Source: an uncultured Candidatus Bathyarchaeia archaeon | GTDB lineage: Archaea > Thermoproteota > Bathyarchaeia > Bathyarchaeales > DTEX01 | Reading direction: 5' to 3' | NCBI GenBank assembly: GCA_964600125.1 | Contig: CAZRIK010000001.1 | Coordinates: forward strand, 5,412-66,622 | Length of the DNA stretch: 61,211 bases | In this document: in pieces, positions 1 through 61,211 of the stretch | How the letters are laid out: each line of letters opens with the position of its first letter | How positions within the stretch are numbered: position 1 is the stretch's first letter | Notes under the pieces: generated by a model | Databases searched by the model: none | Told to the model about the DNA's origin: nothing | The model's input: the letters and a program-made list of their open reading frames with translations, nothing else | Program-made: the position numbers and the translations under genes

Positions 1-63
1 TTGGCTATCTTGGCTATCTTGGCTATCTTGGCTATCTTGGCTATCTTGGCTATCTTGGCTATC
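1..63. repeat. Tandem repeat, 7 x 9 bp (TTGGCTATC)
   Basis: Read directly. The unit repeats head-to-tail 7 times from base 1, so the array may continue beyond the window edge. Confidence 0.95.
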
Positions 64-202
64 TCCTGTATTTCATCCATGCTCTGTCGCCTCACCACTT
101 CACCCTCCCGTACATACAGGCCCTGTCCATACAGGCGTATATACCCATGCATATACCTTGGTCTGTATATATGTGCATGGATGTGTGCAGCCTAGGCTAT
201 GT

Positions 203-231
203 GGTCGTGTGTATATACGGTCGTGTGTATA
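203..231. repeat. Direct repeat GGTCGTGTGTATA x2 (16-bp period)
   Basis: Copies at 203-215 and 219-231. Each runs into a GTATAYAC-type palindrome. Confidence 0.85.
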
Positions 232-278
232 CATATATACCCTTGCCAAGATGCCCCACCCCATGCCTATTTTTTTTG

Positions 279-311
279 TGGATGGGCCTTGGATGGGCCT
301 TGGATGGGCCT
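279..311. repeat. Tandem repeat, 3 x 11 bp (TGGATGGGCCT)
   Basis: Three perfect head-to-tail copies at 279-289, 290-300 and 301-311. Confidence 0.95.
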
Positions 312-465
312 AGCAAGAAGCGTGCCAAGCCTAGGGGTTTTTGTGCATATTTTGTCAACATCTGTCTAAACTTTGGTCACCTCATCCCAAAAGTGTCTAA
401 AAAAAAGTGGCCGACTGGCCAGAATCATTCTCAGAATTTTGGCTATTAAAAAAAATTAATTTTTC

Positions 466-494
466 TTGACTTTTCAATTTTTTTACTGTACAAC
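466..494 (+). promoter_or_regulatory. Candidate sigma70-like early promoter
   Basis: TTGACT (466-471), 17-bp spacer, TACAAC (489-494). An A/T-rich tract lies upstream (446-465). By-eye match only. Confidence 0.3.
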
Positions 495-545
495 TTCGAA
501 GCCACCGAAAGCACTCACATTTCTCACAGTTTTGGAGTTTTCCCC

Positions 546-731
546 ATGCCCAATCCCTCCCTGAGCCGCCAGTATTTCCCCTGTTTCTTCCGAGCCAGCC
601 CCAGCCCCGAGCCCGTGGAGGTGCGCGGGAATGAGGTATTGACTGTGCAGGCCGATGCCCGTGACCAGTGTATATACCAGCGCAAGGGTGAGGCGTGTAC
701 GACGTATGAAGGATTGGAGACAGGGAAATGA
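546..731 (+). CDS. Hypothetical small protein (61 aa), uncertain
   Basis: ORF with GGAG 8 nt upstream of the ATG. It lies in a locally GC-rich stretch (about 540-720) downstream of the candidate promoter. No recognisable motif. Confidence 0.3.
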   Translation: MPNPSLSRQYFPCFFRASPSPEPVEVRGNEVLTVQADARDQCIYQRKGEACTTYEGLETGK

Positions 732-897
732 ATGGCAAGAACTTTGGTGAAGGCTTAATTGTGACGGCTTGGATATGTGGGTTGGCTGCGTCAGGTGTAG
801 TATTGTTTGCCCATTTTGTGATGAATATGCCGTGGGCGAATGTGTTCCCGTGAGCGCCCCCGTACTGCAACAAATATTTGAGAAAAGGAATAATTCG

Positions 898-1140
898 ATG
901 ACCGTATATACAGAACATGACCTGGACAATATGTATGAAGATTACCTAGATGAATGTTACGGCGATGTGCTGGTAACTGGCTACAAATTCCCAACCAGCC
1001 AAGCATTGCGTAAGCTTGACCCTGTGGCATATCGATGTGGATTTGTTGATTGGCTTGACTGTGAATTGAGTGACGAAATCATTTTTGAGTGGGCAGACGG
1101 TAGCTACCATGATGAAAAACAGGAAGAAGAGGGGCAATAA
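898..1140 (+). CDS. Hypothetical protein (80 aa; ORF open from 769)
   Basis: ATG at 898 preceded by AAAAGGAA. The in-frame upstream extension from 769 carries CxxC-x3-CxxC, so the longer form is possible. Confidence 0.6.
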   Translation: MTVYTEHDLDNMYEDYLDECYGDVLVTGYKFPTSQALRKLDPVAYRCGFVDWLDCELSDEIIFEWADGSYHDEKQEEEGQ

Positions 1141-1141
1141 C

Positions 1142-1552
1142 ATGAAAAAATTCAGAACTTTCAAAAAACATGCAAGAAGCCTAGTCGTGACGGCAGAAAA
1201 AACGACAGTACACTATGAAAAACTAGATAGGGATAGTGGTCAACGTATCAATTGGTCGGAAGAAATCGACCCGATAGCTGTTCAGATTGAACAGACAAGG
1301 GAATTTACCTTTTCTTTTCAATGCCTATACTTTGACGGGTATGAAATGAAATTGTTGGAGAACGTGAAAAAATTCAGCATTTATCCGGTGTCAAACGACC
1401 ATACTTTGAAAGAAAAGCATGGTGAGGCGTTTGATGTTTCACTTGCTAGGCAAAGTCTGATAGCAGACTTTGGCAATGAGTCCCGTCTAATGCTGGATAC
1501 CTATTACCTAAACAAGCCGATCGTCCAACGTAGAAAAAAAGAAATGGTGTAA
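1142..1552 (+). CDS. Hypothetical protein (136 aa)
   Basis: ATG at 1142, 1 nt after the upstream stop (TAA 1138-1140). The track ORF 1070-1552 contains this start. Confidence 0.7.
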   Translation: MKKFRTFKKHARSLVVTAEKTTVHYEKLDRDSGQRINWSEEIDPIAVQIEQTREFTFSFQCLYFDGYEMKLLENVKKFSIYPVSNDHTLKEKHGEAFDVSLARQSLIADFGNESRLMLDTYYLNKPIVQRRKKEMV

Positions 1553-1637
1553 ACTACAACAAACAAACAAGTACACATTTATCTTCCTGTTTTTCATTTG
1601 GTAGATGGAGAAAACAGGGGAAAAAGGAGTTAAAGTC

Positions 1638-2633
1638 ATGGTAAAGAATATCGGTGAATTACGTTTCGGGTTGGAATTAGAGTGTCAGAGAGCGTATGGG
1701 TACGACAAAAATCACAGCTTTTATGATGACGAAGATGAAGAAATAGATGAAGATGCAACGCAAGCTGCAATTGATGAGTCCTATTACTATCTATGTAATG
1801 AGAGGCTTGATTGGGGATTGCCTACAAACATGTTCAATCGTCTGTTAGTAGAATGGGGAAAAGAATATCCTGAAAGATTCCCTGAATGGTACGAAGAAAA
1901 TCCTAGATTTTCTTACAGTGAATTCAATGACGAATTTGAAGAATGTGATGCTGTGACTGATTTCCTGCAAGAAAAGGCCGCCGAACATACTGATACTGTA
2001 TATTTTGAGCGTGAGAGAATTGACTTTGACAGATGGGTATCCGACCAATTGCCTGCAAAGGTATCCAATATTTGGTCGACTGATTCTGATGCATCGGTGA
2101 GTGGATGTGAGTTTGTGCTAGATGGCGGCGGCATTCCATATGATGGAACGATTGACGCAATTGGTATCATCACTGATGTAGAATTACAGATTGATAGTAA
2201 ATGCAGTTTTCACGTTCATGTGTCAGAAGAAAACAGACGTCACAAATATGGCCCAAGGTTCCAGTACCTCATGTGTAAATACATTGCTGATCGTCTATCT
2301 TCCTGTCCCACTGGATTGTTAGATAGATGGAATACAGAATGGCGTACTAGATATTACGCCTTTGCAAAATCAGACAAACGCATGAGTTTTGTAGCATATC
2401 GCTCGGAACATGAATCATGGGAATTTCGATGCTTTGGCAACGTATCCACAAAAGAAGATATGATTTTTTGTGTAAACATGGCGCGTGATGCCTATATGTA
2501 TGCGCGCAATAAGGTAGCCAGTGGATATGCGTACAATGAAAATTCTTGGCCATTGTTAGTGTCAAATTTTGAATCACGATTGACGGCAGAGATAGCCAAG
2601 CGTGAGCGTAAACAATTAAGAAAGGCGGCATAA
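1638..2633 (+). CDS. Amidoligase (COOH-NH2 ligase, glutamine-synthetase/GCS2-like fold; Amidoligase_2-type)
   Basis: AAGGAG 7 nt upstream of the ATG at 1638. Family-typical motifs are LRFGLELECQ (N-terminal ExE), SFHVHVSEE, and SWEFRCFGN followed by a helical tail. Confidence 0.72.
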   Translation: MVKNIGELRFGLELECQRAYGYDKNHSFYDDEDEEIDEDATQAAIDESYYYLCNERLDWGLPTNMFNRLLVEWGKEYPERFPEWYEENPRFSYSEFNDEFEECDAVTDFLQEKAAEHTDTVYFERERIDFDRWVSDQLPAKVSNIWSTDSDASVSGCEFVLDGGGIPYDGTIDAIGIITDVELQIDSKCSFHVHVSEENRRHKYGPRFQYLMCKYIADRLSSCPTGLLDRWNTEWRTRYYAFAKSDKRMSFVAYRSEHESWEFRCFGNVSTKEDMIFCVNMARDAYMYARNKVASGYAYNENSWPLLVSNFESRLTAEIAKRERKQLRKAA

Positions 2634-2634
2634 T

Positions 2635-2994
2635 ATGCGTGATGAATCTGTGAAAATAACGTTAATTACAAAAAAAATAAAGCCGAGAGTACGGTCTGCA
2701 GCTACAACAAAAACATATCAAGTTCGGGTAAATCTTACTGGTGAAACGTGGGAAAAGTTGGACAAATTGGCTGAATTTGCTGAGATACGCACAGGACAAA
2801 AGTTACTAGAGGTCCGTGTGAAAAATTGGATAGATGCAGGATGCCCATTGTCTGAAGAAATAACAAAGAAACGTACAAATAGGGAGCATCGTGCGTTGGT
2901 GTTTTCAGTCAACCAACGTGAGGCGTTGAAGGAATTCTTGCTTGACAATGATATGTTTGTACAGGATTTGATGCAAAACTTTGCTGAAATTTGA
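2635..2994 (+). CDS. Hypothetical protein (119 aa) between the amidoligase and the GATase
   Basis: ORF starts 2 nt after the amidoligase stop. Its stop lies in the GACAGGAAAATAA motif that precedes the next gene. Confidence 0.7.
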   Translation: MRDESVKITLITKKIKPRVRSAATTKTYQVRVNLTGETWEKLDKLAEFAEIRTGQKLLEVRVKNWIDAGCPLSEEITKKRTNREHRALVFSVNQREALKEFLLDNDMFVQDLMQNFAEI

Positions 2995-3009
2995 GACAGG
3001 AAAATAAAT

Positions 3010-3738
3010 ATGTGTACAATTATGACGGTCGACAGAGACACATTTGAAGCAAATAAGACAGAATATCTCTCACGGATTGCGGCAGATGAATTAGGTAATC
3101 CACACGGCATTGCAATCATGATGTATTCGTACAAGCATGGCATGATAAAACTAGAGGCAAATGCGTTTCAGGCTGGTTTACTTTCCTGTGACTGGGATAG
3201 AGTTTGGTTGCATTGTCGGTATGGTACGACAGAAACAGACGGCATATATGGATGCCATAACTTTGCCAGCGGTGATGGTTGGTATATACAGCACAATGGT
3301 ATGGTACGTTGTGGTGACGGGTTGCCCGTGGATAGTATGGCGATTGCCCAATTAGTTAAGCTGTTAGGCCCACAAGATGCCCTGAAATCGCTTGAAAGAA
3401 CAGGAGAAACATACGCCAACACGTTCATTGTGAATGAGTATGGCGAGTATTATGTAGGTCGACTCACGTCTGGCACCCTATTCACAGACGGCAAAGGGAA
3501 CTATTCAAGCAAGCAAGTAGCTACCATTGTTTCCCCTGTCGCAACGAATAGCATTGCAGAATATACGACAGTGAATCATTCAAAACTACCCGAAAAGATA
3601 TTGACTGTGGCAGTAAAATTGGCAGAAAAAGGCATATTCCATACGTCTGAATGCAATGAAAAGACCCGTAAAAAACTCCAAGCAAACTTCAGTGAACTTG
3701 AGCTTGAACGTCTGAATGACTACCTTGCTGGCTTCTGA
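3010..3738 (+). CDS. Class-II (Ntn-type) glutamine amidotransferase-like protein
   Basis: Starts with Met-Cys (MCTIM...), the N-terminal nucleophile position. LHCRYGTTETDGIYGCHNF...WYIQHNGMV matches the GATase-II pattern R-x-x-T-x-G...hPF...HNG. Confidence 0.7.
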   Translation: MCTIMTVDRDTFEANKTEYLSRIAADELGNPHGIAIMMYSYKHGMIKLEANAFQAGLLSCDWDRVWLHCRYGTTETDGIYGCHNFASGDGWYIQHNGMVRCGDGLPVDSMAIAQLVKLLGPQDALKSLERTGETYANTFIVNEYGEYYVGRLTSGTLFTDGKGNYSSKQVATIVSPVATNSIAEYTTVNHSKLPEKILTVAVKLAEKGIFHTSECNEKTRKKLQANFSELELERLNDYLAGF

Positions 3739-3832
3739 CCTGCTACAACAAAATTTTGACCCTTTTTCGTGTACAAATTTGTACTTCTGATGTAAAGTGC
3801 AAATATCCGATAGCTAGAAAAACAGGGGAAAT

Positions 3833-4828
3833 ATGAGCAATCCACCGCTGAACGTAAGAATTGATTGGGCATACCTACTGGCGGATATTTGTATCCGGTA
3901 CGACCAAGAGGTTGCCGTGTTGCTACCTTCAAGGGCAAGCCTGATACGTTTCTTGCACGATCCCCAATATGCTGTGGATGTTCTAAAAGCGACAAATAGG
4001 CAGATCCTTTGGGCGTGTGTTTGTCATGATATTTGGAATTACTTGAAAATACCCTTTTCTACCCTGAACAAATGGCGTGTTGGAGGACACAACCAGACGG
4101 AACTAGACAGTTTTGAATCGCTTTATTGTTATGACCAGAAACCCATCAAAAGAGGCGGGAAGATATATGAAAAAGATTGCATTGATCCAAGCTGGATCGT
4201 TTCAAATATTCAACAGTGTAAAAGCTTTTCTGATGTTGCATGGATACTCGACAGAAAAAGGAAAGATATCGACAGAATTTCGGAAAGCATTCCGAGAGTT
4301 CAATTGTGTGGAGTCCCAAGCGGTATGCAGCAGCAGGGCACAGTTGGAGTACCTGAGCCAATCGGCGCTCTTTACAGGGAAAAACTTGGCAAGAAACTGC
4401 CTACAAGAATGGGATCTTTTGAGCAGTGTATCGGGTTCATCAAGCAGACCTTCAGACAGATAGATTACCATGCTGACCCAGTAGACAGGCCCGTGGTCAA
4501 GGAAAACAGGGGAAAAATAGTCCCTACTGATATTGCCATGCGTGACGTGAACACCTACTGGGAACGTGCCCCATTCAAGCTGGGTTTTGTGACAGAGAAT
4601 ACTGCGTTTGCAAAGACCTTCGACAAGATTGGCAAGAAGCCATTTATTATGTTGGCACACGCATTATCTGTAAGTAGGCGAGCACAGGCAATCATTTATC
4701 TTCCTGTTTCAAATATCTGGTTCAGTGATATTCACTTTTCTACGTTCATATTTTTCTTAAATTATACCCCAACTGATGCGGAAAAAAAGTGCCTACTACA
4801 ACGTGGTTTTTTGTATAAGAAAGAGTGA
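3833..4828 (+). CDS. Hypothetical protein (331 aa)
   Basis: ACAGGGGAA motif RBS at 3822-3830, ATG at 3833. The C-terminal ~55 aa look low-complexity but no stop occurs earlier. Confidence 0.65.
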   Translation: MSNPPLNVRIDWAYLLADICIRYDQEVAVLLPSRASLIRFLHDPQYAVDVLKATNRQILWACVCHDIWNYLKIPFSTLNKWRVGGHNQTELDSFESLYCYDQKPIKRGGKIYEKDCIDPSWIVSNIQQCKSFSDVAWILDRKRKDIDRISESIPRVQLCGVPSGMQQQGTVGVPEPIGALYREKLGKKLPTRMGSFEQCIGFIKQTFRQIDYHADPVDRPVVKENRGKIVPTDIAMRDVNTYWERAPFKLGFVTENTAFAKTFDKIGKKPFIMLAHALSVSRRAQAIIYLPVSNIWFSDIHFSTFIFFLNYTPTDAEKKCLLQRGFLYKKE

Positions 4829-5193
4829 TTATGTATGTATTTTTCAGAAACAATAGCTTCAACCCATGGGAGTTCCTTGGGTATCAAAAAGAAACGACCA
4901 CAAAGAACAACCTTGTGGAAGCTTTCAACGGTTATTATTGGTGGCCGAAACAATCAATCGTTACAAAATGCACTATTCACACAATATATATGATAATAAA
5001 GACGCATACAGGTAAAGAGTTCGTGGCCATATCCCATCGTGACCTAATCGTGCTGAAACAAATAGGTGCATACATGCCCATTGATTCATTAGGTTTCTAC
5101 ATCAACACAAACAGGGGAAAAATATGGTCAAGAAGCTCGGTAGAATTAAAAGACCTACGTTATGCGAAAATAGACGACAGCTTAGAGGAGTAG
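4825..5193 (+). CDS. Hypothetical protein (122 aa)
   Basis: ATGA-type overlap with the upstream stop. AAGAGTGA lies upstream of the ATG. Confidence 0.5.
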   Translation: MIMYVFFRNNSFNPWEFLGYQKETTTKNNLVEAFNGYYWWPKQSIVTKCTIHTIYMIIKTHTGKEFVAISHRDLIVLKQIGAYMPIDSLGFYINTNRGKIWSRSSVELKDLRYAKIDDSLEE

Positions 5194-5312
5194 TTTTCTA
5201 TGACAAGACAGGTTGGATTTATCCCGATTTGCAGGATGTGGCAAAAGTTAGCCTACTCTCGAAGGATGCGGGCAATGTTCTTTCTAGCGGCAAAAAGATC
5301 ACCGACAATTGA
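5124..5312 (+). CDS. Hypothetical protein (62 aa), overlaps the 3' end of the previous ORF
   Basis: ACAGGGGAAAAAT motif lies directly upstream of the ATG at 5124. The sequence looks protein-like, but the 70-nt overlap with 4825-5193 leaves one of the two in doubt. Confidence 0.35.
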   Translation: MVKKLGRIKRPTLCENRRQLRGVVFYDKTGWIYPDLQDVAKVSLLSKDAGNVLSSGKKITDN

Positions 5313-5405
5313 TGCAACGCTTAGTTATTTGCAATGCCGTAATCACTTCACGACAGAAATGCGTACATGTATTAGGGATATCCGATCTATGCGACAGGAG
5401 AATAA

Positions 5406-5639
5406 ATGACTACCTGTAAGTTCCCTGTCTCAAATATCGATTGGATGACCCTAGCAACTGCAGGAAAAACATATGCAGAATTGGTTGTAGAGTTAGGCAT
5501 ACCACGCTGGAAACTAATGGTGCTGGCCAATGGTGAGGACAAGCCTGCTGCAGTGAAATTAGGTATGAATGGTATCTTAAAATCAAGGAAAAACTCTAGG
5601 TTTAATAGGATACCAAAGAGCAAGAAAGGTATCGTATGA
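5406..5639 (+). CDS. Small putative HTH DNA-binding protein (77 aa)
   Basis: GACAGGAGAATAA motif RBS. KTYAELVVELGIPRWKLMVLA is an HTH-like segment, and the C-terminus is basic. Confidence 0.5.
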   Translation: MTTCKFPVSNIDWMTLATAGKTYAELVVELGIPRWKLMVLANGEDKPAAVKLGMNGILKSRKNSRFNRIPKSKKGIV

Positions 5640-5962
5640 GTACGGGTATGAAAATGCGAAGGGTGATACCTAGCTATGAGAAAATCGTTGAGTACTTTCA
5701 GATCGTAGACGGACAATTCGTATGGAAAATCAACAGGAACAGTATAGTCAAGGCTGGTATGCAAGCTGGCAGTATGAAGAAACATGGTAGAACTTCTGTG
5801 CTAATTATTGACAATGTTGTTTACTCCAGTGCTAGTGTGGCGTACTCGTATTGGTATGGAATACCTCCAACAAAAAGAGTGACGTTTGTGAATGGTGTTC
5901 GTACAGATTTTAGAAAAGAGAATATACAATTGGAGGGGATTCATCGTGAAGTTAGAGTGTAG
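5636..5962 (+). CDS. HNH-endonuclease-like protein with degenerate catalytic motif
   Basis: ATGA overlap with the upstream gene. The pattern GR.SVLIIDNVVYSSASVAYSYWYG...VTFVNGVRTDFRKENIQL resembles phage HNH_3 proteins (..HRl.w....vdHiNgd..DNR..NL), but the His and Asn positions are substituted. Confidence 0.45.
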   Translation: MSTGMKMRRVIPSYEKIVEYFQIVDGQFVWKINRNSIVKAGMQAGSMKKHGRTSVLIIDNVVYSSASVAYSYWYGIPPTKRVTFVNGVRTDFRKENIQLEGIHREVRV

Positions 5963-6149
5963 TGAGATAAATTGTTCTGAGGATAGTTGCCTATATTTAT
6001 GTGATGTGTGTGATGATACTATTTGTGAAAGTCATAGGCATCGGGCAGATTTTAATGACGACAAAGATAGTCCACAGAAGTACATACCTAACAAAAATGG
6101 TGAGCATGACCTATGTGGTTACTGCTTAGAGGAAAAGAGACAGTCATGA
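5946..6149 (+). CDS. Cys-rich small protein, putative zinc-binding (67 aa)
   Basis: GGAGGGG 7 nt upstream of the GTG at 5946. Contains several CxxC-like pairs (CSEINCSEDSCLYLCDVCDDTIC...CGYC). Confidence 0.5.
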   Translation: MKLECSEINCSEDSCLYLCDVCDDTICESHRHRADFNDDKDSPQKYIPNKNGEHDLCGYCLEEKRQS

Positions 6150-6424
6150 AAAGCTATGTTACTTATCCTGTTCGTATGAAAAATGATGAGATAGAGTACA
6201 TAAAAAACACACTGAAAATGTTGCCGCTTCACTTCATCCATGAGGCCATTCAGAAACATCTTACAGACAAGCTCAAACCCATAAAAAAAGAAAGAGATGT
6301 TGTGTTACGGCCCCATAAACATGAGGCTGTGATAACGCCAATATTCAGGGGTGTGTTCACTACTACAACACTGCACCTCACAGAAGAACAAGAGAGACAA
6401 ATTGAATTGGAGGAACAGGAGTAA
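6146..6424 (+). CDS. Hypothetical protein (92 aa)
   Basis: ATGA start/stop overlap with the upstream gene at 6146-6149. Confidence 0.6.
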   Translation: MKSYVTYPVRMKNDEIEYIKNTLKMLPLHFIHEAIQKHLTDKLKPIKKERDVVLRPHKHEAVITPIFRGVFTTTTLHLTEEQERQIELEEQE

Positions 6425-6425
6425 C

Positions 6426-6827
6426 ATGATGATTTTCATAATAGTTTTCATCGTGTTAGTGGCTTTCGCTGGTGTAATTCTTCTCCCAGTTTTCTTCTCT
6501 GAGAAAAAAATGAAAACTCAACTAAAAGACTTATGTGAAATGAAAGAGGAGCGCAAACCAACTAAAACTGTTTTCTCCCTGTATCTATCAGACAATCCCA
6601 TGCACGCACCAAGAGTGATTGAATATGAGGATAGGTTAACTTACATGGGATGCGATGAGCTCATATTACTTTCTGGAGATAGTCACTGGTTTACAAGACA
6701 ACTGAAAGATGATTCGGTGAATTTTGTGCAGTTACCTACTGATAATGGGATAGTGTATTTGAACAAGAGAGTCATTCACTATTTTACACTTGAAGTGAGA
6801 GAAATACAAGCAGAGACAGGAGAATAA
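6426..6827 (+). CDS. Membrane-anchored hypothetical protein (133 aa)
   Basis: ATG at 6426 right after the upstream stop. The N-terminal hydrophobic helix is MMIFIIVFIVLVAFAGVILLPVFF. Confidence 0.65.
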   Translation: MMIFIIVFIVLVAFAGVILLPVFFSEKKMKTQLKDLCEMKEERKPTKTVFSLYLSDNPMHAPRVIEYEDRLTYMGCDELILLSGDSHWFTRQLKDDSVNFVQLPTDNGIVYLNKRVIHYFTLEVREIQAETGE

Positions 6828-6828
6828 C

Positions 6829-7095
6829 ATGTACGAAGCATACGATTTTCACACACAACCTTGCAAGAAATGTGGTGAGATCACAAAATATGAACAATGC
6901 TCTCACTGTGGTTGGGATCATTATGGTAACAAATATGGTATAGATTATGATATTGAGAACTGCAAAAGCAACCTATCTTTCATGTTGAGGGAGATAAGAG
7001 AGCATACAAAAGAAGCAGAAAAATGGTCAAGGAAACTTGAAAAGGCATTAAATAATAAGATGGCTGGTAAGATGAAAGCTATGGAGAAGGAATAA
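6829..7095 (+). CDS. Zinc-ribbon protein (88 aa)
   Basis: GAGACAGGAGAATAA motif RBS. CKKCGE..(10)..CSHCG zinc ribbon. Confidence 0.65.
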   Translation: MYEAYDFHTQPCKKCGEITKYEQCSHCGWDHYGNKYGIDYDIENCKSNLSFMLREIREHTKEAEKWSRKLEKALNNKMAGKMKAMEKE

Positions 7096-7100
7096 TAGAA

Positions 7101-7607
7101 ATGAAAACACCACAGAGCATATATGACAGAATTAAAGTAACAAACAATTTGAAAATGTTAAACAACTTCTTCTATCTCGTGAATGCAGACATAGTGGCGA
7201 GGCAAGAGGCAGATAGTTTGAATGAACACATCCTCAAACTCAAGAACGACTTAAACGAACAAGAATTTGGCCCTGTCTTAAAAGAGCATGAGGAATTGAT
7301 AGTATCCTTGGAGAAGAAAATACAAAACATCCTCTCCCAAAAACCAGAAAGATTCCTTGGCGTATTTACTGACAAGAAAGGAGCCATAATTGTACAAGAG
7401 CAAGAAGAAGCTTGGAAGTTCGGCCCCATTGTGTATATGTCTTCACCTAAACCAATCACTTTTGAAGACTTGATGACACGTCCAAAATTTCCTCCTGATT
7501 TTGACAAGACAGTTTACGAATTGAAACAAGTGGAGATACTCTTAAATCCTGGTAAAATAGCCACACTCGTACACATATATGAAGAGAAAGGGAGTACAGA
7601 CGTATGA
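7101..7607 (+). CDS. Hypothetical protein (168 aa)
   Basis: Clean ORF whose stop overlaps the dUTPase start. Confidence 0.7.
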   Translation: MKTPQSIYDRIKVTNNLKMLNNFFYLVNADIVARQEADSLNEHILKLKNDLNEQEFGPVLKEHEELIVSLEKKIQNILSQKPERFLGVFTDKKGAIIVQEQEEAWKFGPIVYMSSPKPITFEDLMTRPKFPPDFDKTVYELKQVEILLNPGKIATLVHIYEEKGSTDV

Positions 7608-8008
7608 AACTAAACCAAATAGTCACCTACGCAACCAAAGGCAGTGCTGGCTTTGATATTGTCGCAGACGAAACCATTGTCATCAAACAAAGACATACTG
7701 CGAAAATCAAGACCACTCTTCGTATTGTTTCTGCAGAACAGGGAGAATATGTGTCCATACTCCCAAGGTCTAGCCTTTCTTCCAAGGGTATCCTTGCAGT
7801 GGATGGGACAATTGATGGGGATTATGAAGGGCTTTGGTCGGTGGTAATCCTCAACACAACAGGGGATATATACAAGATTCACGCTGGTGATCGAATTGCA
7901 CAAGGGATTTTGAGGAGGTTCAACTACATCGAAGGTGCACATGTGGCTGATCGTATTCGGGGTCAAGGCGCATTTGGTAGCACTGACCAAGTGAAACAGG
8001 AGAAATAA
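7604..8008 (+). CDS. dut: dUTP pyrophosphatase (trimeric dUTPase)
   Basis: All five dUTPase motifs are present: GSAGFDI, PRSSLSSKG, GTIDGDYEG, GDRIAQ and RGQGAFGST. Confidence 0.92.
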   Translation: MKLNQIVTYATKGSAGFDIVADETIVIKQRHTAKIKTTLRIVSAEQGEYVSILPRSSLSSKGILAVDGTIDGDYEGLWSVVILNTTGDIYKIHAGDRIAQGILRRFNYIEGAHVADRIRGQGAFGSTDQVKQEK

Positions 8009-8009
8009 G

Positions 8010-8465
8010 GTGAGCAACTTTTTCGATTTAACTAGAGAAGAGCGTGTCGTGAATCAATACACAGGCGTGGAAATATCTCACACAAAAAAGTTTACCAACC
8101 TCATCACAAACCTTGCAAAGACTAAACCAAAACATCCACTAATCCTCCTGTCTCAACAGAAACCTGAGACAATGAAGAGCGTGTTGCAAGATGAGGTGAA
8201 CGCATTATATAAGCAGATGAATAGATATAACTTGGGTATGTCAGACAGAGGTGAGCTTGTTGATCTTGAATCCTCGAAGCTCGTACATACAAACCACTTG
8301 ATGTGCCTACTGAAAAAAGACCACAGAAGTGAGCTATTCGACACATCAAAGCTCTACGAATGGTTGGTCATTGCTGCTATTGAAGGATATCAATTGGCTG
8401 TTCGTTCTCCAAATCTTCCTGCATCTGAGAGACAGGAGTTTGAAGTCGTGAACGAATATCTTTGA
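8010..8465 (+). CDS. Hypothetical protein (151 aa)
   Basis: ACAGGAGAAATAAG motif RBS, GTG start at 8010. The last ~89 nt overlap a convergent minus-strand ORF. Confidence 0.65.
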   Translation: MSNFFDLTREERVVNQYTGVEISHTKKFTNLITNLAKTKPKHPLILLSQQKPETMKSVLQDEVNALYKQMNRYNLGMSDRGELVDLESSKLVHTNHLMCLLKKDHRSELFDTSKLYEWLVIAAIEGYQLAVRSPNLPASERQEFEVVNEYL

Positions 8466-8694
8466 CACACGCTTCAACCATACTGGAAGAATATTTGTCG
8501 AGCTGAAACTGAATAGACTTACCTGCATCCTGTGTACGCACAAGAAGCAACAACCCACCATTGTTTTCCTCGGTTGGGTGTTGCCAATGACCCACATAGG
8601 CAGCGTCCACGGGGATAGGTTTGATGTCTTCGTAAGTGGCTTCGACCCACTCCAAGGTTTCTTTGACTCTGACCATAAATTCTTCTTCGTTCAT
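8377..8694 (-). CDS. Hypothetical protein (105 aa)
   Basis: The ATG overlaps the stop of the upstream minus-strand gene (8691-8694). Last gene of the minus block. Confidence 0.55.
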   Translation of the reverse strand: MNEEEFMVRVKETLEWVEATYEDIKPIPVDAAYVGHWQHPTEENNGGLLLLVRTQDAGKSIQFQLDKYSSSMVEACVKDIRSRLQTPVSQMQEDLENEQPIDILQ

Positions 8695-9094
8695 GTACTC
8701 ACCTCCGCACTACTGCCTGTTGCCTTCACATAATCTTTCAATATTTCTTTTCGTACCGTCGGCCCACACTCACCGGAAAGGATCTTCTCCGCGTAGTATT
8801 GGCGGTGCTCCTCTGGAAGCACGCTATTGAAACCACCACCTTTATCATCCTGCAGGCCCGCAACCATGAGGCATAGGGGATCATCAAGCACACCAAATTT
8901 TTGGATGCGGCCTTGACCATCCACACGGTCATTCAAAGAGACGCCCTTGTTGGTCATGAGCACATCCGTCCAGTTGCCGTAGTACGTCTCCACATCAGAT
9001 CCACAAGAGAGACAGGAAGATAGATGGCCAATGTAGTCAGGGGTGATGTCGCCACAGGAGAGGCATCGGTAATCGTGTTTGGGTTGGCTCACAG
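8691..9094 (-). CDS. Zinc-ribbon protein (134 aa)
   Basis: GTG at 9094 preceded by AAGGAAGGGAG, just after the upstream stop (track ORF extends to 9155). Contains CLSCG..(14)..CLSCG. Confidence 0.6.
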
Positions 9095-9096
9095 GT

Positions 9097-9306
9097 CTAC
9101 TCCCTTCCTTGGAGAGAGGTGTGCATACTTGTGTACTGTTGGGAGGTTTCCGCATTACTTTTCAAGTAGTTATCAATCATTGCCGTAAGATTATTTATTT
9201 CCGTGAGCAACTCATCACGCTCTTTTTCATACTTATCCTGCAACTTCACCAGCTTTTCTGTATGAAAATCCCTCGAATACCTAAGTGCCTGAATAGTGGT
9301 CATCAT
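9097..9306 (-). CDS. Hypothetical coiled-coil protein (69 aa)
   Basis: ACAGGAGGATAA RBS upstream of the ATG at 9306. Helical, charged sequence. Confidence 0.55.
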   Translation of the reverse strand: MMTTIQALRYSRDFHTEKLVKLQDKYEKERDELLTEINNLTAMIDNYLKSNAETSQQYTSMHTSLQGRE

Positions 9307-9309
9307 ACT

Positions 9310-10275
9310 TTATCCTCCTGTTTCTTCAGAGCTATGGATATTTGAGACAGGAGAATAAGAGACTCCCATGCCATACCCACGCAAGGTTTCAGGATACATA
9401 TTTGCACGGCTGGTGGCAAACTCATAGGAGTAATTCTCACACCCATCCATCTCACCACAAATTGTCTGAAACGGACAATATTTACAACCATCCCATGCAG
9501 GCGTACCAAAGATATCCACCCATGTAGGTCGTACTGGCATCATTTCTTGAGCTACCCACGACTCATCCATCAGTTCCATACCTTTGTGGAAGCCTGATTC
9601 AGTGATGATTGTCTTGACGCCATCACAATAAAGGTCATCACCTACCAATTCCAACTCCATAACATTTATGCCTGGTTCAAATGCAAGCTTTTGTTTGGTC
9701 TTGAAATCGTAGTTACTGAACCATACGGGCAGCCCATAAAGTACACTACCAATCTTTGTCTTGTGGTAAATCATTTGAGTGAGGCACTGCAACACAGCCC
9801 CAAGCTTTGGCTTACTCTGGTGAAATGCTGCACTGGCAGTATTAAAAGATTGTACGGATTTCATTTCTACGGGATATATTTTCCCTGTCGCATGGTTGGT
9901 AACATACAAGTCAGGTCGTGCAGTAAGCCCTATACCACCTGCTACAACAGGAGGAAAAATAGCCTGAGCTTGTTCTTCTTCTGTCCAAGTAATATTTACA
10001 TCAGACTTAACCAACATCTGCTTGATCACTTCCTCAAGTGCTCTACCAGTTGCCCAAGACACAAGTGATTTGATGGTTGGACGTTCTTGGATACCAAGTG
10101 CACGAAAGGCAGATGTGCGAGGACAGTGTGAGGAATCATCAGCAATGAACACACTATTTTTAATAGAAAATTGAGTAACGTTCGCACCACGAAAGGCAAG
10201 TAGTTCAGGTTGAGGGTCAAATTCCCCTACCATCTTTTCCACACCAGACAGGAGAATTAGATCTAAATCTTTCAT
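9310..10275 (-). CDS. PD-(D/E)XK nuclease, Cas4/RecB-like with Fe-S cysteines
   Basis: N-terminal Cys (DSSHCPR), D...EMK core (RPDLYV...VEMKSVQ), and C-terminal CKYCPFQTIC cluster. This matches the Cas4/DUF2800-type phage exonuclease architecture. Confidence 0.8.
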   Translation of the reverse strand: MKDLDLILLSGVEKMVGEFDPQPELLAFRGANVTQFSIKNSVFIADDSSHCPRTSAFRALGIQERPTIKSLVSWATGRALEEVIKQMLVKSDVNITWTEEEQAQAIFPPVVAGGIGLTARPDLYVTNHATGKIYPVEMKSVQSFNTASAAFHQSKPKLGAVLQCLTQMIYHKTKIGSVLYGLPVWFSNYDFKTKQKLAFEPGINVMELELVGDDLYCDGVKTIITESGFHKGMELMDESWVAQEMMPVRPTWVDIFGTPAWDGCKYCPFQTICGEMDGCENYSYEFATSRANMYPETLRGYGMGVSYSPVSNIHSSEETGG

Positions 10276-10607
10276 GGATGTTTCTCCTGATACTCACTCT
10301 CGGTAATCATATGGGCAGCATATACAGACAAATTAGAGTCAGTCTGTGAAGCCACTGCAAGGGCAAGTTCATAACTCCAAAACAATGTATCCTCTACCAC
10401 GAACATATATACAGGAGGATTACCATATTTCTCCTGTTCTTCCTCATCAGTATATACATCCTCTTCTTCATTTTCTTCTTGAGGAGACAGGAGAGTTGAT
10501 GTACTTACTTTTTCCTTTAGGGATAAGTTTTCCACCACTATCCTTGACAATTCCTCGAACATTTCTTCTAAATGCTCGTGCATCAGTTGCTCTTTTTCTT
10601 TTTGCAT
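10272..10607 (-). CDS. Acidic hypothetical protein (start uncertain; ORF open to 10673)
   Basis: Helical then Glu/Asp-rich sequence. The stop overlaps the nuclease start. The N-terminal part overlaps ORF 10468-10998 in another frame. Confidence 0.45.
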   Translation of the reverse strand: MQKEKEQLMHEHLEEMFEELSRIVVENLSLKEKVSTSTLLSPQEENEEEDVYTDEEEQEKYGNPPVYMFVVEDTLFWSYELALAVASQTDSNLSVYAAHMITESEYQEKHP

Positions 10608-10998
10608 CTTCAACTTTAACCCTAATACATTCACTGGTATCATCACTACTATCTCCTTCACTATTTCTAACAACTACACTTCTATTTCTATAAACCATCT
10701 CATACATATATATACAAACCGTATGCTCATCCCTTGGACTCAACCCATAGACTGCCCCTGCTGGTGACATGGACTCATCCTTACGACACAGGAGCCAAAC
10801 CTTCGCAAAGAATACAACGCCTCTGTCGAAGGAAGTAAGGCTGGAGGTATCGGAAGTAGCTGCACCCTCTTCATTGCCGTTCCTTGAGGCTCTAAACGCT
10901 ATTTGGAACCCTCTGGTGAACTCCTTGGCAACCTGACCATCGTGAAACCGTAACTTGAACCAAGGATACCTTCGACCTTGTGAGCGAATTTCTGTCAC
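10468..10998 (-). CDS. Hypothetical protein (176 aa), first gene of the minus block
   Basis: GTG start at 10998. The N-terminal ~110 aa look protein-like. The C-terminal basic tail overlaps the next ORF. Confidence 0.45.
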   Translation of the reverse strand: MTEIRSQGRRYPWFKLRFHDGQVAKEFTRGFQIAFRASRNGNEEGAATSDTSSLTSFDRGVVFFAKVWLLCRKDESMSPAGAVYGLSPRDEHTVCIYMYEMVYRNRSVVVRNSEGDSSDDTSECIRVKVEDAKRKRATDARAFRRNVRGIVKDSGGKLIPKGKSKYINSPVSSRRK

Positions 10999-11121
10999 AG
11001 TGTGCTCCTGCGTAAGTAAACTTTATTATTCAATCCGTTGAATAGGGGGAAATGTAGGTGACAGGGAAAATAAGGTCAAGGTGTACGAGGAGATTTTGAC
11101 GGTATGTGAGGCACTTTGTGG

Positions 11122-11157
11122 GAGACAGGAGGAATATGGCTATTTACCTTCCTGTTT
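11122..11157. promoter_or_regulatory. Conserved intergenic element, copy 1 (GAGACAGGAGGAATATGGCTATTTACCTTCCTGTTT)
   Basis: Near-identical block recurs at 55658-55694. It contains an inverted pair of the ACAGG/CCTGT motif. Confidence 0.6.
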
Positions 11158-11278
11158 CGTTGACTATGTCCATGGGTATGTTTTGTGTGGGTAAGAAGGG
11201 TACGCTCGCTTGCGCTCGCTAGGAGGAAACAGGAGGATTATGGGGTGTTATTGTTGGGGTTTTTGCTTTTAATGGGAT

Positions 11279-11355
11279 GGGGCTTTACAAAACAAAACCG
11301 GCTCTATATATAAGATACTGAGAATACCGTTTTGGGTTTGTTTTGTAAAGTCCCC
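11279..11355. repeat. Long imperfect inverted repeat around an AT-rich core
   Basis: Arms are GGGGCTTTACAAAACAAAACC (11279-11299) and GGTTTGTTTTGTAAAGTCCCC (11335-11355). The core contains TATATATAAG. Lies 20 nt upstream of gene 11375. Confidence 0.7.
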
Positions 11356-11374
11356 CAAAACGGTTGGAACCCTA

Positions 11375-12382
11375 GTGAAAGGATTCATCGTGGATGATAC
11401 TGGAGAGGTAAAATTTTTACAAGGATTACGTGATTTTTGTGCTGGTCAATGGATAATATACGAAAATCCTGAGCCAAGTAGTTTTTGTAGTGAACAAGAT
11501 CTAAACAATTGGTCTATTGTTCAAGCCCATCGGAATGGGGAAGGGTTTGAGGCTTTTGTCCAGTTTTGTCGCACATCCACAAGAGAGTTCCACGAATCTG
11601 TAAATCGTTTGAAGATGGTACAGACAAAATCAATACTAATGCAATTTATTGATAGTAAGTTTTCGATTGGTATAAAGACAATTGATACTGAGGCAATGAA
11701 AAAATCAATAAGAAAAAAAGATGAAGACTCAGAACTGATAAGAAACATAAAGATATCTGTTCAAGCACAGATACATGATACAGGTACCTCATATGGATTT
11801 TTTCCAAATTTACGTATGACATATGATATGTTACTAGCCATTGGTTTGATAAAAATATCAAATAAAATACAAAGAGGGACAGGAGAATTAGTATCCTATT
11901 TCCCCTGTCTTCCTATTTCACTTTTTCGTAAATTATTTCATTTATATGAGGATAAGATACCAAAAGAAAGATTAAACAACTTTGGAATTTTTGTTGAGTT
12001 TTCAGGGTACTCATATCTGTTCTTTAAAGATAGAGATTACCCTCCAATAAAAGTTAGAGGCGGTAGAAAATCAAATCATAATTTATTAAAAATATTAAAA
12101 GAAAAGAAAGTGAGATATTTATTCCAACCTTGTGATCATGTTGTTGCAGTTGATTTTGATATTTATGAGGCCAGTGTTTTAGATGAGTTGATTCAAAGAA
12201 GAGATAATTTATCAAAATCAAAAAGAAAATCTCACAGACTGCATAAAGATGCTCAAACATTCCCTCACCCAGAAAACCCCACCCAAACAATTACTGCCAA
12301 TGAATATGCGAAACTAAAAGGTATCTCAAGACCTACTGCATATGCTAGGTTGAGAAAATCACAGGAGTCCAACACCTCATGA
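11375..12382 (+). CDS. Putative DNA-binding protein with C-terminal HTH (paralogue of 55925-56875)
   Basis: 335-aa ORF (an in-frame GTG at 11390 has the better RBS, AAAGGA). The C-terminus TITANEYAKLKGISRPTAYARLRK is HTH-like. Confidence 0.65.
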   Translation: MKGFIVDDTGEVKFLQGLRDFCAGQWIIYENPEPSSFCSEQDLNNWSIVQAHRNGEGFEAFVQFCRTSTREFHESVNRLKMVQTKSILMQFIDSKFSIGIKTIDTEAMKKSIRKKDEDSELIRNIKISVQAQIHDTGTSYGFFPNLRMTYDMLLAIGLIKISNKIQRGTGELVSYFPCLPISLFRKLFHLYEDKIPKERLNNFGIFVEFSGYSYLFFKDRDYPPIKVRGGRKSNHNLLKILKEKKVRYLFQPCDHVVAVDFDIYEASVLDELIQRRDNLSKSKRKSHRLHKDAQTFPHPENPTQTITANEYAKLKGISRPTAYARLRKSQESNTS

Positions 12383-12457
12383 AAAACTAACCCATATTTC
12401 CCCTGTTTCTCTAGTAAATGTGTGAATGTATGTACAACATGAAAGGAACTTTTCGAT

Positions 12458-12784
12458 ATGAGTGAGAGTAAAATACTGACGTTTGGTGAGCTATGTGAAG
12501 CTATAATTGAAAACCAAGATATTGAAGTACAGTCGCCGCTGTTTAGTGACAAATGGATACCGTCTATATTTATAGACGATACGGAATTAGGGTGGATATA
12601 TCTACAGTTTAAGAGAAGCAAATACCGTATCAAGCCAGCCCCCATTAAAACCTACCAGTGGCTGATAAAAGATCCAGGGCATGGCTTTTTTATCACTGCA
12701 AACTGGCACACAAGAGAACAGGCAGAAAGGCAATTTGGCTTTTATTTAGCTGAGCCGTATTTACCGAGTGAGAGGGCATTATGA
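12458..12784 (+). CDS. Hypothetical protein (108 aa)
   Basis: AAAGGAA upstream of the ATG. The stop overlaps the next start. Confidence 0.65.
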   Translation: MSESKILTFGELCEAIIENQDIEVQSPLFSDKWIPSIFIDDTELGWIYLQFKRSKYRIKPAPIKTYQWLIKDPGHGFFITANWHTREQAERQFGFYLAEPYLPSERAL

Positions 12785-13134
12785 CTAGAGAATTTCAAGT
12801 AGGCGAAAAGGTTTTTTCAACGACGTACGGTATTTTAGAAGTTATCGAGGTCGGCTCTGGCAATGTATTTACAGGGCTAAATCCTCGATGTATGTTTACA
12901 CTGGACGGAAAAGTTAATTACAAGTGTAAATACCCAGGCATTTACCACCTCGATGAAGCACTAAAACTTTTCCCGCAGTGGCTTGAGGAAGTGGAGGAGG
13001 AAATAGTCGAAGTTATGTGCCTGAATATGGAAAATCCTCCTATACATAAAATCTGGTCCCATTCGGAAACAGCAAAAACACCTAGAGAACCAGCTATGGT
13101 TGTCTATGAAATACCTGATATTAAACATGAATAA
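12781..13134 (+). CDS. Hypothetical protein (117 aa)
   Basis: ATGA overlap with the upstream gene. Confidence 0.65.
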   Translation: MTREFQVGEKVFSTTYGILEVIEVGSGNVFTGLNPRCMFTLDGKVNYKCKYPGIYHLDEALKLFPQWLEEVEEEIVEVMCLNMENPPIHKIWSHSETAKTPREPAMVVYEIPDIKHE

Positions 13135-13334
13135 TGGGAGTTTTGGGAGTGAGCGAAATAATCAATGATGAAATGAATAGATCAATTATTAATAGGGTTG
13201 TTTCTCTTGCGAACGCTGCTAAAAAACTTAAAGAAATGCCGGTTGCTGAATTCGTTGAAAGACTTGATTCGGTAGAAACTCCTAATAGCGAATCTTATGC
13301 TGGAATCGAGAGATTCATAAAAGAAGGAATGTAA
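13134..13334 (+). CDS. Hypothetical protein (66 aa)
   Basis: Start overlaps the upstream stop by 1 nt. Confidence 0.55.
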   Translation: MGVLGVSEIINDEMNRSIINRVVSLANAAKKLKEMPVAEFVERLDSVETPNSESYAGIERFIKEGM

Positions 13335-13532
13335 ATGAGAGAAAAAGACGCTGAATGGGTGGAAGAAAATAGATCATTTGCTAACGATTCGTTAGACAGA
13401 CTAGACTCTATTTTAAAATTAGACGAAATAGAACAAGAGTTCGCAGCATTGCAGGCTGAGAATGAACATTTAAAAAATTATATAAATTCCATGCAGCGTA
13501 ATCCTGCACACTATGGCCGTATTGGGAGTTAA
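13335..13532 (+). CDS. Hypothetical coiled-coil protein (65 aa)
   Basis: ATG immediately after the upstream TAA. Confidence 0.55.
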   Translation: MREKDAEWVEENRSFANDSLDRLDSILKLDEIEQEFAALQAENEHLKNYINSMQRNPAHYGRIGS

Positions 13533-13535
13533 CAA

Positions 13536-13709
13536 ATGAAATTCTACGTAGCTCTCTGGGTACTAGACATATCACCCACAGGAACAGTAATCGAATCTCC
13601 TATAGCTGCTTTGGAAAAAACAGACCTAGGAATCGAAATATATACAAAAACCACTAAACAATACTTGAGCGATTTACTCACATCAGAAGGATGGGAACCA
13701 ACCAAATGA
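13536..13709 (+). CDS. Small hypothetical protein (57 aa, below the ORF-track cutoff)
   Basis: Hand-translated as MKFYVALWVLDISPTGTV...SEGWEPTK. The stop forms an ATGA overlap with the ATG at 13706. Confidence 0.4.
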   Translation: MKFYVALWVLDISPTGTVIESPIAALEKTDLGIEIYTKTTKQYLSDLLTSEGWEPTK

Positions 13710-14431
13710 CTGTCGAATTTATCACCGAACCATCAGTACGACTCATTAGCCTTACTTCTCCTGTTTCCTTCAATCCAAAGGTAAAGACAGCAGAAGACTT
13801 GATCACCTACTGTGCACGTGTCTCCTCACCTGATCGTGATGAGCACAAAGACCCAAGCAAGCTCCTTGAATACTGCGTGAAGCACAAGCACTGGAGCATC
13901 TTTGAACAGGCGAGTATGACAATGGAAATTACCTGTCCGTTGTTTGTGGCGACACAAATACTTCGTCACAGATCACATGTTTTTCAGATGCTGAGCCAGA
14001 GATATACTAACGCACCTAACAAATGTTTCCTCATAAATCACCGTATCGCACATCCAACCAATCGCCAACTCTCTGTTGAAACAGGGGAAATAGAGTCCAC
14101 TATCCTTTGGGAGAGTATGCAAAAACTATCCATAAACATCGCCTTCCAACAATACCACCAAGCTCTTGACGCTGGTGTTGCCAGAGAAGTGGCTCGCTCT
14201 ATTCTTCCTGTCTCCACAGCCACGACCCTGATGATGACTGGTAATGTACGCTCTTGGATTCACTTTCTGGAGGCCCGCTTATATGAAGGTGCACAGAAAG
14301 AAATCCGTGATGTAGCTGAGAAAGTACAGGAAATATTCATAGAAAACTTCCCAACTGTTTCAACAGCTCTGGGCTGGTACTTGACATCCAAAACCGACAC
14401 CGATAAAGTGGCCGAGTCACCAAACGACTAA
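13706..14431 (+). CDS. thyX: Flavin-dependent thymidylate synthase ThyX
   Basis: ThyX signature RHRSHVFQMLSQRY (RHRxxSxxxxSxR). Start chosen at the ATG at 13706 (ATGA coupling); the track ORF opens at 13691. Confidence 0.9.
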   Translation: MTVEFITEPSVRLISLTSPVSFNPKVKTAEDLITYCARVSSPDRDEHKDPSKLLEYCVKHKHWSIFEQASMTMEITCPLFVATQILRHRSHVFQMLSQRYTNAPNKCFLINHRIAHPTNRQLSVETGEIESTILWESMQKLSINIAFQQYHQALDAGVAREVARSILPVSTATTLMMTGNVRSWIHFLEARLYEGAQKEIRDVAEKVQEIFIENFPTVSTALGWYLTSKTDTDKVAESPND

Positions 14432-14454
14432 TTGAATTTTTGGGAATATAAACT

Positions 14455-14811
14455 GTGGACAAGCTTGAAGTATCCCGTTTCTTTTTCGCACTGACCTTCA
14501 AGGACTATGGTCTTTGGCAGGGACAGGAAGTAGATTACTCCCTAATTCCCCTGTCTTTCACAGGTAAACAGATGGGAGATATTCTACGGCGAGTAAAACT
14601 TTCAAATTACGTCGGATGGGAGAAATTCTGTCATGACAAGTACAACAGGAAGGTAATGGTTGAGATTTGCGGTAAGGGCCTGCCCGATGAAATCGTGGAA
14701 GCTACTATTGCCGTCCTGTTGGAATACCAATCCGAGTTCGATAGATGGAAAAACGCACAAGCGAAACTAATCATTCGCAGAAAGGAACCTAGAGATGGCG
14801 ATCTCATTTAA
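14455..14811 (+). CDS. Hypothetical protein (118 aa)
   Basis: GTG-start ORF with a weak RBS. Its stop overlaps the next gene. Confidence 0.5.
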   Translation: MDKLEVSRFFFALTFKDYGLWQGQEVDYSLIPLSFTGKQMGDILRRVKLSNYVGWEKFCHDKYNRKVMVEICGKGLPDEIVEATIAVLLEYQSEFDRWKNAQAKLIIRRKEPRDGDLI

Positions 14812-15646
14812 AGACCTGAAGAAGGCATCGAAAAGTACAGTAGCACCTGTGCCTTTTTGTATACTTATTGGCCCTAGAAGTGCTGGCAAGTCGTCTGTAT
14901 TTGGAACAAGTTCCAAGTCAATTATCCTCATCACCACATCCAGCGAAAGCCATGGCATCAATGCTGCCCGTACTGCTGCTGTTCGTGCTGGCCACGGGGA
15001 TACGATTGTGGAGTATTTCATTGACCGAGACGACGAAGGTAAAGACATTGTCAGTGCCGACCTCCAACTAGCACGTCTAACTTCCCTGTTGGACTTTCTG
15101 GTTGCTTCTCCTGATACCGCCAAGGAGATAGGTAGTGTGGCATTTGATTCCCTGTCTTCTTTGGATAAGGTCATCTGCCGTTCCAAGGACGTACTGACGG
15201 CCAACACCTATGAGAAAAATAAGGTGATCATATCCAAGGCCCTGGACGTGGTTGCGAAACTTCGTTCAGTTCATGCCAAAGGTGTGGGCGTGTTTTGTAC
15301 CTGTGCTGCAAGTAGTGAAGCAGATCCAAACAGTGCAGCGCATACCCGTGTGACTCCTGTTTTAGGTTCCTACGGCTTGGTCAATGAACTGATTGGCGCA
15401 TTCGACGACGTGCTCATCATCGGCCCTGTCAACATGACAGACGACGAAGGCAAGGACGTGAAGGAATACGTATTCCAAACTGGTGGACAGATCGAACGTT
15501 CGGGCAAGACCTTCACCGGTCAACCACGCTCTCTCTCATTCAGTCCACGTATCACAGGTATCATGAGTGATGAGCTACCAATGTACATACCAGCAAATAT
15601 AGATCAACTGTTCGAGTTGAAGTCTTCCATCAACGGCACCAAATAA
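14795..15646 (+). CDS. RecA-like P-loop ATPase (Sak4 / AAA_24-type)
   Basis: Walker A ILIGPRSAGKSS, Walker B-like VAFDSLSSL. Size and position next to the polymerase are typical of phage Sak4-like recombination ATPases. Confidence 0.6.
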   Translation: MAISFKDLKKASKSTVAPVPFCILIGPRSAGKSSVFGTSSKSIILITTSSESHGINAARTAAVRAGHGDTIVEYFIDRDDEGKDIVSADLQLARLTSLLDFLVASPDTAKEIGSVAFDSLSSLDKVICRSKDVLTANTYEKNKVIISKALDVVAKLRSVHAKGVGVFCTCAASSEADPNSAAHTRVTPVLGSYGLVNELIGAFDDVLIIGPVNMTDDEGKDVKEYVFQTGGQIERSGKTFTGQPRSLSFSPRITGIMSDELPMYIPANIDQLFELKSSINGTK

Positions 15647-15657
15647 GGAGAAATGCC

Positions 15658-16446
15658 ATGGGAATGTTTGATAGTTATAAAGCGGATTTTGAACCAGTAT
15701 CAGAGGCTACACTTGCAGAGATCAACAAAAAGATGGTTGCTCGTATGGGTGAGGGCGTACATAGCGTTATGTTGAAAGGCTTTGGCGAGCAGAAACAAGA
15801 TGATGGTAGTTTACATATCTTCAAGATGAGTAAAGAAGATGTAAATTGGGGTATGATTAAGCCTATCTTTATCAATGCAGCAGGAGAAGAACACTCTGCT
15901 ATTGTTATGTTTCCTCTAGGCAATAACGACGTTTCCAGAATTATGTATAAAGGCGAAAAGAAAGCCTTTATGTGTAAGAACATCTCAACTATTTGTGATG
16001 CAATTGCCGTCGGTATCGATAAACTTCAGACAGCAGTTACCAGTTCCGATGCCAAAGCATTGAATGAATTGATTGGCATGACTTTGCAATTGAACTTGCA
16101 GTGGAAGAAAAACACTTCACATCTTCAGTATAGTGCTGAAGAAAAAGTAAGCTACCTTATGGACGACCACAACAACATCGTTTGTGCCGAACCATTTATC
16201 ATTCCTAAAGAAGGTAAATTCGAGGACAAATATTCAGAAGTAATCACCACAGCAGCAACCTACAATAAACCTTTCAACAATAACATCGAGTGTACCATAT
16301 CCATGGATGACCAAGACAACACAGGTTATGGATTGAAAATTGTAGAGTTTGCAAAGCCAAAACCAAAACCTACATTGTCTTCTTTCGCAGCTTTGAAGAA
16401 GGCTCCTTTGGCAAAAAAACCTGACCCAGTGGTTGACGCTGAGTAA
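15658..16446 (+). CDS. Hypothetical protein (262 aa); possible ssDNA-binding role from position only
   Basis: AAGGAGAAA RBS. Sits between the Sak4-like ATPase and the DNA polymerase. No motif recognised. Confidence 0.6.
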   Translation: MGMFDSYKADFEPVSEATLAEINKKMVARMGEGVHSVMLKGFGEQKQDDGSLHIFKMSKEDVNWGMIKPIFINAAGEEHSAIVMFPLGNNDVSRIMYKGEKKAFMCKNISTICDAIAVGIDKLQTAVTSSDAKALNELIGMTLQLNLQWKKNTSHLQYSAEEKVSYLMDDHNNIVCAEPFIIPKEGKFEDKYSEVITTAATYNKPFNNNIECTISMDDQDNTGYGLKIVEFAKPKPKPTLSSFAALKKAPLAKKPDPVVDAE

Positions 16447-16556
16447 AGGTTATGCTACCCTGAGTGTAATAACTCCTAAACAAAATGTGTATTTTTCAGC
16501 GTAAGTGATACTACCAAGCAAATACCACTTACGCTTTTTTCTTAGGAAAATCATCA

Positions 16557-18587
16557 GTGATAACTGCACTTGATATAGAGACTTACGGAAGTTTATACCC
16601 TTGGGGTGGTGAGATTGTAGGCGTCGGAATTGCATCTGACGTAAATGATTACAACGAAAGCACCTATACGACAGGGGAAAAAAACATAGAAGAACTATTA
16701 ACTTCCCTGTCTCAAAAACAAACACCACTCATTGCCTATAACTTACAGTACGAGATGTTGTGGTTTAACTACAAGTACCCACACCTAAAATTCAATTGGG
16801 TAGGTGACTCTGCAGTCATGGCTCTACTGGAGAACAATAGTGACGAAGTGGGCGAAGACGAACAGAACCTTAAAAGCACTACACAAAGAATGTTCTGCGT
16901 AGAACCTTATGAGAAAGAACTCAAAGACTACATACGCAGTACATACAAATGCAAAGTGTCCGAGTGGGGTAAATACATCGGTATTTCTCCTGTCGATTTA
17001 GTAGGACAGTATTGTAGAAATGACTGTTGGTATACGCTGAAGATTTGGAACAACTGTTCTTACCTATTAAACGGTAGAGAGCATCTCATGAAGTTCTGGA
17101 TTGAGGAAATTGAAGCTACAGTTTGTCAGAATATGTATGGCTGTCCAGTGGATAGACCGCTTGTGTTGGCAAACCTAGAGCAGGTACAAACACAAATTAG
17201 AAAAGCATATGCTGTATTTTTTGAGAATGAAATCGTAAAGACTCACATGCCTACAGTCAGTATAACTAGGTTCCTAAAGGATGAGTACTACGGTAGATAC
17301 ACGGGATTGAAAGCATTTGAAAAGTTCCCACTCACTCCTGAAGAATTTATTCAAGAATGTAATGCAGGTACTTTTAAAGCTAAGTATGGGGTTTCTGGTA
17401 AGAGTATCGAACAATATATACAAGAAAATCCATTCAATCCAAACAGCACCACTCAACTTCAAATGTTCTTTGAAGAGACTAAACTATTCTGGGACGAGAA
17501 ACATCAGCGTCATATATGGCCTTTGCTTACAGAAAAAGGTGCTGCATCTTTTACTGAAGATAGTATATACAAGTACGGGGAAGTTGGATACATCCTTCAC
17601 AGTGCCATCGAAGTGAAAAAAGTATCCGAGAAGTTGGTAAAATTGGAAGAGGATTCCAGGCATCAGGACACGGCTCACTTCTCCATAAATACTGTTGCTA
17701 CAAAAACAGGGAGAATATCAGGCAATGGTCTGAACATTCCTGCTTGTCCATTCGACAATCCACTGTTTGGTTCCTGTCTCATCAGCGGTGAAGGTGCCTC
17801 TATTGTGTCCGTAGACTATGCAAGTTTGGAACCATTTCTTGCTGCTGTTTTGAGCAAAGACCCATTACTTCTGTACGCAATTGATGGCGGTATTGGTAAG
17901 TCACCCTTCACAAAAAATGGCGTACTTATGATTGACGATCCATACATCATGCTTGGCTCAGTCATAAAGAATTTCCAGGCAAAGATTGAGGATTTAGTCA
18001 CACCAGAGGCTTGGCTTGCAGATAGTGAAGCAGTGAAGAAACTACTCAAGGCTGAGAGATTTATTATGAAAGTAACCTTCCTGTCATCTCTATATGGAGC
18101 CCAACCACCAAAGGTATTGGAGACTCTTCTAAAAGAGGGTGTGAAGATTACATTCAAAGAAGTGAGCAAAATTGTTGATGATATGAACTCTCTTTTTGCA
18201 GGCTTGACCCTATTCAAACATCAGGTAAAACAAAAAGCACTGTACCAAGGTTTCATCAATAATCCACTTGGTTTCCCCTGTCATGTGCAGAACACCGCAT
18301 CACATAAAATATTCAACAAATACATTCAATCCACTGCAGCTATGGTGATGAAGTTTACAGTAAGTAGTCTTTGGTCACGCATAAAGAACAGGGAAGAAGA
18401 TATGTACCCGTTGATTATTAACCTACATGACGCATTCTTTCTTAGGGTTCGTGACGAGAATATTGACGAAGTAAAATCAATCATCTTCGACCAAGTGCTA
18501 CCAGAAGTGAATGCTGGCTTGGATTTCTGTGCAAATCTTCGCATGTCTATTGATATTGGAAAGAACTTCTATCAAGTAAAGGGATGA
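16557..18587 (+). CDS. Family-A DNA polymerase with 3'-5' exonuclease domain
   Basis: Exo I ALDIETYG, motif A VSVDYASLEP, motif B RFIMKVTFLSSLYG, motif C INLHDAFF. GTG start with a TAGGAAAA RBS. Confidence 0.9.
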   Translation: MITALDIETYGSLYPWGGEIVGVGIASDVNDYNESTYTTGEKNIEELLTSLSQKQTPLIAYNLQYEMLWFNYKYPHLKFNWVGDSAVMALLENNSDEVGEDEQNLKSTTQRMFCVEPYEKELKDYIRSTYKCKVSEWGKYIGISPVDLVGQYCRNDCWYTLKIWNNCSYLLNGREHLMKFWIEEIEATVCQNMYGCPVDRPLVLANLEQVQTQIRKAYAVFFENEIVKTHMPTVSITRFLKDEYYGRYTGLKAFEKFPLTPEEFIQECNAGTFKAKYGVSGKSIEQYIQENPFNPNSTTQLQMFFEETKLFWDEKHQRHIWPLLTEKGAASFTEDSIYKYGEVGYILHSAIEVKKVSEKLVKLEEDSRHQDTAHFSINTVATKTGRISGNGLNIPACPFDNPLFGSCLISGEGASIVSVDYASLEPFLAAVLSKDPLLLYAIDGGIGKSPFTKNGVLMIDDPYIMLGSVIKNFQAKIEDLVTPEAWLADSEAVKKLLKAERFIMKVTFLSSLYGAQPPKVLETLLKEGVKITFKEVSKIVDDMNSLFAGLTLFKHQVKQKALYQGFINNPLGFPCHVQNTASHKIFNKYIQSTAAMVMKFTVSSLWSRIKNREEDMYPLIINLHDAFFLRVRDENIDEVKSIIFDQVLPEVNAGLDFCANLRMSIDIGKNFYQVKG

Positions 18588-18590
18588 AAT

Positions 18591-18860
18591 ATGGGCAAGA
18601 TGTCTGAGTTACATGAACAACAAATCGAGCGAAACCATCTCGAAGCACTAAAGCGTGATGAAATACACATGCGGGCCTCTGACATGATTGACTTCATGAA
18701 AGACTACCGATTGGAGTCACGGAAAATGTTAGACTTCTGCTTGGGTGAAGAGGACGCAGTTCATCTAAGGAGTTTTCGCATGGGTATCGAGGCTGCAATC
18801 CGAGTCTTTGATAACTTACTTATAGACCATGACCTGAAAAACTTAGTCAAATATAATTAA
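18591..18860 (+). CDS. Hypothetical protein (89 aa)
   Basis: ORF 3 nt after the polymerase stop. Confidence 0.6.
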   Translation: MGKMSELHEQQIERNHLEALKRDEIHMRASDMIDFMKDYRLESRKMLDFCLGEEDAVHLRSFRMGIEAAIRVFDNLLIDHDLKNLVKYN

Positions 18861-18870
18861 GACAGGGGAA

Positions 18871-19719
18871 ATGAAGCATATGGATAGCTTCGCAGAGTTT
18901 TCATGGAGAGAGAAAAGGATCTGGCTACGATCCCAAATCATTCCCACTTGGGTGGATTTCGGAAGCACGGATTTTCCACTAAACAAAAACTGTCATATCA
19001 GTTTGTACGGGTTCAAAGGGGAGGACATACATGAGCACCTTAAAGAGAGAGGACGAAAGCTCAGCAAAAAATACGACCACTACAGCTCAACCATCATCAT
19101 CGACTGCGAAGAAGAGCAATCCCTCCGAGCCGTCCTATCAATACTCGATGAACAGCAATTCGGGTATTCGCTCTATAAGACGGGAGGTCGAGGATTCCAC
19201 GTCCATCTTCCGAGAATCGCCAATCCGAGCAATCACCTTTACACGCAAGACAGAACCTTCCTTTTGCAGACGTTTGGGCACATCCCGTTCGTTGACCACG
19301 GAATCTACAACTCGCCGATGCACCTCATCAGATGCCCAGGACGGGAACACGAAACCACAAGGCAAAAAAAGGAACTCGTGGGCCAACAAGAGGGACAGTT
19401 CCAGCCGGACTTGAGAGAGCTAGAACCGCTTGATTTTTTGATGAGAAGCCACAAAAATTGTGATAACTTCAAACCGCAATTCGAGTGTAAAAACACATGG
19501 TCATATATACAGAACCGTATAGCCTATCATTCTCCTGTCTCTACAGGACAGGTGAGATACACCGCTCTATTTACTGTCGCAAAAGACCTAGCGAAAGTAG
19601 GACTTCTTCAAGATACTATTCTTGACCTACTCACCTATCTAAACTCCAACAACGAAAATCCACTAGAAGATAGTGAATTTGAAAGGGCAGTGTGCGATGG
19701 TATTAGGGCAGCAAAATAG
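18871..19719 (+). CDS. Archaeo-eukaryotic-type primase (AEP / prim-pol-like)
   Basis: GACAGGGGAA motif RBS. TIIIDCEEE acidic motif and GGRGFHVHLP (the sGxGyHv AEP motif). Confidence 0.65.
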   Translation: MKHMDSFAEFSWREKRIWLRSQIIPTWVDFGSTDFPLNKNCHISLYGFKGEDIHEHLKERGRKLSKKYDHYSSTIIIDCEEEQSLRAVLSILDEQQFGYSLYKTGGRGFHVHLPRIANPSNHLYTQDRTFLLQTFGHIPFVDHGIYNSPMHLIRCPGREHETTRQKKELVGQQEGQFQPDLRELEPLDFLMRSHKNCDNFKPQFECKNTWSYIQNRIAYHSPVSTGQVRYTALFTVAKDLAKVGLLQDTILDLLTYLNSNNENPLEDSEFERAVCDGIRAAK

Positions 19720-20227
19720 ACCATTAAATAACTTACATCTTGCTATTGACCCATCAAGTAATTGCATGGGTGTGTCGCTGTGGTTTTCGGATGGTACTTT
19801 CTTTTCTAGTTCGCAGATAACTACGCCGACTTGTGTGTACCTCTCTGAGAGATTGTATCTACTGAGGAAAAAATTCGAGGAATGGTTTCAGAAAACTGCT
19901 CCAAATGGCTTTGTGACTTCTGTTGTAGTGGAGCGTATATCACAAAGACAAATGAGCTATGCCCTACTCTACAGTGCAGGGGCAGTCTTGGCATTACCTT
20001 TCATCAAAGCCAAGGTAGGAGTGAAGGATCAGCTTGTTCCTCCTGTCTGGAAGAAGCATGTCAGGCTGTGGGGAAGTCATATGTCTGACCCTAAAGGTGT
20101 TCCAGCCCTAAAAGGAATCGGTTGGAAAACCAATCTTGCCACCTTGACAGAAGACGAAGCAGATTCCATTATGCTTTACCTCGGATGGCGGGCCGAGAAC
20201 AAAATGCCCGTTAATTTCAAGCAATAA
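19697..20227 (+). CDS. RuvC-like Holliday-junction resolvase
   Basis: LAIDPSSNCMGVSLW (first catalytic Asp), VVERIS (Glu), EDEADSIML (C-terminal acidic pair). ATG at 19697 within the track ORF 19673-20227. Confidence 0.65.
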   Translation: MVLGQQNRPLNNLHLAIDPSSNCMGVSLWFSDGTFFSSSQITTPTCVYLSERLYLLRKKFEEWFQKTAPNGFVTSVVVERISQRQMSYALLYSAGAVLALPFIKAKVGVKDQLVPPVWKKHVRLWGSHMSDPKGVPALKGIGWKTNLATLTEDEADSIMLYLGWRAENKMPVNFKQ

Positions 20228-20243
20228 TTGAAGGACTTTTTCG

Positions 20244-21902
20244 ATGAGCAAAGAAACTATAAAACTCACTCGTGACTATTTTCCCAAGCCTCACCAGCCT
20301 AGGGAAGAGCAAGAAACTTTTCTAGAGTTTCTTGATAAGACTAGAGGAAATGGCAAAAAATACAAAATTGCCATGTTACCTACTGCATTGGGAAAGAGCT
20401 TCCTTGCAAAGACAATCATTGAGAGAAATGCTGCAAATGGTATACGCACCGCAATCACAACTCCACAGAATATTCTCATCGATCAGTATATACGTGACTT
20501 TCCTGATTTACCCAATCTGAAGGGACAGGGGAATTACCCATGCCTCGTTTTTGGTGATGGGACTGCCTTTGGAAATGATGGTAGTTTCTCATACCACGAT
20601 GCGGTAGAGGCAAAACTTTGTCTTCATAATAAATGCCCCGTATTTCATGAGTGCCCATATGCTGTTGCCCAGACACAAGTGGTACTCAGTCCGTATGCAC
20701 TGTTTAATCCCCTGTCATACACATACAGTAAGCTATCCTATGACAGCATAATCATCGATGAAGCTCATGGCCTCAGTGATATGTTGCTTGGCACCTATGA
20801 GGTAAAAATCTGGCAAAGGGACGTAAATTGGGACGCCTCACTAGCAATGAACGTGGTAAAGTTACTAGAAAAAATACGAGAGCGTCAGATTGTTCTTATG
20901 GCTTTTTTGAAAAACGTAATCTCCAAAGTAAAGGTGGGAGAACCACTTCCTGTGAGTAAACGCAAGGAAATCTCCAAACTAAATAGAGAAATTCATACGC
21001 TTTCTCGCATCCATACTGACTTTTTCATAGAGCATAGAAATCTTGTCGTTGAATACGTCACCCAGAAATACAGGGGAGTTGATGAGAAATGTTTCCTCAT
21101 TCGTGCGGCCCGTCTACCAGAAAAGGTGAGTAAATCCTTTTTTGTGGGTGCGAAAGAGATCATTCTCATGTCTGGTACAATCATGCCTCACACCCTCCAA
21201 GACCTACGCATTGACCCAAGCGAGTGTGATTTCTTCGAGGCCGACTCACCCATCCCCGCAAAGAATAGAAAATTCAATGCGCTCAGTCGTGTGAACAATG
21301 TCTTTGCAAATAAGGAAGCGGTGATTCCAATCATTGCCCAGAACATTCAAGAAATTGCCAACAACTACCCAAATGAGAGAGGCTTCGTCCTCGCTACCTA
21401 CGATCAGGCAGAAAAGCTAAAACCTCTCCTCCAAAGTGACCCTAGATACATTTTCCATGACAGAATAAGCAAAAAAGATGCGTTTCAGGAGTTCCTAAAC
21501 TCAAAATCAAAAAACTGCATTGGTGTGTTCAGTGGAATGAGTGAAGGGGCTGACCTGAAAGATGACCTTGCTCGATTCTGCATTCTCACAAAAATGATGT
21601 TCCCTCACCTTGGCGATGGTGTGGTGAAAAAGCGCATGGACAACAATCCCGAATGGTACAGCGGGCATACTCTCATGCAAACCATCCAAGGAGCTGGTAG
21701 AATTGTCAGAAACGAGAAGGATTTTGGCAGCGTGTATATATTAGATACAAACTTCACTCGTGTATATGCCTCCAACAAGAAGTCTTGTCCAAAGTACTTC
21801 ATGGATGCGATTGAAATTTTCTCACAGACAGAACCCCTATCAAAAATTCTTTCCAAGACTAGACAGGAGTATGAACAGTGGCGGTCTTCAAAAAATATTT
21901 AG
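20244..21902 (+). CDS. SF2 helicase of the XPD/Rad3/DinG type with a putative Fe-S cluster
   Basis: Walker A-like PTALGKS, DEAH box IIIDEAHGL, four Cys between them (PCLVF...CLHNKCPVFHECPY), motif VI QGAGRIVRNEKDFGSVYILD. Confidence 0.8.
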   Translation: MSKETIKLTRDYFPKPHQPREEQETFLEFLDKTRGNGKKYKIAMLPTALGKSFLAKTIIERNAANGIRTAITTPQNILIDQYIRDFPDLPNLKGQGNYPCLVFGDGTAFGNDGSFSYHDAVEAKLCLHNKCPVFHECPYAVAQTQVVLSPYALFNPLSYTYSKLSYDSIIIDEAHGLSDMLLGTYEVKIWQRDVNWDASLAMNVVKLLEKIRERQIVLMAFLKNVISKVKVGEPLPVSKRKEISKLNREIHTLSRIHTDFFIEHRNLVVEYVTQKYRGVDEKCFLIRAARLPEKVSKSFFVGAKEIILMSGTIMPHTLQDLRIDPSECDFFEADSPIPAKNRKFNALSRVNNVFANKEAVIPIIAQNIQEIANNYPNERGFVLATYDQAEKLKPLLQSDPRYIFHDRISKKDAFQEFLNSKSKNCIGVFSGMSEGADLKDDLARFCILTKMMFPHLGDGVVKKRMDNNPEWYSGHTLMQTIQGAGRIVRNEKDFGSVYILDTNFTRVYASNKKSCPKYFMDAIEIFSQTEPLSKILSKTRQEYEQWRSSKNI

Positions 21903-21922
21903 GGATTGAAGAGTATTTGAGC

Positions 21923-22141
21923 ATGAGTTTAGAAGAAAAAAAGGAAGTGTTTCTTCTCCTGTCTCTCGAATTACTACGAGAGAAAGAGGCAGAAGACGCT
22001 GACCATGTTCTCAAAAAAGCAAAAACTACCTATGAGGATCTCCGTGAACCATACAAAAATAGACAGAAATCTGTCAAACAGCGTATAAACACACTATTGT
22101 CTATTTGTGACTTAGATATGCCTTTTGTGACAGGGGAATAA
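21923..22141 (+). CDS. Hypothetical protein (72 aa; ORF open from 21878)
   Basis: First ATG after the helicase stop. Its stop lies in the GACAGGGGAATAA motif. Confidence 0.5.
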   Translation: MSLEEKKEVFLLLSLELLREKEAEDADHVLKKAKTTYEDLREPYKNRQKSVKQRINTLLSICDLDMPFVTGE

Positions 22142-22143
22142 CA

Positions 22144-22833
22144 GTGCAATATTTATCCATACGAGACACCGAAACTGCCGTATCCTTGATGACCTTACCT
22201 GAGAAGCTCGAAGTCATGAAAAAACACCCTCGAAAGATACTCATCAATTTTCTAGGTGGTTCTTGTTGCGGTAAATCAACTGTGGCGGCAAAACTCTACG
22301 CTTATCTGAAACAAAAAGAAATCCAGTCATACCTGATTCAGGAGTATGTCACTCGATTTTGGGTAAACGAAGGTCGTGATGTGGGCCAATACGACCAACT
22401 ACTTTTTGCTGCTACTGTTGCCCGTGAGGAATACACATGCACACAGAAGTACCAAGTTTGTGTGAACGATTCTCCTGCACTACTGTGTCTTTTGTATGCG
22501 CATTTACGCCAAAAAGAAAATGCAGACATGCTAGAAACACGCTCTATTACTGTGATGTTGAAAAATCACTGGGAGTATATGCGACAGAAAGAAATCACCA
22601 CACTCAACTACATATTGCCATTTAATCCCCTGTTGTTCAGTGCAGAAAATAGGTACGAAAAAGATGTTGTAGCTGTGCAAAATGTATCCGATTCCTTGCG
22701 ATTGCTCCTACGTGACCTAGAGAGAGAAGGACAAGCACATTTCTTGAAGCGTACCTTCATTGACGTAACTGACAGCATGGAAGACATTTTCGACAACATT
22801 ATCTCCAGTCTTTTGTGGGAACAGAGCCAATGA
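22144..22833 (+). CDS. P-loop NTPase / nucleotide-kinase-like protein
   Basis: Walker A FLGGSCCGKSTV near the N-terminus. About 230 aa, a kinase-like size. Specificity unknown. Confidence 0.6.
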   Translation: MQYLSIRDTETAVSLMTLPEKLEVMKKHPRKILINFLGGSCCGKSTVAAKLYAYLKQKEIQSYLIQEYVTRFWVNEGRDVGQYDQLLFAATVAREEYTCTQKYQVCVNDSPALLCLLYAHLRQKENADMLETRSITVMLKNHWEYMRQKEITTLNYILPFNPLLFSAENRYEKDVVAVQNVSDSLRLLLRDLEREGQAHFLKRTFIDVTDSMEDIFDNIISSLLWEQSQ

Positions 22834-23261
22834 GTATTATGTATCCATTCCTAAAAATAAACGTTTACCGAAACAGTCTATTTCCTCTGGAAGAATACCT
22901 TCGCTTGTATCTTTGGACTGACAAGTACGAAAAGCTTGTCCATCGTGTGGCAAAGGTCACAGGCACTACTGAAGGTGTCCTAAATCTGGACTGCAGGGAA
23001 CCAATTCTTCACGAGAAACATAAGTTTTGGGGAGAAAACAGGAAGATAATTCTCGTTGATAAGCACGTCAACTTCACGCTTGGGGTTCTCAGCGACATAA
23101 ATTTCGATACCGTAAGGATTTTGGATGTGGCTGAAAACAGGTTTAAGAACGTCAATAACATGGGGTTGACTTTGCCTTGGTATACCATGGGGGCTAGGAA
23201 GCCTAGAATCCCTAGGGCCAGAAAATCAGCCAACATCCCCAATCCCAGCACCATCCCCTAA
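22830..23261 (+). CDS. Hypothetical protein (143 aa), last plus-strand replication-module gene
   Basis: ATGA overlap at 22830-22833. The 3' end overlaps convergent gene 23226-23528 by 36 nt. Confidence 0.6.
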   Translation: MSIMYPFLKINVYRNSLFPLEEYLRLYLWTDKYEKLVHRVAKVTGTTEGVLNLDCREPILHEKHKFWGENRKIILVDKHVNFTLGVLSDINFDTVRILDVAENRFKNVNNMGLTLPWYTMGARKPRIPRARKSANIPNPSTIP

Positions 23262-23528
23262 GTATATACGATCACAGAACAATACCAACACATTTTTAGG
23301 CAATCCAACTGTTATCTTCCTGTCTCGTGAAAGATACCCGTCCATAAATACAGTTTCACCAATTTTCACATTTCTCAACGTATATTGTACTGCCCCCTCA
23401 TGAAGTAGTACATAAATAGGCTGATTATTTGCCATAACAGTGATGCACAGCGTGTCACCACCTTTGGCATTTTTGCGTAGTTCACCAATATCTGTAAGCT
23501 TTCCACATATTATAAATTTTGCAATCAT
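23226..23528 (-). CDS. Small OB-fold, SSB-like protein (100 aa)
   Basis: The pattern FIICGKLTDIGELRKNAKGGDTLCITV...IYVLLHEGAVQYTLRNVKIGETVFMDGYL resembles the SSB OB-fold core (viL.G.L..dPel.....G...). No acidic C-terminal tail. Confidence 0.45.
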   Translation of the reverse strand: MIAKFIICGKLTDIGELRKNAKGGDTLCITVMANNQPIYVLLHEGAVQYTLRNVKIGETVFMDGYLSRDRKITVGLPKNVLVLFCDRIYLGDGAGIGDVG

Positions 23529-26500
23529 TTCTTCTTACCCTTTGGCTGGATGCCCTTGTTGTATGCGTCCCTTACATCTGCAGGAAGAGCTTCAGGAACT
23601 AATACAGGGGCAGTCATTTTATCCCTAATTCGCTTATCTTCAATTTCTTTGTATCTTGCTTTCAGTTCTTTATTCGAATCTACGCTAATAATACCTAATT
23701 TTTGCAGTCCATCAACAACTTCGCCCATAGTTTGTAAACGTGAGCCCACACCATCAGGTAAATCGCTGTAAGTTAGCCCGTTATTTTCTAGGATATTTCG
23801 TACAGTATTTGGGTTAGTTTTTTCATCACCTTGTCTACCGTTTGCAGCAAGAACATCCAAGTAAGAATAAGTCTTCAATTCTTCCTCGTATGCGTCCATA
23901 GCTGCATGGAACATTTGCGGTCTTACTGTCACCCAAGCAAGCATGTTGAGTGGATTTCCCTTATACAAACCTTCCCATAATTCATTGTACAGACTCAAAT
24001 GATGCGCAGTCATAGCCTCATGAATTTTGTCCCATTTTTCGCTTGCTTTCTCTGGAGCTTTTTCAGAGAGTTCTGCAAATTCAGCAAATCCTTCAGGGTC
24101 AAAACTTGCCATGTGATCTTTTATTTCTTTTTGTATTTGAGCTTCTATCGTAGAATCTTTCAAGCTTTTCATCTGTTCAGTAAGGTTTTGTGCTGCTTGA
24201 GCGTGGTACTCTTTCATACCAATTTTCAGCAATTCAAGTATTTTTCCTACGATTTCCACAGAACTACCGACACCAAGAATAGCTCTTCCAGGCGCAGTAC
24301 CTAAATCAAGTCCAGAATGACTCTTGAACATCTCTCCAAGATCTGTTGAAAGCACGCCAAAAGGAGAATAAGAACTCATATCTAATCCTCCTGTCACACC
24401 ATGTCGAGCGACATTTTTCAAGAGGTGTTTCAGCATACCTTCTTCAGATATGGGAGTCTCTGCTCCAAATAATTCTTCACCACCTAAGTCAGACAATCCA
24501 TTTTGCAACAGGGGAAATAAGGCCATAGTTGCGCCCATACCAAACAACACTTTCAACGCATGTGGGTGTAGTTCATTAGGCATTACCGCAAGACCTTCTT
24601 TTGGAAATACCCCTTCTAATGCTCTACTCACACCGCCAGAAGTAGCGTTAAATAAGCGCATCCACATCATAGTTTTCGCAGTGGCAAACATTGTTGCGCC
24701 TGGAAGGAATCTTCTCCAAGATTGAATAAAAGGAGATGCGGTAATTGGGCCGAACATACCTATAGTGGAGTCAATATACTGAGTAATAAATGGGGCGGTG
24801 ATATCCTTACCAGCCTTGGCTTGAGCATACCACTGAGCAGCACTTGCAGTGGTAATTCCTTTGTTTTTCGAGTTGAGGAATTGAATTGCCTCTAACTCAG
24901 GCCCATTGTGTACTTTATCTAAAAATTCTCGGTAAAGTGTGAGTCCTTTTTGTGCTTGCCCAGTGGTCATGGAAAGTTCAATATTTTCTTTTCCGTATAT
25001 ATTTACCTTATCGTTGAACCATTTTATAGCCTGTTCTGCTTTTTGAGTAACAACGTGATGACCTTCTTCTGCAAAAGTACCATTTCGTGCACGAATGAAG
25101 CCTTCTTTTGCTTGGTTGCGCATACGAGAGTCGATATATTGCTCAACAACACTACTAACAATCTTATTGTCTGCTGCGTTTATTCCAAATGCTGCAGTCC
25201 TATCAACTCCACTGTGAATGCTTCTTACAAATACCTTTGCTATGTCAAATGAGTCTGCATACAACCTAGCAGATAAGTATGATTGGAAGACGTTTTTTAT
25301 CATACTTTTTGGCGTAGAGAGCGTGTTCAATGGCATGTATGCTAATTGCCCTGTTGCATTTAGTAAGTTGTGTACAGAAATCATCACACTATGGGTGATG
25401 GGGTTGTTTGCATTTAGGCCAATACTACCAACAATCTCTCGCATCAAGTCCAGTGCATTTGGGTCAAAGTTTGCGCTCTCAATCACATTGTCTACGAGAT
25501 TTTTCTCATAAGCAAAACCCATCTGATTCAACAAAGTACCATGATTTATCAAATACTGTTGGTGTAATCCTGTGGCACCCTTAGTGATGTTCTTTTGAGA
25601 CAGGGAGATAATAGCTTCAGCAGGTGATTTTAGCTCTGATATCTCAAATCCGTAAGTCTTACCCAACTGGCCTTCTCTAGAAGAGCCATGAAATTTAGAT
25701 GAACTTATTGGGTCTCTATCCCAGTTTCTAATGTTCTGGAAAATGTTCACGTTGTGGTCTTTTGGCTTCATCTCCACATATGTGTAATCAACTCTCCTGT
25801 CATGCCATGGTAAATCTGTATCATAAATGCTTGAGTATTTTCTACTGTTGTCGAAATTCAGTCTTTCACCCAACAAGTCAGAGGCTCTAATTGTGTTGTA
25901 ATAGTCAAGAGCCAGTTTAAAAGCTTGTTTGAAATGGTCTTCAGGTAGTTCAGGAATCTCAATATCGTTTAGATGCTTTTTCACGATTATTTCAGCCAGT
26001 TTCTCAGTAGTCTCTACACCATCTACAGGTTTAAAGTTGACTCCAGAATTACTTATCTGATTGTGCGTATGAATGATACGCTGATCCACATCCAAATCCG
26101 ACAGGGATTGTACAAACTCATGGTCTGTTAATATGCTGCGGGAAATCTCGCCCACCTGTGTGAGGTATGCTTTGTTTGTTTTCTTGTTCACTTCTACATA
26201 AGTCGTGTCTAATTCATGTGCAATTAGTCTGTTTGTGGAGTTGTTAAAATCTTGACTGTTCAAGTAAGTATATTTTTTGAATACTTTTGCTAGATTTTCA
26301 TTATAAAACTTATCCGTAACTGCCTGCGCAATTCTCTTACCGATGTTCAATAAGTTATACGCTGAGCCTTTTATCGCAAGAAGTGTCTTATTTTCTACAC
26401 GTTTTTGTGAGTGTTCTGGCCCCTCAAGTAGAGACATAAGCTTCGTAAATACAGTAGGATCTTTTCTCAATGCTTTTGAAAATTCCCTCACATCATTGTG

Positions 26501-29434
26501 AAGTACGCCAGCCGCATCCCAACCAGTCTTTGGATTGAACAGGAAACCTACAATAAATGAATCGTCCACAGGCATTCCAACAACCTTTTCAACTCCTGTC
26601 TGAAGTTCAGCGAGTGTTTGTTTGCCAAAGAACTGGTATGCGTGGAGAATATTGTCAAAATGTTCTGACAGTTCCACTACTCCTGGATATACAAGAGAGT
26701 TACTAATTTTCTCTTCTACGTTACCTGTGAGAAAATCAAACAAACTATCCCGCAAAAGGAAAGGAATGTTTGTGGATTCTACGGAATGGTCGAATACATT
26801 CTTCGCCAAAGGCATAGTCTTTTCGATGGTGCTTTTCATCAGCTCATTTGCTATGCCAAACCGAGCATCCCTTATGGAAGACAGGAGGTTTAGAGTACCT
26901 TCCGCTATTTTGTCATTCTTCAATTGGTTCATTGATTTACGAACACGTTCAACATACTTGGCATCTTTTTGCAGGGAAGTAAGCGCCATTCTGGATGCCT
27001 TAACTCTCCTGTTTTTCGGCTCAACTATTTCAATCTCTTTTAATGCGTTAATTGTTGGCGTAAAATCTACACCAAACGCATCACCACTACGGATTTTCTG
27101 AAACTGTTGAGCTACATATTCCCTGTCCACGTCAATTCCTTCAAGTGCTTTGACGGGATCTTGAGTGAAGTCCGAAATGACTCTCTTCATTGCTTGAGAG
27201 ACGTTCTGGGAAGGTGGAGTGACGTTTCTTGCAGGTCTGCCAAGTGCAAGTGGCTCTCTTGTGGCCTTGTCAGTGGCATACACTGCTGCTGCTTGTTCCC
27301 TTCGTAGTTTGTCCAATCGTCTGGCTTGCGTATCAATAAATTCCTTTGCAGCAGCTTTTTCCTCTGGTGCGAAGTCTTTGATGACCGACTTTGTGTCCTG
27401 CCCAACAATGGAACCTTCAGTCTGGATACGGTTTTGCATCCTGTCTTTAAAATTCAAAAATTCCTCAGAAGGGTTCTTTACGCTCGAAATCATCTCTTCC
27501 AGTCCACTAAGGGCTTCCTTCGTGGAGAGGGCAACTTCTGCATTTTTTGCTTTCAAAATAGCATGTTCTGCTCGCCCACGGTTGATTGGGTTGTTCATAT
27601 TCGTGGGATCGAGTTCTGCCGTAGCGAGATTTTTGCTCATTCGTGAGTAGTCGGCAACAAGAGGAGAGTTCAGGTCGTTCTCTCCACGCTCAATGATAGT
27701 GGATTTTCGCCCTACTTGAGATTCAGGTATATACTGGATTCCTCGTGAAAGCCCTACATCACTTGTATTTACACCTTTAAGTCTTTGCTCGAGTGCAGGA
27801 ATACTTACTTTGCGTGAGCCATCTGGGTTGGTATTTATACGCTCTATCTCTTTTAAGAGTAGTTCTGGGTCGTGTGCAAATGGTCTTATTTGTTCTTGGA
27901 TTCCCTTGATTCTCTCGTCCACAATTCTGTTGTGGTTTTGCTGGTCAATCGTGGTTGGTTTTTCAAACTTGTGCATAGATTCAGAAAGAGCACTGCCCAC
28001 TTCTTTCAGGTTCTTATTTATTGTGGGATTCTCACCACCAACTGCAATACTCTCAGCCATAGCCTGTGGAGTTGTTTTTTCTTTTGAGTTGAGCAGTTCT
28101 TGTACTTTTGTGAATATTACTGGATTTGCCCTACGCTCGTTTGCAATTCTCTTACGCACATTTTCAAACTGTTTCTGTGTGGTGACTGCCTTTGTCTCAG
28201 GAAGCAGATCATCATAGTTTTTCTGTATCTCAATCTGGTACTTGTGTGCTGCAGCTTCCTCTGGTGGTAATTTCCTATACCAACTGTCGGATACTTTTTT
28301 CCCTGTTCCCAAATCACCAACATACTGCTTTGCAAGTTTGGCATTCTTACCAAAAATATGCACAAGAGCAGGAATAGTAGCGCCTAAAACTGCACCAGTA
28401 ACTACACCCTCTAGTGCAGCTTGTCCCCTATCAACTCCAATACCTGCACTGGCTGCACTCTGGGCTGCGTTTGTTGCCGCATCAGCTCCCATTTCCACAG
28501 CGTGGGGTAGGATTTTTTGTGCTGTTTTCCCAAGTCCTGCGAAGTATTTTGATGCTTTAAATGCACCTGCAGCGCCTCGACCAATCGCACCTGTGAGAAC
28601 GGTTTCGGCCCAATCTGACACAAGAGTATTGGATGGGTCTGCAGCCATTTTTTGAGCAGCAGCAAATACTGTGTCTTTGTGGTTGTCGTAAAGTCGAGCA
28701 TTAAGTGATTTAGGAGTTTCACCTTTTTGGATTTCAATACCAAAAGATTTTGCCAGTTTAGGGTCAGCAATTAGTTTACTTGCAACATCTTCTTCAAGTA
28801 AATATACATTGTCTGACTTATCCAACAACTTGTCCATTTTCTTTTTTAAAACAGACTGAATAACATTTCCTATGGTAGATCCACTTGTGGTGATTGGCTT
28901 ACTACCACCAAATAAAAAATCATCTTTCTTCTCTAATCTTCCCAAATCTCTACTCGTACCACCAGACAGGAAGTTAGCAATCTCCTTATCTGTGGCAGGA
29001 CTATCTTGTAGGAAGGGTAATTGGCTCTTCAAAAATCCAGCAGCAACTTTCACCTTATCGGCCATTGGCATGGTGGATTTGGCAAACCGTTCAACAGGAA
29101 CATCAATGGTCTTGTCAGGATTTTCCACTGAATTTAGGGGTTCTTGTCGAGTGCTGGTGGTATCAACTCCAGGAAGAATATCTATCACATTCCCAATCAT
29201 CCAGTACGGAGAAAACACTCTACTCCACATAATATTACCTTCGTCTTCTTTAGACTTACGAAGGTTGGCCCTTAATTCCCCTGTCGGATCAGTGGTATCG
29301 TTGAATTTTAATGTGGGATTGAATTCAAGTTTTTTGCGTGTGTCAAAGTCATCCCAAGAAAGCGGCTTCTCTGTAGTTTCATTTTTTGGTGCACTCTCAA
29401 AATCATCCCAAGTAAGTTCAGCCATCTCATACAT
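23525..29434 (-). CDS. Giant virion protein (1969 aa), putative internal/ejection protein
   Basis: Uninterrupted 5.9-kb ORF, coupled to neighbours at both ends. Ala/Gly-rich hydrophobic segment near residues ~290-360. Role inferred from size and position only. Confidence 0.6.
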   Translation of the reverse strand: MYEMAELTWDDFESAPKNETTEKPLSWDDFDTRKKLEFNPTLKFNDTTDPTGELRANLRKSKEDEGNIMWSRVFSPYWMIGNVIDILPGVDTTSTRQEPLNSVENPDKTIDVPVERFAKSTMPMADKVKVAAGFLKSQLPFLQDSPATDKEIANFLSGGTSRDLGRLEKKDDFLFGGSKPITTSGSTIGNVIQSVLKKKMDKLLDKSDNVYLLEEDVASKLIADPKLAKSFGIEIQKGETPKSLNARLYDNHKDTVFAAAQKMAADPSNTLVSDWAETVLTGAIGRGAAGAFKASKYFAGLGKTAQKILPHAVEMGADAATNAAQSAASAGIGVDRGQAALEGVVTGAVLGATIPALVHIFGKNAKLAKQYVGDLGTGKKVSDSWYRKLPPEEAAAHKYQIEIQKNYDDLLPETKAVTTQKQFENVRKRIANERRANPVIFTKVQELLNSKEKTTPQAMAESIAVGGENPTINKNLKEVGSALSESMHKFEKPTTIDQQNHNRIVDERIKGIQEQIRPFAHDPELLLKEIERINTNPDGSRKVSIPALEQRLKGVNTSDVGLSRGIQYIPESQVGRKSTIIERGENDLNSPLVADYSRMSKNLATAELDPTNMNNPINRGRAEHAILKAKNAEVALSTKEALSGLEEMISSVKNPSEEFLNFKDRMQNRIQTEGSIVGQDTKSVIKDFAPEEKAAAKEFIDTQARRLDKLRREQAAAVYATDKATREPLALGRPARNVTPPSQNVSQAMKRVISDFTQDPVKALEGIDVDREYVAQQFQKIRSGDAFGVDFTPTINALKEIEIVEPKNRRVKASRMALTSLQKDAKYVERVRKSMNQLKNDKIAEGTLNLLSSIRDARFGIANELMKSTIEKTMPLAKNVFDHSVESTNIPFLLRDSLFDFLTGNVEEKISNSLVYPGVVELSEHFDNILHAYQFFGKQTLAELQTGVEKVVGMPVDDSFIVGFLFNPKTGWDAAGVLHNDVREFSKALRKDPTVFTKLMSLLEGPEHSQKRVENKTLLAIKGSAYNLLNIGKRIAQAVTDKFYNENLAKVFKKYTYLNSQDFNNSTNRLIAHELDTTYVEVNKKTNKAYLTQVGEISRSILTDHEFVQSLSDLDVDQRIIHTHNQISNSGVNFKPVDGVETTEKLAEIIVKKHLNDIEIPELPEDHFKQAFKLALDYYNTIRASDLLGERLNFDNSRKYSSIYDTDLPWHDRRVDYTYVEMKPKDHNVNIFQNIRNWDRDPISSSKFHGSSREGQLGKTYGFEISELKSPAEAIISLSQKNITKGATGLHQQYLINHGTLLNQMGFAYEKNLVDNVIESANFDPNALDLMREIVGSIGLNANNPITHSVMISVHNLLNATGQLAYMPLNTLSTPKSMIKNVFQSYLSARLYADSFDIAKVFVRSIHSGVDRTAAFGINAADNKIVSSVVEQYIDSRMRNQAKEGFIRARNGTFAEEGHHVVTQKAEQAIKWFNDKVNIYGKENIELSMTTGQAQKGLTLYREFLDKVHNGPELEAIQFLNSKNKGITTASAAQWYAQAKAGKDITAPFITQYIDSTIGMFGPITASPFIQSWRRFLPGATMFATAKTMMWMRLFNATSGGVSRALEGVFPKEGLAVMPNELHPHALKVLFGMGATMALFPLLQNGLSDLGGEELFGAETPISEEGMLKHLLKNVARHGVTGGLDMSSYSPFGVLSTDLGEMFKSHSGLDLGTAPGRAILGVGSSVEIVGKILELLKIGMKEYHAQAAQNLTEQMKSLKDSTIEAQIQKEIKDHMASFDPEGFAEFAELSEKAPEKASEKWDKIHEAMTAHHLSLYNELWEGLYKGNPLNMLAWVTVRPQMFHAAMDAYEEELKTYSYLDVLAANGRQGDEKTNPNTVRNILENNGLTYSDLPDGVGSRLQTMGEVVDGLQKLGIISVDSNKELKARYKEIEDKRIRDKMTAPVLVPEALPADVRDAYNKGIQPKGKKK

Positions 29435-29436
29435 CC

Positions 29437-31860
29437 TTATCTAGAATTTGCAGTGGTTTCTTTAGTGGGTTTTTTTGCAGGCTCTGCTGCAGGTTTTTTC
29501 ACACTTTCAGCCACTTTACTTGAGAGTGATTTCTTCTGAGCGGGATTAGCTTTTGCACCTGTGTTTGCCTTTGGCCATTTAGTTTCTGGCACATATGTGT
29601 TTGTCCCACTTACTTTTAAATATCGAATACCATCTTTCTTGTAGACAGTCCTTCCATTGACTTGCTCTTGCGTAGGTACATACCCGCCTGTGCTTGTCTC
29701 TGGCTGTGCGACAGGAGAAGAAGGAGTAGTTTGTGTTTGTGGTTGGGTTCTCGTACCAGTTGTTACTGCAGGTCTGGATGTTCCCGTTGCAGGATCGTAG
29801 GTAATGTTCTTACCCAGACCAAAAGCTGTTCTGAAAGCATCATTTGCACGTTCACGAGGTGAGTCTTCAAAAGGCTCTTTAGATAAGTTTTCCATGATCT
29901 TCATAAACACGCTACCAGCAGAAAGCCCCTTGAAATCAGGGTCATTTGATCTGCTTAATTCTTCTGATTTTGCCCAAAGGTCATTTACGGTCGCTTCATT
30001 CATTTTGAAGTAATTCTGTACTTCCTGTTTGGTTAGCTTATCGGATGTGATTGCGCCCATAGCTCTTGTTTTGAAATCGTCACGTCTCTTAAAGAAATCA
30101 TCCCAAGGTTTCTGCTCGGCTTCTTTATGCTGCAGTGGCATTGGCCTACTACTTGCACCACCAGCATTGGGATCACGTATCTGGATTGTTTTCAAAGTCT
30201 GTTTCAAGGAATCTGTTACTTTACTATCGCCTGATTTTTCCGACCATTCAATCATCTGTTTCAAGCGATCTTCAAGGTCTTTCGTATTTTTGTATGGCTC
30301 TAGGGATTCTTTGAGCATATCTTTCGAGGAAGTCATCTCACCTGCACGACTTGCTTGGCTTGCTTTTATGGTATCACCATACACATTCGCAACATTCTCT
30401 TGTTGTTTTTGGTAATCCATCAGAGGTTCATACTTCTGCATGTTACCGCCAACGTTTAATTCATTGACATTTCCATACAGACCGCCAGCAATTCTACCAA
30501 TACTATCAATCACCCTGTCCCACATTTGATTCTTCTGTGAGTTGAGAGTCTTTTCTTCATAATCTGTTCCAGCTTTTGCAAGCCTATCATCTATTGATTT
30601 AAGCACTCTCTGTAAGTCGCCCTTACTCTCTGAGGTGAGAATTTGACGCATCATCTTGTTGGTGCCGTATTGTTTGTCTATGTTAAATGCACCTAACATT
30701 GATTCGCTGATTGCTTTTCTTTTTACTTCGTCTGGAAGTTTTCTAGTTTTTTCATTCTTAGTATCGGTCTGAACATCTCTCACAAGTAGGGTAGTTCCTG
30801 GTTTAAATACACCTAGGTTTTTTACAATGCCAGAAGGGGGTATATCTTTTTCAGGTACAGCAACAACTTCTGCACCATAAAGATTGTTCATAATTCCGTT
30901 GTATTTTTTAATATCATTCTCTAAGGATGCACGCATTATTTTCTTCTGTGCGTCATTCATAGGATTTTCAACATCTAAATCAAAGTCAGATAGGCGTTGA
31001 TTTAAAGCAGCAATTTGATAAGTAAGTGCATCCATTGTGAGAGGAAATCTACCATCTTCACGAATGATTTTTGAAGAAATATCTTTTGATGCACCTGTGA
31101 CTCGTTGTCTTGCAGGTAAATGATTGCCATCTTTTTCAAATATTTCAATGATATCTGGTTTGTATTTATCACGTTCAGTGTAGTGTGACGCTACAAAGTT
31201 ACGTGATTTTCTTGCCTGTTGTGCAATACTTGGATTAGAGCTTTCCAATGCTTGATTGAACAACTCCCCTTCCATATACTCTGCTTTTTCCAACGCTTCT
31301 GGATCATATTGAGAAATGGAATTAAGCCATTCTTCTGTTGTTTGGGGTGTTTTAATTGACTGTACGTCTGGTGAAACTCCAAATTTTTGGTCGCCTGGAG
31401 TGGAGGTTTCTGCGGATTTTATTGCAGGGGTAGTAGGAGTTTCTGTAGGAACAGGAGAATTAACGTTTGATTTTTTGTTTATGTCTTTCAACTCTGCTGT
31501 ATCTTTTTCCCAAGTTTTTGTAGAGGTGTCTACGGGATCGTACAGTGTTCCTGGACTTGGGCCTGCCTTATCATCAGACCAATCCCATGATTGGTATCTT
31601 GGTGGCTCTAGATCTTCCATATCCGTAAAAGGTATTTTTGCAAAATCAGTCACAGGTTGTTGAGGAACCATATCATTTTCTGGGGTATTTTCCGTAGGTA
31701 TTTCTACCTTGGGAGGCAATCTAAATTGCTCAAACCCAGGGTCAATACTCGGTTGAGCAGCAGTAAATTCCTGCATATCTGCACGTTCCTGCTCAGTTAA
31801 TTGCTCGCCTCTTTTCTGCTTCTCAACCAACTGTTCTGCCTGTTCTCTCGTAATAGCCAT
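29437..31860 (-). CDS. Large virion protein (807 aa)
   Basis: Long ORF in the structural operon. Pro/Thr/Gln-rich N- and C-termini. No catalytic motif seen. Confidence 0.6.
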   Translation of the reverse strand: MAITREQAEQLVEKQKRGEQLTEQERADMQEFTAAQPSIDPGFEQFRLPPKVEIPTENTPENDMVPQQPVTDFAKIPFTDMEDLEPPRYQSWDWSDDKAGPSPGTLYDPVDTSTKTWEKDTAELKDINKKSNVNSPVPTETPTTPAIKSAETSTPGDQKFGVSPDVQSIKTPQTTEEWLNSISQYDPEALEKAEYMEGELFNQALESSNPSIAQQARKSRNFVASHYTERDKYKPDIIEIFEKDGNHLPARQRVTGASKDISSKIIREDGRFPLTMDALTYQIAALNQRLSDFDLDVENPMNDAQKKIMRASLENDIKKYNGIMNNLYGAEVVAVPEKDIPPSGIVKNLGVFKPGTTLLVRDVQTDTKNEKTRKLPDEVKRKAISESMLGAFNIDKQYGTNKMMRQILTSESKGDLQRVLKSIDDRLAKAGTDYEEKTLNSQKNQMWDRVIDSIGRIAGGLYGNVNELNVGGNMQKYEPLMDYQKQQENVANVYGDTIKASQASRAGEMTSSKDMLKESLEPYKNTKDLEDRLKQMIEWSEKSGDSKVTDSLKQTLKTIQIRDPNAGGASSRPMPLQHKEAEQKPWDDFFKRRDDFKTRAMGAITSDKLTKQEVQNYFKMNEATVNDLWAKSEELSRSNDPDFKGLSAGSVFMKIMENLSKEPFEDSPRERANDAFRTAFGLGKNITYDPATGTSRPAVTTGTRTQPQTQTTPSSPVAQPETSTGGYVPTQEQVNGRTVYKKDGIRYLKVSGTNTYVPETKWPKANTGAKANPAQKKSLSSKVAESVKKPAAEPAKKPTKETTANSR

Positions 31861-31905
31861 ATCAAACTACCCCTTATCTTCCTGTTTCTCACAAATATAA
31901 CAAAG

Positions 31906-32661
31906 TTAAGCCAAAAATGCTGCCGTACCCAGCTTCACAACACCGCCTAAAATAGCTGCAGTGTTTGCCCCTTTTGCTGCTGCAATTGCGGCCTTCTTCT
32001 GGTACTCCAACATTTTTATAATATTGGCTTTCGTCACTTCTATACTAGCTTCAGTCTGTTCAGTATTAAAGTTACCTTCGATCAGAGCCATTAATTGGCT
32101 TGCCTGATTGGAAAATTCTTGTTGCTGCTTTTGGAATTCTTGTTGTAGTTGTGTAATCTCTTTCGCATTAACTCTGCCAGCTTCGTAGTCAGAAGTTAGT
32201 TGCTCAAAGGCCATATCTGCAACCTGAACATTGTTATGAAAGGTGAGTTCCTTAGATTCCATGCCTAAATCAAATGCTCGTTTCGCTACTTGTCGTGCAG
32301 CATCTTCTTGTTTAAGTAGCATGTTTTGCTGGAATTTACCCAACTGTGCAGTCTGAGTTGCGCCTATTATTCCCTGTTCTTGTTGAGCACCTTGTTGGGC
32401 TAGGGCATCTTGTTCGGCTCTCATTTTTGGCATACTTTCACCAATCTGAGAGGCAATTTGTCCTTGGATATTTGAGACAGGAGCAGTACCGTACCTCTGT
32501 GCACGGAATAGGGCCTCACCACCGCTGAGCATTTGTGCTCGTTTACCGGCTTCGAGTGAGTTGTCCTTTGCTACCGACACATTTCCAAAGCTATCTAAAG
32601 CTTGGCGTCGGTATTTAGTACGCTCTTCGGGAGTCATTTCATAGATGTCTGTATCGGCCAT
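31906..32661 (-). CDS. Structural-module protein (251 aa), Gln-rich coiled coil with hydrophobic C-terminus
   Basis: ORF starts 1 nt inside the upstream stop. The C-terminus is AAILGGVVKLGTAAFLA. Confidence 0.65.
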   Translation of the reverse strand: MADTDIYEMTPEERTKYRRQALDSFGNVSVAKDNSLEAGKRAQMLSGGEALFRAQRYGTAPVSNIQGQIASQIGESMPKMRAEQDALAQQGAQQEQGIIGATQTAQLGKFQQNMLLKQEDAARQVAKRAFDLGMESKELTFHNNVQVADMAFEQLTSDYEAGRVNAKEITQLQQEFQKQQQEFSNQASQLMALIEGNFNTEQTEASIEVTKANIIKMLEYQKKAAIAAAKGANTAAILGGVVKLGTAAFLA

Positions 32662-33020
32662 TAGTAATTACCTCGCAACATTCCCTTTTTAGATGCGCTT
32701 ATGTCAGGGAAATTTGTGTCCATACTTGCACGAGACATGTTTAAGTATCTTTTACGTGCATTGAAAGGTGTTTCTCCCTCTGTGGGAACAGGAGGATTAG
32801 AGCCCAACATCCTGTTGGAGTAGCCTTCCATGGCAGCTTTATTGATTGGAGTGTTCTTTTTAGGTGCCTTTAAGTCAGGTGGAATAAATGCAGAAGGGTT
32901 GCCCTCTGGAGTGTTTTCTTCCTGTTGTCCTAGAGGATCCCCCACTTGTTGGCGTGGCCGTAGGATGAATGAAGGGTCTTCCATGAGTGTGAGTATTCTT
33001 TTCAATCTATCTAGTGCCAT
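32661..33020 (-). CDS. Structural-module protein (119 aa)
   Basis: ORF in the operon, coupled to the downstream gene. Confidence 0.6.
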   Translation of the reverse strand: MALDRLKRILTLMEDPSFILRPRQQVGDPLGQQEENTPEGNPSAFIPPDLKAPKKNTPINKAAMEGYSNRMLGSNPPVPTEGETPFNARKRYLNMSRASMDTNFPDISASKKGMLRGNY

Positions 33021-33035
33021 GGTAGTTTGCTCCTA

Positions 33036-33749
33036 TTATTTATTGTATTTCTTAATTCCAGCAACACCAACTCCAGTGAGTCCATCGACAATAGCTGCAG
33101 TGTTTTTGGACATTCTCTCAAAGGTATCTTTTGTTCTCATTGCACTTATATCTTGGTCGTTTTTCCAAGTGCTGAATGAGTTTTTCATATCATTTATCAG
33201 GTCTTGGAAATAGTTCTGAATGTCCATGATTTTCAACTTACCTTCAGTGGCCGAATTAAGTATATCCATTTCCGCATATCCTTTGGCATATGCAGCAGAC
33301 ATTGCATCAGCACGGTCAGAGCCATTTTTATAAGCAGTGAAATCATTCGTCTTGAGTTTGTTTGTATAGTCTTCGTTTATTTGAGATTTCTGTAGGTCAT
33401 CTGCTCTGTTTGTCTGGTATTGAGCATCTTGCATCTCATTACCAAATGCACGATCCTTATTCAACAGGGCAGTTACTTGGTCAGCAATTCCAGTCCTACG
33501 GGCATCAATTCCTGCACCATATTGTTGTTGGAATTGGCTAGCTTGTTGACGTCTTGCAACATCACCCTGGTCAAATTTTCGCTGACCTTCTGCTTGTTGC
33601 CCGTAGGAAACAGGAGAAATAGGCGTACCACCACCGAAGCCTTTACCTAAAGTCTTGGCATAGTTCTGTACCCCAGAAAGGGTGTTGGCGTATTCATTCG
33701 GGTCTTGTTGTTTGGTCTGATTCCATACGTCTTTTTGATAGCTTGGCAT
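33036..33749 (-). CDS. Structural-module protein (237 aa)
   Basis: GAGACAGGAGGAATAC RBS upstream of the ATG at 33749. Confidence 0.65.
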   Translation of the reverse strand: MPSYQKDVWNQTKQQDPNEYANTLSGVQNYAKTLGKGFGGGTPISPVSYGQQAEGQRKFDQGDVARRQQASQFQQQYGAGIDARRTGIADQVTALLNKDRAFGNEMQDAQYQTNRADDLQKSQINEDYTNKLKTNDFTAYKNGSDRADAMSAAYAKGYAEMDILNSATEGKLKIMDIQNYFQDLINDMKNSFSTWKNDQDISAMRTKDTFERMSKNTAAIVDGLTGVGVAGIKKYNK

Positions 33750-33769
33750 GTATTCCTCCTGTCTCTTTA

Positions 33770-36484
33770 TTATCTATTTCTTCCACGGTCACGTTCTGTT
33801 GGCATTGGCGGTGCTTTTGGCGTTGCCACAGCTTTTGGTGGTGGTTTCGTAATAACTGCATCTTTAATTGCTGTCTCAATTTGCTGGTACTGTTGCTTTG
33901 CTTCAGTCATAAGTCTCAACAACACATCGTTTTTAGCTTTGATTTCTCCATATTTCTCTGCAGTATCAGTACCAGCAGGTATGGATTTCTTCAGGTTGAG
34001 TATTTCAGCAGCTAATTTACGAACATCATAGATTTTTGCTGCATAAGCATTGTCCAAATTGTGGGCAACTCTCGCTTTAGCTTGGTCAAAGTTTGCTCCT
34101 TTTGGCCAAAGTTTTTGCGTAGGTAGTATACTTGTATCGGAGATGATTTTACGTGCATCATTTGTAGTGTTTTCAACAAAAGTACGTAAATCGTTTCTTG
34201 TTGAATTGCCTAACGTCTCCACCTCACCACCAAAGTCTTTTGCTCTTTCTGCAGAGGAGGTATTAATATCTGCAGTAGTTGTGCCAATATCCCTAGAGAA
34301 CCCCTTCAGACCTTCATTGAAAGCGTCCGAGGCAGATTGTACATTCGCACCACCACCCATGTTCAAGTAGTTTCCAGAAGCAGCAATCTTTTCCTTGCCC
34401 ATAACTGCAAGCTCAGCTTGGATTGACTCATCGGTAATTGATTTTCCCTGTTGTGCAAGTCTACCCACAGCAAGTGAATAGTTCGCCACGTCACTAGAGT
34501 CGAAGTTGATTCCTTCAGATATTTTCTGTGCAAGTATTTCAATATCCTGGCCAGTTTTTTCCAAAGCAATATTGCGGTCATCGAGAGATTTTTTATACAT
34601 GTTGAGATTGGATAATTGACCATTGAGTTTTGCTTTCAGTGCAGCCATTTCTGAGGGTCTATACTGAGCAATGTTTTTGTCATTGACAAGCTTACTGAAT
34701 ATCGTCGTAATAGAGCCAATTTTTTGTTCTACTGCAGCTTTTTCTTGATTTACTCTATTGACTTGCTCAGCCACACGAGCTTTCTGTGCAGCAACTTGAC
34801 CATCCACGATTTTCTTTTGGGCTTCAGCAGCAGAGTTGACTGCCTTCTCACCAATCTTTGGATTCTTGGTTAATGTATCGGTTAGTAGTTGTTGTTGCTG
34901 CTCTTTACCTAAACTATTCCACTTGTCGTCTGGAATGCCAATGTATTTTCGTACAGCAGTTTCAGTAGATGAATTAATAAAGGTAGCCATAGATGTTTTA
35001 AATGATTCCTTTAGTACATCTATTCCTTTGGTAAGATCACCCGAACGAATATTGGCCAGTGCGTTGTTTATACCGTCACCAAAATGACGAGAGTTGATAA
35101 TTGTCTGAAATGCTACTCCCTTATCTGGAGCTTGGATTATGGACAACTTTTCTTCTGCTGTCGGTTCAAACGTAACTTCATTGCCATTCACATCGTCGAA
35201 TGTTAGCTTTCCGGTATTCTGAAGCGAAGTGAGCCAGCCAACTATCTTGCCTGAACTGCCGCCCATCATATCCCCGATGTATCCCTTCAAAGTTTTTCTC
35301 TGCTCTACACTCATTCCGCTTTTCTCATCATAAATTGCGTTCATGAGTCCTTTGACAGGATCGCCACCAAATTGATTTGAGAACCACTGAACAGCAGCTT
35401 TATTGTTCGGGTCTTTCTTTAGATCATCGAAGATACTAGAAGAGACTTCTTTAAGCGCACCGTTCAGCTTATCCCACTCACCTTTGAAATCTTTTTGTGT
35501 TTTTGTAAAATATTCCTTACCGCTGTTGAATAAGTCTTCATTTAATTTCTTATTTCTTGCAGCAGCTTCCATGGCTACTTTGCTCTCTTCATCTGCCTGT
35601 TTCTTCACAGAAGAAGAATAAGTATCACTGAAAATGCCTTGTGAGGATTTAGCCTTTTCAACCTGGTCTTTTATGTCGCTATCTGACATGTTTAAAAAGT
35701 CTTGCAAAGTGAAAGCTTCTCCACTCTCACCTGACCAACTCTGATTGTATTTATCGTCGTCCGCCACACCAAGCATACGTTCGTAGTCTTGTTTTGCTTG
35801 ATACAGGCCAGTTACAATCCCACCGACATCGTCACGTTTGAGTTGTTGGCGTAGTGCTTGAGCTTCTGCAGATTGCCCATTGCCCATGGCTTCAAGGTTG
35901 TTTATTTTTTCTACGATATTTAGTAGACCATCTACACGAGGATCTGCACCAATTCCCGTATCTTCTTTGACAATATCTCTAAAATCACGGGCAGTATATT
36001 CGCCTGTGGTAGGGTTTTTCTCAAAGAATTTATCGCCAAATTCGTTGGCCATTTCATTGCGCTGGGCTATTTTCGCATCAGCAAATCCAGAAGAATCTGT
36101 ATCAAATGAGCCAGTGGTCTGGAAGGTGCCATTACTAAAAGTAGTGCCGTATTGACCGGTCTGACCTAAGCTCGTGTTGGTATTACCCTTCAAGTATTTG
36201 TTTACCTGAGCTTGTACCTGCAACGCGTATGTACCTAAACTCTGCTGTATACGCACAGAAAGAGGATCAGTTGCAATCTGTTGCTTTTCCACAGGTCGCT
36301 GTTGAGGTTGGGTCTGGTCACTTGCTGCCTGAGCGCTCACCTCATTTTGGTTGTTGTTGTTCATCGGATTGCGGGCATTGCTCATATCTTGTTGTTTAGG
36401 AGTGAGCCCTTCTGGTGTCGCAGGAGTTGAAGTCTGTGTAGGTGAAGAACCCCATCCGCCCGATTGTCCCCAATTGTTTGCCAT
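33770..36484 (-). CDS. Large virion protein (904 aa), Gln/Asn-rich N-terminus and extended coiled coils
   Basis: Long ORF. Composition is typical of internal-core or tape-measure-like proteins. Function not established. Confidence 0.6.
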   Translation of the reverse strand: MANNWGQSGGWGSSPTQTSTPATPEGLTPKQQDMSNARNPMNNNNQNEVSAQAASDQTQPQQRPVEKQQIATDPLSVRIQQSLGTYALQVQAQVNKYLKGNTNTSLGQTGQYGTTFSNGTFQTTGSFDTDSSGFADAKIAQRNEMANEFGDKFFEKNPTTGEYTARDFRDIVKEDTGIGADPRVDGLLNIVEKINNLEAMGNGQSAEAQALRQQLKRDDVGGIVTGLYQAKQDYERMLGVADDDKYNQSWSGESGEAFTLQDFLNMSDSDIKDQVEKAKSSQGIFSDTYSSSVKKQADEESKVAMEAAARNKKLNEDLFNSGKEYFTKTQKDFKGEWDKLNGALKEVSSSIFDDLKKDPNNKAAVQWFSNQFGGDPVKGLMNAIYDEKSGMSVEQRKTLKGYIGDMMGGSSGKIVGWLTSLQNTGKLTFDDVNGNEVTFEPTAEEKLSIIQAPDKGVAFQTIINSRHFGDGINNALANIRSGDLTKGIDVLKESFKTSMATFINSSTETAVRKYIGIPDDKWNSLGKEQQQQLLTDTLTKNPKIGEKAVNSAAEAQKKIVDGQVAAQKARVAEQVNRVNQEKAAVEQKIGSITTIFSKLVNDKNIAQYRPSEMAALKAKLNGQLSNLNMYKKSLDDRNIALEKTGQDIEILAQKISEGINFDSSDVANYSLAVGRLAQQGKSITDESIQAELAVMGKEKIAASGNYLNMGGGANVQSASDAFNEGLKGFSRDIGTTTADINTSSAERAKDFGGEVETLGNSTRNDLRTFVENTTNDARKIISDTSILPTQKLWPKGANFDQAKARVAHNLDNAYAAKIYDVRKLAAEILNLKKSIPAGTDTAEKYGEIKAKNDVLLRLMTEAKQQYQQIETAIKDAVITKPPPKAVATPKAPPMPTERDRGRNR

Positions 36485-36494
36485 ATGATTGACC

Positions 36495-37016
36495 TCAATA
36501 GATTGCTACTTCAATGTTTTCTTCAAACAACGAGATAATATCACTCTCTGGCAATATAATCTCGGCATCCAGACGGAAGGAAGAATTTTCTATCCTTTGT
36601 ATTGTACGCACCTGACCACCTATCAGTATACGATCTCTCTCACGAAACAGGGAAATATCTGTTACTTGTACGACATATGTAGATGACCCTATTTCTCCTG
36701 TCTTTCTATTCGTAGAAATCAGTAGAGGTACTACCGTGACAGACGTAGAATCAGAGGCGGTTTTTGACCACACAACTACACGTCCAGTCACATTAACTAT
36801 GGCAGGATTACTGTTTAAATTGTGTGCTATTTTCTTTGGTTGTTTGTGCTGCACAACTACAGTGTTTGTACTTCCTACCAAGTTTTCACGAATACTTATA
36901 CCCTGACTTGTGAAGCCAGACACGAACTTAATCACTTGGTCGTAGTGCTTTTTGAACTCCTGAAACCAATCAGGAGAGTTCTTTGGATCAGGAATGAAAG
37001 TAAATCCAAACTTCAT
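36495..37016 (-). CDS. Structural-module protein (173 aa)
   Basis: Start overlaps the stop of the 1982-aa gene by 1 nt. Confidence 0.65.
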   Translation of the reverse strand: MKFGFTFIPDPKNSPDWFQEFKKHYDQVIKFVSGFTSQGISIRENLVGSTNTVVVQHKQPKKIAHNLNSNPAIVNVTGRVVVWSKTASDSTSVTVVPLLISTNRKTGEIGSSTYVVQVTDISLFRERDRILIGGQVRTIQRIENSSFRLDAEIILPESDIISLFEENIEVAIY

Positions 37017-40000
37017 TATTTCACACTACCTTTCTGTCCAACACTTCTAGTATTTCCTAGCTGACCTTCTACATACACACCGAATAACTCAAACGGTTTG
37101 TCGAGTGTACTTTCAGACAGGAGAAATGAGACTTGCGCCACTCTGCTTGGTGAAAGTGTTCGGCGTACAGGAGAGAGATGTTTGTTTGCCCCGTAGGTTC
37201 CTCGACCATATTCTGCAGTACCAAACTTAGAGCTGTTCGTGATGATGAGGGAAAGGTTGGCGTAGTCTTTCAGGTAATCCCAAGCATACTTGATATCTAA
37301 TGTGCTGGAATCACTTTGACCAATTTGAACAATAATATTCCTGTAGAATTTGAATGCCACTACTTCTTCTGTGGTAAGGAATCTTGTTTGCAACAGGAAG
37401 GTAATAGGGTCATTGAAGTCGGCGTATTTTGTGTTACCATTTTCGTTACGGACTGCAAAAATACGACCGTCAAACCCACCGAAGAAGTACCTATTGTTTA
37501 ATTGTTCCCAACAATTAGCAGGATAGTTTGTGTTAACTGACCAGCCCATGATGTTTTCATTATAGTTGAAAACAAACTGCCCATCTACATAAGGTGCAAG
37601 GGAGTTGTCTTCACGGGAGTAAGGAATGCCTAGGTGAACTTCCTTGTCCAATTGGTTGTGATAGCCTGCAGTGAGTGGGAAAAGGGATGAGTTTTGTTTT
37701 ACCCGATTGTCAAAAGGTCTATTCAAAACAACCTGTGGCTCAACCTTGTATCCATTCGTGACGTATGCACCAGTCGGATGGATGAAATGACACTCATTGT
37801 CTGTGGTAATTAAGTTACGAGGAGACATAGAACCAACAGTAGACTGAGCACGATTTATGTCAGTTAATCTCCTGTTTTGGTCAGAACCTACTCGGTAGAT
37901 TGAGCTTGGTTTGAAGAACAGAAGGATGTTTTGGAACGGTACAAATCCGCTAATACCTTCACCATCGCTATTACCAAATTGATTATTGTTGTTCTCCTGA
38001 AAGGAAGGTAACAATCTGTTGTCTTGGTTGGAGATCACTTCCCGCATCCACCAGAACTTATTTGGGTAGTCAATTGAGATTGGTACAGGCGAATATGTTG
38101 TAGTAGGGACAAGCTCATTTTCAGAGACAGTCACTCGACCAGAAGAGGAATACACCCCTCCTGTCACCTTATAGTAGGGTTTTTGTGTACGATTCGCTAA
38201 GTTTTGTTGCGTGATAAATAAGGATGGGAACCGTCTTGGGTACGAATCACCTAAACTATTTATCGGTAAAAACAGGGAAGTAAAGTTCCCTAATTGTGAG
38301 TTTCTTACCTTGAAATCACAGAAATTCACTGGATAGATGTGAGGGACGATCCTATATCCAATTGGCAAGGGAGTGGCAGTAGTTGTGCTGCGAGTTCCCC
38401 AATAGGCAAAGTATGTGGATGCACAGGTTGCGTTGAGGGCATCTGCGAATCTCTTTGAATAGCTGGAAAGGATTGTTCGACTCAGCGTTGCATCTGTCTG
38501 GAATAGTGGGCCAGCAAGGTCATCAAGTCGCTGTTGGACACCACCTCCATTGGAGCTGATCAGTTTGCTTGCTGGATCGCCATAGGAAATAGGAGTTGGT
38601 ACGGGGCAAATTTTCTCTGCATAAGTACGGCTCACACTCGGCTGATACACGGCCACAACACCACTGAGCACAAGGCCAGAGGAGAGATTTGTGATTGTGT
38701 TCACAAATTGTTTATTCAAGTTGGTGTCTTCAAACGCCAAAGTGAAGTAGCCATTTCCTGTGGTAATTACCTTGAACCATCCAGAAAGTTGTAGGGAAGT
38801 TGATGAGAAATCCGCACCACGAGTAGAGAGATACACCCAGTCGTTTGGCAGAATCGCATCATATGTGGTTGGGTTTCCCGTGACGTTTACTTTGAGTTGG
38901 CCTGCAGTGATGGTGTATATACTGGAAAAAGCGTACGCAATTGGGTAACCAGACGCAAAAGTAAAAAATCTTGGGTCGCCTGCAAGTAGCACGCCATTGC
39001 CTGGGGCGTAAGGAACTTCTACCACAATGGCAGTAGAACCTGGAGCACCGGCAGTGTACACATAGGACACTACTTTGAATGAGCCATTGAACTGAGGGAA
39101 TTTATTGAATGAGTTTCCCTTACCATCTACGAAGATGTACTCTCCAACGACAGGAGCGAAATTACCACTCACAGTGAGGGTTGCTGTTTTCGGTACTGTG
39201 GAGAAGCCAGAAATAGCACGAGTTCCTGCAGCCAGTGTGAATATTGTTACTGTTCCTGTTTCTTTTTTGGAGACACCTGCAGAAGCACTTTTGAAAGTCA
39301 CGTCCACGAATCCAGTTGAACCGTCAGACAATTGCGGTACTAGAATATAAGTCCCTGCAACAGGAATAGAACTAACTCTCCAGCACAAATCCCTATCCCA
39401 AGAAAGAATGATATTGTCTGAAACTGTGAGCTGGCCGAAAGTATTCAGACCATCAATAATCATCACATCACCCACAACAAATGCAGGTGCAGTGCCAGAA
39501 ACAAGGCTTACTTCTACCGTACCACTGCTGTTTGAGTTGACAGTAATGTACTGTGAGGAACTTAATGTGAGTATTCTCGCGCCTGCAAATGCAAGCACTT
39601 TTGATGCGTAATTCGAGATAAGGTCAGGAATACCGGTACCACTTAGGTTTTCGTATGTCCACCGATTTATCTTAGAGTAAAGAGCGTTTGCAGCAACATC
39701 AAAGATCTCTCCCTGTAAATCAATAGGAAGATTCTTTGACAATCCACGAATAATAAATCGTAGTTTTGCAAGTGAGCCAGTAAGACCTGCACCACTAAAT
39801 GAGAAACTGTTCGACAGGTCATTGAAGTCTACTCTGGTGATGTTGTAAGTCACAGAGGGTAAAACTGGGAACCATTGGGCCTGTACTTTCCCTGTTACAC
39901 TGGTGTTGTTTGCATTGTAGTCTGCGTTTGCAAAAGCTTCTGCAACCACTGCATTGTCACGCACACCAAAAGATACAGGAACAAGCTTCATATAGGAGTC

Positions 40001-42964
40001 GTTTGTGCGAGGAATCACTTTTTCGATGAAAGCGTTGTATTCGTACTTGGGAGTAGTCCCGTGTGAATAGGTTCGGTTGTTCGTCTCGAATCCTTCATAA
40101 CACTCTACATCGATGTAGCTATCTTCTTGGCCATTGGCGGCAACAACTCTATTATCATAAACTTGCAGGTACTTCGCCAAGGGTGGATTTACGACAGGGG
40201 AATTGAAAATATTCTGGTCACGATCGGTGCCAAAGTCGGTAGAACTGGTCAAATCAAGGGGTATTCTGTCATCCAGACGAGCATCCGTGCCCAAATAAGC
40301 CACGATGAAGGAGTTGTCTGGATTGTTCAGGATGGATGTGTCGAGGTAGAACTCGCTATCTAAAGCCGTCCAACCGTTTCTGTATATATTGATGGACACT
40401 CTATCAGCACTAACTCCAATATCTCTAGGCAAGGTTTGCACTTGTACTTCTACAAGCTCTGATTGGTTCGTACCATCTTGTGGTGCATTTGCCGTGATGA
40501 CACAATCACTTGGGTTGCTTGCAGGACTTTCTACACGATTGCCAAAATCATCTAAGTAACTATAAGTAACTGCAATGCTAATTGGCTTAGTTACTCTCCT
40601 GTTGTCTGAAGTAAGAGTCGTAGGGAGTTGACCTCTGGAACCCAACACAGAACGAACATGTGGGATTGGTGGTTGAGGAATCTTTATACTTGTAAGGGAT
40701 CTACCATCAAATCTCCAGATGCCGTTCTCACCAGTAGCGATATATACAGTCCTGTCTAAAGTCACAGAACTGATTTCCTGATTTATGTTGACAATTCGTG
40801 ACCTGTTTATTGGATTGTAGTCAGGAATAAATCCCCCATCAGTACGATAACTTCCAGGGCGAACGGGAGTCCAAAATGGTCTTTTATAGAATACCGTATC
40901 GCTGTTCCAAGTTACCTGTCGGTCTAACGCCAAATAATAAAAACTGAAACCTCCATCGGCAAACATATTCTTGATTAGGTAAGTAGGATTTTCCCCATTC
41001 ATCGAGACAGAAGAACCAATCAAATTCTCTAAAGGGATATTTCCTGATTGGAAGAATGATTCAATTGTAAAGTTGTTCTGTAAAGTTGTTTTTATTAGGT
41101 TGCTAGTTTTTTGTATTTTCAGCATAGAACCAATGGATATTTCAAAAGGGTTTAACTTACCTTGAATTTCTAACTCTACACCAATTACGGTTGGTGATGT
41201 TATTTGGTCGAAACCAACAACAGTAAAGAATGAACTTGCTACGTTATCTAAGTAAACTGTCTCTCCAATATTGTATATATTGACCGCATTGAGGTTGTTT
41301 GAAAACACAGTGAAAGTGCTTTTCCCAGTAATGCTACTGAAGACAGGAGTAATGACAATCTTTCTATTGGTGGAACTGATAACTTCACACAATAATACTC
41401 CCTGCAAAGGCTGGAAAGAGACAGAGGGAATATCTGACAGTTTATATAGGGAACCATTCGACACACAGCATAGATTTGGGCGGTCTAAGTCTCGGTCGTA
41501 GTATTCTTTCACCGTATCGATTTGGCCGTTGTTTATGTTCGTGCCGTATAGATACAGGGGATTGGTGAAGTCATTTCTCTTCGTGCTGCGGATAAGTGAG
41601 TTGGCAAACTCATTCTGAATTGAGTTTGGTGAGTGAAAATTTGTTCGTAATGCTTCTTGATAGTGGTTGTATATTTTTGTGCTTCTTATCCCGCTGTTTC
41701 TATCGAATACTTCAATACCTAAGCCGAAAAAAGAGCAGTAACGAATCTTGAGTAAGTGAGTTGGAAAATTTCCTGCACCTACTTCTGGTTTCTGTTCTAG
41801 CACACCAAAAACACTTCTAAAAGTGAGAACAAGTTGTCCATATTGATCTGCTGTAGACCCAGCAATTATTTCCAACAAACCAATTTCAGAATCAACTGTA
41901 TATTTTAAGGTGACACCAAAGCCACTCCAAACCGCAGTGTATTCATATTTTGTCGGTGTTAAAACAACAAAAGAGAAAATATCAGCTTGAGTACCCAAAT
42001 ATATCGGTGCAGTTGCTAAGCTTAAATTTATTAAACCAGCCAAAGGAATGGTGGTAGTTTTTTGAGAGGAAGCTAAAAAAGTAGAGAAATCAAATATGTG
42101 TACTATTCTTTTATTGTTGTTCACAGCCGTGGTGATTGAGTCTTCAATCGCCCCGTTTACTGTATTAACAGACATTTTCTTTTTATCTACAGGATCAACG
42201 TAACCAACCCCTGTCACTGTTTTGAAAGAGGATGCCCCAGATTGTTCTGGTAACATTGATTCGAACAAGAAAGAGAATCTATCTACATTATTCGGTAAAT
42301 CACTATCAAAAAAAACTGTAACAAAAGAACCAGATATTTCCACACTATCAATTGAGTAAGGTATGCGAGGAAAGGTTTGTCCAGAACACAGGGAGATAGT
42401 TCCATCAGTAATGTCGAATCTACCTAGCTGATCAAACGTACTGTTTGCTCCATTTATTGCCACATATCCTTCGAGTATCTGCTTGGATGCGATAAATGTG
42501 GTGGCATTTATTACCTTGAGAGGAGTGAAGAAAAGGCCACTTTTTATCCCTTCTCTTCGCTTGAACAATGTATCTTCTGTAAGTTCTATAGAGACAGGGA
42601 AATTAGGGATACTCACGATGATTGCATATCGGTGATCCCAATCAGTAATTCCTATATCTTCTGTGGTGAAATATCGGATTGTTTCTTGGCTCAGGTAATA
42701 ACATTGCAAATCGACTGCACAAATCTTGGAATAATCTAACCCAATATATTCCCTGTCTCCATCTTCATCCACATAGGCTTTTACAGGTATTTCTCCACCA
42801 AATAGATTATATCCAGTGCGCTTTCTAATCACGCCTGCAGTACCTAAATCCACATTTTCAGCAAGAATACAATTCTCTGGCTTTATGTCCTGAATAGATG
42901 AGCTACCATCGATACCTTTATTTGACTTTATTTCAATAAGTCTATTATTATTCCCCTGTAGCAT
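37016..42964 (-). CDS. Giant tail/adsorption-apparatus protein (1982 aa), putative
   Basis: 5.9-kb ORF rich in Gly/Ser/Thr/Asn/Val, beta-like composition. Lies downstream of the head genes. Assignment by position and composition only. Confidence 0.55.
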   Translation of the reverse strand: MLQGNNNRLIEIKSNKGIDGSSSIQDIKPENCILAENVDLGTAGVIRKRTGYNLFGGEIPVKAYVDEDGDREYIGLDYSKICAVDLQCYYLSQETIRYFTTEDIGITDWDHRYAIIVSIPNFPVSIELTEDTLFKRREGIKSGLFFTPLKVINATTFIASKQILEGYVAINGANSTFDQLGRFDITDGTISLCSGQTFPRIPYSIDSVEISGSFVTVFFDSDLPNNVDRFSFLFESMLPEQSGASSFKTVTGVGYVDPVDKKKMSVNTVNGAIEDSITTAVNNNKRIVHIFDFSTFLASSQKTTTIPLAGLINLSLATAPIYLGTQADIFSFVVLTPTKYEYTAVWSGFGVTLKYTVDSEIGLLEIIAGSTADQYGQLVLTFRSVFGVLEQKPEVGAGNFPTHLLKIRYCSFFGLGIEVFDRNSGIRSTKIYNHYQEALRTNFHSPNSIQNEFANSLIRSTKRNDFTNPLYLYGTNINNGQIDTVKEYYDRDLDRPNLCCVSNGSLYKLSDIPSVSFQPLQGVLLCEVISSTNRKIVITPVFSSITGKSTFTVFSNNLNAVNIYNIGETVYLDNVASSFFTVVGFDQITSPTVIGVELEIQGKLNPFEISIGSMLKIQKTSNLIKTTLQNNFTIESFFQSGNIPLENLIGSSVSMNGENPTYLIKNMFADGGFSFYYLALDRQVTWNSDTVFYKRPFWTPVRPGSYRTDGGFIPDYNPINRSRIVNINQEISSVTLDRTVYIATGENGIWRFDGRSLTSIKIPQPPIPHVRSVLGSRGQLPTTLTSDNRRVTKPISIAVTYSYLDDFGNRVESPASNPSDCVITANAPQDGTNQSELVEVQVQTLPRDIGVSADRVSINIYRNGWTALDSEFYLDTSILNNPDNSFIVAYLGTDARLDDRIPLDLTSSTDFGTDRDQNIFNSPVVNPPLAKYLQVYDNRVVAANGQEDSYIDVECYEGFETNNRTYSHGTTPKYEYNAFIEKVIPRTNDSYMKLVPVSFGVRDNAVVAEAFANADYNANNTSVTGKVQAQWFPVLPSVTYNITRVDFNDLSNSFSFSGAGLTGSLAKLRFIIRGLSKNLPIDLQGEIFDVAANALYSKINRWTYENLSGTGIPDLISNYASKVLAFAGARILTLSSSQYITVNSNSSGTVEVSLVSGTAPAFVVGDVMIIDGLNTFGQLTVSDNIILSWDRDLCWRVSSIPVAGTYILVPQLSDGSTGFVDVTFKSASAGVSKKETGTVTIFTLAAGTRAISGFSTVPKTATLTVSGNFAPVVGEYIFVDGKGNSFNKFPQFNGSFKVVSYVYTAGAPGSTAIVVEVPYAPGNGVLLAGDPRFFTFASGYPIAYAFSSIYTITAGQLKVNVTGNPTTYDAILPNDWVYLSTRGADFSSTSLQLSGWFKVITTGNGYFTLAFEDTNLNKQFVNTITNLSSGLVLSGVVAVYQPSVSRTYAEKICPVPTPISYGDPASKLISSNGGGVQQRLDDLAGPLFQTDATLSRTILSSYSKRFADALNATCASTYFAYWGTRSTTTATPLPIGYRIVPHIYPVNFCDFKVRNSQLGNFTSLFLPINSLGDSYPRRFPSLFITQQNLANRTQKPYYKVTGGVYSSSGRVTVSENELVPTTTYSPVPISIDYPNKFWWMREVISNQDNRLLPSFQENNNNQFGNSDGEGISGFVPFQNILLFFKPSSIYRVGSDQNRRLTDINRAQSTVGSMSPRNLITTDNECHFIHPTGAYVTNGYKVEPQVVLNRPFDNRVKQNSSLFPLTAGYHNQLDKEVHLGIPYSREDNSLAPYVDGQFVFNYNENIMGWSVNTNYPANCWEQLNNRYFFGGFDGRIFAVRNENGNTKYADFNDPITFLLQTRFLTTEEVVAFKFYRNIIVQIGQSDSSTLDIKYAWDYLKDYANLSLIITNSSKFGTAEYGRGTYGANKHLSPVRRTLSPSRVAQVSFLLSESTLDKPFELFGVYVEGQLGNTRSVGQKGSVK

Positions 42965-44208
42965 TATCTACTCCTTCTTAATGGACGCACATATTCAGGG
43001 CCTTGTAGGAATGTTCGCTCCACAACGATACCCATCTGTCGTCCAGCAGTATCAGATTTCACTTCTAACATTGCTTCTTTTAATGAATTTAGCAATTCTG
43101 GGTCATTTTCATTTAGAGAACTACGAATAAGTAGTGTCGCATAGTTTGTGTAAAACGTATTGAACACATCAGAGGTGATTGGTTTGGCTACAGAGATACC
43201 TGCAGAAACCGAGTCATCAACTCCAGGGGCCTTTATATTATCTACAAGAGTTAGGTTCAAAGTCGCAGGGGTGTTTGTGAATACAAATACTTGACCTGCA
43301 GCGATGTATGTAGCTGCTTCAGTTGCGGTCATACTTACATAGAAATCAGTAACATCATCGTACACTATTTTCCCTGTTATGCTGTTCTCGTATGTGAGAG
43401 AGTTTGTCCCTGCACACACTTCTACGGTACTACCAGAAGCGGGATTTACTGGGCCTTTTGTTATTTGTAGCGCACTAAGAGGTACAGAATAACCAACTGC
43501 AACAAGACTATACTTAGTAACAGAAACGACAGGGTAGCCAATATGAGTGACTTTATTGGTTGTTGTAAGCTCAAGTACATTATTCTGAAACGATCTATAC
43601 GGGAATACACACTTGTGTTCTCCTGTTTGAAAGTCACTTACACTGAAGTAATTGGCATCTGTCTTGGTTAAGTTCTCATCTAATTGGTCAGAGTTTGCTT
43701 CATCTAATTGAATACGATCTCCACGGGCCTCAACAATTCGTCCTACATGTAGAGACAGGGGAATTAGAGCTTCAGTCACAATGATGCGTGCTGCGTATCC
43801 ATTTAGTGGAGGTGGGGCAATCATTATTTTATTTCCTGCTTGCGCCCATGCAAGAGGAAGCCATGTTTTTAGTCTTGGTGAGTCATATTTATGTAGTCTT
43901 TTTACTTCGACTTTATCAATCGAAAGCCATGCCCATGGATTGTCTGCAGCATAAGGTGGGCTAGGAACCTCAAGCTGTTCGATTCTTTTACCCCAAAGAT
44001 TCTTAGGTAAATTGTACACACCAACTCCGGTAGCAAATTGAATTGGTATGAACTTCGCAAACATACTGTCGTTTGATTTCACGGTATGTGTATACACAAA
44101 CCGGTAAGCTTGATTCAATTTTTCCATTATCAGTGAGTCACTAATCGGATGTATGTCAAATTCAAGTAAGCCAAATCTGACTGATTCGACAAGTTCTTTA
44201 GTATTCAT
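42964..44208 (-). CDS. Structural protein (414 aa), possible adaptor/tail component
   Basis: ATG at 44208 with a GGAGAAG RBS just downstream of a terminator. The track ORF extends to 44262. Confidence 0.6.
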   Translation of the reverse strand: MNTKELVESVRFGLLEFDIHPISDSLIMEKLNQAYRFVYTHTVKSNDSMFAKFIPIQFATGVGVYNLPKNLWGKRIEQLEVPSPPYAADNPWAWLSIDKVEVKRLHKYDSPRLKTWLPLAWAQAGNKIMIAPPPLNGYAARIIVTEALIPLSLHVGRIVEARGDRIQLDEANSDQLDENLTKTDANYFSVSDFQTGEHKCVFPYRSFQNNVLELTTTNKVTHIGYPVVSVTKYSLVAVGYSVPLSALQITKGPVNPASGSTVEVCAGTNSLTYENSITGKIVYDDVTDFYVSMTATEAATYIAAGQVFVFTNTPATLNLTLVDNIKAPGVDDSVSAGISVAKPITSDVFNTFYTNYATLLIRSSLNENDPELLNSLKEAMLEVKSDTAGRQMGIVVERTFLQGPEYVRPLRRSR

Positions 44209-44222
44209 GCTTCTTCTCCAAC

Positions 44223-44250
44223 AAAAAACCCCTGAACAGATGAACAGGGG
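44223..44250 (-). terminator. Rho-independent terminator
   Basis: Minus strand reads CCCCTG-ttcatctgtt-CAGGGG followed by TTTTTT. Lies between genes 44283-44624 and 42964-44208. Confidence 0.6.
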
Positions 44251-44282
44251 AAGTAGTGACACACTGATTTATTAAGATGGTT

Positions 44283-44624
44283 TTACTGAAATAGCTTGTC
44301 CATCTTGCTCTTTGGTTTACTTGGAGCAGGAAGCGGTGAAGCCTCTTCTGTCCCTAGTTCCATATCAGGTGTTTCTCCGCCTGTACCTGAATCAAGAATA
44401 CCTTTAATTTGGTCTAATTGCTCTGGTGTTGGGTTATAACCTGCCTGTTCCAAGGATTTTTCCAAAGGATCTTCCATTCCTTCGTCTTCTTCTTGGACTT
44501 CTTCGTTTTCAGCTTCGCCGCCGAAAAGGTCTTCCATGGGGTCTTTTTTAGGTGCGGCAGATTCCATAGGGCCTCTACCCTTTTTCAAGAAACTGTCCAT
44601 GCCTGCTGAGCTTAATCCAGCCAT
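44283..44624 (-). CDS. Acidic small structural-module protein (113 aa)
   Basis: Glu/Asp/Pro-rich ORF in the operon. Confidence 0.6.
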   Translation of the reverse strand: MAGLSSAGMDSFLKKGRGPMESAAPKKDPMEDLFGGEAENEEVQEEDEGMEDPLEKSLEQAGYNPTPEQLDQIKGILDSGTGGETPDMELGTEEASPLPAPSKPKSKMDKLFQ

Positions 44625-44626
44625 AT

Positions 44627-44926
44627 TTAGGCTCCTGTTTGAATTGTTCCGTTAATTTTTACCACGTCTCCCGAAGTGCCGCCTCGACCGATATCAATAA
44701 TAAGCGAGCCGTCTGCTTGGGGAGTGATCGTAACACCTTCAACAAGAACTCCAGAACTCAGACGGGTACGAATACCCATACTGGAGCCAGAGCTAGTTTG
44801 GTTGCGAAGAATCTCGGCAAGCAAATCAATTCGACTATTGTTGAAAACTGAGTCTTGCAACCAGCTTTCGTCTCCAAGAGTGACGTTCCGCAATCCCAAA
44901 TATTTTGTGACAGAGGAATAGGCCAT
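44627..44926 (-). CDS. Structural-module protein (99 aa)
   Basis: GAGACAGGAGAATAAGAG immediately precedes the ATG at 44926. Confidence 0.65.
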   Translation of the reverse strand: MAYSSVTKYLGLRNVTLGDESWLQDSVFNNSRIDLLAEILRNQTSSGSSMGIRTRLSSGVLVEGVTITPQADGSLIIDIGRGGTSGDVVKINGTIQTGA

Positions 44927-44945
44927 CTCTTATTCTCCTGTCTCA

Positions 44946-45776
44946 TTAAGCACGAGGAATTGAAACCATCAATGTATCTACATCAACAGAAAGTGCAGTA
45001 CCTACACCAACATGTCCTGCACGAGCAAGGACTTGTAGAGCCTGTGTAAGCTTGGTTGCGCTTACAGAAGATACGAATTTTCCATCAACAGAGAAGTTTG
45101 CAGTCTGCGCTCTTGCAACATAGTCGATACGGAAACTAACTTGGCGTGAGCCTAATTGTGTCCAACCGCTATATACTGCAGAAGTAGCATCTCCACATAC
45201 TAAACGTGCACGAGAACCAGAAATCTCAACAAATAAATACTGAGCTCCAGGACGATTTGCAACGCCGCCTTCAAGGCTATTCATCAACAAAAGGTTTGCA
45301 CCTTTAGCAGACATAACGCCGATTTGTGCAAGTGCAACTGTGTTTACTTGAGATACTCCAACAGTGTTGGTGACTTCAAAACACATGGTGAAATCTACGC
45401 CAGCGTTGATCCAAAGAAGATCATTCTGATGTAATGCAACTGCACCTGCGCCTACACCGTCTGTTCCTAAGCGCAATGCACCACGGGAAAGAGTAGCAGA
45501 AGCATCAGGAATACCAGCATCAGCAGCGATGTTTGCAGCAGCAGCATCAACTTGCATATACTGAGCAGCGTTGGGAATTGTGTTAGAAGAAGCAGCAGCA
45601 ACTACTTGAGTAAGTGCAGCGCCATCATTTAAAATTTTACCTTGAAAATTTTCCAGAAGACCATTGCACAAAGCGTCCAGAACAAGTCCTGGGTAGCTAG
45701 GGCCATTGGTAGCGCTGGACAAGTGTCTGTCCATTGCGTCTCTCTGGAGAGCATTATAACCAACTAATGGAAGCAT
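44946..45776 (-). CDS. Structural protein (276 aa) downstream of the capsid gene, possible decoration/auxiliary capsid protein
   Basis: AAGGAGAATAC RBS. Ala/Gly/Val-rich, beta-like sequence. Function by position only. Confidence 0.55.
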   Translation of the reverse strand: MLPLVGYNALQRDAMDRHLSSATNGPSYPGLVLDALCNGLLENFQGKILNDGAALTQVVAAASSNTIPNAAQYMQVDAAAANIAADAGIPDASATLSRGALRLGTDGVGAGAVALHQNDLLWINAGVDFTMCFEVTNTVGVSQVNTVALAQIGVMSAKGANLLLMNSLEGGVANRPGAQYLFVEISGSRARLVCGDATSAVYSGWTQLGSRQVSFRIDYVARAQTANFSVDGKFVSSVSATKLTQALQVLARAGHVGVGTALSVDVDTLMVSIPRA

Positions 45777-45794
45777 GTATTCTCCTTTTTCCCT

Positions 45795-45833
45795 AAAAAA
45801 CCCCTATCCATTCTTCCATGAATGAGACAGGGG
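45795..45833 (-). terminator. Rho-independent terminator after the major capsid gene
   Basis: Minus strand reads CCCCTGTC(T)CATTC-atggaa-GAATGGATAGGGG followed by TTTTTT. About 13-bp stem with one bulge and one G-U pair. Confidence 0.7.
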
Positions 45834-45854
45834 AAATACAGTTTAGACCTACTC

Positions 45855-47561
45855 TTAGTAAGTCTGAATTGTAAAGTTACGAACAGCAGCAGCGTCACGA
45901 GGAGCACGCATCAACATTTCGCCCATAACAGTATTATAGGACTCAACTGCATTGATACGACGGTTCATCGTGTTGTGCAGAGCCAAGAATTCTTTTCCAG
46001 CGTCTGTCGCAACAGGGTCAATAGTACCGCCGTGCATTTCAATACTGCCTTTAGGCAAGCAGAATACTCGGTCGCCACGCATGAATGTTTCCATTTCCAT
46101 CTGGTAATTCTTGCCGCCCATCTTAACGATTTTAGCGCCATCTTCACCACGAATACCCTTGCCTTCTGTGATCCGGCGATCCATTTCAGACAGGGAGATT
46201 AGGGACGAATAAACCATTGGGTTCATCATACAAACATTCCAATCGGCAGCCATTGCACGATTACGGTTGAAATGCTCAGAGATTAGGGCAAAGAACGTGT
46301 TGAACGTCAAAGGACGACCTTGGTTGTCTTTGATCGTTGGTAAGTATTGCTGAACTGCAGAACGAGGAATGCCGTGAACGGTATTCGTGTTGTTCATCAA
46401 CAAAGTTTCAACACCAGTCATCAAGTAAGGGTTCAACATGGATACGTCAGTTGCGCCTGTCCAGTTTAAGCCTAACAACATTTGACCGATTTGGTCACCA
46501 GTTTTTGCAACAGCATTGTATGCGGAGAAGTCTTGGTTTCCGATTGCCCAAGAGGTAGATCCACTTGGTAAATACAGAGGGTGTACCAAATAACAAGCAG
46601 TTGTCTTTGCAGTAGGTGCAAATACAGCGTTGAAACCATTGCTCAAAGTAGCAGCAGAAGCAGCAGCTTCGTAGCTATTTGTGAAGCCTTGGAAAGGAGA
46701 TACGGTAGAAGCAGTTACGTTCGCAACTGAACCAACCCAGTATCCTTGCTGTACATATGCCCCAGGAGTCGTTGCACCAGCAGTGTATACACGGCCAGGG
46801 AATACATAAACTGCATTCTCTTCTTGTGCTACTTTTACTACGCGGAATGCGTCATATTTAACAGCAGGTAAAACGCCGTCATTGAAATTCAACACTAATA
46901 AACGAGGTTTACAAGTGGTTTCAGACAGGTCATAAGAACCGTTATTGTCGTCGTCATAAGATGCGAAAAAGAACGATACCATCGATCCTTCCATCAAATG
47001 AGCAGCGGAACCGATAGCTGTGTCCAAGTTGGATAACTTGATCTTCATTGGAGATAAGTTAGCCTGTGTGAAGGAAGCACCAGTTGCAGTATCAGCAGCG
47101 CCTAATCCAACAGGAGTAGCAAAGCGGCCAGTACCATCACCTAATTGCTGCAAATTCATGAACGATTTTGCAAAAGAGGTTTTTTGTTCGAATTCTTGCT
47201 TAACAGAATTGATGTACGCCTTAGCAGACGAGTTCGTCAATTTGTTCAGGAAGCGTTCATAATAAACTGTGAAAGCCTGATATTTAGGAACTGCCCGACC
47301 TTGGATTCCAAAGGTAGGATCGTTAGGGGCAAACATGCCGCCATTCAAGTCAATACCCGAAAAAGCTCCACCACCGGCATCAACTGTCAAGTGATAGGTA
47401 ACTTCTTTTCCACCTTGCCATTCGGCTTTCTTCGTGATGGCGTCTAAACCATTCACTTCTTTCCACAAGGTTTTAGAGCCGTTTTCTTGTACAAATTTAA
47501 GCAAATCTGACAAGGTAAATTGGGCATTAGAGAACTGTGCATTCTGCGGTGCTGCTGGCAT
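45855..47561 (-). CDS. Major capsid protein (568 aa), putative
   Basis: Follows portal and scaffold in canonical order. Strong TAGGAGG RBS and a strong terminator directly downstream. No motif-level proof. Confidence 0.65.
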   Translation of the reverse strand: MPAAPQNAQFSNAQFTLSDLLKFVQENGSKTLWKEVNGLDAITKKAEWQGGKEVTYHLTVDAGGGAFSGIDLNGGMFAPNDPTFGIQGRAVPKYQAFTVYYERFLNKLTNSSAKAYINSVKQEFEQKTSFAKSFMNLQQLGDGTGRFATPVGLGAADTATGASFTQANLSPMKIKLSNLDTAIGSAAHLMEGSMVSFFFASYDDDNNGSYDLSETTCKPRLLVLNFNDGVLPAVKYDAFRVVKVAQEENAVYVFPGRVYTAGATTPGAYVQQGYWVGSVANVTASTVSPFQGFTNSYEAAASAATLSNGFNAVFAPTAKTTACYLVHPLYLPSGSTSWAIGNQDFSAYNAVAKTGDQIGQMLLGLNWTGATDVSMLNPYLMTGVETLLMNNTNTVHGIPRSAVQQYLPTIKDNQGRPLTFNTFFALISEHFNRNRAMAADWNVCMMNPMVYSSLISLSEMDRRITEGKGIRGEDGAKIVKMGGKNYQMEMETFMRGDRVFCLPKGSIEMHGGTIDPVATDAGKEFLALHNTMNRRINAVESYNTVMGEMLMRAPRDAAAVRNFTIQTY

Positions 47562-47576
47562 GTGTGCCTCCTATAA

Positions 47577-48713
47577 TCAGCGAGAAAGTTTCAATGAACC
47601 GTTTTCCACCATATCTCCAAAGAAATCGAACATTCCTGCCGTATCTCCAGATTTCGTAAGTTCTTGTAACCGATTATTTCTCGCAGATGGCTGTACAACT
47701 CTGCCTGCCGATGATTGCAATTTAGAAAGAGATTGTTGTCTCTTTGCGTCAGTTGCTTTCCCTATTTCTTGCCTTACTTGGTTGGGAGTTGCCCTACCTA
47801 ATACAGGCTTAATCTGTGTATGTAACATTCGTGACAAATCTTCAAAAGTAACATCATCCCCATTATCCATGATTTGTCTAGACTTTGCAACGACGTATTT
47901 GATCTGTTCATCAACCCAACCTTTGTATTCGGCAGGTAGCTTGGCAGAGTATTTACTGAACTCACTATTTGCCCAAGAAGAAAGTTGTTGCTGTTCGGAT
48001 TTTAATCGAACCTCTTCTTGTTGCTGCATAAGGCGTTCGTGACGTTGAATGTCCATTTGTTTTTCTTGACGGATACGTTGCGCATCACGAAGAATACGAT
48101 CACGTTCACGGTCAACTTTTGACTTGCGTAAATTGTCAGCCTGCACAAGAAGCCAATCAGCGAATTTTTCTTCCTGTTCCTCAGTCAAATCCTCGACTAG
48201 ATTGTCCATAAATTTGATGGGGTCTTTTTCTGTGAGCTGGTCAATTTGGTCAAGTAACTCTGCTTTTTCTTTGTATGTACTCAGTTCAGCAGACATTTTC
48301 TTGTGTTCTTTGTATAGGTCTTGAGCAGCAATTGCCTTGGAGATCATCTTGTCTAGTTGTGCTTTGTCTTGGATATCAAGCACAATATTTTTCTCTCCAA
48401 CCAAACCTTCAAACTGATATAGAGGCAAATCCTCATCATCATCACTGTCGGTGTTGCTGCCTAATTCCTTCACACCTTTTACGTCATTTTCCTGCTGTTT
48501 CGCCACATCATTTCCAATGGGGCTATTTATACTATTCACAAGGTCGTGCATATCTACAGAGGGTGAACTGTCATTATCCTGTGGCGCTGAGAAAAACTGC
48601 TCAGCCTGACTAAATAAATCAGCAACTCCCATAACACCTTCAGATTGTCCTGGCATTGTGTTGGTTACTGGTGCGGATTCTACTACGGGTGCGGGTGCAA
48701 CTACATCTGGCAT
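47577..48713 (-). CDS. Scaffolding protein, putative (378 aa)
   Basis: Between portal and capsid genes. Highly charged with long coiled-coil-like segments (QEKQMDIQRHERLMQQQEEVRLKSEQQQ). Confidence 0.6.
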   Translation of the reverse strand: MPDVVAPAPVVESAPVTNTMPGQSEGVMGVADLFSQAEQFFSAPQDNDSSPSVDMHDLVNSINSPIGNDVAKQQENDVKGVKELGSNTDSDDDEDLPLYQFEGLVGEKNIVLDIQDKAQLDKMISKAIAAQDLYKEHKKMSAELSTYKEKAELLDQIDQLTEKDPIKFMDNLVEDLTEEQEEKFADWLLVQADNLRKSKVDRERDRILRDAQRIRQEKQMDIQRHERLMQQQEEVRLKSEQQQLSSWANSEFSKYSAKLPAEYKGWVDEQIKYVVAKSRQIMDNGDDVTFEDLSRMLHTQIKPVLGRATPNQVRQEIGKATDAKRQQSLSKLQSSAGRVVQPSARNNRLQELTKSGDTAGMFDFFGDMVENGSLKLSR

Positions 48714-48753
48714 ATCTATTTCTCCTGTGTGAAAAAACCAATTTCAAAACAAC

Positions 48754-50727
48754 TTATACTACGGGGCCACTTGAAGGATTGACTGGAGGAGGTTGTGCTG
48801 GCCCTCCGCCTGAAGGAACAGGAGGATTAGATTCTCCCCCTCCTGTTGGTGGTTGAGTAGGTGCTCCAGTTTGTTGAGCATCTGCCTGTAATTTTGCAAG
48901 TACTTGAGTATGAGCTTTTTTATGGGCGTCAATTTTTTGTTTGAGTTCGGGTTCAAGATTTTCAAAGAACTCTGTCTGTTGGAACTCTTGGATGGACTCA
49001 ATATGGGAGAGGTGTTCGTGCCAATCTTCCACAGGTATATCTTGTCCATCTATCATACGGGTAGTCTCGTTATCCTGTACGATTTTCGCCTTCTCAAAGT
49101 GGTCACGAATGTCAATCATGTCGCCATCCACAAGGATAGATACAAGCTTGCGCATATTACCACCAGCTTTTTCAAAGATACCAGACTTGACTAGCTCAAG
49201 AATTTGTTGCTTACGAGCAGCAGGGTCAGCAGGTAAATACATTCCATAATCCACAAATATTCCATAATCACCTTCGAGTTCTAGTGAAGAGAAATACTGT
49301 TCACTGGCAAGGTTTTCTTGACCAACAATCTTTAACTTTCTCTTTTCCACGACGAACTGTTTTGTGATGGATAGGATTTTCTCGTACATACCTTTGATGA
49401 GTTTTTTCTTTTTATTGAAAAGGCGTATACGGAATTTATCGTCAGTTTCGATAGACATCTGCACAGCATATGAGGAAAGTTCACGAGGGATTTGACCTTG
49501 GGAAAACTCACTCATACCGTATAGACGCTCAATGTTGCTATTCCAATAGTCTCGCAATCTCCAGATGTCTGAAGTTACGGGTGATGGTCGTAGGTAGTCT
49601 GGTTTGCCATTCGTAGCAGCGTTGAAAAAGATCACATCTTTAGGATTGTTGGTGGATTTGTCAGAAAGCCCACCTTCAGGCAACAGGAGCTTGAGTGACC
49701 CATGGAGTTCTACGTTCTGCATGACCAAACTATAAAGTGTGTTGCAACAATCCTGCAATGGAGCTGCGTATATATTACGGCTCATACCGTATGCGTTTCT
49801 TTGCACATCGATATCTGTAATCACATCATAGGGAAGTTCGCCATGATTGTAGGGGTTTTTCTCACGCTTCAATAGTTTTGGTTGTTTCTTGTCGATAAAT
49901 ACAACGTGAGAGCCAAGCATCGCATTCCAAGGACGAGCACGTTCCCAATAGTGGTACAACACAACATCTCGTACATTTTCTTCTGTAATTGCAGGGTCGA
50001 TTTCTTTTACGATGTTCAGACAATCTTCTGTTTTCATCCAATCACGAATGGCTTCTTCATGTTCTGGGAAGCTTAATATCGCCTGTTTGAAAGGTAGAAT
50101 TACTTCTTCCACGCAATCATCAGCTTCATAAAAAGACGTTGCAGAAGGATTGATGAGAAAACGCCTAGGATCAACAGAGCGAACGTCGTAATCTCCCTGC
50201 ATTGTGAATTCGTCACGGTCGGGATCAAAATCTTTAGGTACGTCCAAAACCTCTCCAGCATTACTGTCCCATCCTGTATATACGACGCCAGTCCCACAAA
50301 CAACCACATCTAAGTATGGGCCGCTTTCTAGTTTTTCCTGCATGTCTGTATGATTACGGACATGAAGAATCACGTTCTCTGCGTATCTAGCACCATTTTT
50401 ACTGGCCACATCATTTGAGTATGTACGTGCAGTAACTACAGGGTCAGAGATACAAAGCTTAGAATGAAGGAATAAGTTTGCACGAATTAACTCAATACAA
50501 TCTATACGCACATCATCATCTGTTGAGGCTTTTGGGCCAGACAGGAGATAAGAGAGTGCACCTACGTCCAGTGCAGTCCCTTTCAAGGAATTTTGCACTC
50601 CCTGATAGATGTCTCTACTAGCGTCAAACTCCACCTTTAATCGGTGCATCATTTTTGCGCCAGAGTCCATAAATGATTTTAAATTGTGGGCCATCTCACC
50701 ATCAGTGAGTGTGCGTACTTTTGCCAC
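48754..50727 (-). CDS. Portal protein, putative (657 aa)
   Basis: Size and position directly after the terminase gene. GTG start with a GAGGTAA RBS. Pro/Gly-rich C-terminal tail. Confidence 0.65.
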   Translation of the reverse strand: MAKVRTLTDGEMAHNLKSFMDSGAKMMHRLKVEFDASRDIYQGVQNSLKGTALDVGALSYLLSGPKASTDDDVRIDCIELIRANLFLHSKLCISDPVVTARTYSNDVASKNGARYAENVILHVRNHTDMQEKLESGPYLDVVVCGTGVVYTGWDSNAGEVLDVPKDFDPDRDEFTMQGDYDVRSVDPRRFLINPSATSFYEADDCVEEVILPFKQAILSFPEHEEAIRDWMKTEDCLNIVKEIDPAITEENVRDVVLYHYWERARPWNAMLGSHVVFIDKKQPKLLKREKNPYNHGELPYDVITDIDVQRNAYGMSRNIYAAPLQDCCNTLYSLVMQNVELHGSLKLLLPEGGLSDKSTNNPKDVIFFNAATNGKPDYLRPSPVTSDIWRLRDYWNSNIERLYGMSEFSQGQIPRELSSYAVQMSIETDDKFRIRLFNKKKKLIKGMYEKILSITKQFVVEKRKLKIVGQENLASEQYFSSLELEGDYGIFVDYGMYLPADPAARKQQILELVKSGIFEKAGGNMRKLVSILVDGDMIDIRDHFEKAKIVQDNETTRMIDGQDIPVEDWHEHLSHIESIQEFQQTEFFENLEPELKQKIDAHKKAHTQVLAKLQADAQQTGAPTQPPTGGGESNPPVPSGGGPAQPPPVNPSSGPVV

Positions 50728-50732
50728 GATAA

Positions 50733-50939
50733 TTACCTCGCTTGGCGTGTAGATACTCTAAATTTAGTTGCTTGCTGCAATATGCCTAAATGCTGTTCGT
50801 ATTCTGCTAACACTTTTGCAAGGGTGTCAACCTTTACTTCGAGACTCTTTATTTCCCTGTTTTGTCTAAGCATAACTACAGTAAAATATGCAGTCACTAG
50901 AACAAACAACAGGAGGATAACTATTTCAAAATTCGTCAT
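50733..50939 (-). CDS. Small membrane/coiled-coil protein (68 aa)
   Basis: N-terminal TM helix IVILLLFVLVTAYFTVVML. Start overlaps the TerL stop by 1 nt. Confidence 0.55.
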   Translation of the reverse strand: MTNFEIVILLLFVLVTAYFTVVMLRQNREIKSLEVKVDTLAKVLAEYEQHLGILQQATKFRVSTRQAR

Positions 50940-52453
50940 TATCTCGATCCCCTTGAGCGGAGTGAAGCCAACGATCCAGACCTACTGAATCGAGGTATAT
51001 TTCTTGAAGAGTCGTTCTGACTGATTCTATTCGCATCTTCTTGCTTTTTCAAATGGTTTGCCCACAGCTCGTGCTTTTCTGTCCAATTTATATTGTGAAA
51101 TTTCTTTGAGACAGGAGAAGGAATCTCCCTACTAAAATACATTACACAGTCAAGAACGTGGTCATTTACTTTATTGATTGTGCCGTTGTCTTTGTAGTGG
51201 TATTCGCCAAATTGTTTAATTGCCAGTGCTGCACCTTTTGCGAAAAACTTCAGGCGGCCTTCTGCAATGACAGTACGTAACCCCATCTGGGCCTGTTCAC
51301 GATTCTTTAAAATACAAGGAGTAAAACCTACAGCGGCTGCGTAGGCTCCGAACCATGCTTCGTGGTTATCGTATCGGGACAAGGCGTACACGAATTCTGG
51401 ATAGGGTTTATACTTTTCAATCTCATCCACAATCGTTTCAGCCTTTGCACGTTGGTCTTTCCACTCAAGCTCCACGCCCTTATGACAATACCAAACACCG
51501 CTGTCAGGATCTTCTGCAAATAAAGCAAGACCAGTAACCCTAGCAGCAGGGTCTGTAAAACGTACCTGCCTCCAGTACGGAGGAATAGGAAAGTCAGGTA
51601 CAACATCAAGATCAAGACCAGCAAACACTCGCCCGTGAGCGTGTTCACGATACCATTCTCCTGTTTCACGAGATTCCCTTTCTCCTTTTGGAAGGTGTTT
51701 CCACGCATCCAAGGCACGTTGAAGTCGTTCTGGCTCATCTCTAAAGTGTGGATTATCCCGCAGTGACCACTGGAAGACAATGACTTTTTTGTTTTCTTCG
51801 ATGAATTTTTCAATCTCTTCTACGGGATTTAGTGGCGTAAATCCAAGGGACACTTCACCATCTAGGTCAAGAGTACGAGTGATGATTTCGCCAATTAACT
51901 TCACGTTTCTAGGCATTTCATCAAGCGTAACGTGGTGAATTGCCTTACCCATAAGAGAGGTGAGGTTCTGGTCGTATGATTTGAATTTTAGTTGGTCGCC
52001 ATTACGAAAGGTAACTGTGTCAATATTTCCCTGATTGGTTTTGTCAATCATGGGTTTGTTTAGTATGGGGTCAGTGTAGTACCATTCTGGAATGAACTTA
52101 CTGAGATATTTGTCCCACATAACCTCATTACAAAAGGTATAGTCAGGCCCAATTCCCCAGAACTCTTTTGGCTTCGAGGAGTCGTAATGCTCTTTCCACT
52201 TCTTGTTGTATGGGTGGTTTCGCATGAGCTTCCATGCAAGATCACGCATGGTGGAGAATGTTTTACCTGCACGGTTTCCACAACGAGCCATCTTAATGAA
52301 AGCGTCACATTTGAAAAATGCAAGCTGCTGGACAAAAGGTGTTTTTGTGGGTTCGCCTGGAATGAACTGGTCTTTATTTCTGTCGCGGTGGTATATACGC
52401 TGACGTTCTAATTCATCAAGCAAACTTAGCTTGAGTCCTATATCATCACTCAT
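50939..52453 (-). CDS. terL: Terminase large subunit
   Basis: Walker A CGNRAGKTFS, Walker B IHHVTLDEMP, and a C-terminal nuclease-like region with conserved Asp residues (FAEDPDSG, NDHVLDC). GACAGGGGAATTAG RBS. Confidence 0.85.
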   Translation of the reverse strand: MSDDIGLKLSLLDELERQRIYHRDRNKDQFIPGEPTKTPFVQQLAFFKCDAFIKMARCGNRAGKTFSTMRDLAWKLMRNHPYNKKWKEHYDSSKPKEFWGIGPDYTFCNEVMWDKYLSKFIPEWYYTDPILNKPMIDKTNQGNIDTVTFRNGDQLKFKSYDQNLTSLMGKAIHHVTLDEMPRNVKLIGEIITRTLDLDGEVSLGFTPLNPVEEIEKFIEENKKVIVFQWSLRDNPHFRDEPERLQRALDAWKHLPKGERESRETGEWYREHAHGRVFAGLDLDVVPDFPIPPYWRQVRFTDPAARVTGLALFAEDPDSGVWYCHKGVELEWKDQRAKAETIVDEIEKYKPYPEFVYALSRYDNHEAWFGAYAAAVGFTPCILKNREQAQMGLRTVIAEGRLKFFAKGAALAIKQFGEYHYKDNGTINKVNDHVLDCVMYFSREIPSPVSKKFHNINWTEKHELWANHLKKQEDANRISQNDSSRNIPRFSRSGSLASLRSRGSR

Positions 52454-52467
52454 CTAATTCCCCTGTC

Positions 52468-53133
52468 TTATTCAGCTAGGAGGTTGAATTTCTTTAGCGT
52501 GTCTCGGCTGATAGTATCAAAGCCTTCTTTATTTGACGAGTTTAGTTTCTTTAAAAGTTGACTGAGCTTGGATTTGCTCATCGTGGATGCAAGTTCACCC
52601 TTCTCTGAAACAAACGAAGTCTTACCTCCAGGCACTTTTGCTGTGCGTAATCCGATGGACAACTTACCACCAGTAGAAGGATTTACCTTGTCTAATACTT
52701 CGTCTCGAACAGTCTTGCTCATTTTGGATACACGTTCTGGAGTAACTTTACCTTCCAACAAATCCCTTGAGATTGCTTTTGAAACAGGAGGAATAGAGGT
52801 AGCTACTTTGCTGGCCACAGATTTACCAGCAGAACGACCCAGCAACTTAGCAATACCCAAGCCAAGACCGCCTGTGCCGAGATCCATAAGAGTGTCAGAA
52901 ACAATATCACCTTCAATGACACCATCATCTTTTTTGGACATCTTCTCTTTATGTAATTCACTTAACATTCCTGTTGCGTCTTTGCCTGGCTCTGTATACT
53001 CAATCTTTTTCTCTACGACTTTCTTAGGTGCAATCACTTTTTTCTTCTCAGGTTTATTGCTGAGAGGTGCAAGCAAATTGTCCAACTCTTCTAAGTCGTA
53101 ATACTTACCACCAATGGAGATGCCGTTTGCCAT
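52468..53133 (-). CDS. Hypothetical protein (221 aa); possible small terminase from position only
   Basis: Immediately upstream of terL. Lys-rich and flexible. No motif. Confidence 0.4.
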   Translation of the reverse strand: MANGISIGGKYYDLEELDNLLAPLSNKPEKKKVIAPKKVVEKKIEYTEPGKDATGMLSELHKEKMSKKDDGVIEGDIVSDTLMDLGTGGLGLGIAKLLGRSAGKSVASKVATSIPPVSKAISRDLLEGKVTPERVSKMSKTVRDEVLDKVNPSTGGKLSIGLRTAKVPGGKTSFVSEKGELASTMSKSKLSQLLKKLNSSNKEGFDTISRDTLKKFNLLAE

Positions 53134-53135
53134 GA

Positions 53136-53435
53136 CTATTTTCCTTTTTTAAATCTGTCAGAAAACTTCTTTGCACGTTTCGTATTACTCTCTGCCGTAT
53201 TTTCTGCACGAGATCCCCAATCAGCAGCCCCACCATTTTTTTCAAAATGAGAACCACTGCGTTTGTGCATGGCAACAGTATCTACACCAGGGTCTTTACC
53301 TAGCTTCTCCATAAGTGCTTCACGGGCTTTGGATACGACTTTTCCGTATCCGTCCTTACCTTTGGCAATTTTGGATCTCACCATACCGTAAGCAACGTTA
53401 CCGCCTCGACCTGTAGTACTCTCACGAATAGCCAT
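53136..53435 (-). CDS. Basic hypothetical protein (99 aa)
   Basis: Lys/Gly-rich ORF in the operon. Confidence 0.55.
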   Translation of the reverse strand: MAIRESTTGRGGNVAYGMVRSKIAKGKDGYGKVVSKAREALMEKLGKDPGVDTVAMHKRSGSHFEKNGGAADWGSRAENTAESNTKRAKKFSDRFKKGK

Positions 53436-53565
53436 AACTCACCCGCAATTCTTTAACTGTAATCTGCGAGACAGGGGAATAAATGCTCCCTTGGATTCTT
53501 TTTTCTCGTCTTTATTTAAGTGAGAGATAAGCTTATTTTCCAGCTTCTTACTCATCTTTTTAGGT

Positions 53566-53769
53566 TCAGTTTTTTTCATGGGGATTCTCGCATTTAGCGT
53601 CGATACATGGCCTACCACTTACAAGCTTTTCAAGGCTAGCTAAGCGAACACTATGCTCCACGTTGTTCAAAGATAGGTGCTTTATTTCGGTACGTATGCC
53701 TCTCAGCTCGACCCAAATAAGACCTGCCATACCTCCAATTAACCAAGTCAATAGCTGTTCACTCATCAC
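53566..53769 (-). CDS. Small membrane protein (67 aa), holin-like candidate
   Basis: GAGGTGA RBS. One N-terminal TM helix LLTWLIGGMAGLIWV. Close to the endolysin gene. Confidence 0.45.
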   Translation of the reverse strand: MMSEQLLTWLIGGMAGLIWVELRGIRTEIKHLSLNNVEHSVRLASLEKLVSGRPCIDAKCENPHEKN

Positions 53770-53781
53770 AATTCACCTCAA

Positions 53782-54132
53782 TTAGCGAGGGCCACCTAAG
53801 CGGCCTCTACTTAGTTTTTGATAAGCTTCTTCAGCTTTTACTCTTGGATCTTTTCCACCGATTACTTTTTGCTCGCCCATTCCATCACTAGAAGGTACGT
53901 TACCCAGTGGACTTGGAGTTCCCCAAAGCTTGTTGGAAAATTCTTCGTCTGTGACTCTACGAGGTATTTCATGGCCAGTTCCGTCACCAGTTTCAGAAGG
54001 AACCTCATCACCCATTGGCATACGACTTCTCATACGACCACCCATGTTGTTGAACTGACTCAACATGTGACGTGGGATTTGGAACTTGTTACCGTTTGAG
54101 TCAAAAACCATTACCATATCTGGATCAGCCAT
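53782..54132 (-). CDS. Hypothetical protein (116 aa)
   Basis: ORF between the endolysin and the holin-like gene. Confidence 0.55.
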   Translation of the reverse strand: MADPDMVMVFDSNGNKFQIPRHMLSQFNNMGGRMRSRMPMGDEVPSETGDGTGHEIPRRVTDEEFSNKLWGTPSPLGNVPSSDGMGEQKVIGGKDPRVKAEEAYQKLSRGRLGGPR

Positions 54133-54151
54133 AACCTTAACTCTCCTGTAT

Positions 54152-54766
54152 TTACAGCGGGAATAATCGTATAAATCCTACTTCTTTCATCTTACCAACG
54201 CCGCCTTTTGCACGACTGCGTCTGTATACACCTTGACCATCTCTGTCTATATTCTTACCCGAAGAAGTATTTCCTTCTACTGTGATAAGGTTTCCCTTGC
54301 TATCCACATCAACAACAATACCGCAATGACCATTAGTTGTGGGTCGGTTGGAGGAATCATAGTGTTGCCATATAACTACACATCCTTTTTCTGGAGTAGT
54401 TAGCCTTTGATTTGCCGGTGTTCCTTCCCAAACAGTCATACAATGTTCTGAAGGAAACAGGGGAAATATGTTGTATTGTGAGTCGACTTTTCCAACAATG
54501 AAGCGCATACTTTTGACGAAATACTGAACTGCTGCCATGCACCACGCCTCACCATCAGCGCTACCATCAACAGCTTTTTGGAAATAATTAACCAACTGTC
54601 CTTGATTATTACCGCCTTGTTCTTGTGCTCCAACCCAACGTTCAGCTTCATAGGTCAATACATCAATGGCGATTTTTCGCATATCAAGTGCAGGTGCTGC
54701 TGGTTGTGCAGGCGGTGCAACAACAACTGGCTGAGTAGCTACTGGGATTTTTTTCCAGATAAACAT
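54152..54766 (-). CDS. CHAP-domain peptidoglycan hydrolase (endolysin)
   Basis: Catalytic Cys context GEAWCMAAVQYF and His context NGHCGIVVDVD, followed by EGNTS. ATG at 54766 (the track ORF starts at TTG 54772). Confidence 0.8.
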   Translation of the reverse strand: MFIWKKIPVATQPVVVAPPAQPAAPALDMRKIAIDVLTYEAERWVGAQEQGGNNQGQLVNYFQKAVDGSADGEAWCMAAVQYFVKSMRFIVGKVDSQYNIFPLFPSEHCMTVWEGTPANQRLTTPEKGCVVIWQHYDSSNRPTTNGHCGIVVDVDSKGNLITVEGNTSSGKNIDRDGQGVYRRSRAKGGVGKMKEVGFIRLFPL

Positions 54767-55026
54767 TTCCAATTCCCCCGTGGATGACTGAATGAAGTCA
54801 AGATTTCAATATCGATACGCATTCGTCTGTAGGTTGTCCTACACAGACCCAACAATCTCGCACCTTTTGAATCAAACTGCTTGCCTTGGGCATATGCAGA
54901 AGTCAGAAGATCACGGACGGCATTTCTCATTGTCTCAACTAATGGTTCAATTTTCAATGGATCACAGTGACGTGAAATGAGTAAGGCAAGAATTTCTTCT
55001 TCTTTCTCGGTAAGGGGTCTATACAT
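54739..55026 (-). CDS. Fis/NtrC-type HTH (HTH_8-like) DNA-binding protein
   Basis: KGARLLGLCRTTYRRMRI closely resembles the Fis-family motif (A)ARLLGISRTTLYRKLK. ATG at 55026, 9 nt after GGAGAGGAG. Confidence 0.6.
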   Translation of the reverse strand: MYRPLTEKEEEILALLISRHCDPLKIEPLVETMRNAVRDLLTSAYAQGKQFDSKGARLLGLCRTTYRRMRIDIEILTSFSHPRGNWKCLSGKKSQ

Positions 55027-55151
55027 CTTGACCAACTCCTCTCCCAGAAAAAAACATACCCCACAGATAATTGTGAGGTACGCAAAGGAACTTTTTCGAT
55101 AGGCCTAGATTATGCCTGAGACAGGAGAAATAGGCTACCTTATTTCCCCTG

Positions 55152-55478
55152 TTACTTTGGGTAAGCTTGGATAGTACGATAAATCGCAATACCAGCCTTC
55201 AAACATTCCGATGCAAATCCCATCCACTCACCACCGATGGAAGGTAGCTTCGCAAGGATATGGTCTTTGATCGTTTCCAGCTCAACAGCATCAATGTCAG
55301 ACAGCTCGGTAGGGATTTGGTCGATTCCTTCGATTGCAGGCATCAGGACAGTGAACAGGGGAAATAGGTTAGGCACGTCAACCGAGTCAATCTTACCGTC
55401 CTTCAGGGAAGCTACAACAGCGCCTGAGAGGGCAAGTCCAAGGTCAATTACTTCAAGGGTCTCTTTAATCGTAGCCAT
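55152..55478 (-). CDS. Hypothetical protein (108 aa), first gene of the long minus-strand operon
   Basis: ATG at 55478 with an AGAGGTGA RBS. The track ORF extends to 55544. Confidence 0.6.
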   Translation of the reverse strand: MATIKETLEVIDLGLALSGAVVASLKDGKIDSVDVPNLFPLFTVLMPAIEGIDQIPTELSDIDAVELETIKDHILAKLPSIGGEWMGFASECLKAGIAIYRTIQAYPK

Positions 55479-55657
55479 GGCGTCACCTCTAAGAAAAAAT
55501 AATGGCGGGTATTGGCTGGCCTTATTGCTTACTTCCTTCGCCATTGGCTAGAACAGGTCGGTATGTGACGAAATGGTTGCGGAGAGTAAGAATAAGGTCA
55601 GTGTACCCATGGATATGGTTGCATAGATGGATGGGTAGTTCAAGGGTGTGGAGGAGA

Positions 55658-55694
55658 GAGACAGGGGAAATATGGGTGATTTACTTTCCTGTTT
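55658..55694. promoter_or_regulatory. Conserved intergenic element, copy 2 (GAGACAGGGGAAATATGGGTGATTTACTTTCCTGTTT)
   Basis: Matches 11122-11157 with a few substitutions and a 1-nt indel. Confidence 0.6.
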
Positions 55695-55765
55695 TTTGGG
55701 GACAGGAGGAATGACACCCATCCCTTGCGAGGATGTGCCCAGATTTCAGATGACCTTTGAAAAAT

Positions 55766-55871
55766 GCCCAGGAGCAGATGACCGAGTCTCTTATAGTATT
55801 ATATTTATTAAGATTATTTGACTTTAAGAATAGAATCATTTAGATAAAGAGTCGGTCATCTGCTGCTGGGC
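55766..55871. repeat. 23-bp inverted repeat (21/23 match) flanking a 60-bp AT-rich core
   Basis: Arms are GCCCAGGAGCAGATGACCGAGTC (55766-55788) and GAGTCGGTCATCTGCTGCTGGGC (55849-55871). Extra GATGACC copies lie at 55749-55755 and 55890-55896. Confidence 0.85.
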
Positions 55872-55924
55872 ATGGGGCTCAGAACAAATGATGACCGAAA
55901 AATCACCACAGACTGGAGAGTACC

Positions 55925-56875
55925 ATGGGTTTTATGTCTGAGCAAGAAGTCAAAGAAGAAATTTCTAAAGCTGCGAAACAGGGAGATAACCATTATTCCT
56001 CCTGTCTTAAAAATCCTAACTCCCCTCTAGTGAAACCTACATTGAAAAACACTAGAGAAGAGGTGATGTTTTACTCGGCTAAAAATTCAGTAAAGAATAA
56101 AAATGCTAAGAGCTTGAAATACTCCATAAATAAAGTGAGAGAACTTGAAACAGGGAAGTTAGAGGATGATGTTTATTCTCCTGTTTCCCTAGATCAAATT
56201 GAAATTCTCCGACTTGTGACTGTCAGTGGGACAGACAGATCAATCCTTTACAATTCACTACGTGCAGCTTGTGATCGTTGGTATGAATCAGAAGATTGTA
56301 AAATGGGATTGTTGCCGCCTTTGGAAGAGATGGTTCCAATTTTAAGTTCAATGGGTGTGATTGAAGTGACCGAAAATTGTCTCATCTTTCCGAATATTTA
56401 TCTTGAAACTTTTCGTAGAGCTACTAGAATTTCTAGAAAGAAAATTCCCACTAAACTTTTGTGTGATTATGGTATCCAGATCGCAAGAGTAAGAGATAAG
56501 AAGATTTATGTTTCGGCTGAGAAACAGGGGAATAAGAGGGTAAATGTTCGTATTGTTATGGACAATGTTACGGAAGCAGATGAGTTAGTCCACGAGCATA
56601 ATCTCTCTGCTCCTCAAGAAAAAATGATAATAGACGTTGAAGAAGTGTACCAGTGGGTTGGTTTTGATGCGAATCAATATGGTGCGAAACGCCTAGAGGA
56701 TTTTGAGAATTTTATTATGGGTTGGGCAACAAAAACTAAAAAAAGTAGAGAGAGTAATCCAAATTTGAAACAATACCTCGATCCCCACACCGGTAAAATC
56801 ACCACCACAAAAGAATACGCTGAGACATACAACGTAGATAGAAAGACCGCCTACCGTCATCTCAACAAAAAATAA
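55925..56875 (+). CDS. Putative DNA-binding protein with C-terminal HTH (paralogue of 11375-12382)
   Basis: 316-aa ORF with a GGAGAG RBS. The C-terminus ITTTKEYAETYNVDRKTAYRHLNKK parallels the C-terminus of the 11375 gene. Confidence 0.65.
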   Translation: MGFMSEQEVKEEISKAAKQGDNHYSSCLKNPNSPLVKPTLKNTREEVMFYSAKNSVKNKNAKSLKYSINKVRELETGKLEDDVYSPVSLDQIEILRLVTVSGTDRSILYNSLRAACDRWYESEDCKMGLLPPLEEMVPILSSMGVIEVTENCLIFPNIYLETFRRATRISRKKIPTKLLCDYGIQIARVRDKKIYVSAEKQGNKRVNVRIVMDNVTEADELVHEHNLSAPQEKMIIDVEEVYQWVGFDANQYGAKRLEDFENFIMGWATKTKKSRESNPNLKQYLDPHTGKITTTKEYAETYNVDRKTAYRHLNKK

Positions 56876-56880
56876 GCGAT

Positions 56881-56907
56881 GCCTAAGAATATTTTCGGTT
56901 CTTAGGC
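56881..56907. terminator. Perfect 9-bp hairpin, possible bidirectional terminator
   Basis: GCCTAAGAA-tattttcgg-TTCTTAGGC, 5 nt after the stop of 55925-56875. A T-run follows only on the minus strand (ATCGCTTATTTTTTG). Confidence 0.5.
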
Positions 56908-56924
56908 ATCTAGCCCCTAGGGCG

Positions 56925-57120
56925 GGACTGCACAGACCATACACTATCTCAACAAACAACCCAAGTCAAAATAATTTCTCAGGACCAGGCTCTAAAGAAC
57001 CTGGCTTGAAACCTGAGAAATCTTAATACTATCTAAAAGATTACTATCTTTCAAAGTATTGTTAAGGCTGTTTTGCCAGCCTTTTTTCGCTATATTTCTA
57101 GCGGCGTTCAGGTCACGATC
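56925..57120 (-). ncRNA. Candidate TnpB guide (omega/reRNA) region; boundaries approximate
   Basis: In characterised TnpB systems the guide RNA overlaps the 3' end of tnpB and the right end. Here there is a nested hairpin, TTTCTCAGG...[CCAGG-ttctttagag-CCTGG]...CCTGAGAAA (56975-57020). No RNA evidence. Confidence 0.35.
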
Positions 57121-58235
57121 TAACGTGAAGCCACAAGAAATACAGTCAAAAACTCTATTAGAAAGCTTAAGACCTTCCTTAATCAACTCGCAATTACTGC
57201 ATGTTTTAGAGGTATAAGCTTCATTAATTTCTTCAAAATACCTACCAGCACTTTCAGCCAAGTATGATATTTTACACTTGAGATTTCCGATTGCGATGTC
57301 GGAGGCACATCTTGCCAATCTTCCTGATATCAACCATTTGGGAGACACATTCCCGACAAAAATATATTCGCTTGTCTTGACTATTTTCGTGGCGAGCTTC
57401 CAGTTATAGTCTTGCCTTCTCCTTGCTATTTTCCGATGAACGAAAGGCAATGCTTTCCTGTCTTTGTTGGAGGCATTCTTCAATGACAGCAAGTTTTTGT
57501 CGTCTAGAAACTTCTTCCGCTCAGGCTGAACGACAAAAGACCCTTCGATGTTTGAAGCATTTATCGTATGTTTCAAGCCAAGATCTATTCCTAGAATCTT
57601 ATTTGTAGCTGCGGGATAGGATACTTTTTTGATGTTGTTTGTTATGATACAAGCCCAGTAGTCTCCGCATGTGTCGCATTTTATCGAAACTTGTTTGATC
57701 GTTCCTTCGATTGTTCTAGAATCGCCGGTTCCTCTTACCTTCCCAATTCCAGGGATATTGAGAGAGATCTTGTTGCCAAATTGCTTGACCGGCTGGTTTG
57801 TTTTATGCGCAGAATAAGAGAAACTACTTCCTTTTATCTTCTCCGTTTTAAATCTTGGCCTTCCAAGTCTTTTCCCTTTCTTATCCCAAAACTTATATCT
57901 TTCCGCAGCCTTGTGGGCTCTAGCGCACATGTTTTGAGAAATCCAGGCTGGCAAGCTGCTTGTTTTATAAAGCATGTTTATGGAAAACTCTGGAACTAGA
58001 GTGTCCTGCGAAAGCAAGATTTCAAGAGATGTGTTGAAAATATCTATACTTTCAAATATGTAGTTATCAACTTGCTGTTTTTGATTTTTGTTCAAGTTGA
58101 GCTTTACTTTGAAAGACTGCATTAACATCTCCTTTCCTCTAGGTTATATGCCTTTTCTTCTTGTTTCAAGACCTATCGAATTCTGAGAGAAAATTCATCC
58201 TGGAGCTAAAGCACCAGGTCTTCTTTTCTAAGATA
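56940..58235 (-). mobile_element. IS200/IS605-family, tnpB-only element (ends approximate)
   Basis: tnpB is flanked on the same strand by similar subterminal hairpins, CCTGG-tgctttagct-CCAGG (58199-58218) and CCAGG-ttctttagag-CCTGG (56985-57004). No tnpA. Inserted between the terminators of two convergent genes. Confidence 0.6.
56992..58128 (-). CDS. tnpB: TnpB (IS605 OrfB-type RNA-guided nuclease)
   Basis: RuvC I ILGIDLGLKH, RuvC II EEINEAYTSKTCSNC, zinc finger CSNC...(15)...CISCG, RuvC III LDRDLNAARNIAKKG. 378 aa. Confidence 0.9.
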   Translation of the reverse strand: MLMQSFKVKLNLNKNQKQQVDNYIFESIDIFNTSLEILLSQDTLVPEFSINMLYKTSSLPAWISQNMCARAHKAAERYKFWDKKGKRLGRPRFKTEKIKGSSFSYSAHKTNQPVKQFGNKISLNIPGIGKVRGTGDSRTIEGTIKQVSIKCDTCGDYWACIITNNIKKVSYPAATNKILGIDLGLKHTINASNIEGSFVVQPERKKFLDDKNLLSLKNASNKDRKALPFVHRKIARRRQDYNWKLATKIVKTSEYIFVGNVSPKWLISGRLARCASDIAIGNLKCKISYLAESAGRYFEEINEAYTSKTCSNCELIKEGLKLSNRVFDCISCGFTLDRDLNAARNIAKKGWQNSLNNTLKDSNLLDSIKISQVSSQVL

Positions 58236-58238
58236 GGA

Positions 58239-58273
58239 TAAAAACCCCGCAAAAGAACCATTCTCTTGCAGGG
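58239..58273 (-). terminator. Rho-independent terminator after gene 58297-58557
   Basis: Minus strand reads CCCTGCAA-gagaatggttct-TTGCGGGG followed by TTTTTAT. Confidence 0.65.
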
Positions 58274-58296
58274 CATATGCGTGAACCAACATGAAC

Positions 58297-58557
58297 CTAC
58301 TTATTAGCATCTTCACCCAACTTACGCAAGGCTTTCACATCCTCATCCAAAGTTTCACGTAAATGCTTCTCATTCTCCTGTTGTTCATTTGCTGCACGAA
58401 TAGCCTCAATTGCTGCCTCTAACTGCATGGCTTCATCCGTATGTTTCCTTGCAAGCTCCAACTCCTCCGCAGCAAGCTTCTTTGCACGGTAGTAGCCAAT
58501 GATGGTGTTTATAAGCGAGAGTAATGGCCCCAGAAACTTTAACAACAAACTAATCAT
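58297..58557 (-). CDS. Membrane-anchored coiled-coil protein (86 aa)
   Basis: N-terminal TM helix ISLLLKFLGPLLSLINTIIGYY followed by a charged helix. A lysis or superinfection role is possible but unproven. Confidence 0.6.
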   Translation of the reverse strand: MISLLLKFLGPLLSLINTIIGYYRAKKLAAEELELARKHTDEAMQLEAAIEAIRAANEQQENEKHLRETLDEDVKALRKLGEDANK

Positions 58558-58584
58558 ACCGTATTTCTCCTGTTTTAAAAATAA

Positions 58585-59412
58585 CTACTTACACCTAAAT
58601 GAAGATGCTTCCTTCGACCAAGCATAACCGCAATTGTCGATTGTTGTAGCTGTGGTGGCGTCAAAAGGCCAACGCCAATCTTTACCGTTCCACACTGGCT
58701 TGGGTAGTAGATCTTCCCGTGAGTAGGTACGAAACACAAGGGTGGAGTTTCTTTCTCCTGTTTCGTCAACTATCCTTACTCTCATCTCACAATCTCTTGC
58801 AGGAAATTCTTTTGAAACAGGAGAATTAGAGGTTACCTGTTCCACTGAGTCCGTCTCGCAGCCAATAAACCGTACCACAGCGGGGACAGATTTGGGTGCC
58901 ACAGTCAATGTGATGTTGGCTTTGACTGGAAAGGTGCAAGCTCCCACACCTGTTCCAGCACTGAACTTGGAGTCCCCTAGCTTCGTGGTGTTCCCTTGGC
59001 AGGAGTAACTCAGCTCGTCGGCTCCAATCGGATTGGGTGTGACAGGGAGATAATAAATATCCGCTATCTGTTTGCCCGTTTGAGCGCTGGCAAGGCTCAC
59101 TACATTCGGCAGGTAGGGTTTCTCCCCTACTGGAAGGCCCACAGTCACCTTGCCATTCTTTTGAACGCTCTCTCTCCACCATAACATCCCCTTTTGCTCA
59201 GGTGTGCCGTCGAAGTCATAGACCTCGAAGATTTGGTTTATGTTTTGGGCAATGTATTTACCACGAACAGGAGGAGTAAGTAACGTAACTTCCCTGCTTC
59301 TGGTGGGCTCTGCACAGACAAAAAGTCCCTCAGAGGTGTATGAGCGTGGTAGTTTAAGCGGGCCAATTAACTGAGTGGCACCACAGACAACTGTGATCAA
59401 TAGTGGATTCAT
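58585..59412 (-). CDS. Putative secreted protein (275 aa)
   Basis: Signal-peptide-like N-terminus MNPLLITVVCGATQLIG. The rest is beta-rich. Confidence 0.6.
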   Translation of the reverse strand: MNPLLITVVCGATQLIGPLKLPRSYTSEGLFVCAEPTRSREVTLLTPPVRGKYIAQNINQIFEVYDFDGTPEQKGMLWWRESVQKNGKVTVGLPVGEKPYLPNVVSLASAQTGKQIADIYYLPVTPNPIGADELSYSCQGNTTKLGDSKFSAGTGVGACTFPVKANITLTVAPKSVPAVVRFIGCETDSVEQVTSNSPVSKEFPARDCEMRVRIVDETGERNSTLVFRTYSREDLLPKPVWNGKDWRWPFDATTATTIDNCGYAWSKEASSFRCK

Positions 59413-59636
59413 AGGTCTTCTCCTGTGAGGTTGTTCTCATTGAGTGTGCGATAGAACAATCTACGAACTGCTTCCCAACTGACTGACTTCTCATCACTGT
59501 ACTTACACTTACTGCGTAGAAATTCAGACATGTCCCAGAGAGTACGTCTGTATTTGTCTGCCTTGGTGAAGGTTTCGTAGGCTTCTTGGTCGTCTTCACC
59601 TGGGCCTATTTTGAACTCAAAGATTGCTTTGGTCAC
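59409..59636 (-). CDS. Hypothetical protein (75 aa)
   Basis: The stop overlaps the next gene's start (ATGA-type). Confidence 0.55.
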   Translation of the reverse strand: MTKAIFEFKIGPGEDDQEAYETFTKADKYRRTLWDMSEFLRSKCKYSDEKSVSWEAVRRLFYRTLNENNLTGEDL

Positions 59637-59653
59637 ACCTATTTCTCCTGTAT

Positions 59654-60442
59654 CTATATTCCATTTATTGCTAGGTTTGCAAGGTACAGTTCTAATTGCC
59701 CATTACTTGCAGACCGTTTCATATCACTGCATGAATCACTAAACAACCACCGTGTCTTGTGTGGATTTGGTTTGGTGTTGATATTGTCTAGAGCGAAGGA
59801 ACCGTATGCGAGGAAACGGAAGTAACTGTTACATCCCTGTCTCCTGTAGAGGTTCTTTGCAATCTTACTCGTGATATTTACACCGAGTTTTCGATAGATG
59901 ACCACTTCATCAGCAATCAATCGAAGCTGGTAGCCTTCTGGTGCAGTGAGTGAGGCAGTCAAAAGTGTGCTGTTGATTACACTCGAATGCAGTGCGCCAG
60001 AGGTTACAACTCCAACTCTGCGTAGCAAATCATGGATGATAGGTGTGCGAGTACATTCGTCGAAGCAGACTGCCTTTGGATGTTTGCTGAAATATTCAGA
60101 CGCTTCCTTCCTGTATTTATTGTCATCAGTAGCAGCTAAATACGCCACTACTCCCAGCGTCATATCCCGTGAATCATTGTCACTTAAAACAGGGGGAATA
60201 CAGTAACGCTTCTCACCGGCTAAACAACCCATGCCTGCGTAAAGATTTGTATCCCCAATTCCACACGAGTTACGCCCACGATACGTCGTATTCTGTGCAG
60301 GCAATCCGTCACAAGTATGCGCCCACATTCTCAACTCATCCCGCACTCGAATAAGTTCGTCTTTATTTTGTTTAACCGGCTTATCCGAACCACACGCCGC
60401 AATTAAGCACGTGAAAATAACGATAACAATTTTGCCCACCAT
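59654..60442 (-). CDS. Putative lipoprotein (262 aa)
   Basis: ATG at 60442 with an AGAGGAGAA RBS. Signal peptide plus lipobox: MVGKIVIVIFTCLIAAC-GS. Confidence 0.6.
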   Translation of the reverse strand: MVGKIVIVIFTCLIAACGSDKPVKQNKDELIRVRDELRMWAHTCDGLPAQNTTYRGRNSCGIGDTNLYAGMGCLAGEKRYCIPPVLSDNDSRDMTLGVVAYLAATDDNKYRKEASEYFSKHPKAVCFDECTRTPIIHDLLRRVGVVTSGALHSSVINSTLLTASLTAPEGYQLRLIADEVVIYRKLGVNITSKIAKNLYRRQGCNSYFRFLAYGSFALDNINTKPNPHKTRWLFSDSCSDMKRSASNGQLELYLANLAINGI

Positions 60443-60657
60443 GCTGTTTTCTCCTCTTTGGTGTTGTCTAACTGGTCTAGAATCTCTTCTTGTGTATACA
60501 TAGGATAGTCTAGCAAGCACTCACAATTGTCTTTCGGTACTTCGATGATATACGCATCATTAAACGACACAAGATTATCGAATTTACCAGCACTTGTTGA
60601 TACATTAACCATACGTTGGGTTGTCTTAGATTTGGGCACTACAAAATACAGTGTCAT
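60403..60657 (-). CDS. Hypothetical protein (84 aa)
   Basis: ORF coupled to the upstream LamG gene. Its 3' end overlaps the lipoprotein start. Confidence 0.5.
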   Translation of the reverse strand: MTLYFVVPKSKTTQRMVNVSTSAGKFDNLVSFNDAYIIEVPKDNCECLLDYPMYTQEEILDQLDNTKEEKTAWWAKLLSLFSRA

Positions 60658-61211
60658 GGTACAACTCCCTGAATCTGGCTTGCAATCATGTTAATCATAA
60701 CACCTGTTTTGTTTGATTTAACGTCCTTAATGTTAGGAAATGTGCTGTCATCGCCCATGCGATACCAGTTGGAGCACAGTGCATAATCCGTAAATATGGA
60801 TATATCCGTAGGAACACCAGAATTATATATCTGCTCTATTTGGAAATCGGTTAAGTTTGTATAATATATGGATAATTCATCAATATTACCCTTAAAATAA
60901 TATACGCTAGCATAAGCGCCTATCATGAGAGGTACTGATGTGGTCGTATTAGCACTGCTTAGAGTGTCTGATTGTACCGTATTAGTGCTAAGAACCCCGT
61001 CTATATATATCTTCACACCGGCTGCAGACAACGACCCGTCATATGATATAGCCACGTGCTGCCAAGTGTTACCGCTAACGTCTACGGCAGAATTTGAAAA
61101 CAAAACTAGGTCATTCGTATTTTCAGCGGTTCGAATATAGAACCATATCCGCCCATCGGGGAATATGAAAAATACAGTCCCGTTAGTTCCCTGCCACTTA
61201 GATAGTATTGG
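60654..61211 (-). CDS. LamG/concanavalin-A-like lectin-domain protein, 5'-truncated by the window edge
   Basis: WQHVAISYDG...IYIDGVL...FKGNIDELSIYYTNLTDFQIEQIY is typical of Laminin_G_3. I translated 61104-61211 by hand and the frame stays open to the window end. Confidence 0.7.
   Translation of the reverse strand, partial: PILSKWQGTNGTVFFIFPDGRIWFYIRTAENTNDLVLFSNSAVDVSGNTWQHVAISYDGSLSAAGVKIYIDGVLSTNTVQSDTLSSANTTTSVPLMIGAYASVYYFKGNIDELSIYYTNLTDFQIEQIYNSGVPTDISIFTDYALCSNWYRMGDDSTFPNIKDVKSNKTGVMINMIASQIQGVVP

Follow-up and report, generated by a model that had tools for sequence, protein, structure and literature searches.

A strand-independent DNA word, very likely a recognition sequence under selection, recurs across the genome of an uncultured phage

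It is known that the helix-bundle domain of AEP/PriCT primases gives template-sequence specificity, and that phage NrS-1 PrimPol uses an 8-nt recognition site with initiation just upstream (PMC8718748). T7-type primers made from 5'-NNGTC-3' sites start with pppAC, and a purine is the usual initiating nucleotide. The word ACAGGRGAA, described here in an uncultured phage, has a graded logo of 14–18 nt. The core common to this phage and two related lineages, GAC-AG, is akin to the T7-type template site. To our knowledge, no described phage repeat class fits the word.

An exact search of the window, which is the whole stretch of DNA analyzed (61,211 nucleotides, 61 kb), recovered 59 copies of ACAGGRGAA, 33 on the plus strand and 26 on the minus strand (Table 1). 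Dinucleotide shuffles predicted 1.23 copies (maximum of 4), and Markov-1 and Markov-3 models predicted 1.2 and 2.6, respectively, indicating an enrichment of approximately 48-fold relative to composition and approximately 23-fold relative to Markov-3. The density was 0.96 per kb, compared to approximately 0.034 per kb in approximately 1.08 Mb of unrelated viral contigs from which seeded hits had been removed. These counts show the excess directly. A sequence-only reading had claimed a roughly 50-fold over-representation on both strands and in all frames, which held, and an expectation of about one copy, which held roughly (1.2–2.6 by model). All 51 positions that it listed by eye (31 plus, 20 minus) were correct, and eight copies near the right end had been missed (56524 and 58817 on the plus strand; 56176, 58373, 58565, 58753, 59418, and 59643 on the minus strand).

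Table 1. Copies of the word, near-cognate sites, and the candidate reader gene in the window, with their state in the relatives L154 and L002.
Feature	Position	Strand	Context	In relatives
Exact word ACAGGGGAA	576..584	-	sense, ORF 397-918(-)	
Exact word	1614..1622	+	sense, close to start of ORF 1605-2633	
Exact word	3400..3408	+	sense, ORF 3010-3738	
Exact word	3531..3539	-	antisense, ORF 3010-3738	
Exact word	3822..3830	+	RBS distance, spacer 2, ORF 3833-4828	
Exact word	4506..4514	+	sense, ORF 3833-4828	
Exact word	5111..5119	+	sense, ORF 4825-5193	
Exact word	5394..5402	+	RBS distance, spacer 3, ORF 5406-5639; degenerate inverted partner TTCCCTGT ~18 nt downstream	
Exact word	6816..6824	+	RBS distance, spacer 4, ORF 6829-7095	
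Exact word	7996..8004	+	RBS distance, spacer 5, ORF 8010-8465	
Exact word	9347..9355	+	antisense, Cas4-like ORF 9310-10275(-); within 20-nt identity	
Exact word	10248..10256	+	antisense, ORF 9310-10275(-)	
Exact word	10429..10437	-	sense, ORF 10272-10673(-)	
Near-cognate ACAGGGAAAATA	11061..11072	+	700-bp intergenic region, direct reading	
Near-cognate ACAGGAGGAATA with inverted partner CCTTCCTGT	11125..11155	+	weak hairpin, -5.8 kcal/mol as DNA	
Near-cognate ACAGGAGGATTA	11229..11240	+	intergenic	
Exact word	11879..11887	+	left arm, convergent inverted pair within ORF 11375-12382	
Exact word	11900..11908	-	right arm, pair with 11879..11887	
Exact word	12398..12406	-	intergenic; antisense to + genes either side	
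Exact word	13756..13764	-	antisense, thyX 13691-14431	L154 retained
Exact word	14081..14089	+	sense, thyX	L154 retained
Exact word	14546..14554	-	antisense, ORF 14455-14811	L154 retained
Exact word	16671..16679	+	sense, DNA polymerase A gene (polA)	L154 core retained, flanks altered
Exact word	16985..16993	-	antisense, polA	L154 retained, A/G change at R
Exact word	18273..18281	-	antisense, polA	L154 retained
Exact word	18862..18870	+	directly adjoins start codon of putative primase gene	L154 retained
Candidate reader, 282-aa protein	18871..19719	+	PriCT_1 at residues 229-273; inferred, not shown	
Exact word	19530..19538	-	antisense, putative primase gene	L154 retained
Exact word	20525..20533	+	sense, DinG-like helicase gene	L154 retained
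Exact word	21954..21962	-	antisense, ORF 21878-22141	L154 sole loss among 13 sites
Exact word	22130..22138	+	RBS distance, spacer 5, ORF 22144-22833	L154 retained
Exact word	24508..24516	+	antisense, 1969-aa ORF	L154 retained, flanks altered
Exact word	29276..29284	-	sense, 1969-aa ORF	L154 retained
Exact word	29711..29719	+	antisense, ORF 29437-31860(-)	
Exact word	31451..31459	+	antisense, ORF 29437-31860(-)	
Exact word	33610..33618	+	antisense, ORF 33036-33749(-)	
Exact word	36693..36701	-	sense, ORF 36495-37016(-)	
Exact word	37117..37125	+	antisense, 1982-aa ORF	
Exact word	40194..40202	+	antisense, 1982-aa ORF	
Exact word	42951..42959	-	barely within 5' end of 1982-aa ORF	L002 retained
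Exact word	43618..43626	-	sense, ORF 42964-44262(-)	L002 retained
Exact word	43755..43763	+	antisense, ORF 42964-44262(-)	L002 retained
Exact word	44244..44252	+	antisense, ORF 42964-44262(-)	L002 retained
Exact word	44933..44941	-	RBS distance, spacer 6, ORF 44627-44926(-)	L002 retained
Exact word	45827..45835	+	intergenic; antisense to - genes either side	L002 retained
Exact word	48720..48728	-	RBS distance, spacer 6, ORF 47577-48713(-)	L002 retained
Exact word	51111..51119	+	antisense, terL (encodes I-P-S-P-V-S following invariant P445)	L002 retained
Exact word	51656..51664	-	sense, terL (T264-G265-E266)	L002 retained
Exact word	52458..52466	-	RBS distance, spacer 4, terL	L002 retained
Exact word	53471..53479	+	intergenic; antisense to - genes either side	L002 retained
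Exact word	54457..54465	+	antisense, CHAP lysin gene	L002 retained
Exact word	55121..55129	+	left arm of a convergent inverted pair between genes; as DNA, -6.6 kcal/mol (z -3.4)	
Exact word	55144..55152	-	right arm, pair with 55121..55129	
Exact word	55355..55363	+	antisense, ORF 55152-55544(-)	L002 retained
Exact word	55661..55669	+	then degenerate inverted partner and T-run	left edge of 2.6-kb segment missing in L002
Exact word	56176..56184	-	antisense, ORF 55925-56875; degenerate inverted partner downstream	
Exact word	56524..56532	+	sense, ORF 55925-56875	
Exact word	58373..58381	-	sense, ORF 58297-58557(-)	L002 lost (3 substitutions)
Exact word	58565..58573	-	RBS distance, spacer 7	L002 near-cognate
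Exact word	58753..58761	-	sense, ORF 58585-59412(-)	L002 retained
Exact word	58817..58825	+	antisense, ORF 58585-59412(-)	L002 retained, Y change
Exact word	59418..59426	-	RBS distance, spacer 5	L002 one substitution
Exact word	59643..59651	-	RBS distance, spacer 6	within indel in L002

The extent first assigned to the word was too narrow. The full consensus is GAR-ACAGGRGAA-WTA-(RRG), spanning 14–18 bases, with information beyond the core at positions -3 to -1 (G-A-R) and +9 to +14 (W-T-A-R-R-G); +11 was A in 52 of 59 copies. A strict 5' (R)ACAGG is followed by a purine (30 A and 29 G among the 59 copies) and then by a looser tail, GAA-WTA. Single-mismatch variants were few in ACAG and many in the tail, chiefly purine transitions. 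When ACAGG with at least five of seven tail matches was counted, a graded family of approximately 116 sites (1.9 per kb) was obtained.

Intragenic copies occupied all reading frames, and sense and antisense copies numbered 23 vs. 23 for the exact word and 40 vs. 51 for the extended family, showing that the signal is independent of frame and strand. Synonymous-codon shuffling of every gene left approximately 5 intragenic copies and codon-order shuffling approximately 1.4, compared to 46 observed. Codon-preserving shuffles thus did not reproduce the count, and, together with the equal sense and antisense use, they uphold the earlier claim that selection on the encoded proteins cannot account for so many copies. 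The flanking consensus was identical across sense, antisense, RBS, and intergenic copies. RBS use is real, with 12 of 59 exact copies (20%) located 0–7 nt upstream of a called start codon and 12–13 copies also serving as Shine–Dalgarno sites; the share of about a third proposed earlier was too large, and the two examples given for it, at 5393 and 6813, were both correct. No switch of orientation along the window was found, either strand being used throughout. The mean gap between copies was approximately 0.9–1.2 kb per strand, and spacing was irregular and Poisson-like (CV 0.76–0.98).

The closest relative, L154, was compared over a 16-kb alignment with 79.7% nucleotide identity. The word was kept at 12 of 13 sites, and 11 of 13 were identical, compared to 20% for 9-mers drawn at random (p = 1.2e-6). 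Within the core, 1 of 36 third-codon positions differed vs. 1986 of 5153 (38.5%) elsewhere (p = 8.6e-7); synonymous positions within the word were approximately 14-fold less diverged than elsewhere in this relative at 80% identity. Where substitutions did occur in the word, they stayed within its degeneracy (R to R, W to W).

Intragenic sites were the best conserved (antisense 10/13, sense 8/9, vs. 34% for random 9-mers). Conservation was also graded, reaching 92–98% in the 116-site family vs. 85% for the background and remaining at background level where ACAGG had a poor tail. Conservation even at silent codon positions is thus shown, which indicates that the DNA as such is recognized by a sequence-specific factor. 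The earlier claim of a DNA-level signal held and is now better supported, by synonymous conservation and by the same flanks across contexts. Residue G265 of terL is invariant among homologues, and therefore the site at 51656..51664 arose by substitution. Word copies originate by point substitution rather than insertion, on either strand, where the protein or an RBS tolerates it, and single copies then stay conserved. Biased repair is a possible rival explanation of the word.

DNA acquired by exchange was also shown to lack the word. Positions 1–5116 of L002, an exchanged tail-fibre module of approximately 5 kb, contained no ACAGGRG vs. nine expected, and the tnpB gene, which is swapped-in DNA, contained no copies of the word. 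Two TerL relatives (approximately 50% identity) carried shorter enriched words with GACAG in common, on both strands: GACAGG in L008 (30 observed vs. 5.3 expected), and GACAGAG (21 vs. 4.8) and TGACAG (39 copies) in L005. The excess word density was alike in the three lineages, at approximately 1.1–1.6 per kb, and no enriched word was found in five other TerL relatives. The word is likely to be specific to this phage lineage. Based on the excess, the conservation, the absence from swapped-in DNA, and the words of the related lineages, the word very likely acts at the DNA level, as a recognition sequence under selection across the resident part of the phage genome; its reader and function are unproven, and there are no binding data. 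Since the host is unknown, a host-encoded reader is not excluded, and the word may have been imposed by the host. Chi-like control by the word and nicking at its copies are also possible.

The reader that we favour is a phage AEP/PriCT primase (Table 1), although we regard this identification as more likely to be wrong than right. The PriCT_1 match (E value, 4e-6) exceeds the curated cutoff. The N-terminal motifs IIDCE, GGRGFHVH, and RCPG (alignment consensus) could correspond to archaeo-eukaryotic primase motifs I–III, on a reading of the motifs only. Pfam analysis of this protein returned PriCT_1 alone, without an N-terminal AEP match, and its AlphaFold model was unusable (pLDDT 43). No experiment ties any protein to the word, and there are no data on co-variation of word and primase in L008 and L005. 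That the reader is phage-encoded, that it is a primase, and where priming would start are all inferred. The primase would bind the template strand 5'-CCTGT(Y)-3', the primer would begin at or beside the adjacent purine, and a start site would be needed on each strand every 1–2 kb or so, regardless of transcription. The purine that always follows ACAGG was counted in favour of a primase.

Several points stand against the primase. Known primase sites are 3–8 nt long, and none has been reported as over-represented or individually conserved. The 14–18-nt graded logo resembles a double-strand DNA-binding site more, and a stoperator-like binding protein could read the word instead. The loss of one of approximately 116 priming sites should be cheap, yet single sites are strongly conserved, and their spacing is Poisson-like rather than regular. 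A single direction of replication predicts an orientation skew, but none was observed, and therefore the primase model requires forks travelling in both directions.

The sequence-only reading had named the proteins of ORFs 11375, 55925, 54739, and 5406 as HTH readers. This was unsupported: Pfam, PHROG, and NCBIfam searches of the four gave no HTH and no DNA-binding match. ORF 55925 lies within an insertion missing from a relative that carries the word, and ORF 11375 shares only 25% identity with the ORF at the equivalent position in the relative. Six word copies form weak convergent hairpins, and both arms of the inverted pair at 55121..55129 and 55144..55152 are altered in L002 without compensation. 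The 20-nt identity reported earlier between 9343-9362 (+) and 44926-44945 (-) was correct.

An exact search of the window yielded 59 copies of the nonamer ACAGGRGAA, 33 on the plus strand and 26 on the minus strand. The sequence-only reading had listed positions of this word by eye and had ascribed its abundance to a function at the DNA level. All of the positions it listed were correct, eight copies between 56.1 and 59.7 kb had been missed, and its DNA-level interpretation was supported, the observation being confirmed and strengthened. Dinucleotide-preserving shuffles gave an expectation of 1.23 copies (maximum 4), and the Markov-1 and Markov-3 expectations were 1.2 and 2.6 copies, respectively. 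The same reading had claimed that selection on proteins could not explain the excess. When synonymous codons were shuffled within every called gene, with the protein and the codon usage preserved and the 13 non-genic copies left unaltered, a total of 18.2 ± 2.3 copies was obtained, and the excess was not reproduced. Since this total includes the non-genic copies, approximately five intragenic copies are expected compared to the 46 observed. Shuffling of the codon order left approximately 1.4 copies. Chance or composition was ruled out as the cause by the dinucleotide, Markov-1, Markov-3, Markov-5, synonymous-codon, and codon-order shuffles. The background density of the word was approximately 0.034 copies per kb in approximately 1.08 Mb of unrelated viral contigs, from which seeded hits had been removed, compared to 0.96 copies per kb in the window.

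In the literature, nothing but unrelated primer sequences matched the word itself, and a search of IMG/VR with a pattern of 14 specified bases returned only single chance matches. The extended hairpin pattern had no match in IMG/VR and matched 21 unrelated perfect palindromes, with no motif-rich contig, in metagenomes. Likewise, 120 random viral loci contained no motif-rich contig; both this survey and the metagenome hairpin scan are weak tests. The string GAGACAG forms the 3′ terminus of the Tn5/Nextera mosaic end. An adapter artefact was ruled out: the bases upstream of the word do not match the adapter, the consensus runs on 3′ of CAG, and the copies lie in frame within intact genes and are found again in independent assemblies, from JGI and from Logan, of the phage and its close relative.

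Alignment of all copies revealed a wider word, G-A-R ACAGGRGAA W-T-A R-R-G, with informative positions spanning 14–18 nt and a 9-nt core containing a degenerate purine. At the degenerate position A and G were found in a ratio of 30:29, and the A at +11 was present in 52 of the 59 copies. The flanking consensus was identical when sense, antisense, RBS, and intergenic copies were each aligned separately, indicating that the four classes represent a single word. Single-substitution variants were scarce in ACAG and frequent in the tail, and were mainly purine transitions. The pentamer ACAGG occurs 268 times in the window, and 116 of these occurrences (64 on the plus strand and 52 on the minus strand) match at least five of the seven tail positions RGAAWTA, which defines the extended family (approximately 1.9 sites per kb). 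Because control pentamers reach that tail level in approximately 5–13% of cases, the family is considered to be graded.

A simple in-house gene call, comprising 72 ORFs and covering approximately 93% of the window, was used to assign the copies to genes. The exact copies included 23 antisense intragenic, 18 sense intragenic, 12 RBS (0–7 nt ahead of a start codon on the same strand), and six intergenic copies; if the 3′ ends of upstream genes are counted, the sense intragenic copies number 23, and the sense:antisense ratio is 23:23. In the extended family, 51 copies were antisense, 40 sense, 13 RBS, and 12 intergenic. Approximately 78% of the copies were intragenic, and the density outside genes was approximately four times that inside. 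The reading frames were not used uniformly: sense copies preferred ACA-GGR-GAA (T-G-E, 13 copies), and antisense copies shunned the frame that would encode F-P-C, a bias that we read as expected from protein tolerance. The spacing of the sites was near Poisson (CV 0.76–0.98), with mean gaps of 0.94 and 1.16 kb per strand. The cumulative orientation plot showed no switch along the genome, which ruled out a KOPS/SRS-type polarity word.

Most copies were solitary. Convergent pairs (motif, 6–20 nt, inverted motif) included two perfect and approximately four degenerate examples, all with weak stems of −3 to −7 kcal/mol, and three of the six lie in regulatory-looking intergenic DNA at approximately 11.1, 55.1, and 55.66 kb. 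A hairpin or RNA-structure element was ruled out as the general unit by the existence of only approximately six weak pairs, one of which (55121/55144) is altered without compensation in L002, a contig of the closest relative. Two further candidates were ruled out. A T7-like RNA-polymerase promoter family does not fit, with half of the copies antisense and intragenic and no RNAP domain found in the window ORFs scanned. Nor does a HIP1-type iterated palindrome, the word being asymmetric and no methyltransferase being detected among the ORFs scanned.

The protein database contained one close lineage, consisting of the contigs L002 (late region) and L154 (replication region) from JGI sample 3300063034 together with short fragments. 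The alignment with L154, 79.7% identical over 16 kb, provided the decisive test of conservation: of its 13 sites, 12 were kept at the aligned position and 11 were identical, compared to 20% of random 9-mers (p = 1.2e-6). At third codon positions of the core, 1 of 36 differed, compared to 38.5% elsewhere (p = 8.6e-7). The flanks were altered and the core was unaltered in this alignment, and such changes as occurred were permitted by the degeneracy of the word (R to R, W to W). In the alignment with L002 (83–91% identity), 13 of 15 sites were kept in a 91% block and two of six in an 83% block; this test, with a relative at 90% identity, gave no more than a suggestive result (p = 0.03–0.07 for third positions). 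With both alignments pooled, 10 of 13 antisense, 8 of 9 sense, 5 of 8 RBS, and 2 of 4 intergenic copies were kept, compared to 34% of random 9-mers. Occurrences of ACAGG with at least five of seven tail matches were 92–98% identical in the relative, and those with a poor tail were at background. As conservation increases with tail quality, and as antisense and sense copies are both kept, these results demonstrate that the long word is the unit under constraint and that it acts on DNA in both orientations. Selection, or else a strong drive, maintains it in the resident DNA of the phage as a recognition word at the DNA level, and its reader has not been identified.

An extended Shine-Dalgarno (SD) or RNA-level element, with the other copies as by-products or anti-RBS partners, would be supported by the AGGAG/AGGGG within the word, by the 12–13 copies directly ahead of starts (approximately 40-fold over random placement), and by a sense preference of approximately 2:1 among intergenic copies. 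The RBS copies resemble the SAS of Cluster K mycobacteriophages, which are 13-bp, phage-specific, SD-containing sequences directly upstream of many starts. SAS are known only from positions upstream of genes and in the sense orientation. In contrast, approximately 80% of the copies studied here lie elsewhere, half are antisense, and only 12 of 59 (13 of 116) are at an RBS. Antisense intragenic copies are as common as sense ones, and the RBS copies were conserved less than the intragenic copies. Furthermore, the invariant C of the word mismatches the anti-SD, most genes have an ordinary GGAG-type RBS without the word, and GACAGAG, the word of L005, a more distant relative, is not SD-like. The extended SD reading is contradicted as a full explanation and, as a general account, can be all but discarded; it stands only as a secondary use of approximately 13 copies.

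The alignment of the large terminase (TerL) showed no insertions at the word sites. The sense copy in this gene encodes T264-G265-E266, where homologues have R/K-G-D with G265 invariant, and the antisense copy encodes S-P-V-S directly after the invariant P445. Sites gained or lost between the relatives were substitutions, at times clustered, as at one site of L154 listed in the table. A REP, MITE, SDR, or other small mobile insertion was ruled out by the TerL sites without insertion, the gains and losses by substitution, the intragenic position of most copies, and their solitary occurrence.

The clustering of substitutions also counts in favor of a repair drive, in which a functionless word is made and held by context-specific short-patch mismatch repair or gene-conversion bias, near-cognate mismatches being repaired toward the word as proposed for Vsr and HIP1. 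Such a drive would account for tolerated accumulation, the use of both strands, synonymous conservation, and absence from new DNA without any benefit per site. However, one-off variants are enriched rather than depleted, and the non-monotonic logo (W at +9/+10, strong A at +11) is more readily explained by protein contacts than by a converted patch. The effects known for Vsr-type systems fall far short of 25–50-fold, and no Vsr-like gene was detected in the window. A repair drive is regarded as unlikely.

The word is absent from DNA that appears to be newly acquired. The first 5.1 kb of L002 contained no copy of ACAGGRG compared to approximately 9 expected, and two of RACAGG compared to approximately 14 expected. 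This tail-fibre/HNH module comprises a pair of small ORFs alongside an 882-aa partial ORF, and also encodes an HNH_3 endonuclease and a metallophosphatase. Because it is dissimilar to the window and wholly lacks the word, it is interpreted as a recent mosaic replacement. The tnpB gene of the window also contains no copy.

This gene belongs to a segment of the window that is missing from L002. The nearest relatives of the TnpB protein share no more than 33% identity (plasmids, phages, and GTDB genomes), with a scan of genome contigs yielding only one at 30%, and the segment also encodes an unannotatable protein. The TnpB element was ruled out as the source of the word, since the relative without the element carries the word and tnpB has no copy.

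Related words were found in more distant phages whose TerL shares 41–52% identity with that of the window. L008 contained 30 copies of GACAGG compared to 5.3 expected, and L005 contained 21 copies of GACAGAG compared to 4.8 expected and 39 copies of TGACAG; these words occur on both strands and have no long tail. Nothing comparable was found in the other TerL relatives of this range (L001, L007, L151, L152, and L153). Common to the three word-bearing lineages are the core GACAG and a similar excess density, approximately 1.1–1.6 per kb. Separately, L001 (IMGVR_UViG_3300035395_000108) has an enriched word of its own, GGCGGTG/TGGCGGTG, with 9–11 copies compared to approximately 0.2–0.5 expected. 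Several of these copies lie within GGTGCTGGCGGTG-like runs resembling Gly-rich coding repeats, and a protein-level effect is possible.

In its statistics, the word is like the uptake sequences of Pasteurellaceae (USS) and Neisseriaceae (DUS). It shares with them a 9–12-nt asymmetric core with a weaker AT-rich flank, a density of approximately one per kb, equal use of the strands, occurrence within coding DNA in all frames, a higher density between genes, some inverted pairs, an origin by substitution, absence from recent acquisitions, and "dialects" in related lineages. USS and DUS differ in residing on the chromosomes of naturally competent bacteria, where they are kept by uptake bias, whereas the present word is carried by a tailed phage without detected lysogeny genes. 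On direct reading, it is unrelated to the known examples, with no match to AAGTGCGGT, ACAAGCGGT, or GCCGTCTGAA.

In view of these likenesses, it is possible that the word is imposed by the host, which is unidentified, whether as a HIP-like or uptake-signal-like word, as the target of a host protein, or through biased host repair. With its DNA replicated, recombined, and repaired there, the phage would come to mirror the host word. To our knowledge, no frame-independent, intragenic word on both strands near one per kb is known other than the host-determined USS, DUS, and HIP1. The agreement with USS/DUS is point by point, and the related but different words of related phages could mirror related hosts, like DUS dialects. 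Against this, the exchanged L002 module, of a type usually acquired from phages that share the host range, lacks the word, and the IS-type tnpB, which is normally derived from the host cell, lacks it as well. The weak scans of random viral loci and metagenomes also argue against this reading. Moreover, no reason is known why a phage without detected lysogeny genes should maintain an uptake word at synonymous positions.

Among phage-encoded words that are dispersed and asymmetric, the strongest precedent is provided by the stoperators of Cluster A mycobacteriophages, the sites of L5 gp71-type repressors. They are phage-specific, asymmetric, approximately 13 bp long, and distributed genome-wide at approximately one per 2 kb; they are independent of promoters, kept at syntenic positions, and drift among related phages (PMC6550527, PMC9283540). 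A stoperator-like reading, in which dispersed operators serve a phage-encoded monomeric DNA-binding protein, is possible, although there are no binding data. The protein, bound to a double-stranded 14–18-bp site, would have an architectural, silencing, or roadblock role and would bind as a dimer where the word forms one of its few inverted pairs, by analogy with these stoperators or with the asymmetric C1 operators of P1. The long, asymmetric, graded logo, with its degenerate R/W positions and strongly conserved A at +11, and the conservation of syntenic sites in the relative are consistent with this reading. So are the differences among related lineages, as stoperators co-vary with their repressor (PMC6550527), and the monomeric reading of an asymmetric site in the Cluster A system (PMC9283540). 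The six convergent pairs, three of them in regulatory-looking intergenic DNA, and the 13 sites overlapping an RBS also support it.

However, stoperators number 20–30 per genome and mostly share one orientation relative to transcription (PMC6550527). Here, 59–116 sites are mostly inside genes, with sense:antisense ratios of 23:23 for the exact and 40:51 for the extended family. No HTH or repressor-like protein was detected with Pfam, PHROGs, or NCBIfam in the ORFs scanned, most of them with Pfam alone, and no repressor has been identified. Lysogeny is unsupported, integrase and partition genes being undetected. In addition, a similar excess density with 6–7-nt words in other lineages would be unexpected for a regulator.

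In a Chi-like reading, the word would be read on single-stranded DNA by a translocating helicase-nuclease, either host RecBCD/AddAB or the Cas4-like nuclease of the phage with its DinG-like helicase, degradation being switched off and recombination promoted so that the word protects or marks phage DNA. Chi-rich phages such as lambdoid LLS and P. aeruginosa MD8 have actively accumulated a short word recognized by a host enzyme, within genes, to approximately one per 2 kb, and their imports lack it (PMC12315714). One Chi per 1.9 kb and recent imports without Chi (PMC12315714; PMC3784561) parallel the word-free L002 module. The phage encodes both a Cas4-family nuclease and an SF2 DinG-like helicase, and its P22/SU10-type portal and T4-type terminase domains suggest headful packaging. 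Both orientations would be needed because headful packaging would give permuted ends. In contrast, Chi is a fixed octamer common to the host chromosome, and Chi sequences in other hosts are 5–8 nt long. The logo here spans 14–18 nt, and its graded near-cognates are conserved. Phage Chi sites are also strongly oriented, at 20:3 or 32:0 (PMC12315714), compared to 33:26 (extended, 64:52) without any positional pattern. A Chi-like function is considered very unlikely.

Equally improbable is the reading of the word as the site of a phage nicking endonuclease that introduces single-strand interruptions, as in T5, phiKMV, and tf. The nick consensus sequences of those phages are 5–19 nt long, asymmetric, phage-specific, and indifferent to frame, and a small ORF of the window has a weak HNH_3 match below the cutoff. 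However, the known nicked phages have approximately 4–15 sites, and over-representation of their words has not been reported. Nicks at 59–116 sites would break each strand approximately every kb, and nicks cannot be revealed by sequence. Overall, the word fails the defining features of Chi, stoperators, SAS, REP/MITE, HIP1, KOPS, and promoter families; it is statistically USS/DUS-like but carried by a phage.

The priming enzyme of the phage itself is ranked first as the putative reader, an inference without binding or priming data that is less likely than not. The ranking rests on a PriCT_1 domain and archaeo-eukaryotic primase (AEP) motifs in one ORF, the template specificity of this class, the layout and usage of the sites, and the GAC-AG core. 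The ORF carries PriCT_1 above the Pfam cutoff, and IIDCE, GGRGFHVH, and RCPG in its N-terminal part were read by eye as the three AEP motifs (I–III). Its AlphaFold model was too poor for a fold search (pLDDT 43), and a single homologue was found among 5.8 billion proteins. Enzymes of the AEP/PriCT class derive template specificity from a helix-bundle domain, and that of phage NrS-1 reads an 8-nt site and starts just upstream (PMC8718748).

In the primase reading, the order of strict element, obligatory purine, and tolerant tail would correspond to a recognition element followed by a purine start, and the single-stranded template form would be 5′-CCTATTTCYCCTGTCTC-3′. The sites are used on both strands irrespective of transcription, at approximately one per 1–2 kb per strand, and the word drifts from lineage to lineage. 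A resemblance to the T7-type sites, 5′-NNGTC-3′, is seen in the GAC-AG core. Primase start sites (5′-GTC-3′ for T7 gp4, GTG for pRN1, and 5′-TTTGGTTA-3′ for NrS-1 PrimPol) are likewise asymmetric, lie on whichever strand is primed, and are read as single strands with specificity in a zinc-binding or helix-bundle domain; a putative AEP/PriCT protein is encoded by the phage here. They differ in being 3–8 nt long and frequent by chance, and neither over-representation nor conservation is known for any of them; no biochemical evidence connects the phage protein with the word. Several observations weigh against a primase: known primase sites are much shorter than the word, individual sites are conserved beyond what redundancy predicts, the spacing is irregular, and an orientation skew is absent.

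A bolder reading is that a phage-encoded enzyme requires a word of 9 nt or more, on template or duplex, and that the virus thereby keeps its own genome-wide "self" word; we offer it tentatively, as less likely than not. The enzyme would most plausibly be the AEP/PriCT primase, or else another replisome or nuclease component. Selection would hold approximately one site per kb per strand, at synonymous positions and in genes of all kinds. Sister lineages would differ through drift of the word (GACAGG, TGACAG), which would be missing from modules of recent import.

Chi, USS/DUS, KOPS, and HIP1 are among the few cases of coding-independent selection or drive on DNA, and cellular machinery defines Chi as well as the words that are intragenic and frame-independent (USS/DUS, HIP1). 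The present word is of this statistical type in an uncultured phage, with conservation of silent sites across 20% divergence, absence from swapped modules, and sister words in relatives. If its reader is phage-encoded, viral genomes would be seen to evolve under a new constraint, in that synonymous sites would not be free to vary. Resident and imported DNA could be told apart by a built-in marker, and a sequence-specific enzyme that reads a long, asymmetric site (a primase, a binding protein, or a nickase) might be obtained. If the bolder reading is true, USS, DUS, and Chi would have their first counterpart determined by a phage. If the reader belongs to the host, the word would be an undescribed uptake-like or repair-type word of an unknown bacterium, to which phages could then be assigned. 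Either outcome is directly testable with an 18-mer oligonucleotide (duplex form GAGACAGGRGAAATAGG) and cloned phage proteins.

The window represents the genome of a tailed phage, in whole or for the most part. Its recognizable genes encode a P22/SU10-type portal, a T4-type large terminase, family A DNA polymerase (PolA), ThyX, dUTPase, the DinG-like helicase, the Cas4-family nuclease, a CHAP lysin, and the PriCT_1-containing protein. Among 50,697 deposited phage records no nucleotide relative of the window was found, and TerL and PolA had relatives at 24–26% only; PolA had no relatives in IMG/VR, and no paper mentions the sample accessions. Scans of the window for tRNA genes and Rfam families were empty. 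In approximately 65 scanned ORFs, most of them compared to Pfam only, no repressor, HTH, integrase, or ParAB match was detected, and most ORFs matched nothing. Lysogeny is considered unsupported because no integrase or partition genes were detected.

Coordinates of features in the window and in related contigs
Feature	Coordinates	Strand	Size or copies	Details
Perfect 9-bp tandem array TTGGCTATC	window 1-64		x7	contig begins within it
11-bp array TGGATGGGCCT	window 279-311		x3	
ORF with HNH_3 match	window 5636-5962	+	108 aa	sub-threshold, 20.2 bits vs cutoff 24.8
ORF with divergent counterpart	window 11375-12382	+	335 aa	25% identity to positional counterpart, L154 351-1298; holds inverted pair 11879/11900
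Primase-like ORF	window 18871-19719	+	282 aa	
Giant ORF, virion module	window 23525-29434	-	1969 aa	no Pfam match
Giant ORF, virion module	window 37016-42964	-	1982 aa	no Pfam match
Segment missing from L002	window 55653-58237		2.6 kb	approximately 10 bp separate the flanks in L002
Unannotatable ORF in segment	window 55925-56875	+	316 aa	2 copies of the word
TnpB gene in segment	window 56992-58128	-		OrfB_IS605 + Cas12f1-like TNB
Palindrome GTATATAC	window 137, 211, 670, 904, 3282, 10450, 17563, 20486, 23262, 27727, 38915, 50276, 52391		13 sites	approximately 1.6 expected from base composition
Tail-fibre/HNH module	L002 1-5116			no nucleotide similarity to the window
Clustered substitutions at a word site	L154 5173			8 of 17 positions differ
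Examples of the L001 word	L001 3424-3445, 11442-11487			

The assembly break is likely to lie at a repeat, given the tandem arrays at the start of the window and the absence of terminal overlap between its ends. The ORF with the sub-threshold HNH_3 match, in the early region, possibly encodes a small HNH or nicking endonuclease. Giant ORFs similar to the pair in the virion module occur in relatives, and their products may be ejected or internal virion proteins. The ORF with a divergent counterpart in L154 adjoins a 700-bp intergenic region, and its neighbouring genes share approximately 80% identity at the nucleotide level; it is either a fast-evolving or a replaced gene. The palindrome is a second over-represented word of the window; its sites are mostly intragenic, and four of them lie within the first 1 kb.

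Follow-up and report, generated by a model that had tools for sequence, protein, structure and literature searches.

An association between amidoligase and class-II glutamine amidotransferase (GAT-II) genes in phages was described by Iyer et al. (2009), as cited in PMC10580990 and PMC11318856. Cassettes of this kind are annotated in many phages, among them LUZ24-like Pseudomonas phages (in therapy studies), OM43 phages, Pseudoalteromonas phages, mycobacteriophages and crAss-like phages, and have had no assigned substrate since the 2009 description. The LUZ24/tf/PaP3/phiEco32-type cassette contains the Amidoligase_2 protein gp18, the GAT-II protein gp19, a COOH-NH2 ligase of type 2, a RimK-like ATP-grasp protein and a gamma-glutamyl cyclotransferase. 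A related two-subunit logic is found in peptidoglycan amidation by MurT/GatD, in which a separate glutaminase subunit and an ATP-dependent ligase-type subunit amidate a carboxylate (PMC3267633).

Here, the window, a stretch of DNA of 61,211 nucleotides, is compared with these systems. It contains an amidoligase-like gene (AL) and an amidotransferase-like gene (GAT). This pair is real, sits early in the genome of a freshwater phage, and is a divergent, minimal member of the cassette known since 2009.

The locus and its two enzymes

The three open reading frames of the locus were found as the initial annotation had described them (1638(1605)-2633, 2635-2994 and 3010-3738, all on the + strand), and they are as tightly packed as it had stated, with gaps of 1 nt (TAAtATG) and 15 nt. 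The features are as follows.

1625..1630, + strand: Shine-Dalgarno sequence AAGGAG, read in the sequence, 7 nt upstream of the ATG at 1638
1638..2633, + strand: AL, predicted 331-aa glutamine synthetase (GS)-fold carboxylate-amine ligase, distant relative of Amidoligase_2 (AF2 model, fold searches, profile-profile comparison)
2635..2994, + strand: 119-aa protein with no assigned function (55% identity to positions 1238-1597 of locus L001)
3010..3738, + strand: GAT, predicted 242-aa stand-alone class-II (Ntn) glutamine amidotransferase or amidohydrolase (profile and AF2 fold search)

The start of AL is placed at 1638 and not at 1605, because AAGGAG lies upstream and the homolog in L001, the closest relative, is equally long (331 aa). 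The AL-GAT pair is among the first + strand genes of the window, that is, in the early arm; a promoter/terminator scan of positions 1-5200 showed no enrichment over shuffles. In comparison with L001, pN is ~0.2-0.3 and pS ~0.5-0.8 for the three genes and the next downstream gene, which are therefore under purifying selection. The downstream 331-aa gene at 3833-4828 was rejected as a third component, being conserved only in L001 and without a family match. Megablast and tblastn searches against GenBank phages found no relatives of the region or of either enzyme, and single-sequence scans with Pfam, PHROGs, NCBIfam and PADLOC gave zero matches for any of the three proteins, so that the family calls needed profiles and structure models. 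The motifs quoted in the initial annotation are all present (G11-L-E-L-E15, F191-H-V-H-V195 and W261-E-F-R264 in the first frame; M1-C2, R70..T73 and H95-N-G97 in the third), and their conservation across homologs indicates that they are beyond chance.

AL is predicted to be a GS-fold carboxylate-amine ligase distantly related to Pfam Amidoligase_2. Its identity rests on an AF2 model with pLDDT 90 (90.3), fold searches and one profile-profile match, and no curated sequence model detects it. The best 50 PDB fold matches of the model are all GS I/II/III, YbdK (GCS2) or 1tt4, with probabilities up to 1.00 and a best E of 8.3e-4, and a BFVD search gave 37 matches at E<=1e-3, the named ones being nearly all phage 'Amidoligase enzyme'. 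PDB sequence-profile searches with AL alignments of 9 and 150 sequences returned chance matches only, and structure was hence needed. An hhalign comparison with tf_21/LUZ24 gp18 gave E=1.5e-4 over 130 columns with the motifs in register, at a probability of only 51%; the COOH-NH2 ligase type 2 family, used as a negative control, gave 0.2%. The window AL did not reach the gathering threshold of PF12224 (Amidoligase_2) and had no match to this model even at E<=1. Within the AL clade, PF12224 matched weakly in 3/9 and 6/104 members (best E 0.001-0.002), none of the 104 lying above the Pfam threshold, and none of 88 database homologs carried a precomputed Pfam tag. The Amidoligase_2 hallmarks attributed to this frame hold at the superfamily level, but do not extend to membership of the curated family PF12224.

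The proposed catalytic series of AL is E13-x-E15, D151, E158, H192-x-H194, R230 and E262-x-R264, of which E13, E15, E158, H192, H194, R230, E262 and R264 are invariant or at least 90% conserved in 87-150 homologs. Judged from residue order and fold, these positions would correspond to the metal/ATP ligands of GS (E-x-E, E, H-x-H, R, E-x-R), a fold and an order also shared with YbdK (GCS2). However, TM-scores to GS/YbdK are only 0.3-0.36 and identity is ~10-15%, and AL is a minimal core without the N-terminal domain or oligomerisation elements of GS. A lineage-specific acidic helical insert occupies about residues 30-145. The AL clade is separate, comprises ~390 cluster representatives (392 at E<=1e-3) known only from metagenomes, and is restricted to phage-like contigs. 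Long homologs have N-terminal extensions of several unrelated kinds, none of which matches Pfam or resembles GAT or a window gene.

GAT is predicted to be a class-II (Ntn) glutamine amidotransferase or amidohydrolase with intact catalytic residues. Its profile detected 3mdn in the PDB at E=7.6e-5, followed by GlmS, EgtC and PurF. The top 18 PDB fold matches of its AF2 model (pLDDT 72.6, moderate confidence) are all class-II GAT domains, with probabilities of 0.99-1.00 and E down to 2.9e-6, while other Ntn hydrolases such as penicillin acylases gave probabilities of <=0.06. Comparison with LUZ24 gp19/tf_22 by hhalign gave E=2e-5. All 18 copies of the GAT family begin with M/V-C, the start codon lying directly before Cys, and C2, R70, N96, G97 and D108 are invariant in the 18 GAT-like copies. 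Cys2 would be the nucleophile once Met is removed. R70, N96 and G97 align with R73, N98 and G99 of GlmS, and D108 lies within V-D-S, as in EgtC; R70 and D108 would then occupy the ligand positions for the alpha-carboxylate and alpha-amino groups of glutamine, and N96-G97 the oxyanion hole. The Pfam models GATase_2/4/6/7 did not match the window GAT, and GATase_6 matched one of eight family members (E=0.0027). The assignment to class-II amidotransferases with an N-terminal Cys is borne out by profile and fold matches, but the protein lies outside the curated Pfam families.

GAT shares with EgtC and the glutaminase domain of GlmS the Ntn class-II fold, a size of about 230-240 aa, Cys1, Arg, the Asn-Gly oxyanion pair and the Asp of V/T-D-S, and, like EgtC, it stands alone. 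Unlike these proteins, to which it is 12-17% identical, it has a variable helical C-terminal tail (about residues 195-242), and its partner is an Amidoligase_2-like enzyme, not EgtA/EgtB or a sugar isomerase domain.

The genome also encodes ThyX, a dUTPase and a P-loop kinase-like protein, as had been listed. The last is thymidylate-kinase-like (phrog_2107, with matches to thymidylate kinase and AAA_28) and is the only P-loop kinase-like protein found; the three proteins constitute an ordinary dTTP supply route. The over-represented word ACAGGRGAA occurs in 59 copies in the genome. Its reading as merely a ribosome-binding site was rejected, as ~20 copies fit it, but roughly two thirds are intragenic and occur on either strand.

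Conservation of the pair and comparison with known cassettes

AL adjoins GAT in 13 of 14 independent loci, with either gene as seed. Scans with the GAT profile yielded one confirmed locus in JGI metagenomes and none in IMG/VR. The neighbours of the pair are otherwise unrelated between loci, and since no other gene conserved alongside AL and GAT was found across them, the two proteins must suffice. In L010 and L012, the pair directly follows a strand switch and a gap of 370-470 nt. Duplicated layouts were observed as AL-GAT-AL-GAT (L002 and L013) and AL-GAT-AL-AL (L007). A gene for gamma-glutamylamine cyclotransferase (GGACT) adjoins a GAT-like gene in L015 and in L016/L017; the window and most AL-GAT loci are without it.

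The 119-aa gene (pN 0.29 and pS 0.72 against L001) is real, and is a lineage-specific insertion between the two enzymes, outside the conserved module. It is kept in L001 and absent from L002; L003 has an unrelated 83-aa ORF at this place, and no homolog was found in the remaining loci. Its protein has no significant match in Pfam, PHROGs, NCBIfam, PADLOC or the PDB, a similarity to ribosomal S15 in the PDB profile search (E about 1) being rejected as chance. The three-gene cassette of the initial annotation is thereby reduced: the linkage of AL and GAT stands, but with the middle gene limited to the closest relative the conserved unit is the pair, not the trio.

Linkage of the amidoligase and GAT-II families in phages had been pointed out earlier, with no known substrate for the phage versions; the literature agrees on the linkage, and no assigned substrate was found in it. 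As in LUZ24/tf, the genes of the window lie in an early arm on the same strand, with the amidoligase directly upstream of a GAT with an N-terminal Cys, and the motif series GFEVELE/GFELE, DGS..G.E, CS.H.H and EFR is shared. The window GAT profile detects gp19 and tf_22, and the window terminase is distantly related to a group with hits to phages that infect P. putida PpG1, as tf does. Function is unassigned in both cassettes. In contrast to LUZ24/tf, the window has two enzymes only, without the ATP-grasp protein, the gamma-glutamyl cyclotransferase (GGCT) or the type-2 ligase; its GAT, of 242 aa where theirs have 510-530 aa, has no counterpart of the Cys-rich C-terminal half; and in its AL an insert of ~115 aa separates the E-x-E strand from the DGS motif. 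The similarity is profile-to-profile only (E=1.5e-4 and 2e-5), and Pfam and PHROGs recognise neither window protein. MurT/GatD offers a likeness in two-subunit logic, and the cell wall is a candidate target class that has been suggested for phage amidoligases, as an analogy only; MurT/GatD combines a Mur-ligase with a class-I triad GATase, unlike the GS-fold ligase and class-II Ntn GATase found here.

Possible functions of the pair

The pair most likely forms amide bonds with ATP and glutamine on a non-DNA substrate, probably through gamma-glutamyl chemistry. As a tentative working proposal, AL and GAT may be a two-enzyme module for glutamine-dependent amidation or amide ligation early in infection, which is the most economical complete pathway for an obligate pair. 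The invariant GS-type residues and fold of AL, and the Cys1, Arg, Asp and Asn-Gly residues and class-II fold of GAT, support such an ATP- and glutamine-dependent module. By analogy with the GS fold, AL would use ATP to turn a carboxylate into an acyl-phosphate, and a nitrogen nucleophile would then attack this intermediate. GAT would bind L-glutamine or a gamma-glutamyl moiety and cleave the gamma-amide, and the ammonia freed from glutamine would pass to AL and be installed on the activated carboxylate, with the net reaction R-COOH + ATP + Gln -> R-CONH2 + ADP + Pi + Glu. In loci with several AL paralogs to one GAT, the individual ligases would differ in the carboxylate they use or extend the product step by step, one unit each; the AL-GAT-AL-GAT and AL-GAT-AL-AL layouts fit several ligases with one nitrogen donor, or successive ligations, as discussed for linked ligases in PMC4431377. 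The module would be expressed from the early arm. Its substrate, not specific to a DNA pathway, is probably a molecule that is universal or belongs to the host, for example a small metabolite, a carboxylate on a protein or a precursor of the cell envelope. Ammonia-transferring class-II amidotransferases are normally fused to their synthase, and stand-alone class-II proteins (EgtC and YafJ-like) are amidohydrolases. The stand-alone state of GAT, with EgtC and 3mdn among its best matches, counts against ammonia hand-over, and in L015, L016 and LUZ24/tf the accompanying GGACT gene points to gamma-glutamyl-amine intermediates over simple ammonia transfer.

These same features are the basis of a possible, if somewhat doubtful, alternative in which AL couples glutamate, through its gamma-carboxylate, to an amine of a peptide, a protein or a metabolite, and GAT later removes or remodels the group. 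Models for AL would be GS, PuuA and the gamma-glutamylcysteine ligases; characterised ligases of this fold for the most part activate glutamate at its gamma-carboxylate. EgtC would be the counterpart of GAT, whose AF2 model it matches on a par with GlmS; it is also among the matches of the profile search, and GAT stands alone, as do known amidohydrolases of class II. In some relatives a cyclotransferase would serve the same purpose as GAT, with GGACT genes in L015 and L016/L017, and the LUZ24/tf cassette likewise holds a GGCT and an ATP-grasp ligase. However, the two phage proteins alone would run a futile cycle unless host enzymes intervene, GGACT is missing from the window and most loci, and the three ligases with one hydrolase in L007 are not obviously explained.

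It had also been speculated that the cassette is linked to nucleic-acid modification, in which case the target of amidation or amino-acid addition by the pair would be a base substituent in phage DNA or its precursors. This appears very unlikely in the window, where no core enzyme of thymidine hypermodification was found and the word does not travel with the pair. A phage thymidine-hypermodification cluster (Lee et al. 2018/2021) has a 5-hmdU supply (a ThyA-like dUMP hydroxymethylase or TET/JBP), a 5-HMUDK kinase and an aGPT-Pplase. A Pfam scan of 57 window proteins found no aGPT-Pplase, ThyA-like dUMP hydroxymethylase, TET/JBP, radical-SAM or PLP enzyme, and no such cluster, ThyX being present instead. 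The genes for ThyX, dUTPase and the thymidylate-kinase-like protein point to ordinary dTTP synthesis, and the pair recurs beside unrelated replication and nucleotide genes. In favour of the link are the rank 2 BFVD structural match of AL, annotated with a deoxycytidylate deaminase domain, the 59-copy word, and the report by Lee et al. (2021, PMC8989533) that, in viral contigs, genes for 5-HMUDK and aGPT-Pplase are found together with amidoligase and amidotransferase genes of Pfam families. Yet the word is common to the window and L001 only, with one copy (in L014) in the other 12 clade lineages together. An auxiliary metabolic role, boosting host nitrogen or amino-acid metabolism such as glutamine, glutamate or glutathione-like synthesis, seems hardly probable at all. 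An amidoligase, GAT, GGCT and glutathione-synthase set was proposed to be metabolic in a Planctomycetes-associated phage (PMC10945688), and amidoligase/GAT genes were counted among the auxiliary metabolic genes of OM43 phages (PMC10580990), but these proposals are based on annotation rather than assays. A role in conflict or takeover would fit the early-arm position and the expansion of paralogs better, and AL is confined to phage-like contigs. Typical auxiliary metabolic genes resemble host genes, whereas neither protein here is near a housekeeping enzyme (AL with 0/104 at the Pfam threshold, GAT with none).

Significance for phage amidoligase cassettes

What does the pair add to the known cassettes? 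In a large clade that is unannotated and known only from metagenomes, the cassette is kept as a strict two-gene core, and neither gene is caught by the current models of Pfam and PHROGs. Since the ATP-grasp protein, the GGCT and the extra ligase are dispensable, AL and GAT define the minimal functional unit. The clade supplies sequences for new family models, and its pair is simple enough to be co-expressed, assayed for activity and studied by metabolomics. For the window genome, a tempting yet unsupported link to DNA hypermodification is removed. Beyond the proposed amidation or ligation module, a more speculative and rather unlikely extension is that the pair is a self-sufficient early host-takeover or counter-defence system, covalently amidating or gamma-glutamylating a specific host molecule, candidates being proteins, precursors of the cell envelope, and cofactors or signalling metabolites that bear a carboxylate. 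If so, the AL-GAT paralog expansions would reflect an arms race over substrates, and the minimal clade of ~390 clusters would offer the simplest setting for identifying what phage amidoligase cassettes act on.

Two divergent enzymes flanking a small gene

An amidoligase, a 119-aa protein and a glutamine amidotransferase had been proposed in the initial annotation, and all three ORFs are found on the + strand:

1638(1605)-2633, +, amidoligase-like protein (AL), 331 aa, ATG at 1638
2635-2994, +, middle gene, 119 aa
3010-3738, +, predicted stand-alone class-II Ntn glutamine amidotransferase (GAT)

The proposed start of AL at 1638 is favoured because an AAGGAG Shine-Dalgarno sequence lies 7 nt upstream of this ATG and the closest homolog has the same length, 331 aa. 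The genes are coupled as tightly as described, with a TAAtATG junction between AL and the middle gene and a 15-nt gap between the middle gene and GAT. In the JGI contig L001, the nearest relative of the window, the gene layout is identical (331, 119, 240 and 319+ aa), and pN between the two was ~0.2-0.3 against a pS of ~0.5-0.8 in all four genes, indicating that each of them encodes a protein and evolves under purifying selection. A 331-aa protein (3833-4828, +) lies directly 3' of the cassette; its L001 counterpart (2443-3399) is 67% identical, and neither a match in the family libraries nor a homolog in loci other than L001 was found.

AL has no match in Pfam, PHROGs, NCBIfam or PADLOC, no relative among GenBank phages, and none from PDB sequence-profile searches. 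An exhaustive profile search delimited a sharply bounded clade of 392 cluster representatives at E<=1e-3 (296 of them <=1e-30), and the database homologs all lack protein names and Pfam tags; for most, the longest contigs measure 40-75 kb. Amidoligase_2 was the sole family recurring among the matches of 104 clade members, and was matched by only six of them (best E 0.001). This is the annotation of both tf_21 and LUZ24 gp18, the amidoligases of two phages with a known amidoligase and GAT-II cassette. Profile-profile comparison of AL with these proteins gave E=1.5e-4 over 130 columns at a probability of only 51%, with DGS..G.E, CS.H.H and EFR in register, against 0.2% for another phage ligase family used as a control. 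For the AlphaFold model (87 input sequences, pLDDT 90.3), the best 50 PDB matches were without exception glutamine synthetases (GS) or YbdK/GCS2 ligases, and there were 37 matches at E<=1e-3 in a viral structure library, nearly all of the named ones being phage 'Amidoligase enzyme'. Kinship to Amidoligase_2 is established by these profile-profile, fold and viral-structure matches. The proposed amidoligase identity thus stands at the level of fold and kinship, but AL falls outside the threshold of the Pfam model; it has the GS fold and is a predicted carboxylate-amine ligase, in a divergent sister clade of Amidoligase_2. Among homologs, residues E13-x-E15, D151, E158, H192-x-H194, R230 and E262-x-R264 vary little or not at all, and they occur in the same order as the ligands of metal and ATP in GS-fold enzymes, to which we presume them equivalent from knowledge of the fold rather than residue-level superposition.

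Single-sequence scans of GAT, including Pfam and PHROGs, gave no match. A profile of eight homologs matched the class-II amidotransferase-domain protein 3mdn in the PDB best (E=7.6e-5) and GlmS, EgtC and PurF next, with R70, N96 and G97 aligned onto R73, N98 and G99 of GlmS. The AlphaFold model (pLDDT 72.6) had only class-II GAT domains (GlmS, EgtC, AsnB, 3mdn, PurF) as its best 18 PDB matches at a probability of 0.99-1.00, dropping to 0.04 thereafter. LUZ24 gp19 and tf_22, the GATs of the known cassettes, were matched by hhalign (E=2e-5) and found by the GAT family HMM at ~5e-6. Cys directly follows the start codon in 18/18 copies, and C2, R70, N96, G97 and D108 are likewise invariant. These data agree with the class-II assignment originally made, and GAT is a stand-alone class-II Ntn protein with intact catalytic residues, predicted to act as an amidohydrolase on glutamine or gamma-glutamyl compounds. 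The motifs first quoted for both proteins are present and, being conserved among homologs, are family signatures rather than chance occurrences.

The conserved unit

HMMs of both families were run over all fetched loci. GAT is the very next gene after AL in 13 of 14 loci that are independent (the window, L001-L005, L007, L010-L014 and L016), irrespective of the seed gene, the exception being L015, a 2.7-kb fragment with no visible AL gene. Several loci carry additional copies:

L002 3050-7890 and L013 3-2958, tandem AL-GAT-AL-GAT
L007 4564-9015, AL-GAT-AL-AL
L014 1078-3590, AL-GAT followed by AL fragments

The cassette was initially taken as three genes. However, L002 lacks the middle gene, L003 has an unrelated ORF of 83 aa in its place, and BLAST of the early proteins of the window against all fetched loci revealed no shared gene besides AL and GAT beyond L001; the conserved module is therefore the pair, not the trio. 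The middle gene, without significant match in family libraries or the PDB, is a lineage-specific insertion limited to the window and L001.

A gamma-glutamylamine cyclotransferase (GGACT, Pfam) gene adjoins a GAT-like gene in L015 (930-1295) and in L016 (1851-2219, the same as L017 1120-1488), mirroring the GGCT beside GAT in the LUZ24 and tf cassettes. No GGACT was found in the window or in the other loci.

Phage context and the question of DNA modification

The window is a phage sequence in which the early and late arms converge. Early/replication genes occupy the + strand as far as ~23.2 kb, among them those for ThyX, dUTPase, PolA, helicases, a primase domain and HNH; late genes, on the - strand, include those for a P22/SU10-type portal, TerL, a CHAP domain and very large virion proteins. 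TerL shows ~26% identity to Vibrio VPp1-like, Ralstonia and Pseudomonas phages, the hosts of its matches including P. putida PpG1, which tf infects, and metagenomes of lake water and sediment contain related reads. The late arm also contains a 378-aa TnpB-like protein (56992-58128, -; Pfam Cas12f1-like_TNB 72.6 bits, cut-off 26.3; OrfB_IS605 30.5 bits, cut-off 30.5). A 321-aa protein encoded within the early arm but on the other strand (9310-10275, -) has a weak PHROG match to 'CRISPR/Cas system associated' (E=3.9e-5) and none in Pfam. Within ~1 kb without convincing genes, 5' of the early operon, lie a perfect 9-nt tandem repeat, TTGGCTATC x7.1 (1-64), and an 11-nt repeat, TGGATGGGCCT x3 (279-311).

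A role in nucleic-acid, nucleotide or protein modification had been raised, as speculation, from three other genes of the genome and an over-represented word. The genes are all encoded:

7604-8008, +, dUTPase
13691-14431, +, ThyX (phrog_85, 3e-60)
22144-22833, +, P-loop protein matching thymidylate kinase (phrog_2107) and AAA_28

Together they amount to ordinary dTTP supply. The word is equally real: ACAGGRGAA (extended consensus gaRACAGGRGAAwtA) occurs 59 times on both strands against 1.2 expected, for example at 1614-1622, 3822-3830, 24508-24516 and 59643-59651. About one third (~20 copies) lie 2-10 nt 5' of gene starts, Shine-Dalgarno-like, and the rest inside genes on either strand. Similar density was observed only in L001, with a total of one copy (L014) in 12 other clade lineages, so the word characterises this lineage and is independent of the pair; a nick site, binding site or modification target is possible. 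Amidoligase and amidotransferase genes have been reported beside thymidine-hypermodification genes (Lee et al., 2021; PMC8989533). Nevertheless, a scan of 57 proteins of the window detected none of the enzymes that define such clusters (aGPT-Pplase, ThyA-like hydroxymethylase, TET/JBP), and the pair recurs amid quite different nucleotide and replication genes, leaving DNA or nucleotide modification by AL and GAT improbable.

Predicted chemistry and significance

Established here are both folds, the integrity of their catalytic residues, the obligate pairing of the genes and the expansion of paralogs. In the mechanism inferred for the pair, AL would use ATP to activate a carboxylate, which it would join to a nitrogen nucleophile; GAT would cleave a gamma-amide, either in glutamine or in a gamma-glutamyl compound. 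The tentatively preferred chemistry, as the simplest complete one for a self-sufficient pair, is amidation or amide ligation that depends on glutamine. The main rival, a gamma-glutamyl ligate-and-trim route, is in keeping with the stand-alone, EgtC-like nature of GAT and the recurrent GGACT/GGCT partner, but with two proteins only it would be a futile cycle, and it is considered somewhat less probable. Like DNA modification, generic auxiliary functions in nitrogen metabolism (AMGs; cf. PMC10945688) are less likely still. Passages in PMC10580990 and PMC11318856, quoting Iyer et al. (2009), propose cell-wall modification for superinfection exclusion or, alternatively, secondary-metabolite synthesis by phage amidoligases. 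A literature search found no experimental assignment of phage amidoligase and GAT-II function.

The second-ranked viral structural match of the AL model (BFVD entry A0A6J5KPZ7_1, 840 aa, uncultured phage) is annotated with a cytidine/deoxycytidylate deaminase domain and may be an amidoligase-deaminase fusion; if so, nucleotides might be substrates of some members of the family.

The association of amidoligase and GAT-II in phages was already known, as the initial annotation stated. The present locus represents it in a minimal and highly divergent form and belongs to a sizeable clade missed by current family models. Its value is that it defines the two-gene core and provides a simple setting in which to look for the missing substrate.

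What the first reader, a model, noticed from the sequence alone, without database searches (positions are those of the whole stretch)
10999..12382. Two paralogous control modules: shared intergenic blocks, long inverted repeat and an HTH-protein gene (second copy at 55479-56875)
The divergent intergenic regions 10999-11374 and 55479-55924 each separate the first gene of a minus-strand operon from a plus-strand gene. They share non-coding blocks in shuffled order:
- GGTATGTGA (11101-11109 / 55560-55568)
- AATAAGGTCA(A)GGTGTAC (11069-11086 / 55591-55606)
- CCATGG(G/A)TATG (about 11171 / about 55608)
- a ~37-nt element, GAGACAGGRGRAATATGG.T.ATTTACYTTCCTGTTT (11122-11157 / 55658-55694)

Each region then carries a long imperfect inverted repeat around an AT-rich core, placed just upstream of the plus-strand gene (11279-11355 and 55766-55871).

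The two downstream proteins (335 and 316 aa) appear to be distant paralogues. Their C-terminal HTH-like segments are similar (TITANEYAKLKGISRPTAYARLRK vs ITTTKEYAETYNVDRKTAYRHLNKK). A central segment is also comparable (MLLAIGLIKISNK...YFPCLPISLFRKLF...IPKERLNNFGI vs VPILSSMGVIEVTEN...IFPNIYLETFRRAT..KIPTKLLCDYGI).

The arm sequences of the two inverted repeats are unrelated. Each paralogue may therefore recognise its own repeat, as an autoregulated switch or origin-binding pair.
Basis: partly seen in the sequence, partly recalled or inferred. Interest (0 to 1): 0.65.

Follow-up and report, generated by a model that had tools for sequence, protein, structure and literature searches.

The report
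Swappable HTH-protein gene cassettes in phage
Two distantly related genes in a novel freshwater phage belong to a three-member orphan family of DNA-binding proteins carried on exchangeable cassettes; one copy arrived in a 2.6 kb insertion next to a TnpB transposon gene, so the "two control modules" are real paralogues but not two equivalent switches.

Summary
The sequence features are real. Both long inverted repeats (IRs) fold far better than shuffles. Proteins A (335 aa) and B (316 aa) are true paralogues. They are weak pairwise (E 4e-5) but bridged by the only other family member among 1.84 billion proteins, P0003, from a sister phage.

The interpretation needs revision.
1. Apart from one 37-nt element, the "shared blocks" are chance. 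That element is an inverted pair of a 14-nt motif (GARACAGGRGRAWWA). The motif occurs about 105-144 times genome-wide, on both strands, mostly in genes, and is conserved in relatives.
2. The A-side IR is backbone. The sister phage keeps it but follows it with a B-type IR and a B-like gene instead of gene A.
3. The B module lies in a 2,585-nt insertion (55653-58237) that three relatives lack. The insertion also carries an IS200/IS605-type tnpB.
4. The B-type IR travels with B-type genes. Its inner 13-mers and a promoter-like core are invariant. Its outer arms differ completely yet stay complementary.

Best reading: exchangeable, self-promoted DNA-binding regulator (or initiator) cassettes that fill the first slot of the replication operon, with B an accessory moron-like copy. 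The biochemical function is untested.

The parts
10999..11374 (.). A-side divergent intergenic region (backbone): lies between the leftward operon (first ORF ends at 10998) and gene A
   Evidence: ORF map. Window 7603-11103 is 77% identical to relative contig L006, and 11276-11358 is 82% identical to L001:97-179.
11122..11158 (+). A-side 37-nt element: an inverted pair of the dispersed motif (GAGACAGGAGGAATATGGCTATTTACCTTCCTGTTT)
   Evidence: 32/37 identical to 55658-55694, local score 47 against a simulation maximum of 36. In the relative only the right-hand half is present.
11228..11243 (+). Single copy of the dispersed motif (AACAGGAGGATTATGG), conserved in the relative at L001:48-63
11279..11354 (.). 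A-type inverted repeat. Arms 11279-11299 and 11334-11354; 34-nt AT-rich loop holding the conserved CTGAGAATACCGT; each arm carries an inward-facing TTTACA. This is a backbone element, not specific to gene A.
   Evidence: z -4.8. Conserved in L001:105-175 ahead of a different gene. The arm words are unique in the window.
11375..12382 (+). Gene A: 335 aa (330 aa if it starts at GTG 11390). Orphan family with a C-terminal HTH-like segment at about residues 303-330. First gene of the ThyX / Pol A / primase / helicase operon.
11359..13717 (+). Variable slot (cassette A): gene A plus four small ORFs (12458-13532). It has no DNA homology to the relative, which carries a B-type IR, P0003 and a 70-aa ORF here. 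Homology resumes at ThyX.
   Evidence: blastn and blastp of L001 against the window; gene table of L001
12392..12407 (-). Near-consensus copy of the dispersed motif immediately downstream of gene A
   Evidence: 1 mismatch; 25.1 bits
55479..55652 (.). Backbone leader upstream of the first structural-operon gene. It is 87-88% identical to relatives L003, L004 and L005 up to position 55652.
55653..58237 (.). 2,585-nt insertion relative to three relatives, whose empty site reads ...GTGGA-ATGTTGGAA-ATAAAAACCCC.... It contains the B cassette and a tnpB element.
55658..55694 (+). B-side 37-nt element (inverted pair of the dispersed motif), 5 nt inside the left insertion junction
55764..55873 (.). B-type inverted repeat. 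Arms 55764-55789 and 55848-55873; the inner 13-mers CAGATGACCGAGT / AGTCGGTCATCTG are invariant between phages; the outer 11 nt are lineage-specific but complementary; the 58-nt core is strongly AT-rich.
   Evidence: z -8.4; 24/26 paired here, 28/29 in L001; unique in the window
55818..55846 (+). Promoter-like core inside the B-type IR: TTGACT-N17-TAGATA. Hexamers and spacing are conserved in L001. The -10 is imperfect; the window also has TTAAGA-N17-TAGAAT at 55808-55836.
   Evidence: Read from the sequence and alignment A3. The consensus scan is not above chance, so this is an inference.
55747..55755 (+). Extra direct copy of the inner-arm word CAGATGACC; a further GATGACCGA lies at 55890-55898 in the 5' leader of gene B
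   Evidence: 3 of 5 CAGATGACC copies and 3 of 6 GATGACCG copies in the genome lie in 55747-55898
55925..56875 (+). Gene B: 316 aa. Same orphan family; 36% identical to P0003.
56879..56911 (.). Strong hairpin between the convergent genes B and tnpB. The T-run lies on the minus strand and overlaps gene B's stop codon.
   Evidence: z -4.7; sequence
56992..58128 (-). tnpB (378 aa), an RNA-guided endonuclease of an IS200/IS605-type element
   Evidence: NCBIfam guided_TnpB 156 bits against a cut-off of 100; Pfam Cas12f1-like_TNB and OrfB_IS605
58129..58237 (-). Left-end-like segment of the tnpB element, with the subterminal hairpin CCTGGTGCTTTAGCTCCAGG. A similar hairpin, CCAGGTTCTTTAGAGCCTGG, sits at the tnpB stop codon (about 56981-57003).
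   Evidence: Read from the sequence; this is an inference.
58238..58275 (-). Rho-independent-type terminator of the preceding co-directional operon. The insertion sits directly after it.
   Evidence: Junction sequences in the window and in L003, L004 and L005

Best explanation
Genes A and B are diverged members of a tiny orphan family. Each protein has an N-terminal region of about 280 aa of unknown fold and a C-terminal helix-turn-helix. In this freshwater phage lineage the family is carried on exchangeable cassettes.

One member always heads the replication operon (ThyX, Pol A, primase, helicase). This phage has gene A there; its sister phage has the B-like P0003. Neighbouring genes are 76-94% identical between the two phages, but the slot proteins share only 25% identity. 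This is allele replacement of a specificity-type gene.

Gene B is an additional, accessory copy. It forms a self-contained unit of IR-bracketed promoter-like core, gene and hairpin. That unit lies inside a 2.6 kb insertion that also holds an IS200/IS605-type tnpB, placed just after a terminator between two co-directional operons. This is a moron-like arrangement.

Most likely mechanism (inferred, not shown): B-type proteins are sequence-specific DNA binders. They recognise the two arms of the B-type IR that flank their own promoter-like core. The right arm lies at or just downstream of the predicted start site, so binding would repress the gene's own transcription. The invariant inner 13-mer and the lineage-specific outer 11 nt would be the two parts of a bipartite site. 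Both arms would change in concert when the protein's specificity changes.

The A-side IR is a conserved backbone element of the divergent promoter region, not gene A's private site.

The blocks shared by the two regions are copies of a genome-wide 14-nt motif. The best copies of that motif cluster at both loci.
For: SHOWN
- Paralogy.
- The family has only three members among 5.8 billion and 1.84 billion proteins.
- P0003 occupies gene A's slot in a syntenic block with 81% DNA identity.
- Both IR types stand in tandem upstream of P0003.
- The B-type IR has invariant inner arms and an invariant core, while its outer arms are wholly different yet complementary (24/26 and 28/29 paired).
- The insertion junctions are identical in three relatives from three samples.
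- tnpB identity.
- CAGATGACC words are concentrated at the B locus, and the arms are unique in the genome.
- The C-terminal two-helix segment is predicted with confidence. All weak sequence matches of that segment are HTH domains.
- The B cassette is rich in the lineage's motif (8 sites in 1.26 kb) while the tnpB element has none. This suggests the cassette is native to the lineage and the IS is a recent arrival.

INFERRED
- Promoter position, operator function, autoregulation, and any role in controlling the replication operon.
Against: - There is no binding, transcription-start or expression evidence. Promoter-like matches are no more frequent than in shuffles, and the conserved -10 (TAGATA) is imperfect.
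- B and P0003 share identical inner arms, yet their putative recognition helices differ (RKTAYRHLNK against CKNIHRLLKN).
- A and B, which have different IRs, share R-x-T-A-Y in that helix.
- Gene A has no private repeat in its cassette.
- Outer-arm complementarity is explained equally well by selection for a DNA or RNA hairpin.
- A protein of about 320 aa is large for a simple repressor, and the N-terminal domain is uninterpretable. AF2 gave pLDDT 38 and 52, and Foldseek gave no hit.
- Only one comparison genome exists for the IRs.
Confidence: 0.5

Rival explanations
1. Initiator-origin cassettes. A, B and P0003 would be origin-binding replication initiators. The IR with its AT-rich core and CAGATGACC repeats would be the cognate origin, which also autoregulates the initiator gene as in iteron replicons. 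B would then be a second initiator-origin pair.
For: - A family member always heads the replication module.
- Extreme allelic divergence in an otherwise conserved block is typical of initiator/origin specificity pairs.
- The core is strongly AT-rich and flanked by repeated 9-13-mers: two or three direct copies plus one inverted.
- The protein size (315-335 aa) is typical of initiators.
Against: - No significant match to any initiator family. The best is Rep3_N at E 0.097 for one C-terminal fragment.
- Gene A has no private repeat set, and the A-side IR persists without gene A.
- The only tandem-repeat, iteron-like region with A/T tracts is at window 1-311.
- A second origin arriving beside an IS is not an obvious gain.
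Confidence: 0.22
2. RNA- or ssDNA-level hairpin. The long IRs would act as base-paired structures rather than protein sites. Examples are an RNase III processing or stability site in read-through transcripts, or a 5'-leader switch in which the right arm pairs alternatively with the downstream GATGACCGA copy.
For: - The outer 11-12 nt of the B-type arms were replaced wholesale, yet pairing was kept (24/26 and 28/29).
- Very strong fold z-scores.
- The right arm lies in the predicted 5' leader, and a perfect 9-nt complement (GATGACCGA, 55890-55898) lies downstream.
- In L001 a transcript from the A-type IR region would read through the B-type IR.
Against: - The invariant inner 13-mers and extra direct copies upstream of the IR look like protein sites.
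- Both mismatches are G.G, so no G-U pairs identify a transcribed strand.
- No transcript data exist.
- A 58-64-nt loop makes cruciform extrusion in duplex DNA unlikely (established knowledge).
Confidence: 0.12
3. Invertible promoter (inverton). The 26-29-nt arms would mediate inversion of the 58-64-nt promoter-bearing core. This would switch transcription between gene B and the oppositely oriented neighbouring operon.
For: - Promoter-like core bracketed by near-perfect IRs between divergent genes.
- Concerted evolution of the arms is what recombination between arms would produce.
Against: - No recombinase gene was detected anywhere in the window by Pfam or PHROG scans.
- A 58-nt invertible segment is very short for recombinase synapsis (established knowledge).
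- The single G.G mismatch has the same polarity in both phages.
- No inverted form was seen, but no contig spans the IR, so the read test was uninformative.
- In relatives without the insertion there is no divergent operon to switch to.
Confidence: 0.05
4. A and B act through the dispersed motif. Their shared operator would be the 37-nt double-motif element, and more weakly the 100+ genome-wide copies, rather than the long IRs.
For: - The 37-nt element is the only significant similarity between the two regions.
- Four of the five best consensus copies flank gene A or precede gene B.
- The only two density peaks of the motif are at the A and B loci.
- A and B share recognition-helix residues (R-x-T-A-Y) that P0003 lacks, and the sister phage has only half of the A-side element.
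- The motif is under purifying selection.
Against: - The same motif, at the same positions, is conserved in the sister phage, which has neither A nor B but P0003 with a different helix.
- 100+ sites inside genes on both strands are not what an operator set looks like.
- There are no binding data.
Confidence: 0.1

Closest known systems
Phage 'morons' (autonomous promoter-gene-terminator units inserted between conserved genes of related phages; concept from lambdoid phage comparative genomics, cited from own knowledge)
   Same: - The B module is present in this phage and cleanly absent at the same junction in three relatives.
- It sits right after a terminator between two operons.
- It brings its own promoter-like core and a downstream hairpin.
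   Different: - It is a paralogue of a resident core-slot gene rather than a foreign host-benefit gene.
- It arrived with, or next to, an IS200/IS605-type tnpB.
- Promoter and terminator activity are not shown.
- No lysogeny is evident.
Allelic immunity and replication-specificity regions of lambdoid phages (heteroimmune repressor/operator sets; O-ori specificity pairs; own knowledge), and a horizontally acquired heterotypic repressor operon in mycobacteriophage Mcgavigan (PMC12700041, abstract only)
   Same: - A highly divergent DNA-binding gene plus cis-elements is embedded in an otherwise closely related backbone (25% against 76-94% protein identity).
- A second, heterotypic copy in the same genome could cross-act on relatives that carry the matching IR.
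   Different: - No sequence or fold relationship to CI/Cro, O, or Bxb1/L5-type repressors.
- No integrase or lysogeny module was found.
- The function is unknown.
Autoregulated iteron-type Rep initiators (Rep monomers bind direct iterons at the origin; dimers bind an inverted repeat overlapping the rep promoter; own knowledge)
   Same: - The layout is similar: direct copies of a 9-13-mer, an AT-rich segment, an inverted copy at the promoter-like core, then the gene.
- The protein size is similar.
   Different: - No significant Rep_3/WH-domain match.
- The arms are 26-29 nt with lineage-specific outer halves.
- Only two or three direct copies are present.
Cluster A mycobacteriophage repressor-stoperator system (PMC9283540)
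   Same: An asymmetric motif of about 13-14 nt is scattered through a phage genome in many copies, with the best copies at early regulatory regions.
   Different: - There are 5- to 7-fold more copies here (105-144 against more than 20).
- 80% lie inside coding sequence.
- There is no correlation with transcription direction (73 plus, 71 minus; 17 co- and 21 anti-oriented).
- There is no homologue of the repressor.
Genome-wide over-represented words of bacteria (Neisseria DUS, Pasteurellaceae USS, cyanobacterial HIP1; own knowledge)
   Same: - Density of 1 per kb or more, on both strands, and mostly in genes.
- Some copies occur as inverted pairs between genes.
- Positions are conserved between relatives.
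   Different: - The sequence is different (HIP1 GCGATCGC: 0 copies).
- It is known here only from a phage lineage.
- The host is unknown, so host origin could not be tested.
- The density (2.3 per kb) is higher.
IS200/IS605-family TnpB elements
   Same: - A tnpB gene with strong family matches.
- Hairpins near both ends.
- Presence/absence polymorphism.
   Different: - No tnpA is present.
- No omega-RNA family match in Rfam.
- Whether gene B was mobilised with the element or merely lies beside it cannot be told.

Membership tests
Helix-turn-helix DNA-binding proteins | Significant sequence match to a curated HTH family | tested here: not met
   The best matches are below the curated cut-offs: HTH_10 at E 0.0039-0.07, HTH_17 at 0.027, HTH_29 at 0.18, and SETMAR / YvoA HTH at E 0.2-0.5.
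Helix-turn-helix DNA-binding proteins | Two consecutive short helices with a tight turn, predicted with confidence | tested here: met
   In AF2 the C-terminal 35-40 residues are the only confident part. A has pLDDT about 83-85. B has pLDDT 81-89, with helices at 295-302 and 306-314.
Phage moron | Precise presence/absence between closely related genomes at an intergenic junction | tested here: met
   The alignment of L003, L004 and L005 jumps from window 58238 to 55652 with 9 nt between.
Phage moron | Own promoter and own terminator | tested here: inconclusive
   TTGACT-N17-TAGATA is conserved in two phages, but consensus matches are not above chance. The hairpin at 56879-56911 is strong (z -4.7), but its T-run is on the minus strand.
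Iteron-type Rep initiator with origin | Rep_3 / winged-helix initiator domains | tested here: not met
   No Pfam, NCBIfam or PDB-sequence match. There is only Rep3_N at E 0.097 for one C-terminal fragment.
Iteron-type Rep initiator with origin | Array of direct repeats next to an AT-rich segment, and an inverted repeat at the gene's promoter | tested here: inconclusive
   Two or three direct CAGATGACC copies, one inverted copy, and an AT-rich 58-nt core. Replication function is not testable here.
Repressor-stoperator system (Cluster A mycobacteriophages) | Sites in promoters and short intergenic gaps, with orientation correlated to transcription (PMC9283540) | tested here: not met
   115 of 144 sites lie in CDS. 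Strand counts are 73 plus and 71 minus; core copies are 17 co- and 21 anti-oriented.
Repressor-stoperator system (Cluster A mycobacteriophages) | Repressor with N-terminal HTH plus stoperator domain | tested here: not met
   A, B and P0003 have a C-terminal HTH and no similarity to any solved structure sequence or PHROG.
Invertible promoter (inverton) | Promoter flanked by inverted repeats | tested here: met
   (the promoter is inferred)
Invertible promoter (inverton) | Cognate site-specific recombinase, and both orientations present in sequencing reads | tested here: inconclusive
   No recombinase domain in any scanned ORF. The public contigs are 2-5x deep and none spans the IR.
IS200/IS605-type TnpB element (neighbour of gene B) | TnpB RNA-guided endonuclease gene | tested here: met
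   NF040570 at 156 bits (cut-off 100); PF07282 at 72.6 bits (cut-off 26.3).
IS200/IS605-type TnpB element (neighbour of gene B) | Subterminal hairpins at both ends, and an omega-RNA at the 3' end | tested here: inconclusive
   Similar hairpins at about 58190-58215 and about 56981-57003, seen by eye. There is no Rfam match.

The most novel reading that the evidence does not exclude
The 14-nt motif GARACAGGRGRAWWA may be the recognition array of a phage-encoded DNA-binding system of a new type.

The motif has these properties:
- about 2.3 copies per kb;
- strand-symmetric;
- mostly inside genes;
- more evenly spaced than random;
- conserved in position between sister phages;
- absent from the newly arrived tnpB element.

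The A/B-family proteins may bind this array. Their genes sit at the only two density peaks and next to the best consensus copies, including the shared 37-nt double site. Under this reading the two 'control modules' would be the high-affinity nucleation or autoregulatory sites of a genome-wide system. Possible roles are genome marking, compaction, partition-like spreading, or protection.
Probability: 0.15. Interest if true: 0.8.

Novelty: new variant of a known kind. Interest (0 to 1): 0.5.

Why it matters
- **Case study in cassette exchange.** In phages that are 81% identical at the DNA level, a specificity-type DNA-binding gene with its own cis-element is exchanged at the head of the replication operon. 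It is also duplicated elsewhere as an accessory unit beside a TnpB transposon.
- **A gap in protein annotation.** The family has only three members among billions of proteins, so neither function nor fold can be borrowed from homologues. It marks a blind spot in the annotation of freshwater phages.
- **A possible model for specificity change.** If the B-type IR is a bipartite operator that co-evolves with its protein, it shows how new regulatory or immunity specificities could arise.
- **An unexplained genome-wide motif.** The check also exposed a very dense, selected 14-nt motif that has no known counterpart in phages.

Tried and rejected
- **Protein family and structure searches: no significant match.** Pfam, PHROG, NCBIfam and PADLOC scans of A, B and P0003. 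Profile against PDB sequences. AF2 with 2- and 3-sequence alignments gave pLDDT 38 and 52. Foldseek against PDB and BFVD gave a best E of 0.08-0.4 and TM of at most 0.15, which is meaningless.
- **Searches for more relatives.** Word-indexed searches for A, B and P0003 returned only the queries. The family profile found nothing in metagenome contigs or viral contigs. Pol A, alone and as an alignment, found nothing in viral contigs or metagenome contigs. blastn of the A region against 50,697 phage records gave no match. tblastn of Pol A gave at most 25% identity.
- **Host through TnpB.** Only a 30%-identical Lederbergia hit was found, which is uninformative.
- **Inversion and expression tests with public runs.** The contigs are too shallow and none spans an IR. 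There are no usable RNA runs.
- **Palindromic double motif in IMG/VR.** 43 single hits, none in a motif-dense contig.
- **Rfam.** There were no hits at gathering score. The sub-threshold 'miRNA precursor' hits on the B-IR only reflect a long hairpin.
- **Rejected: the dispersed motif as a promoter or only a Shine-Dalgarno context.** It occurs on both strands, in all frames, inside genes.
- **Rejected: HIP1.** GCGATCGC has 0 copies.
- **Rejected: the short shared 9-10-mers as meaningful.** P = 0.18, and they are not co-conserved in relatives.
- **Rejected: the B-IR as a MITE.** The outer ends are the part that differs between copies.
Full report
**Context.** The window is most of a tailed-phage genome of about 66.6 kb from freshwater. 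Public runs that hold it are lake-water and freshwater-sediment metagenomes.
- A plus-strand block at 11375-23261 encodes ThyX, a family-A DNA polymerase, a PriCT primase, a helicase and a thymidylate-kinase-like protein.
- A long minus-strand block at 23.5-55.5 kb encodes the portal, TerL, a CHAP lysin and two proteins of about 1,970-1,980 aa.
- The phage is very distant from catalogued phages. blastn found no match, and Pol A is at most 25% identical to any record.
- No integrase or repressor was recognised.

**Checking the observation.**
- A side: arms 11279-11299 / 11334-11354, 21 nt, 90% complementary, fold z = -4.8.
- B side: arms 55764-55789 / 55848-55873, 26 nt, 92% complementary, fold z = -8.4.
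- The arm sequences are unrelated to each other and unique in the genome.

The two proteins align over about 200 residues at 21% identity, with E = 4e-5 for the single comparison. They are reciprocal best hits among all 302 ORFs of the window, at E about 0.003 against at least 0.35 for the next hit.

**The family.** An exhaustive profile search of 1.84 billion representative proteins returned only A, B and one more protein, P0003.
- P0003 is 36% identical to B over its full length (E 4e-58).
- P0003 is 25% identical to A over 230 residues (E 8e-12).
- It therefore bridges A and B, and their homology is secure.
- Word-indexed searches of 5.8 billion proteins found nothing else.
- No curated family (Pfam, PHROG, NCBIfam, PADLOC), PDB sequence or fold library gives a significant match.
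- AF2 is confident only for the C-terminal two-helix segment, pLDDT 81-89.
- All weak sequence matches of that segment are HTH domains. The 'HTH' label is reasonable but not proven.

**The shared non-coding blocks.** The only significant similarity between the two intergenic regions is the 37-nt element. It is 32/37 identical, with a local score of 47 against at most 36 in 500 simulations and at most 31 against random genome windows.
- With the dispersed motif masked, nothing remains (p = 0.12).
- The two exact 10-mers (CGGTATGTGA, AATAAGGTCA) are within chance (P = 0.18). In the relatives each is conserved on one side only.

The 37-nt element is itself an inverted pair of a 14-nt motif, GARACAGGRGRAWWA. 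That motif pervades the genome.
- The core ACAGGRGRAA occurs 38 times against 0.7 expected.
- A position weight matrix finds 105 sites at 16 bits or more (0.7 expected) and 144 at 12 bits or more (5.5 expected).
- Sites are strand-symmetric (73 plus, 71 minus), use all reading frames, and lie 80% in coding sequence, yet are 3.7-fold enriched in non-coding DNA.
- Sites are more evenly spaced than random (CV 0.71-0.79 against 0.99).
- The only two density peaks are at 10.2-12.4 kb and 55.1-56.5 kb.
- Four of the five best consensus copies flank gene A or precede gene B.

**The sister phage.** P0003 lies on a 25.9 kb JGI contig (L001). Its replication block is syntenic with the window, at 81% DNA identity and 65-94% protein identity.
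- P0003 sits exactly in gene A's slot.
- The 350 nt upstream of P0003 carry both IR types in tandem: an A-type IR (82% identical to 11276-11358) followed by a B-type IR.
- Homology with the window stops at the end of the A-type IR and resumes at ThyX. In between, the window has gene A plus four small ORFs. L001 has the B-type IR, P0003 and one small ORF.
- So the A-type IR is a backbone element of the divergent promoter region, not gene A's own site.
- The B-type IR accompanies B-type genes in two genomes at two different positions.

**Anatomy of the B-type IR.**
- The inner 13-mers (CAGATGACCGAGT / AGTCGGTCATCTG) and a core (TTGACTT...TCATTTAGATAA, read as TTGACT-N17-TAGATA) are invariant between the two phages.
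- The outer 11-12 nt of each arm are completely different between the phages but remain complementary. The window has ATGCCCAGGAG / CTGCTGGGCAT. L001 has TGAGGAAACTTT / AAAGTTTCCTCA.
- Pairing is 24/26 in the window and 28/29 in L001, with one G.G mismatch conserved.
- Extra copies of CAGATGACC / GATGACCGA lie just upstream of the IR and in the leader of gene B. The word is otherwise rare in the genome.
- Such concerted change of both arms shows selection on the pair. That selection could be for a protein that must read two identical bipartite sites, or for a hairpin.
- Consensus promoter matches are not more frequent than in shuffles, so the promoter assignment is an inference from conservation.

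**The B locus is an insertion.** The 90%-identity clusters of window proteins led to more contigs of the sister lineage: L003 (33.8 kb, same metagenome as L001), L004 and L005 (two other samples), and L006.
- In L003, L004 and L005 the 86-aa gene (window 58297-58557) is followed, in the same orientation, by a terminator, about 176 nt, and the first structural-operon gene.
- Their alignment to the window jumps from 58238 to 55652 with only ATGTTGGAA between.
- Window 55653-58237 (2,585 nt) is therefore an insertion. In order it contains:
  - the 37-nt element, starting 5 nt inside the junction, and a further motif copy;
  - the B-type IR;
  - gene B and a strong hairpin;
  - a convergent tnpB (NF040570, 156 bits against a cut-off of 100), with IS200/IS605-style hairpins near both ends.
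- The B part is rich in the lineage's motif (8 sites in 1.26 kb). The tnpB part has none. This suggests a native cassette and a recently arrived IS.
- The 'divergent control region' at B was thus created by the insertion.
- L006 abuts L001 and shows that the sister phage has only the right half of the A-side 37-nt element.
- No further family member is encoded in the roughly 37 kb of sister-lineage sequence in hand.

**The motif is functional and lineage-specific.**
- Within the 9.8 kb aligned block, 23 of 26 window sites are conserved in position and strand in L001.
- Motif columns are 92% identical against 80% elsewhere.
- Density is 0.8-3.3 per kb in every contig of the lineage and 0.0 in an unrelated bacterial locus.
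- Of 43 IMG/VR contigs that contain one palindromic double motif, none exceeds 0.28 per kb.
- The motif fails the defining features of stoperators, which lie in intergenic DNA and are oriented with transcription (PMC9283540).
- It is not HIP1 (0 copies).
- Its role is unexplained.

**Most likely mechanism.** I commit, at about 0.5, to the following. The family are sequence-specific DNA-binding proteins on exchangeable cassettes. One member is the first gene of the replication operon. B is an accessory, moron-like extra copy. The B-type IR is the cassette's own promoter/operator, giving autoregulation.
- Shown: paralogy, cassette replacement, the insertion, conservation and covariation of the IR, and tnpB identity.
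- Inferred: DNA binding to the arms, promoter position, autoregulation, and any control of replication genes.

**Rivals.**
- Initiator-origin cassette (0.22). It is favoured by the position at the head of the replication module and the AT-rich core. It is disfavoured by the lack of any initiator signature, and by a better iteron-like region at window 1-311 with three tandem arrays, the only ones in that region of the genome.
- A purely structural RNA or ssDNA hairpin (0.12).
- Action through the dispersed motif and the 37-nt element (0.10).
- An invertible promoter (0.05).
- An attractive but untested corollary of the main model: B could act in trans on the identical inner arms of B-type IRs in co-infecting relatives such as the L001 phage, giving heterotypic interference.

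**Verdict.** The picture of two equivalent modules, each with a private repeat, is not right. In kind, this is ordinary phage mosaicism: allele replacement, a moron-like insertion and an IS. It involves a sequence-novel protein family and an unusual IR-bracketed promoter-like element. The surrounding genome-wide motif is the most surprising thing in the region.

Noticed in passing
whole window (e.g. 3822, 14081, 36692, 55121-55152); also L001, L003, L006: A dense 14-nt motif, GARACAGGRGRAWWA. It has 105-144 copies (0.7-5.5 expected). It is strand-symmetric, 80% in CDS, and more evenly spaced than random. 23 of 26 sites are conserved in the sister phage (92% against 80% identity). It is absent from the tnpB element. 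No known counterpart; function unknown.
   Followed up: yes
window 1-311: Three tandem arrays, which are the only ones at the left end of the genome: TTGGCTATC x7.1 (1-64, possibly cut by the window start), a 16-mer x2 (203-232), and TGGATGGGCCT x3 (279-311). A/T tracts follow at 265-277, 399-411 and 447-485. This is a candidate origin, packaging site or regulatory region.
   Followed up: partly
window 137, 211, 670, 904, 3282, 10450, 17563, 20486, 23262, 27727, 38915, 50276, 52391: The palindrome GTATATAC occurs 13 times (about 1 expected). Four copies cluster in 137-904 beside related GTATAYAC repeats. Three copies are present in L001.
   Followed up: partly
window 56992-58237: An IS200/IS605-type tnpB (378 aa, no tnpA) lies inside an apparently lytic freshwater phage. 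It is absent from three relatives and has end hairpins at about 58190-58215 and about 56981-57003. There is no Rfam omega-RNA match.
   Followed up: partly
window 55428-55734: A run labelled RNA(?) from a coded organism (X8) holds a 386-nt contig at depth 43 over the B-side leader. About 95 nt of it replace window 55682-55708. It is one of only two pieces of this phage found in the 40 kb examined; the other is at 19398-19563, depth 18, and is a fold-back. This may be an abundant transcript or an amplification artefact.
   Followed up: partly
window 3822, 7996, 18862, 33753, 48719, 58564, 59642: Several co-oriented motif copies sit 0-7 nt upstream of start codons, so their GGAG/GGGG core doubles as the Shine-Dalgarno sequence. 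This recalls the start-associated sequences of some actinophages.
   Followed up: no
window 9310-10275 (-): The 321-aa gene of the leftward operon has a weak Cas4-like (PD-(D/E)xK exonuclease) match (E 2e-5 to 8e-5, below cut-off). It is probably a recombination nuclease.
   Followed up: no
window 23525-29434 (-) and 37016-42964 (-): Two giant ORFs (1,969 and 1,982 aa) lie in the structural block. They were not scanned against any family library here.
   Followed up: no
L006:1-25 and L001:1-60: The two JGI contigs from sample 3300063034 appear to be adjacent pieces of one sister-phage genome, broken about 20-30 nt apart within the A-side control region (window about 11160-11190).
   Followed up: partly
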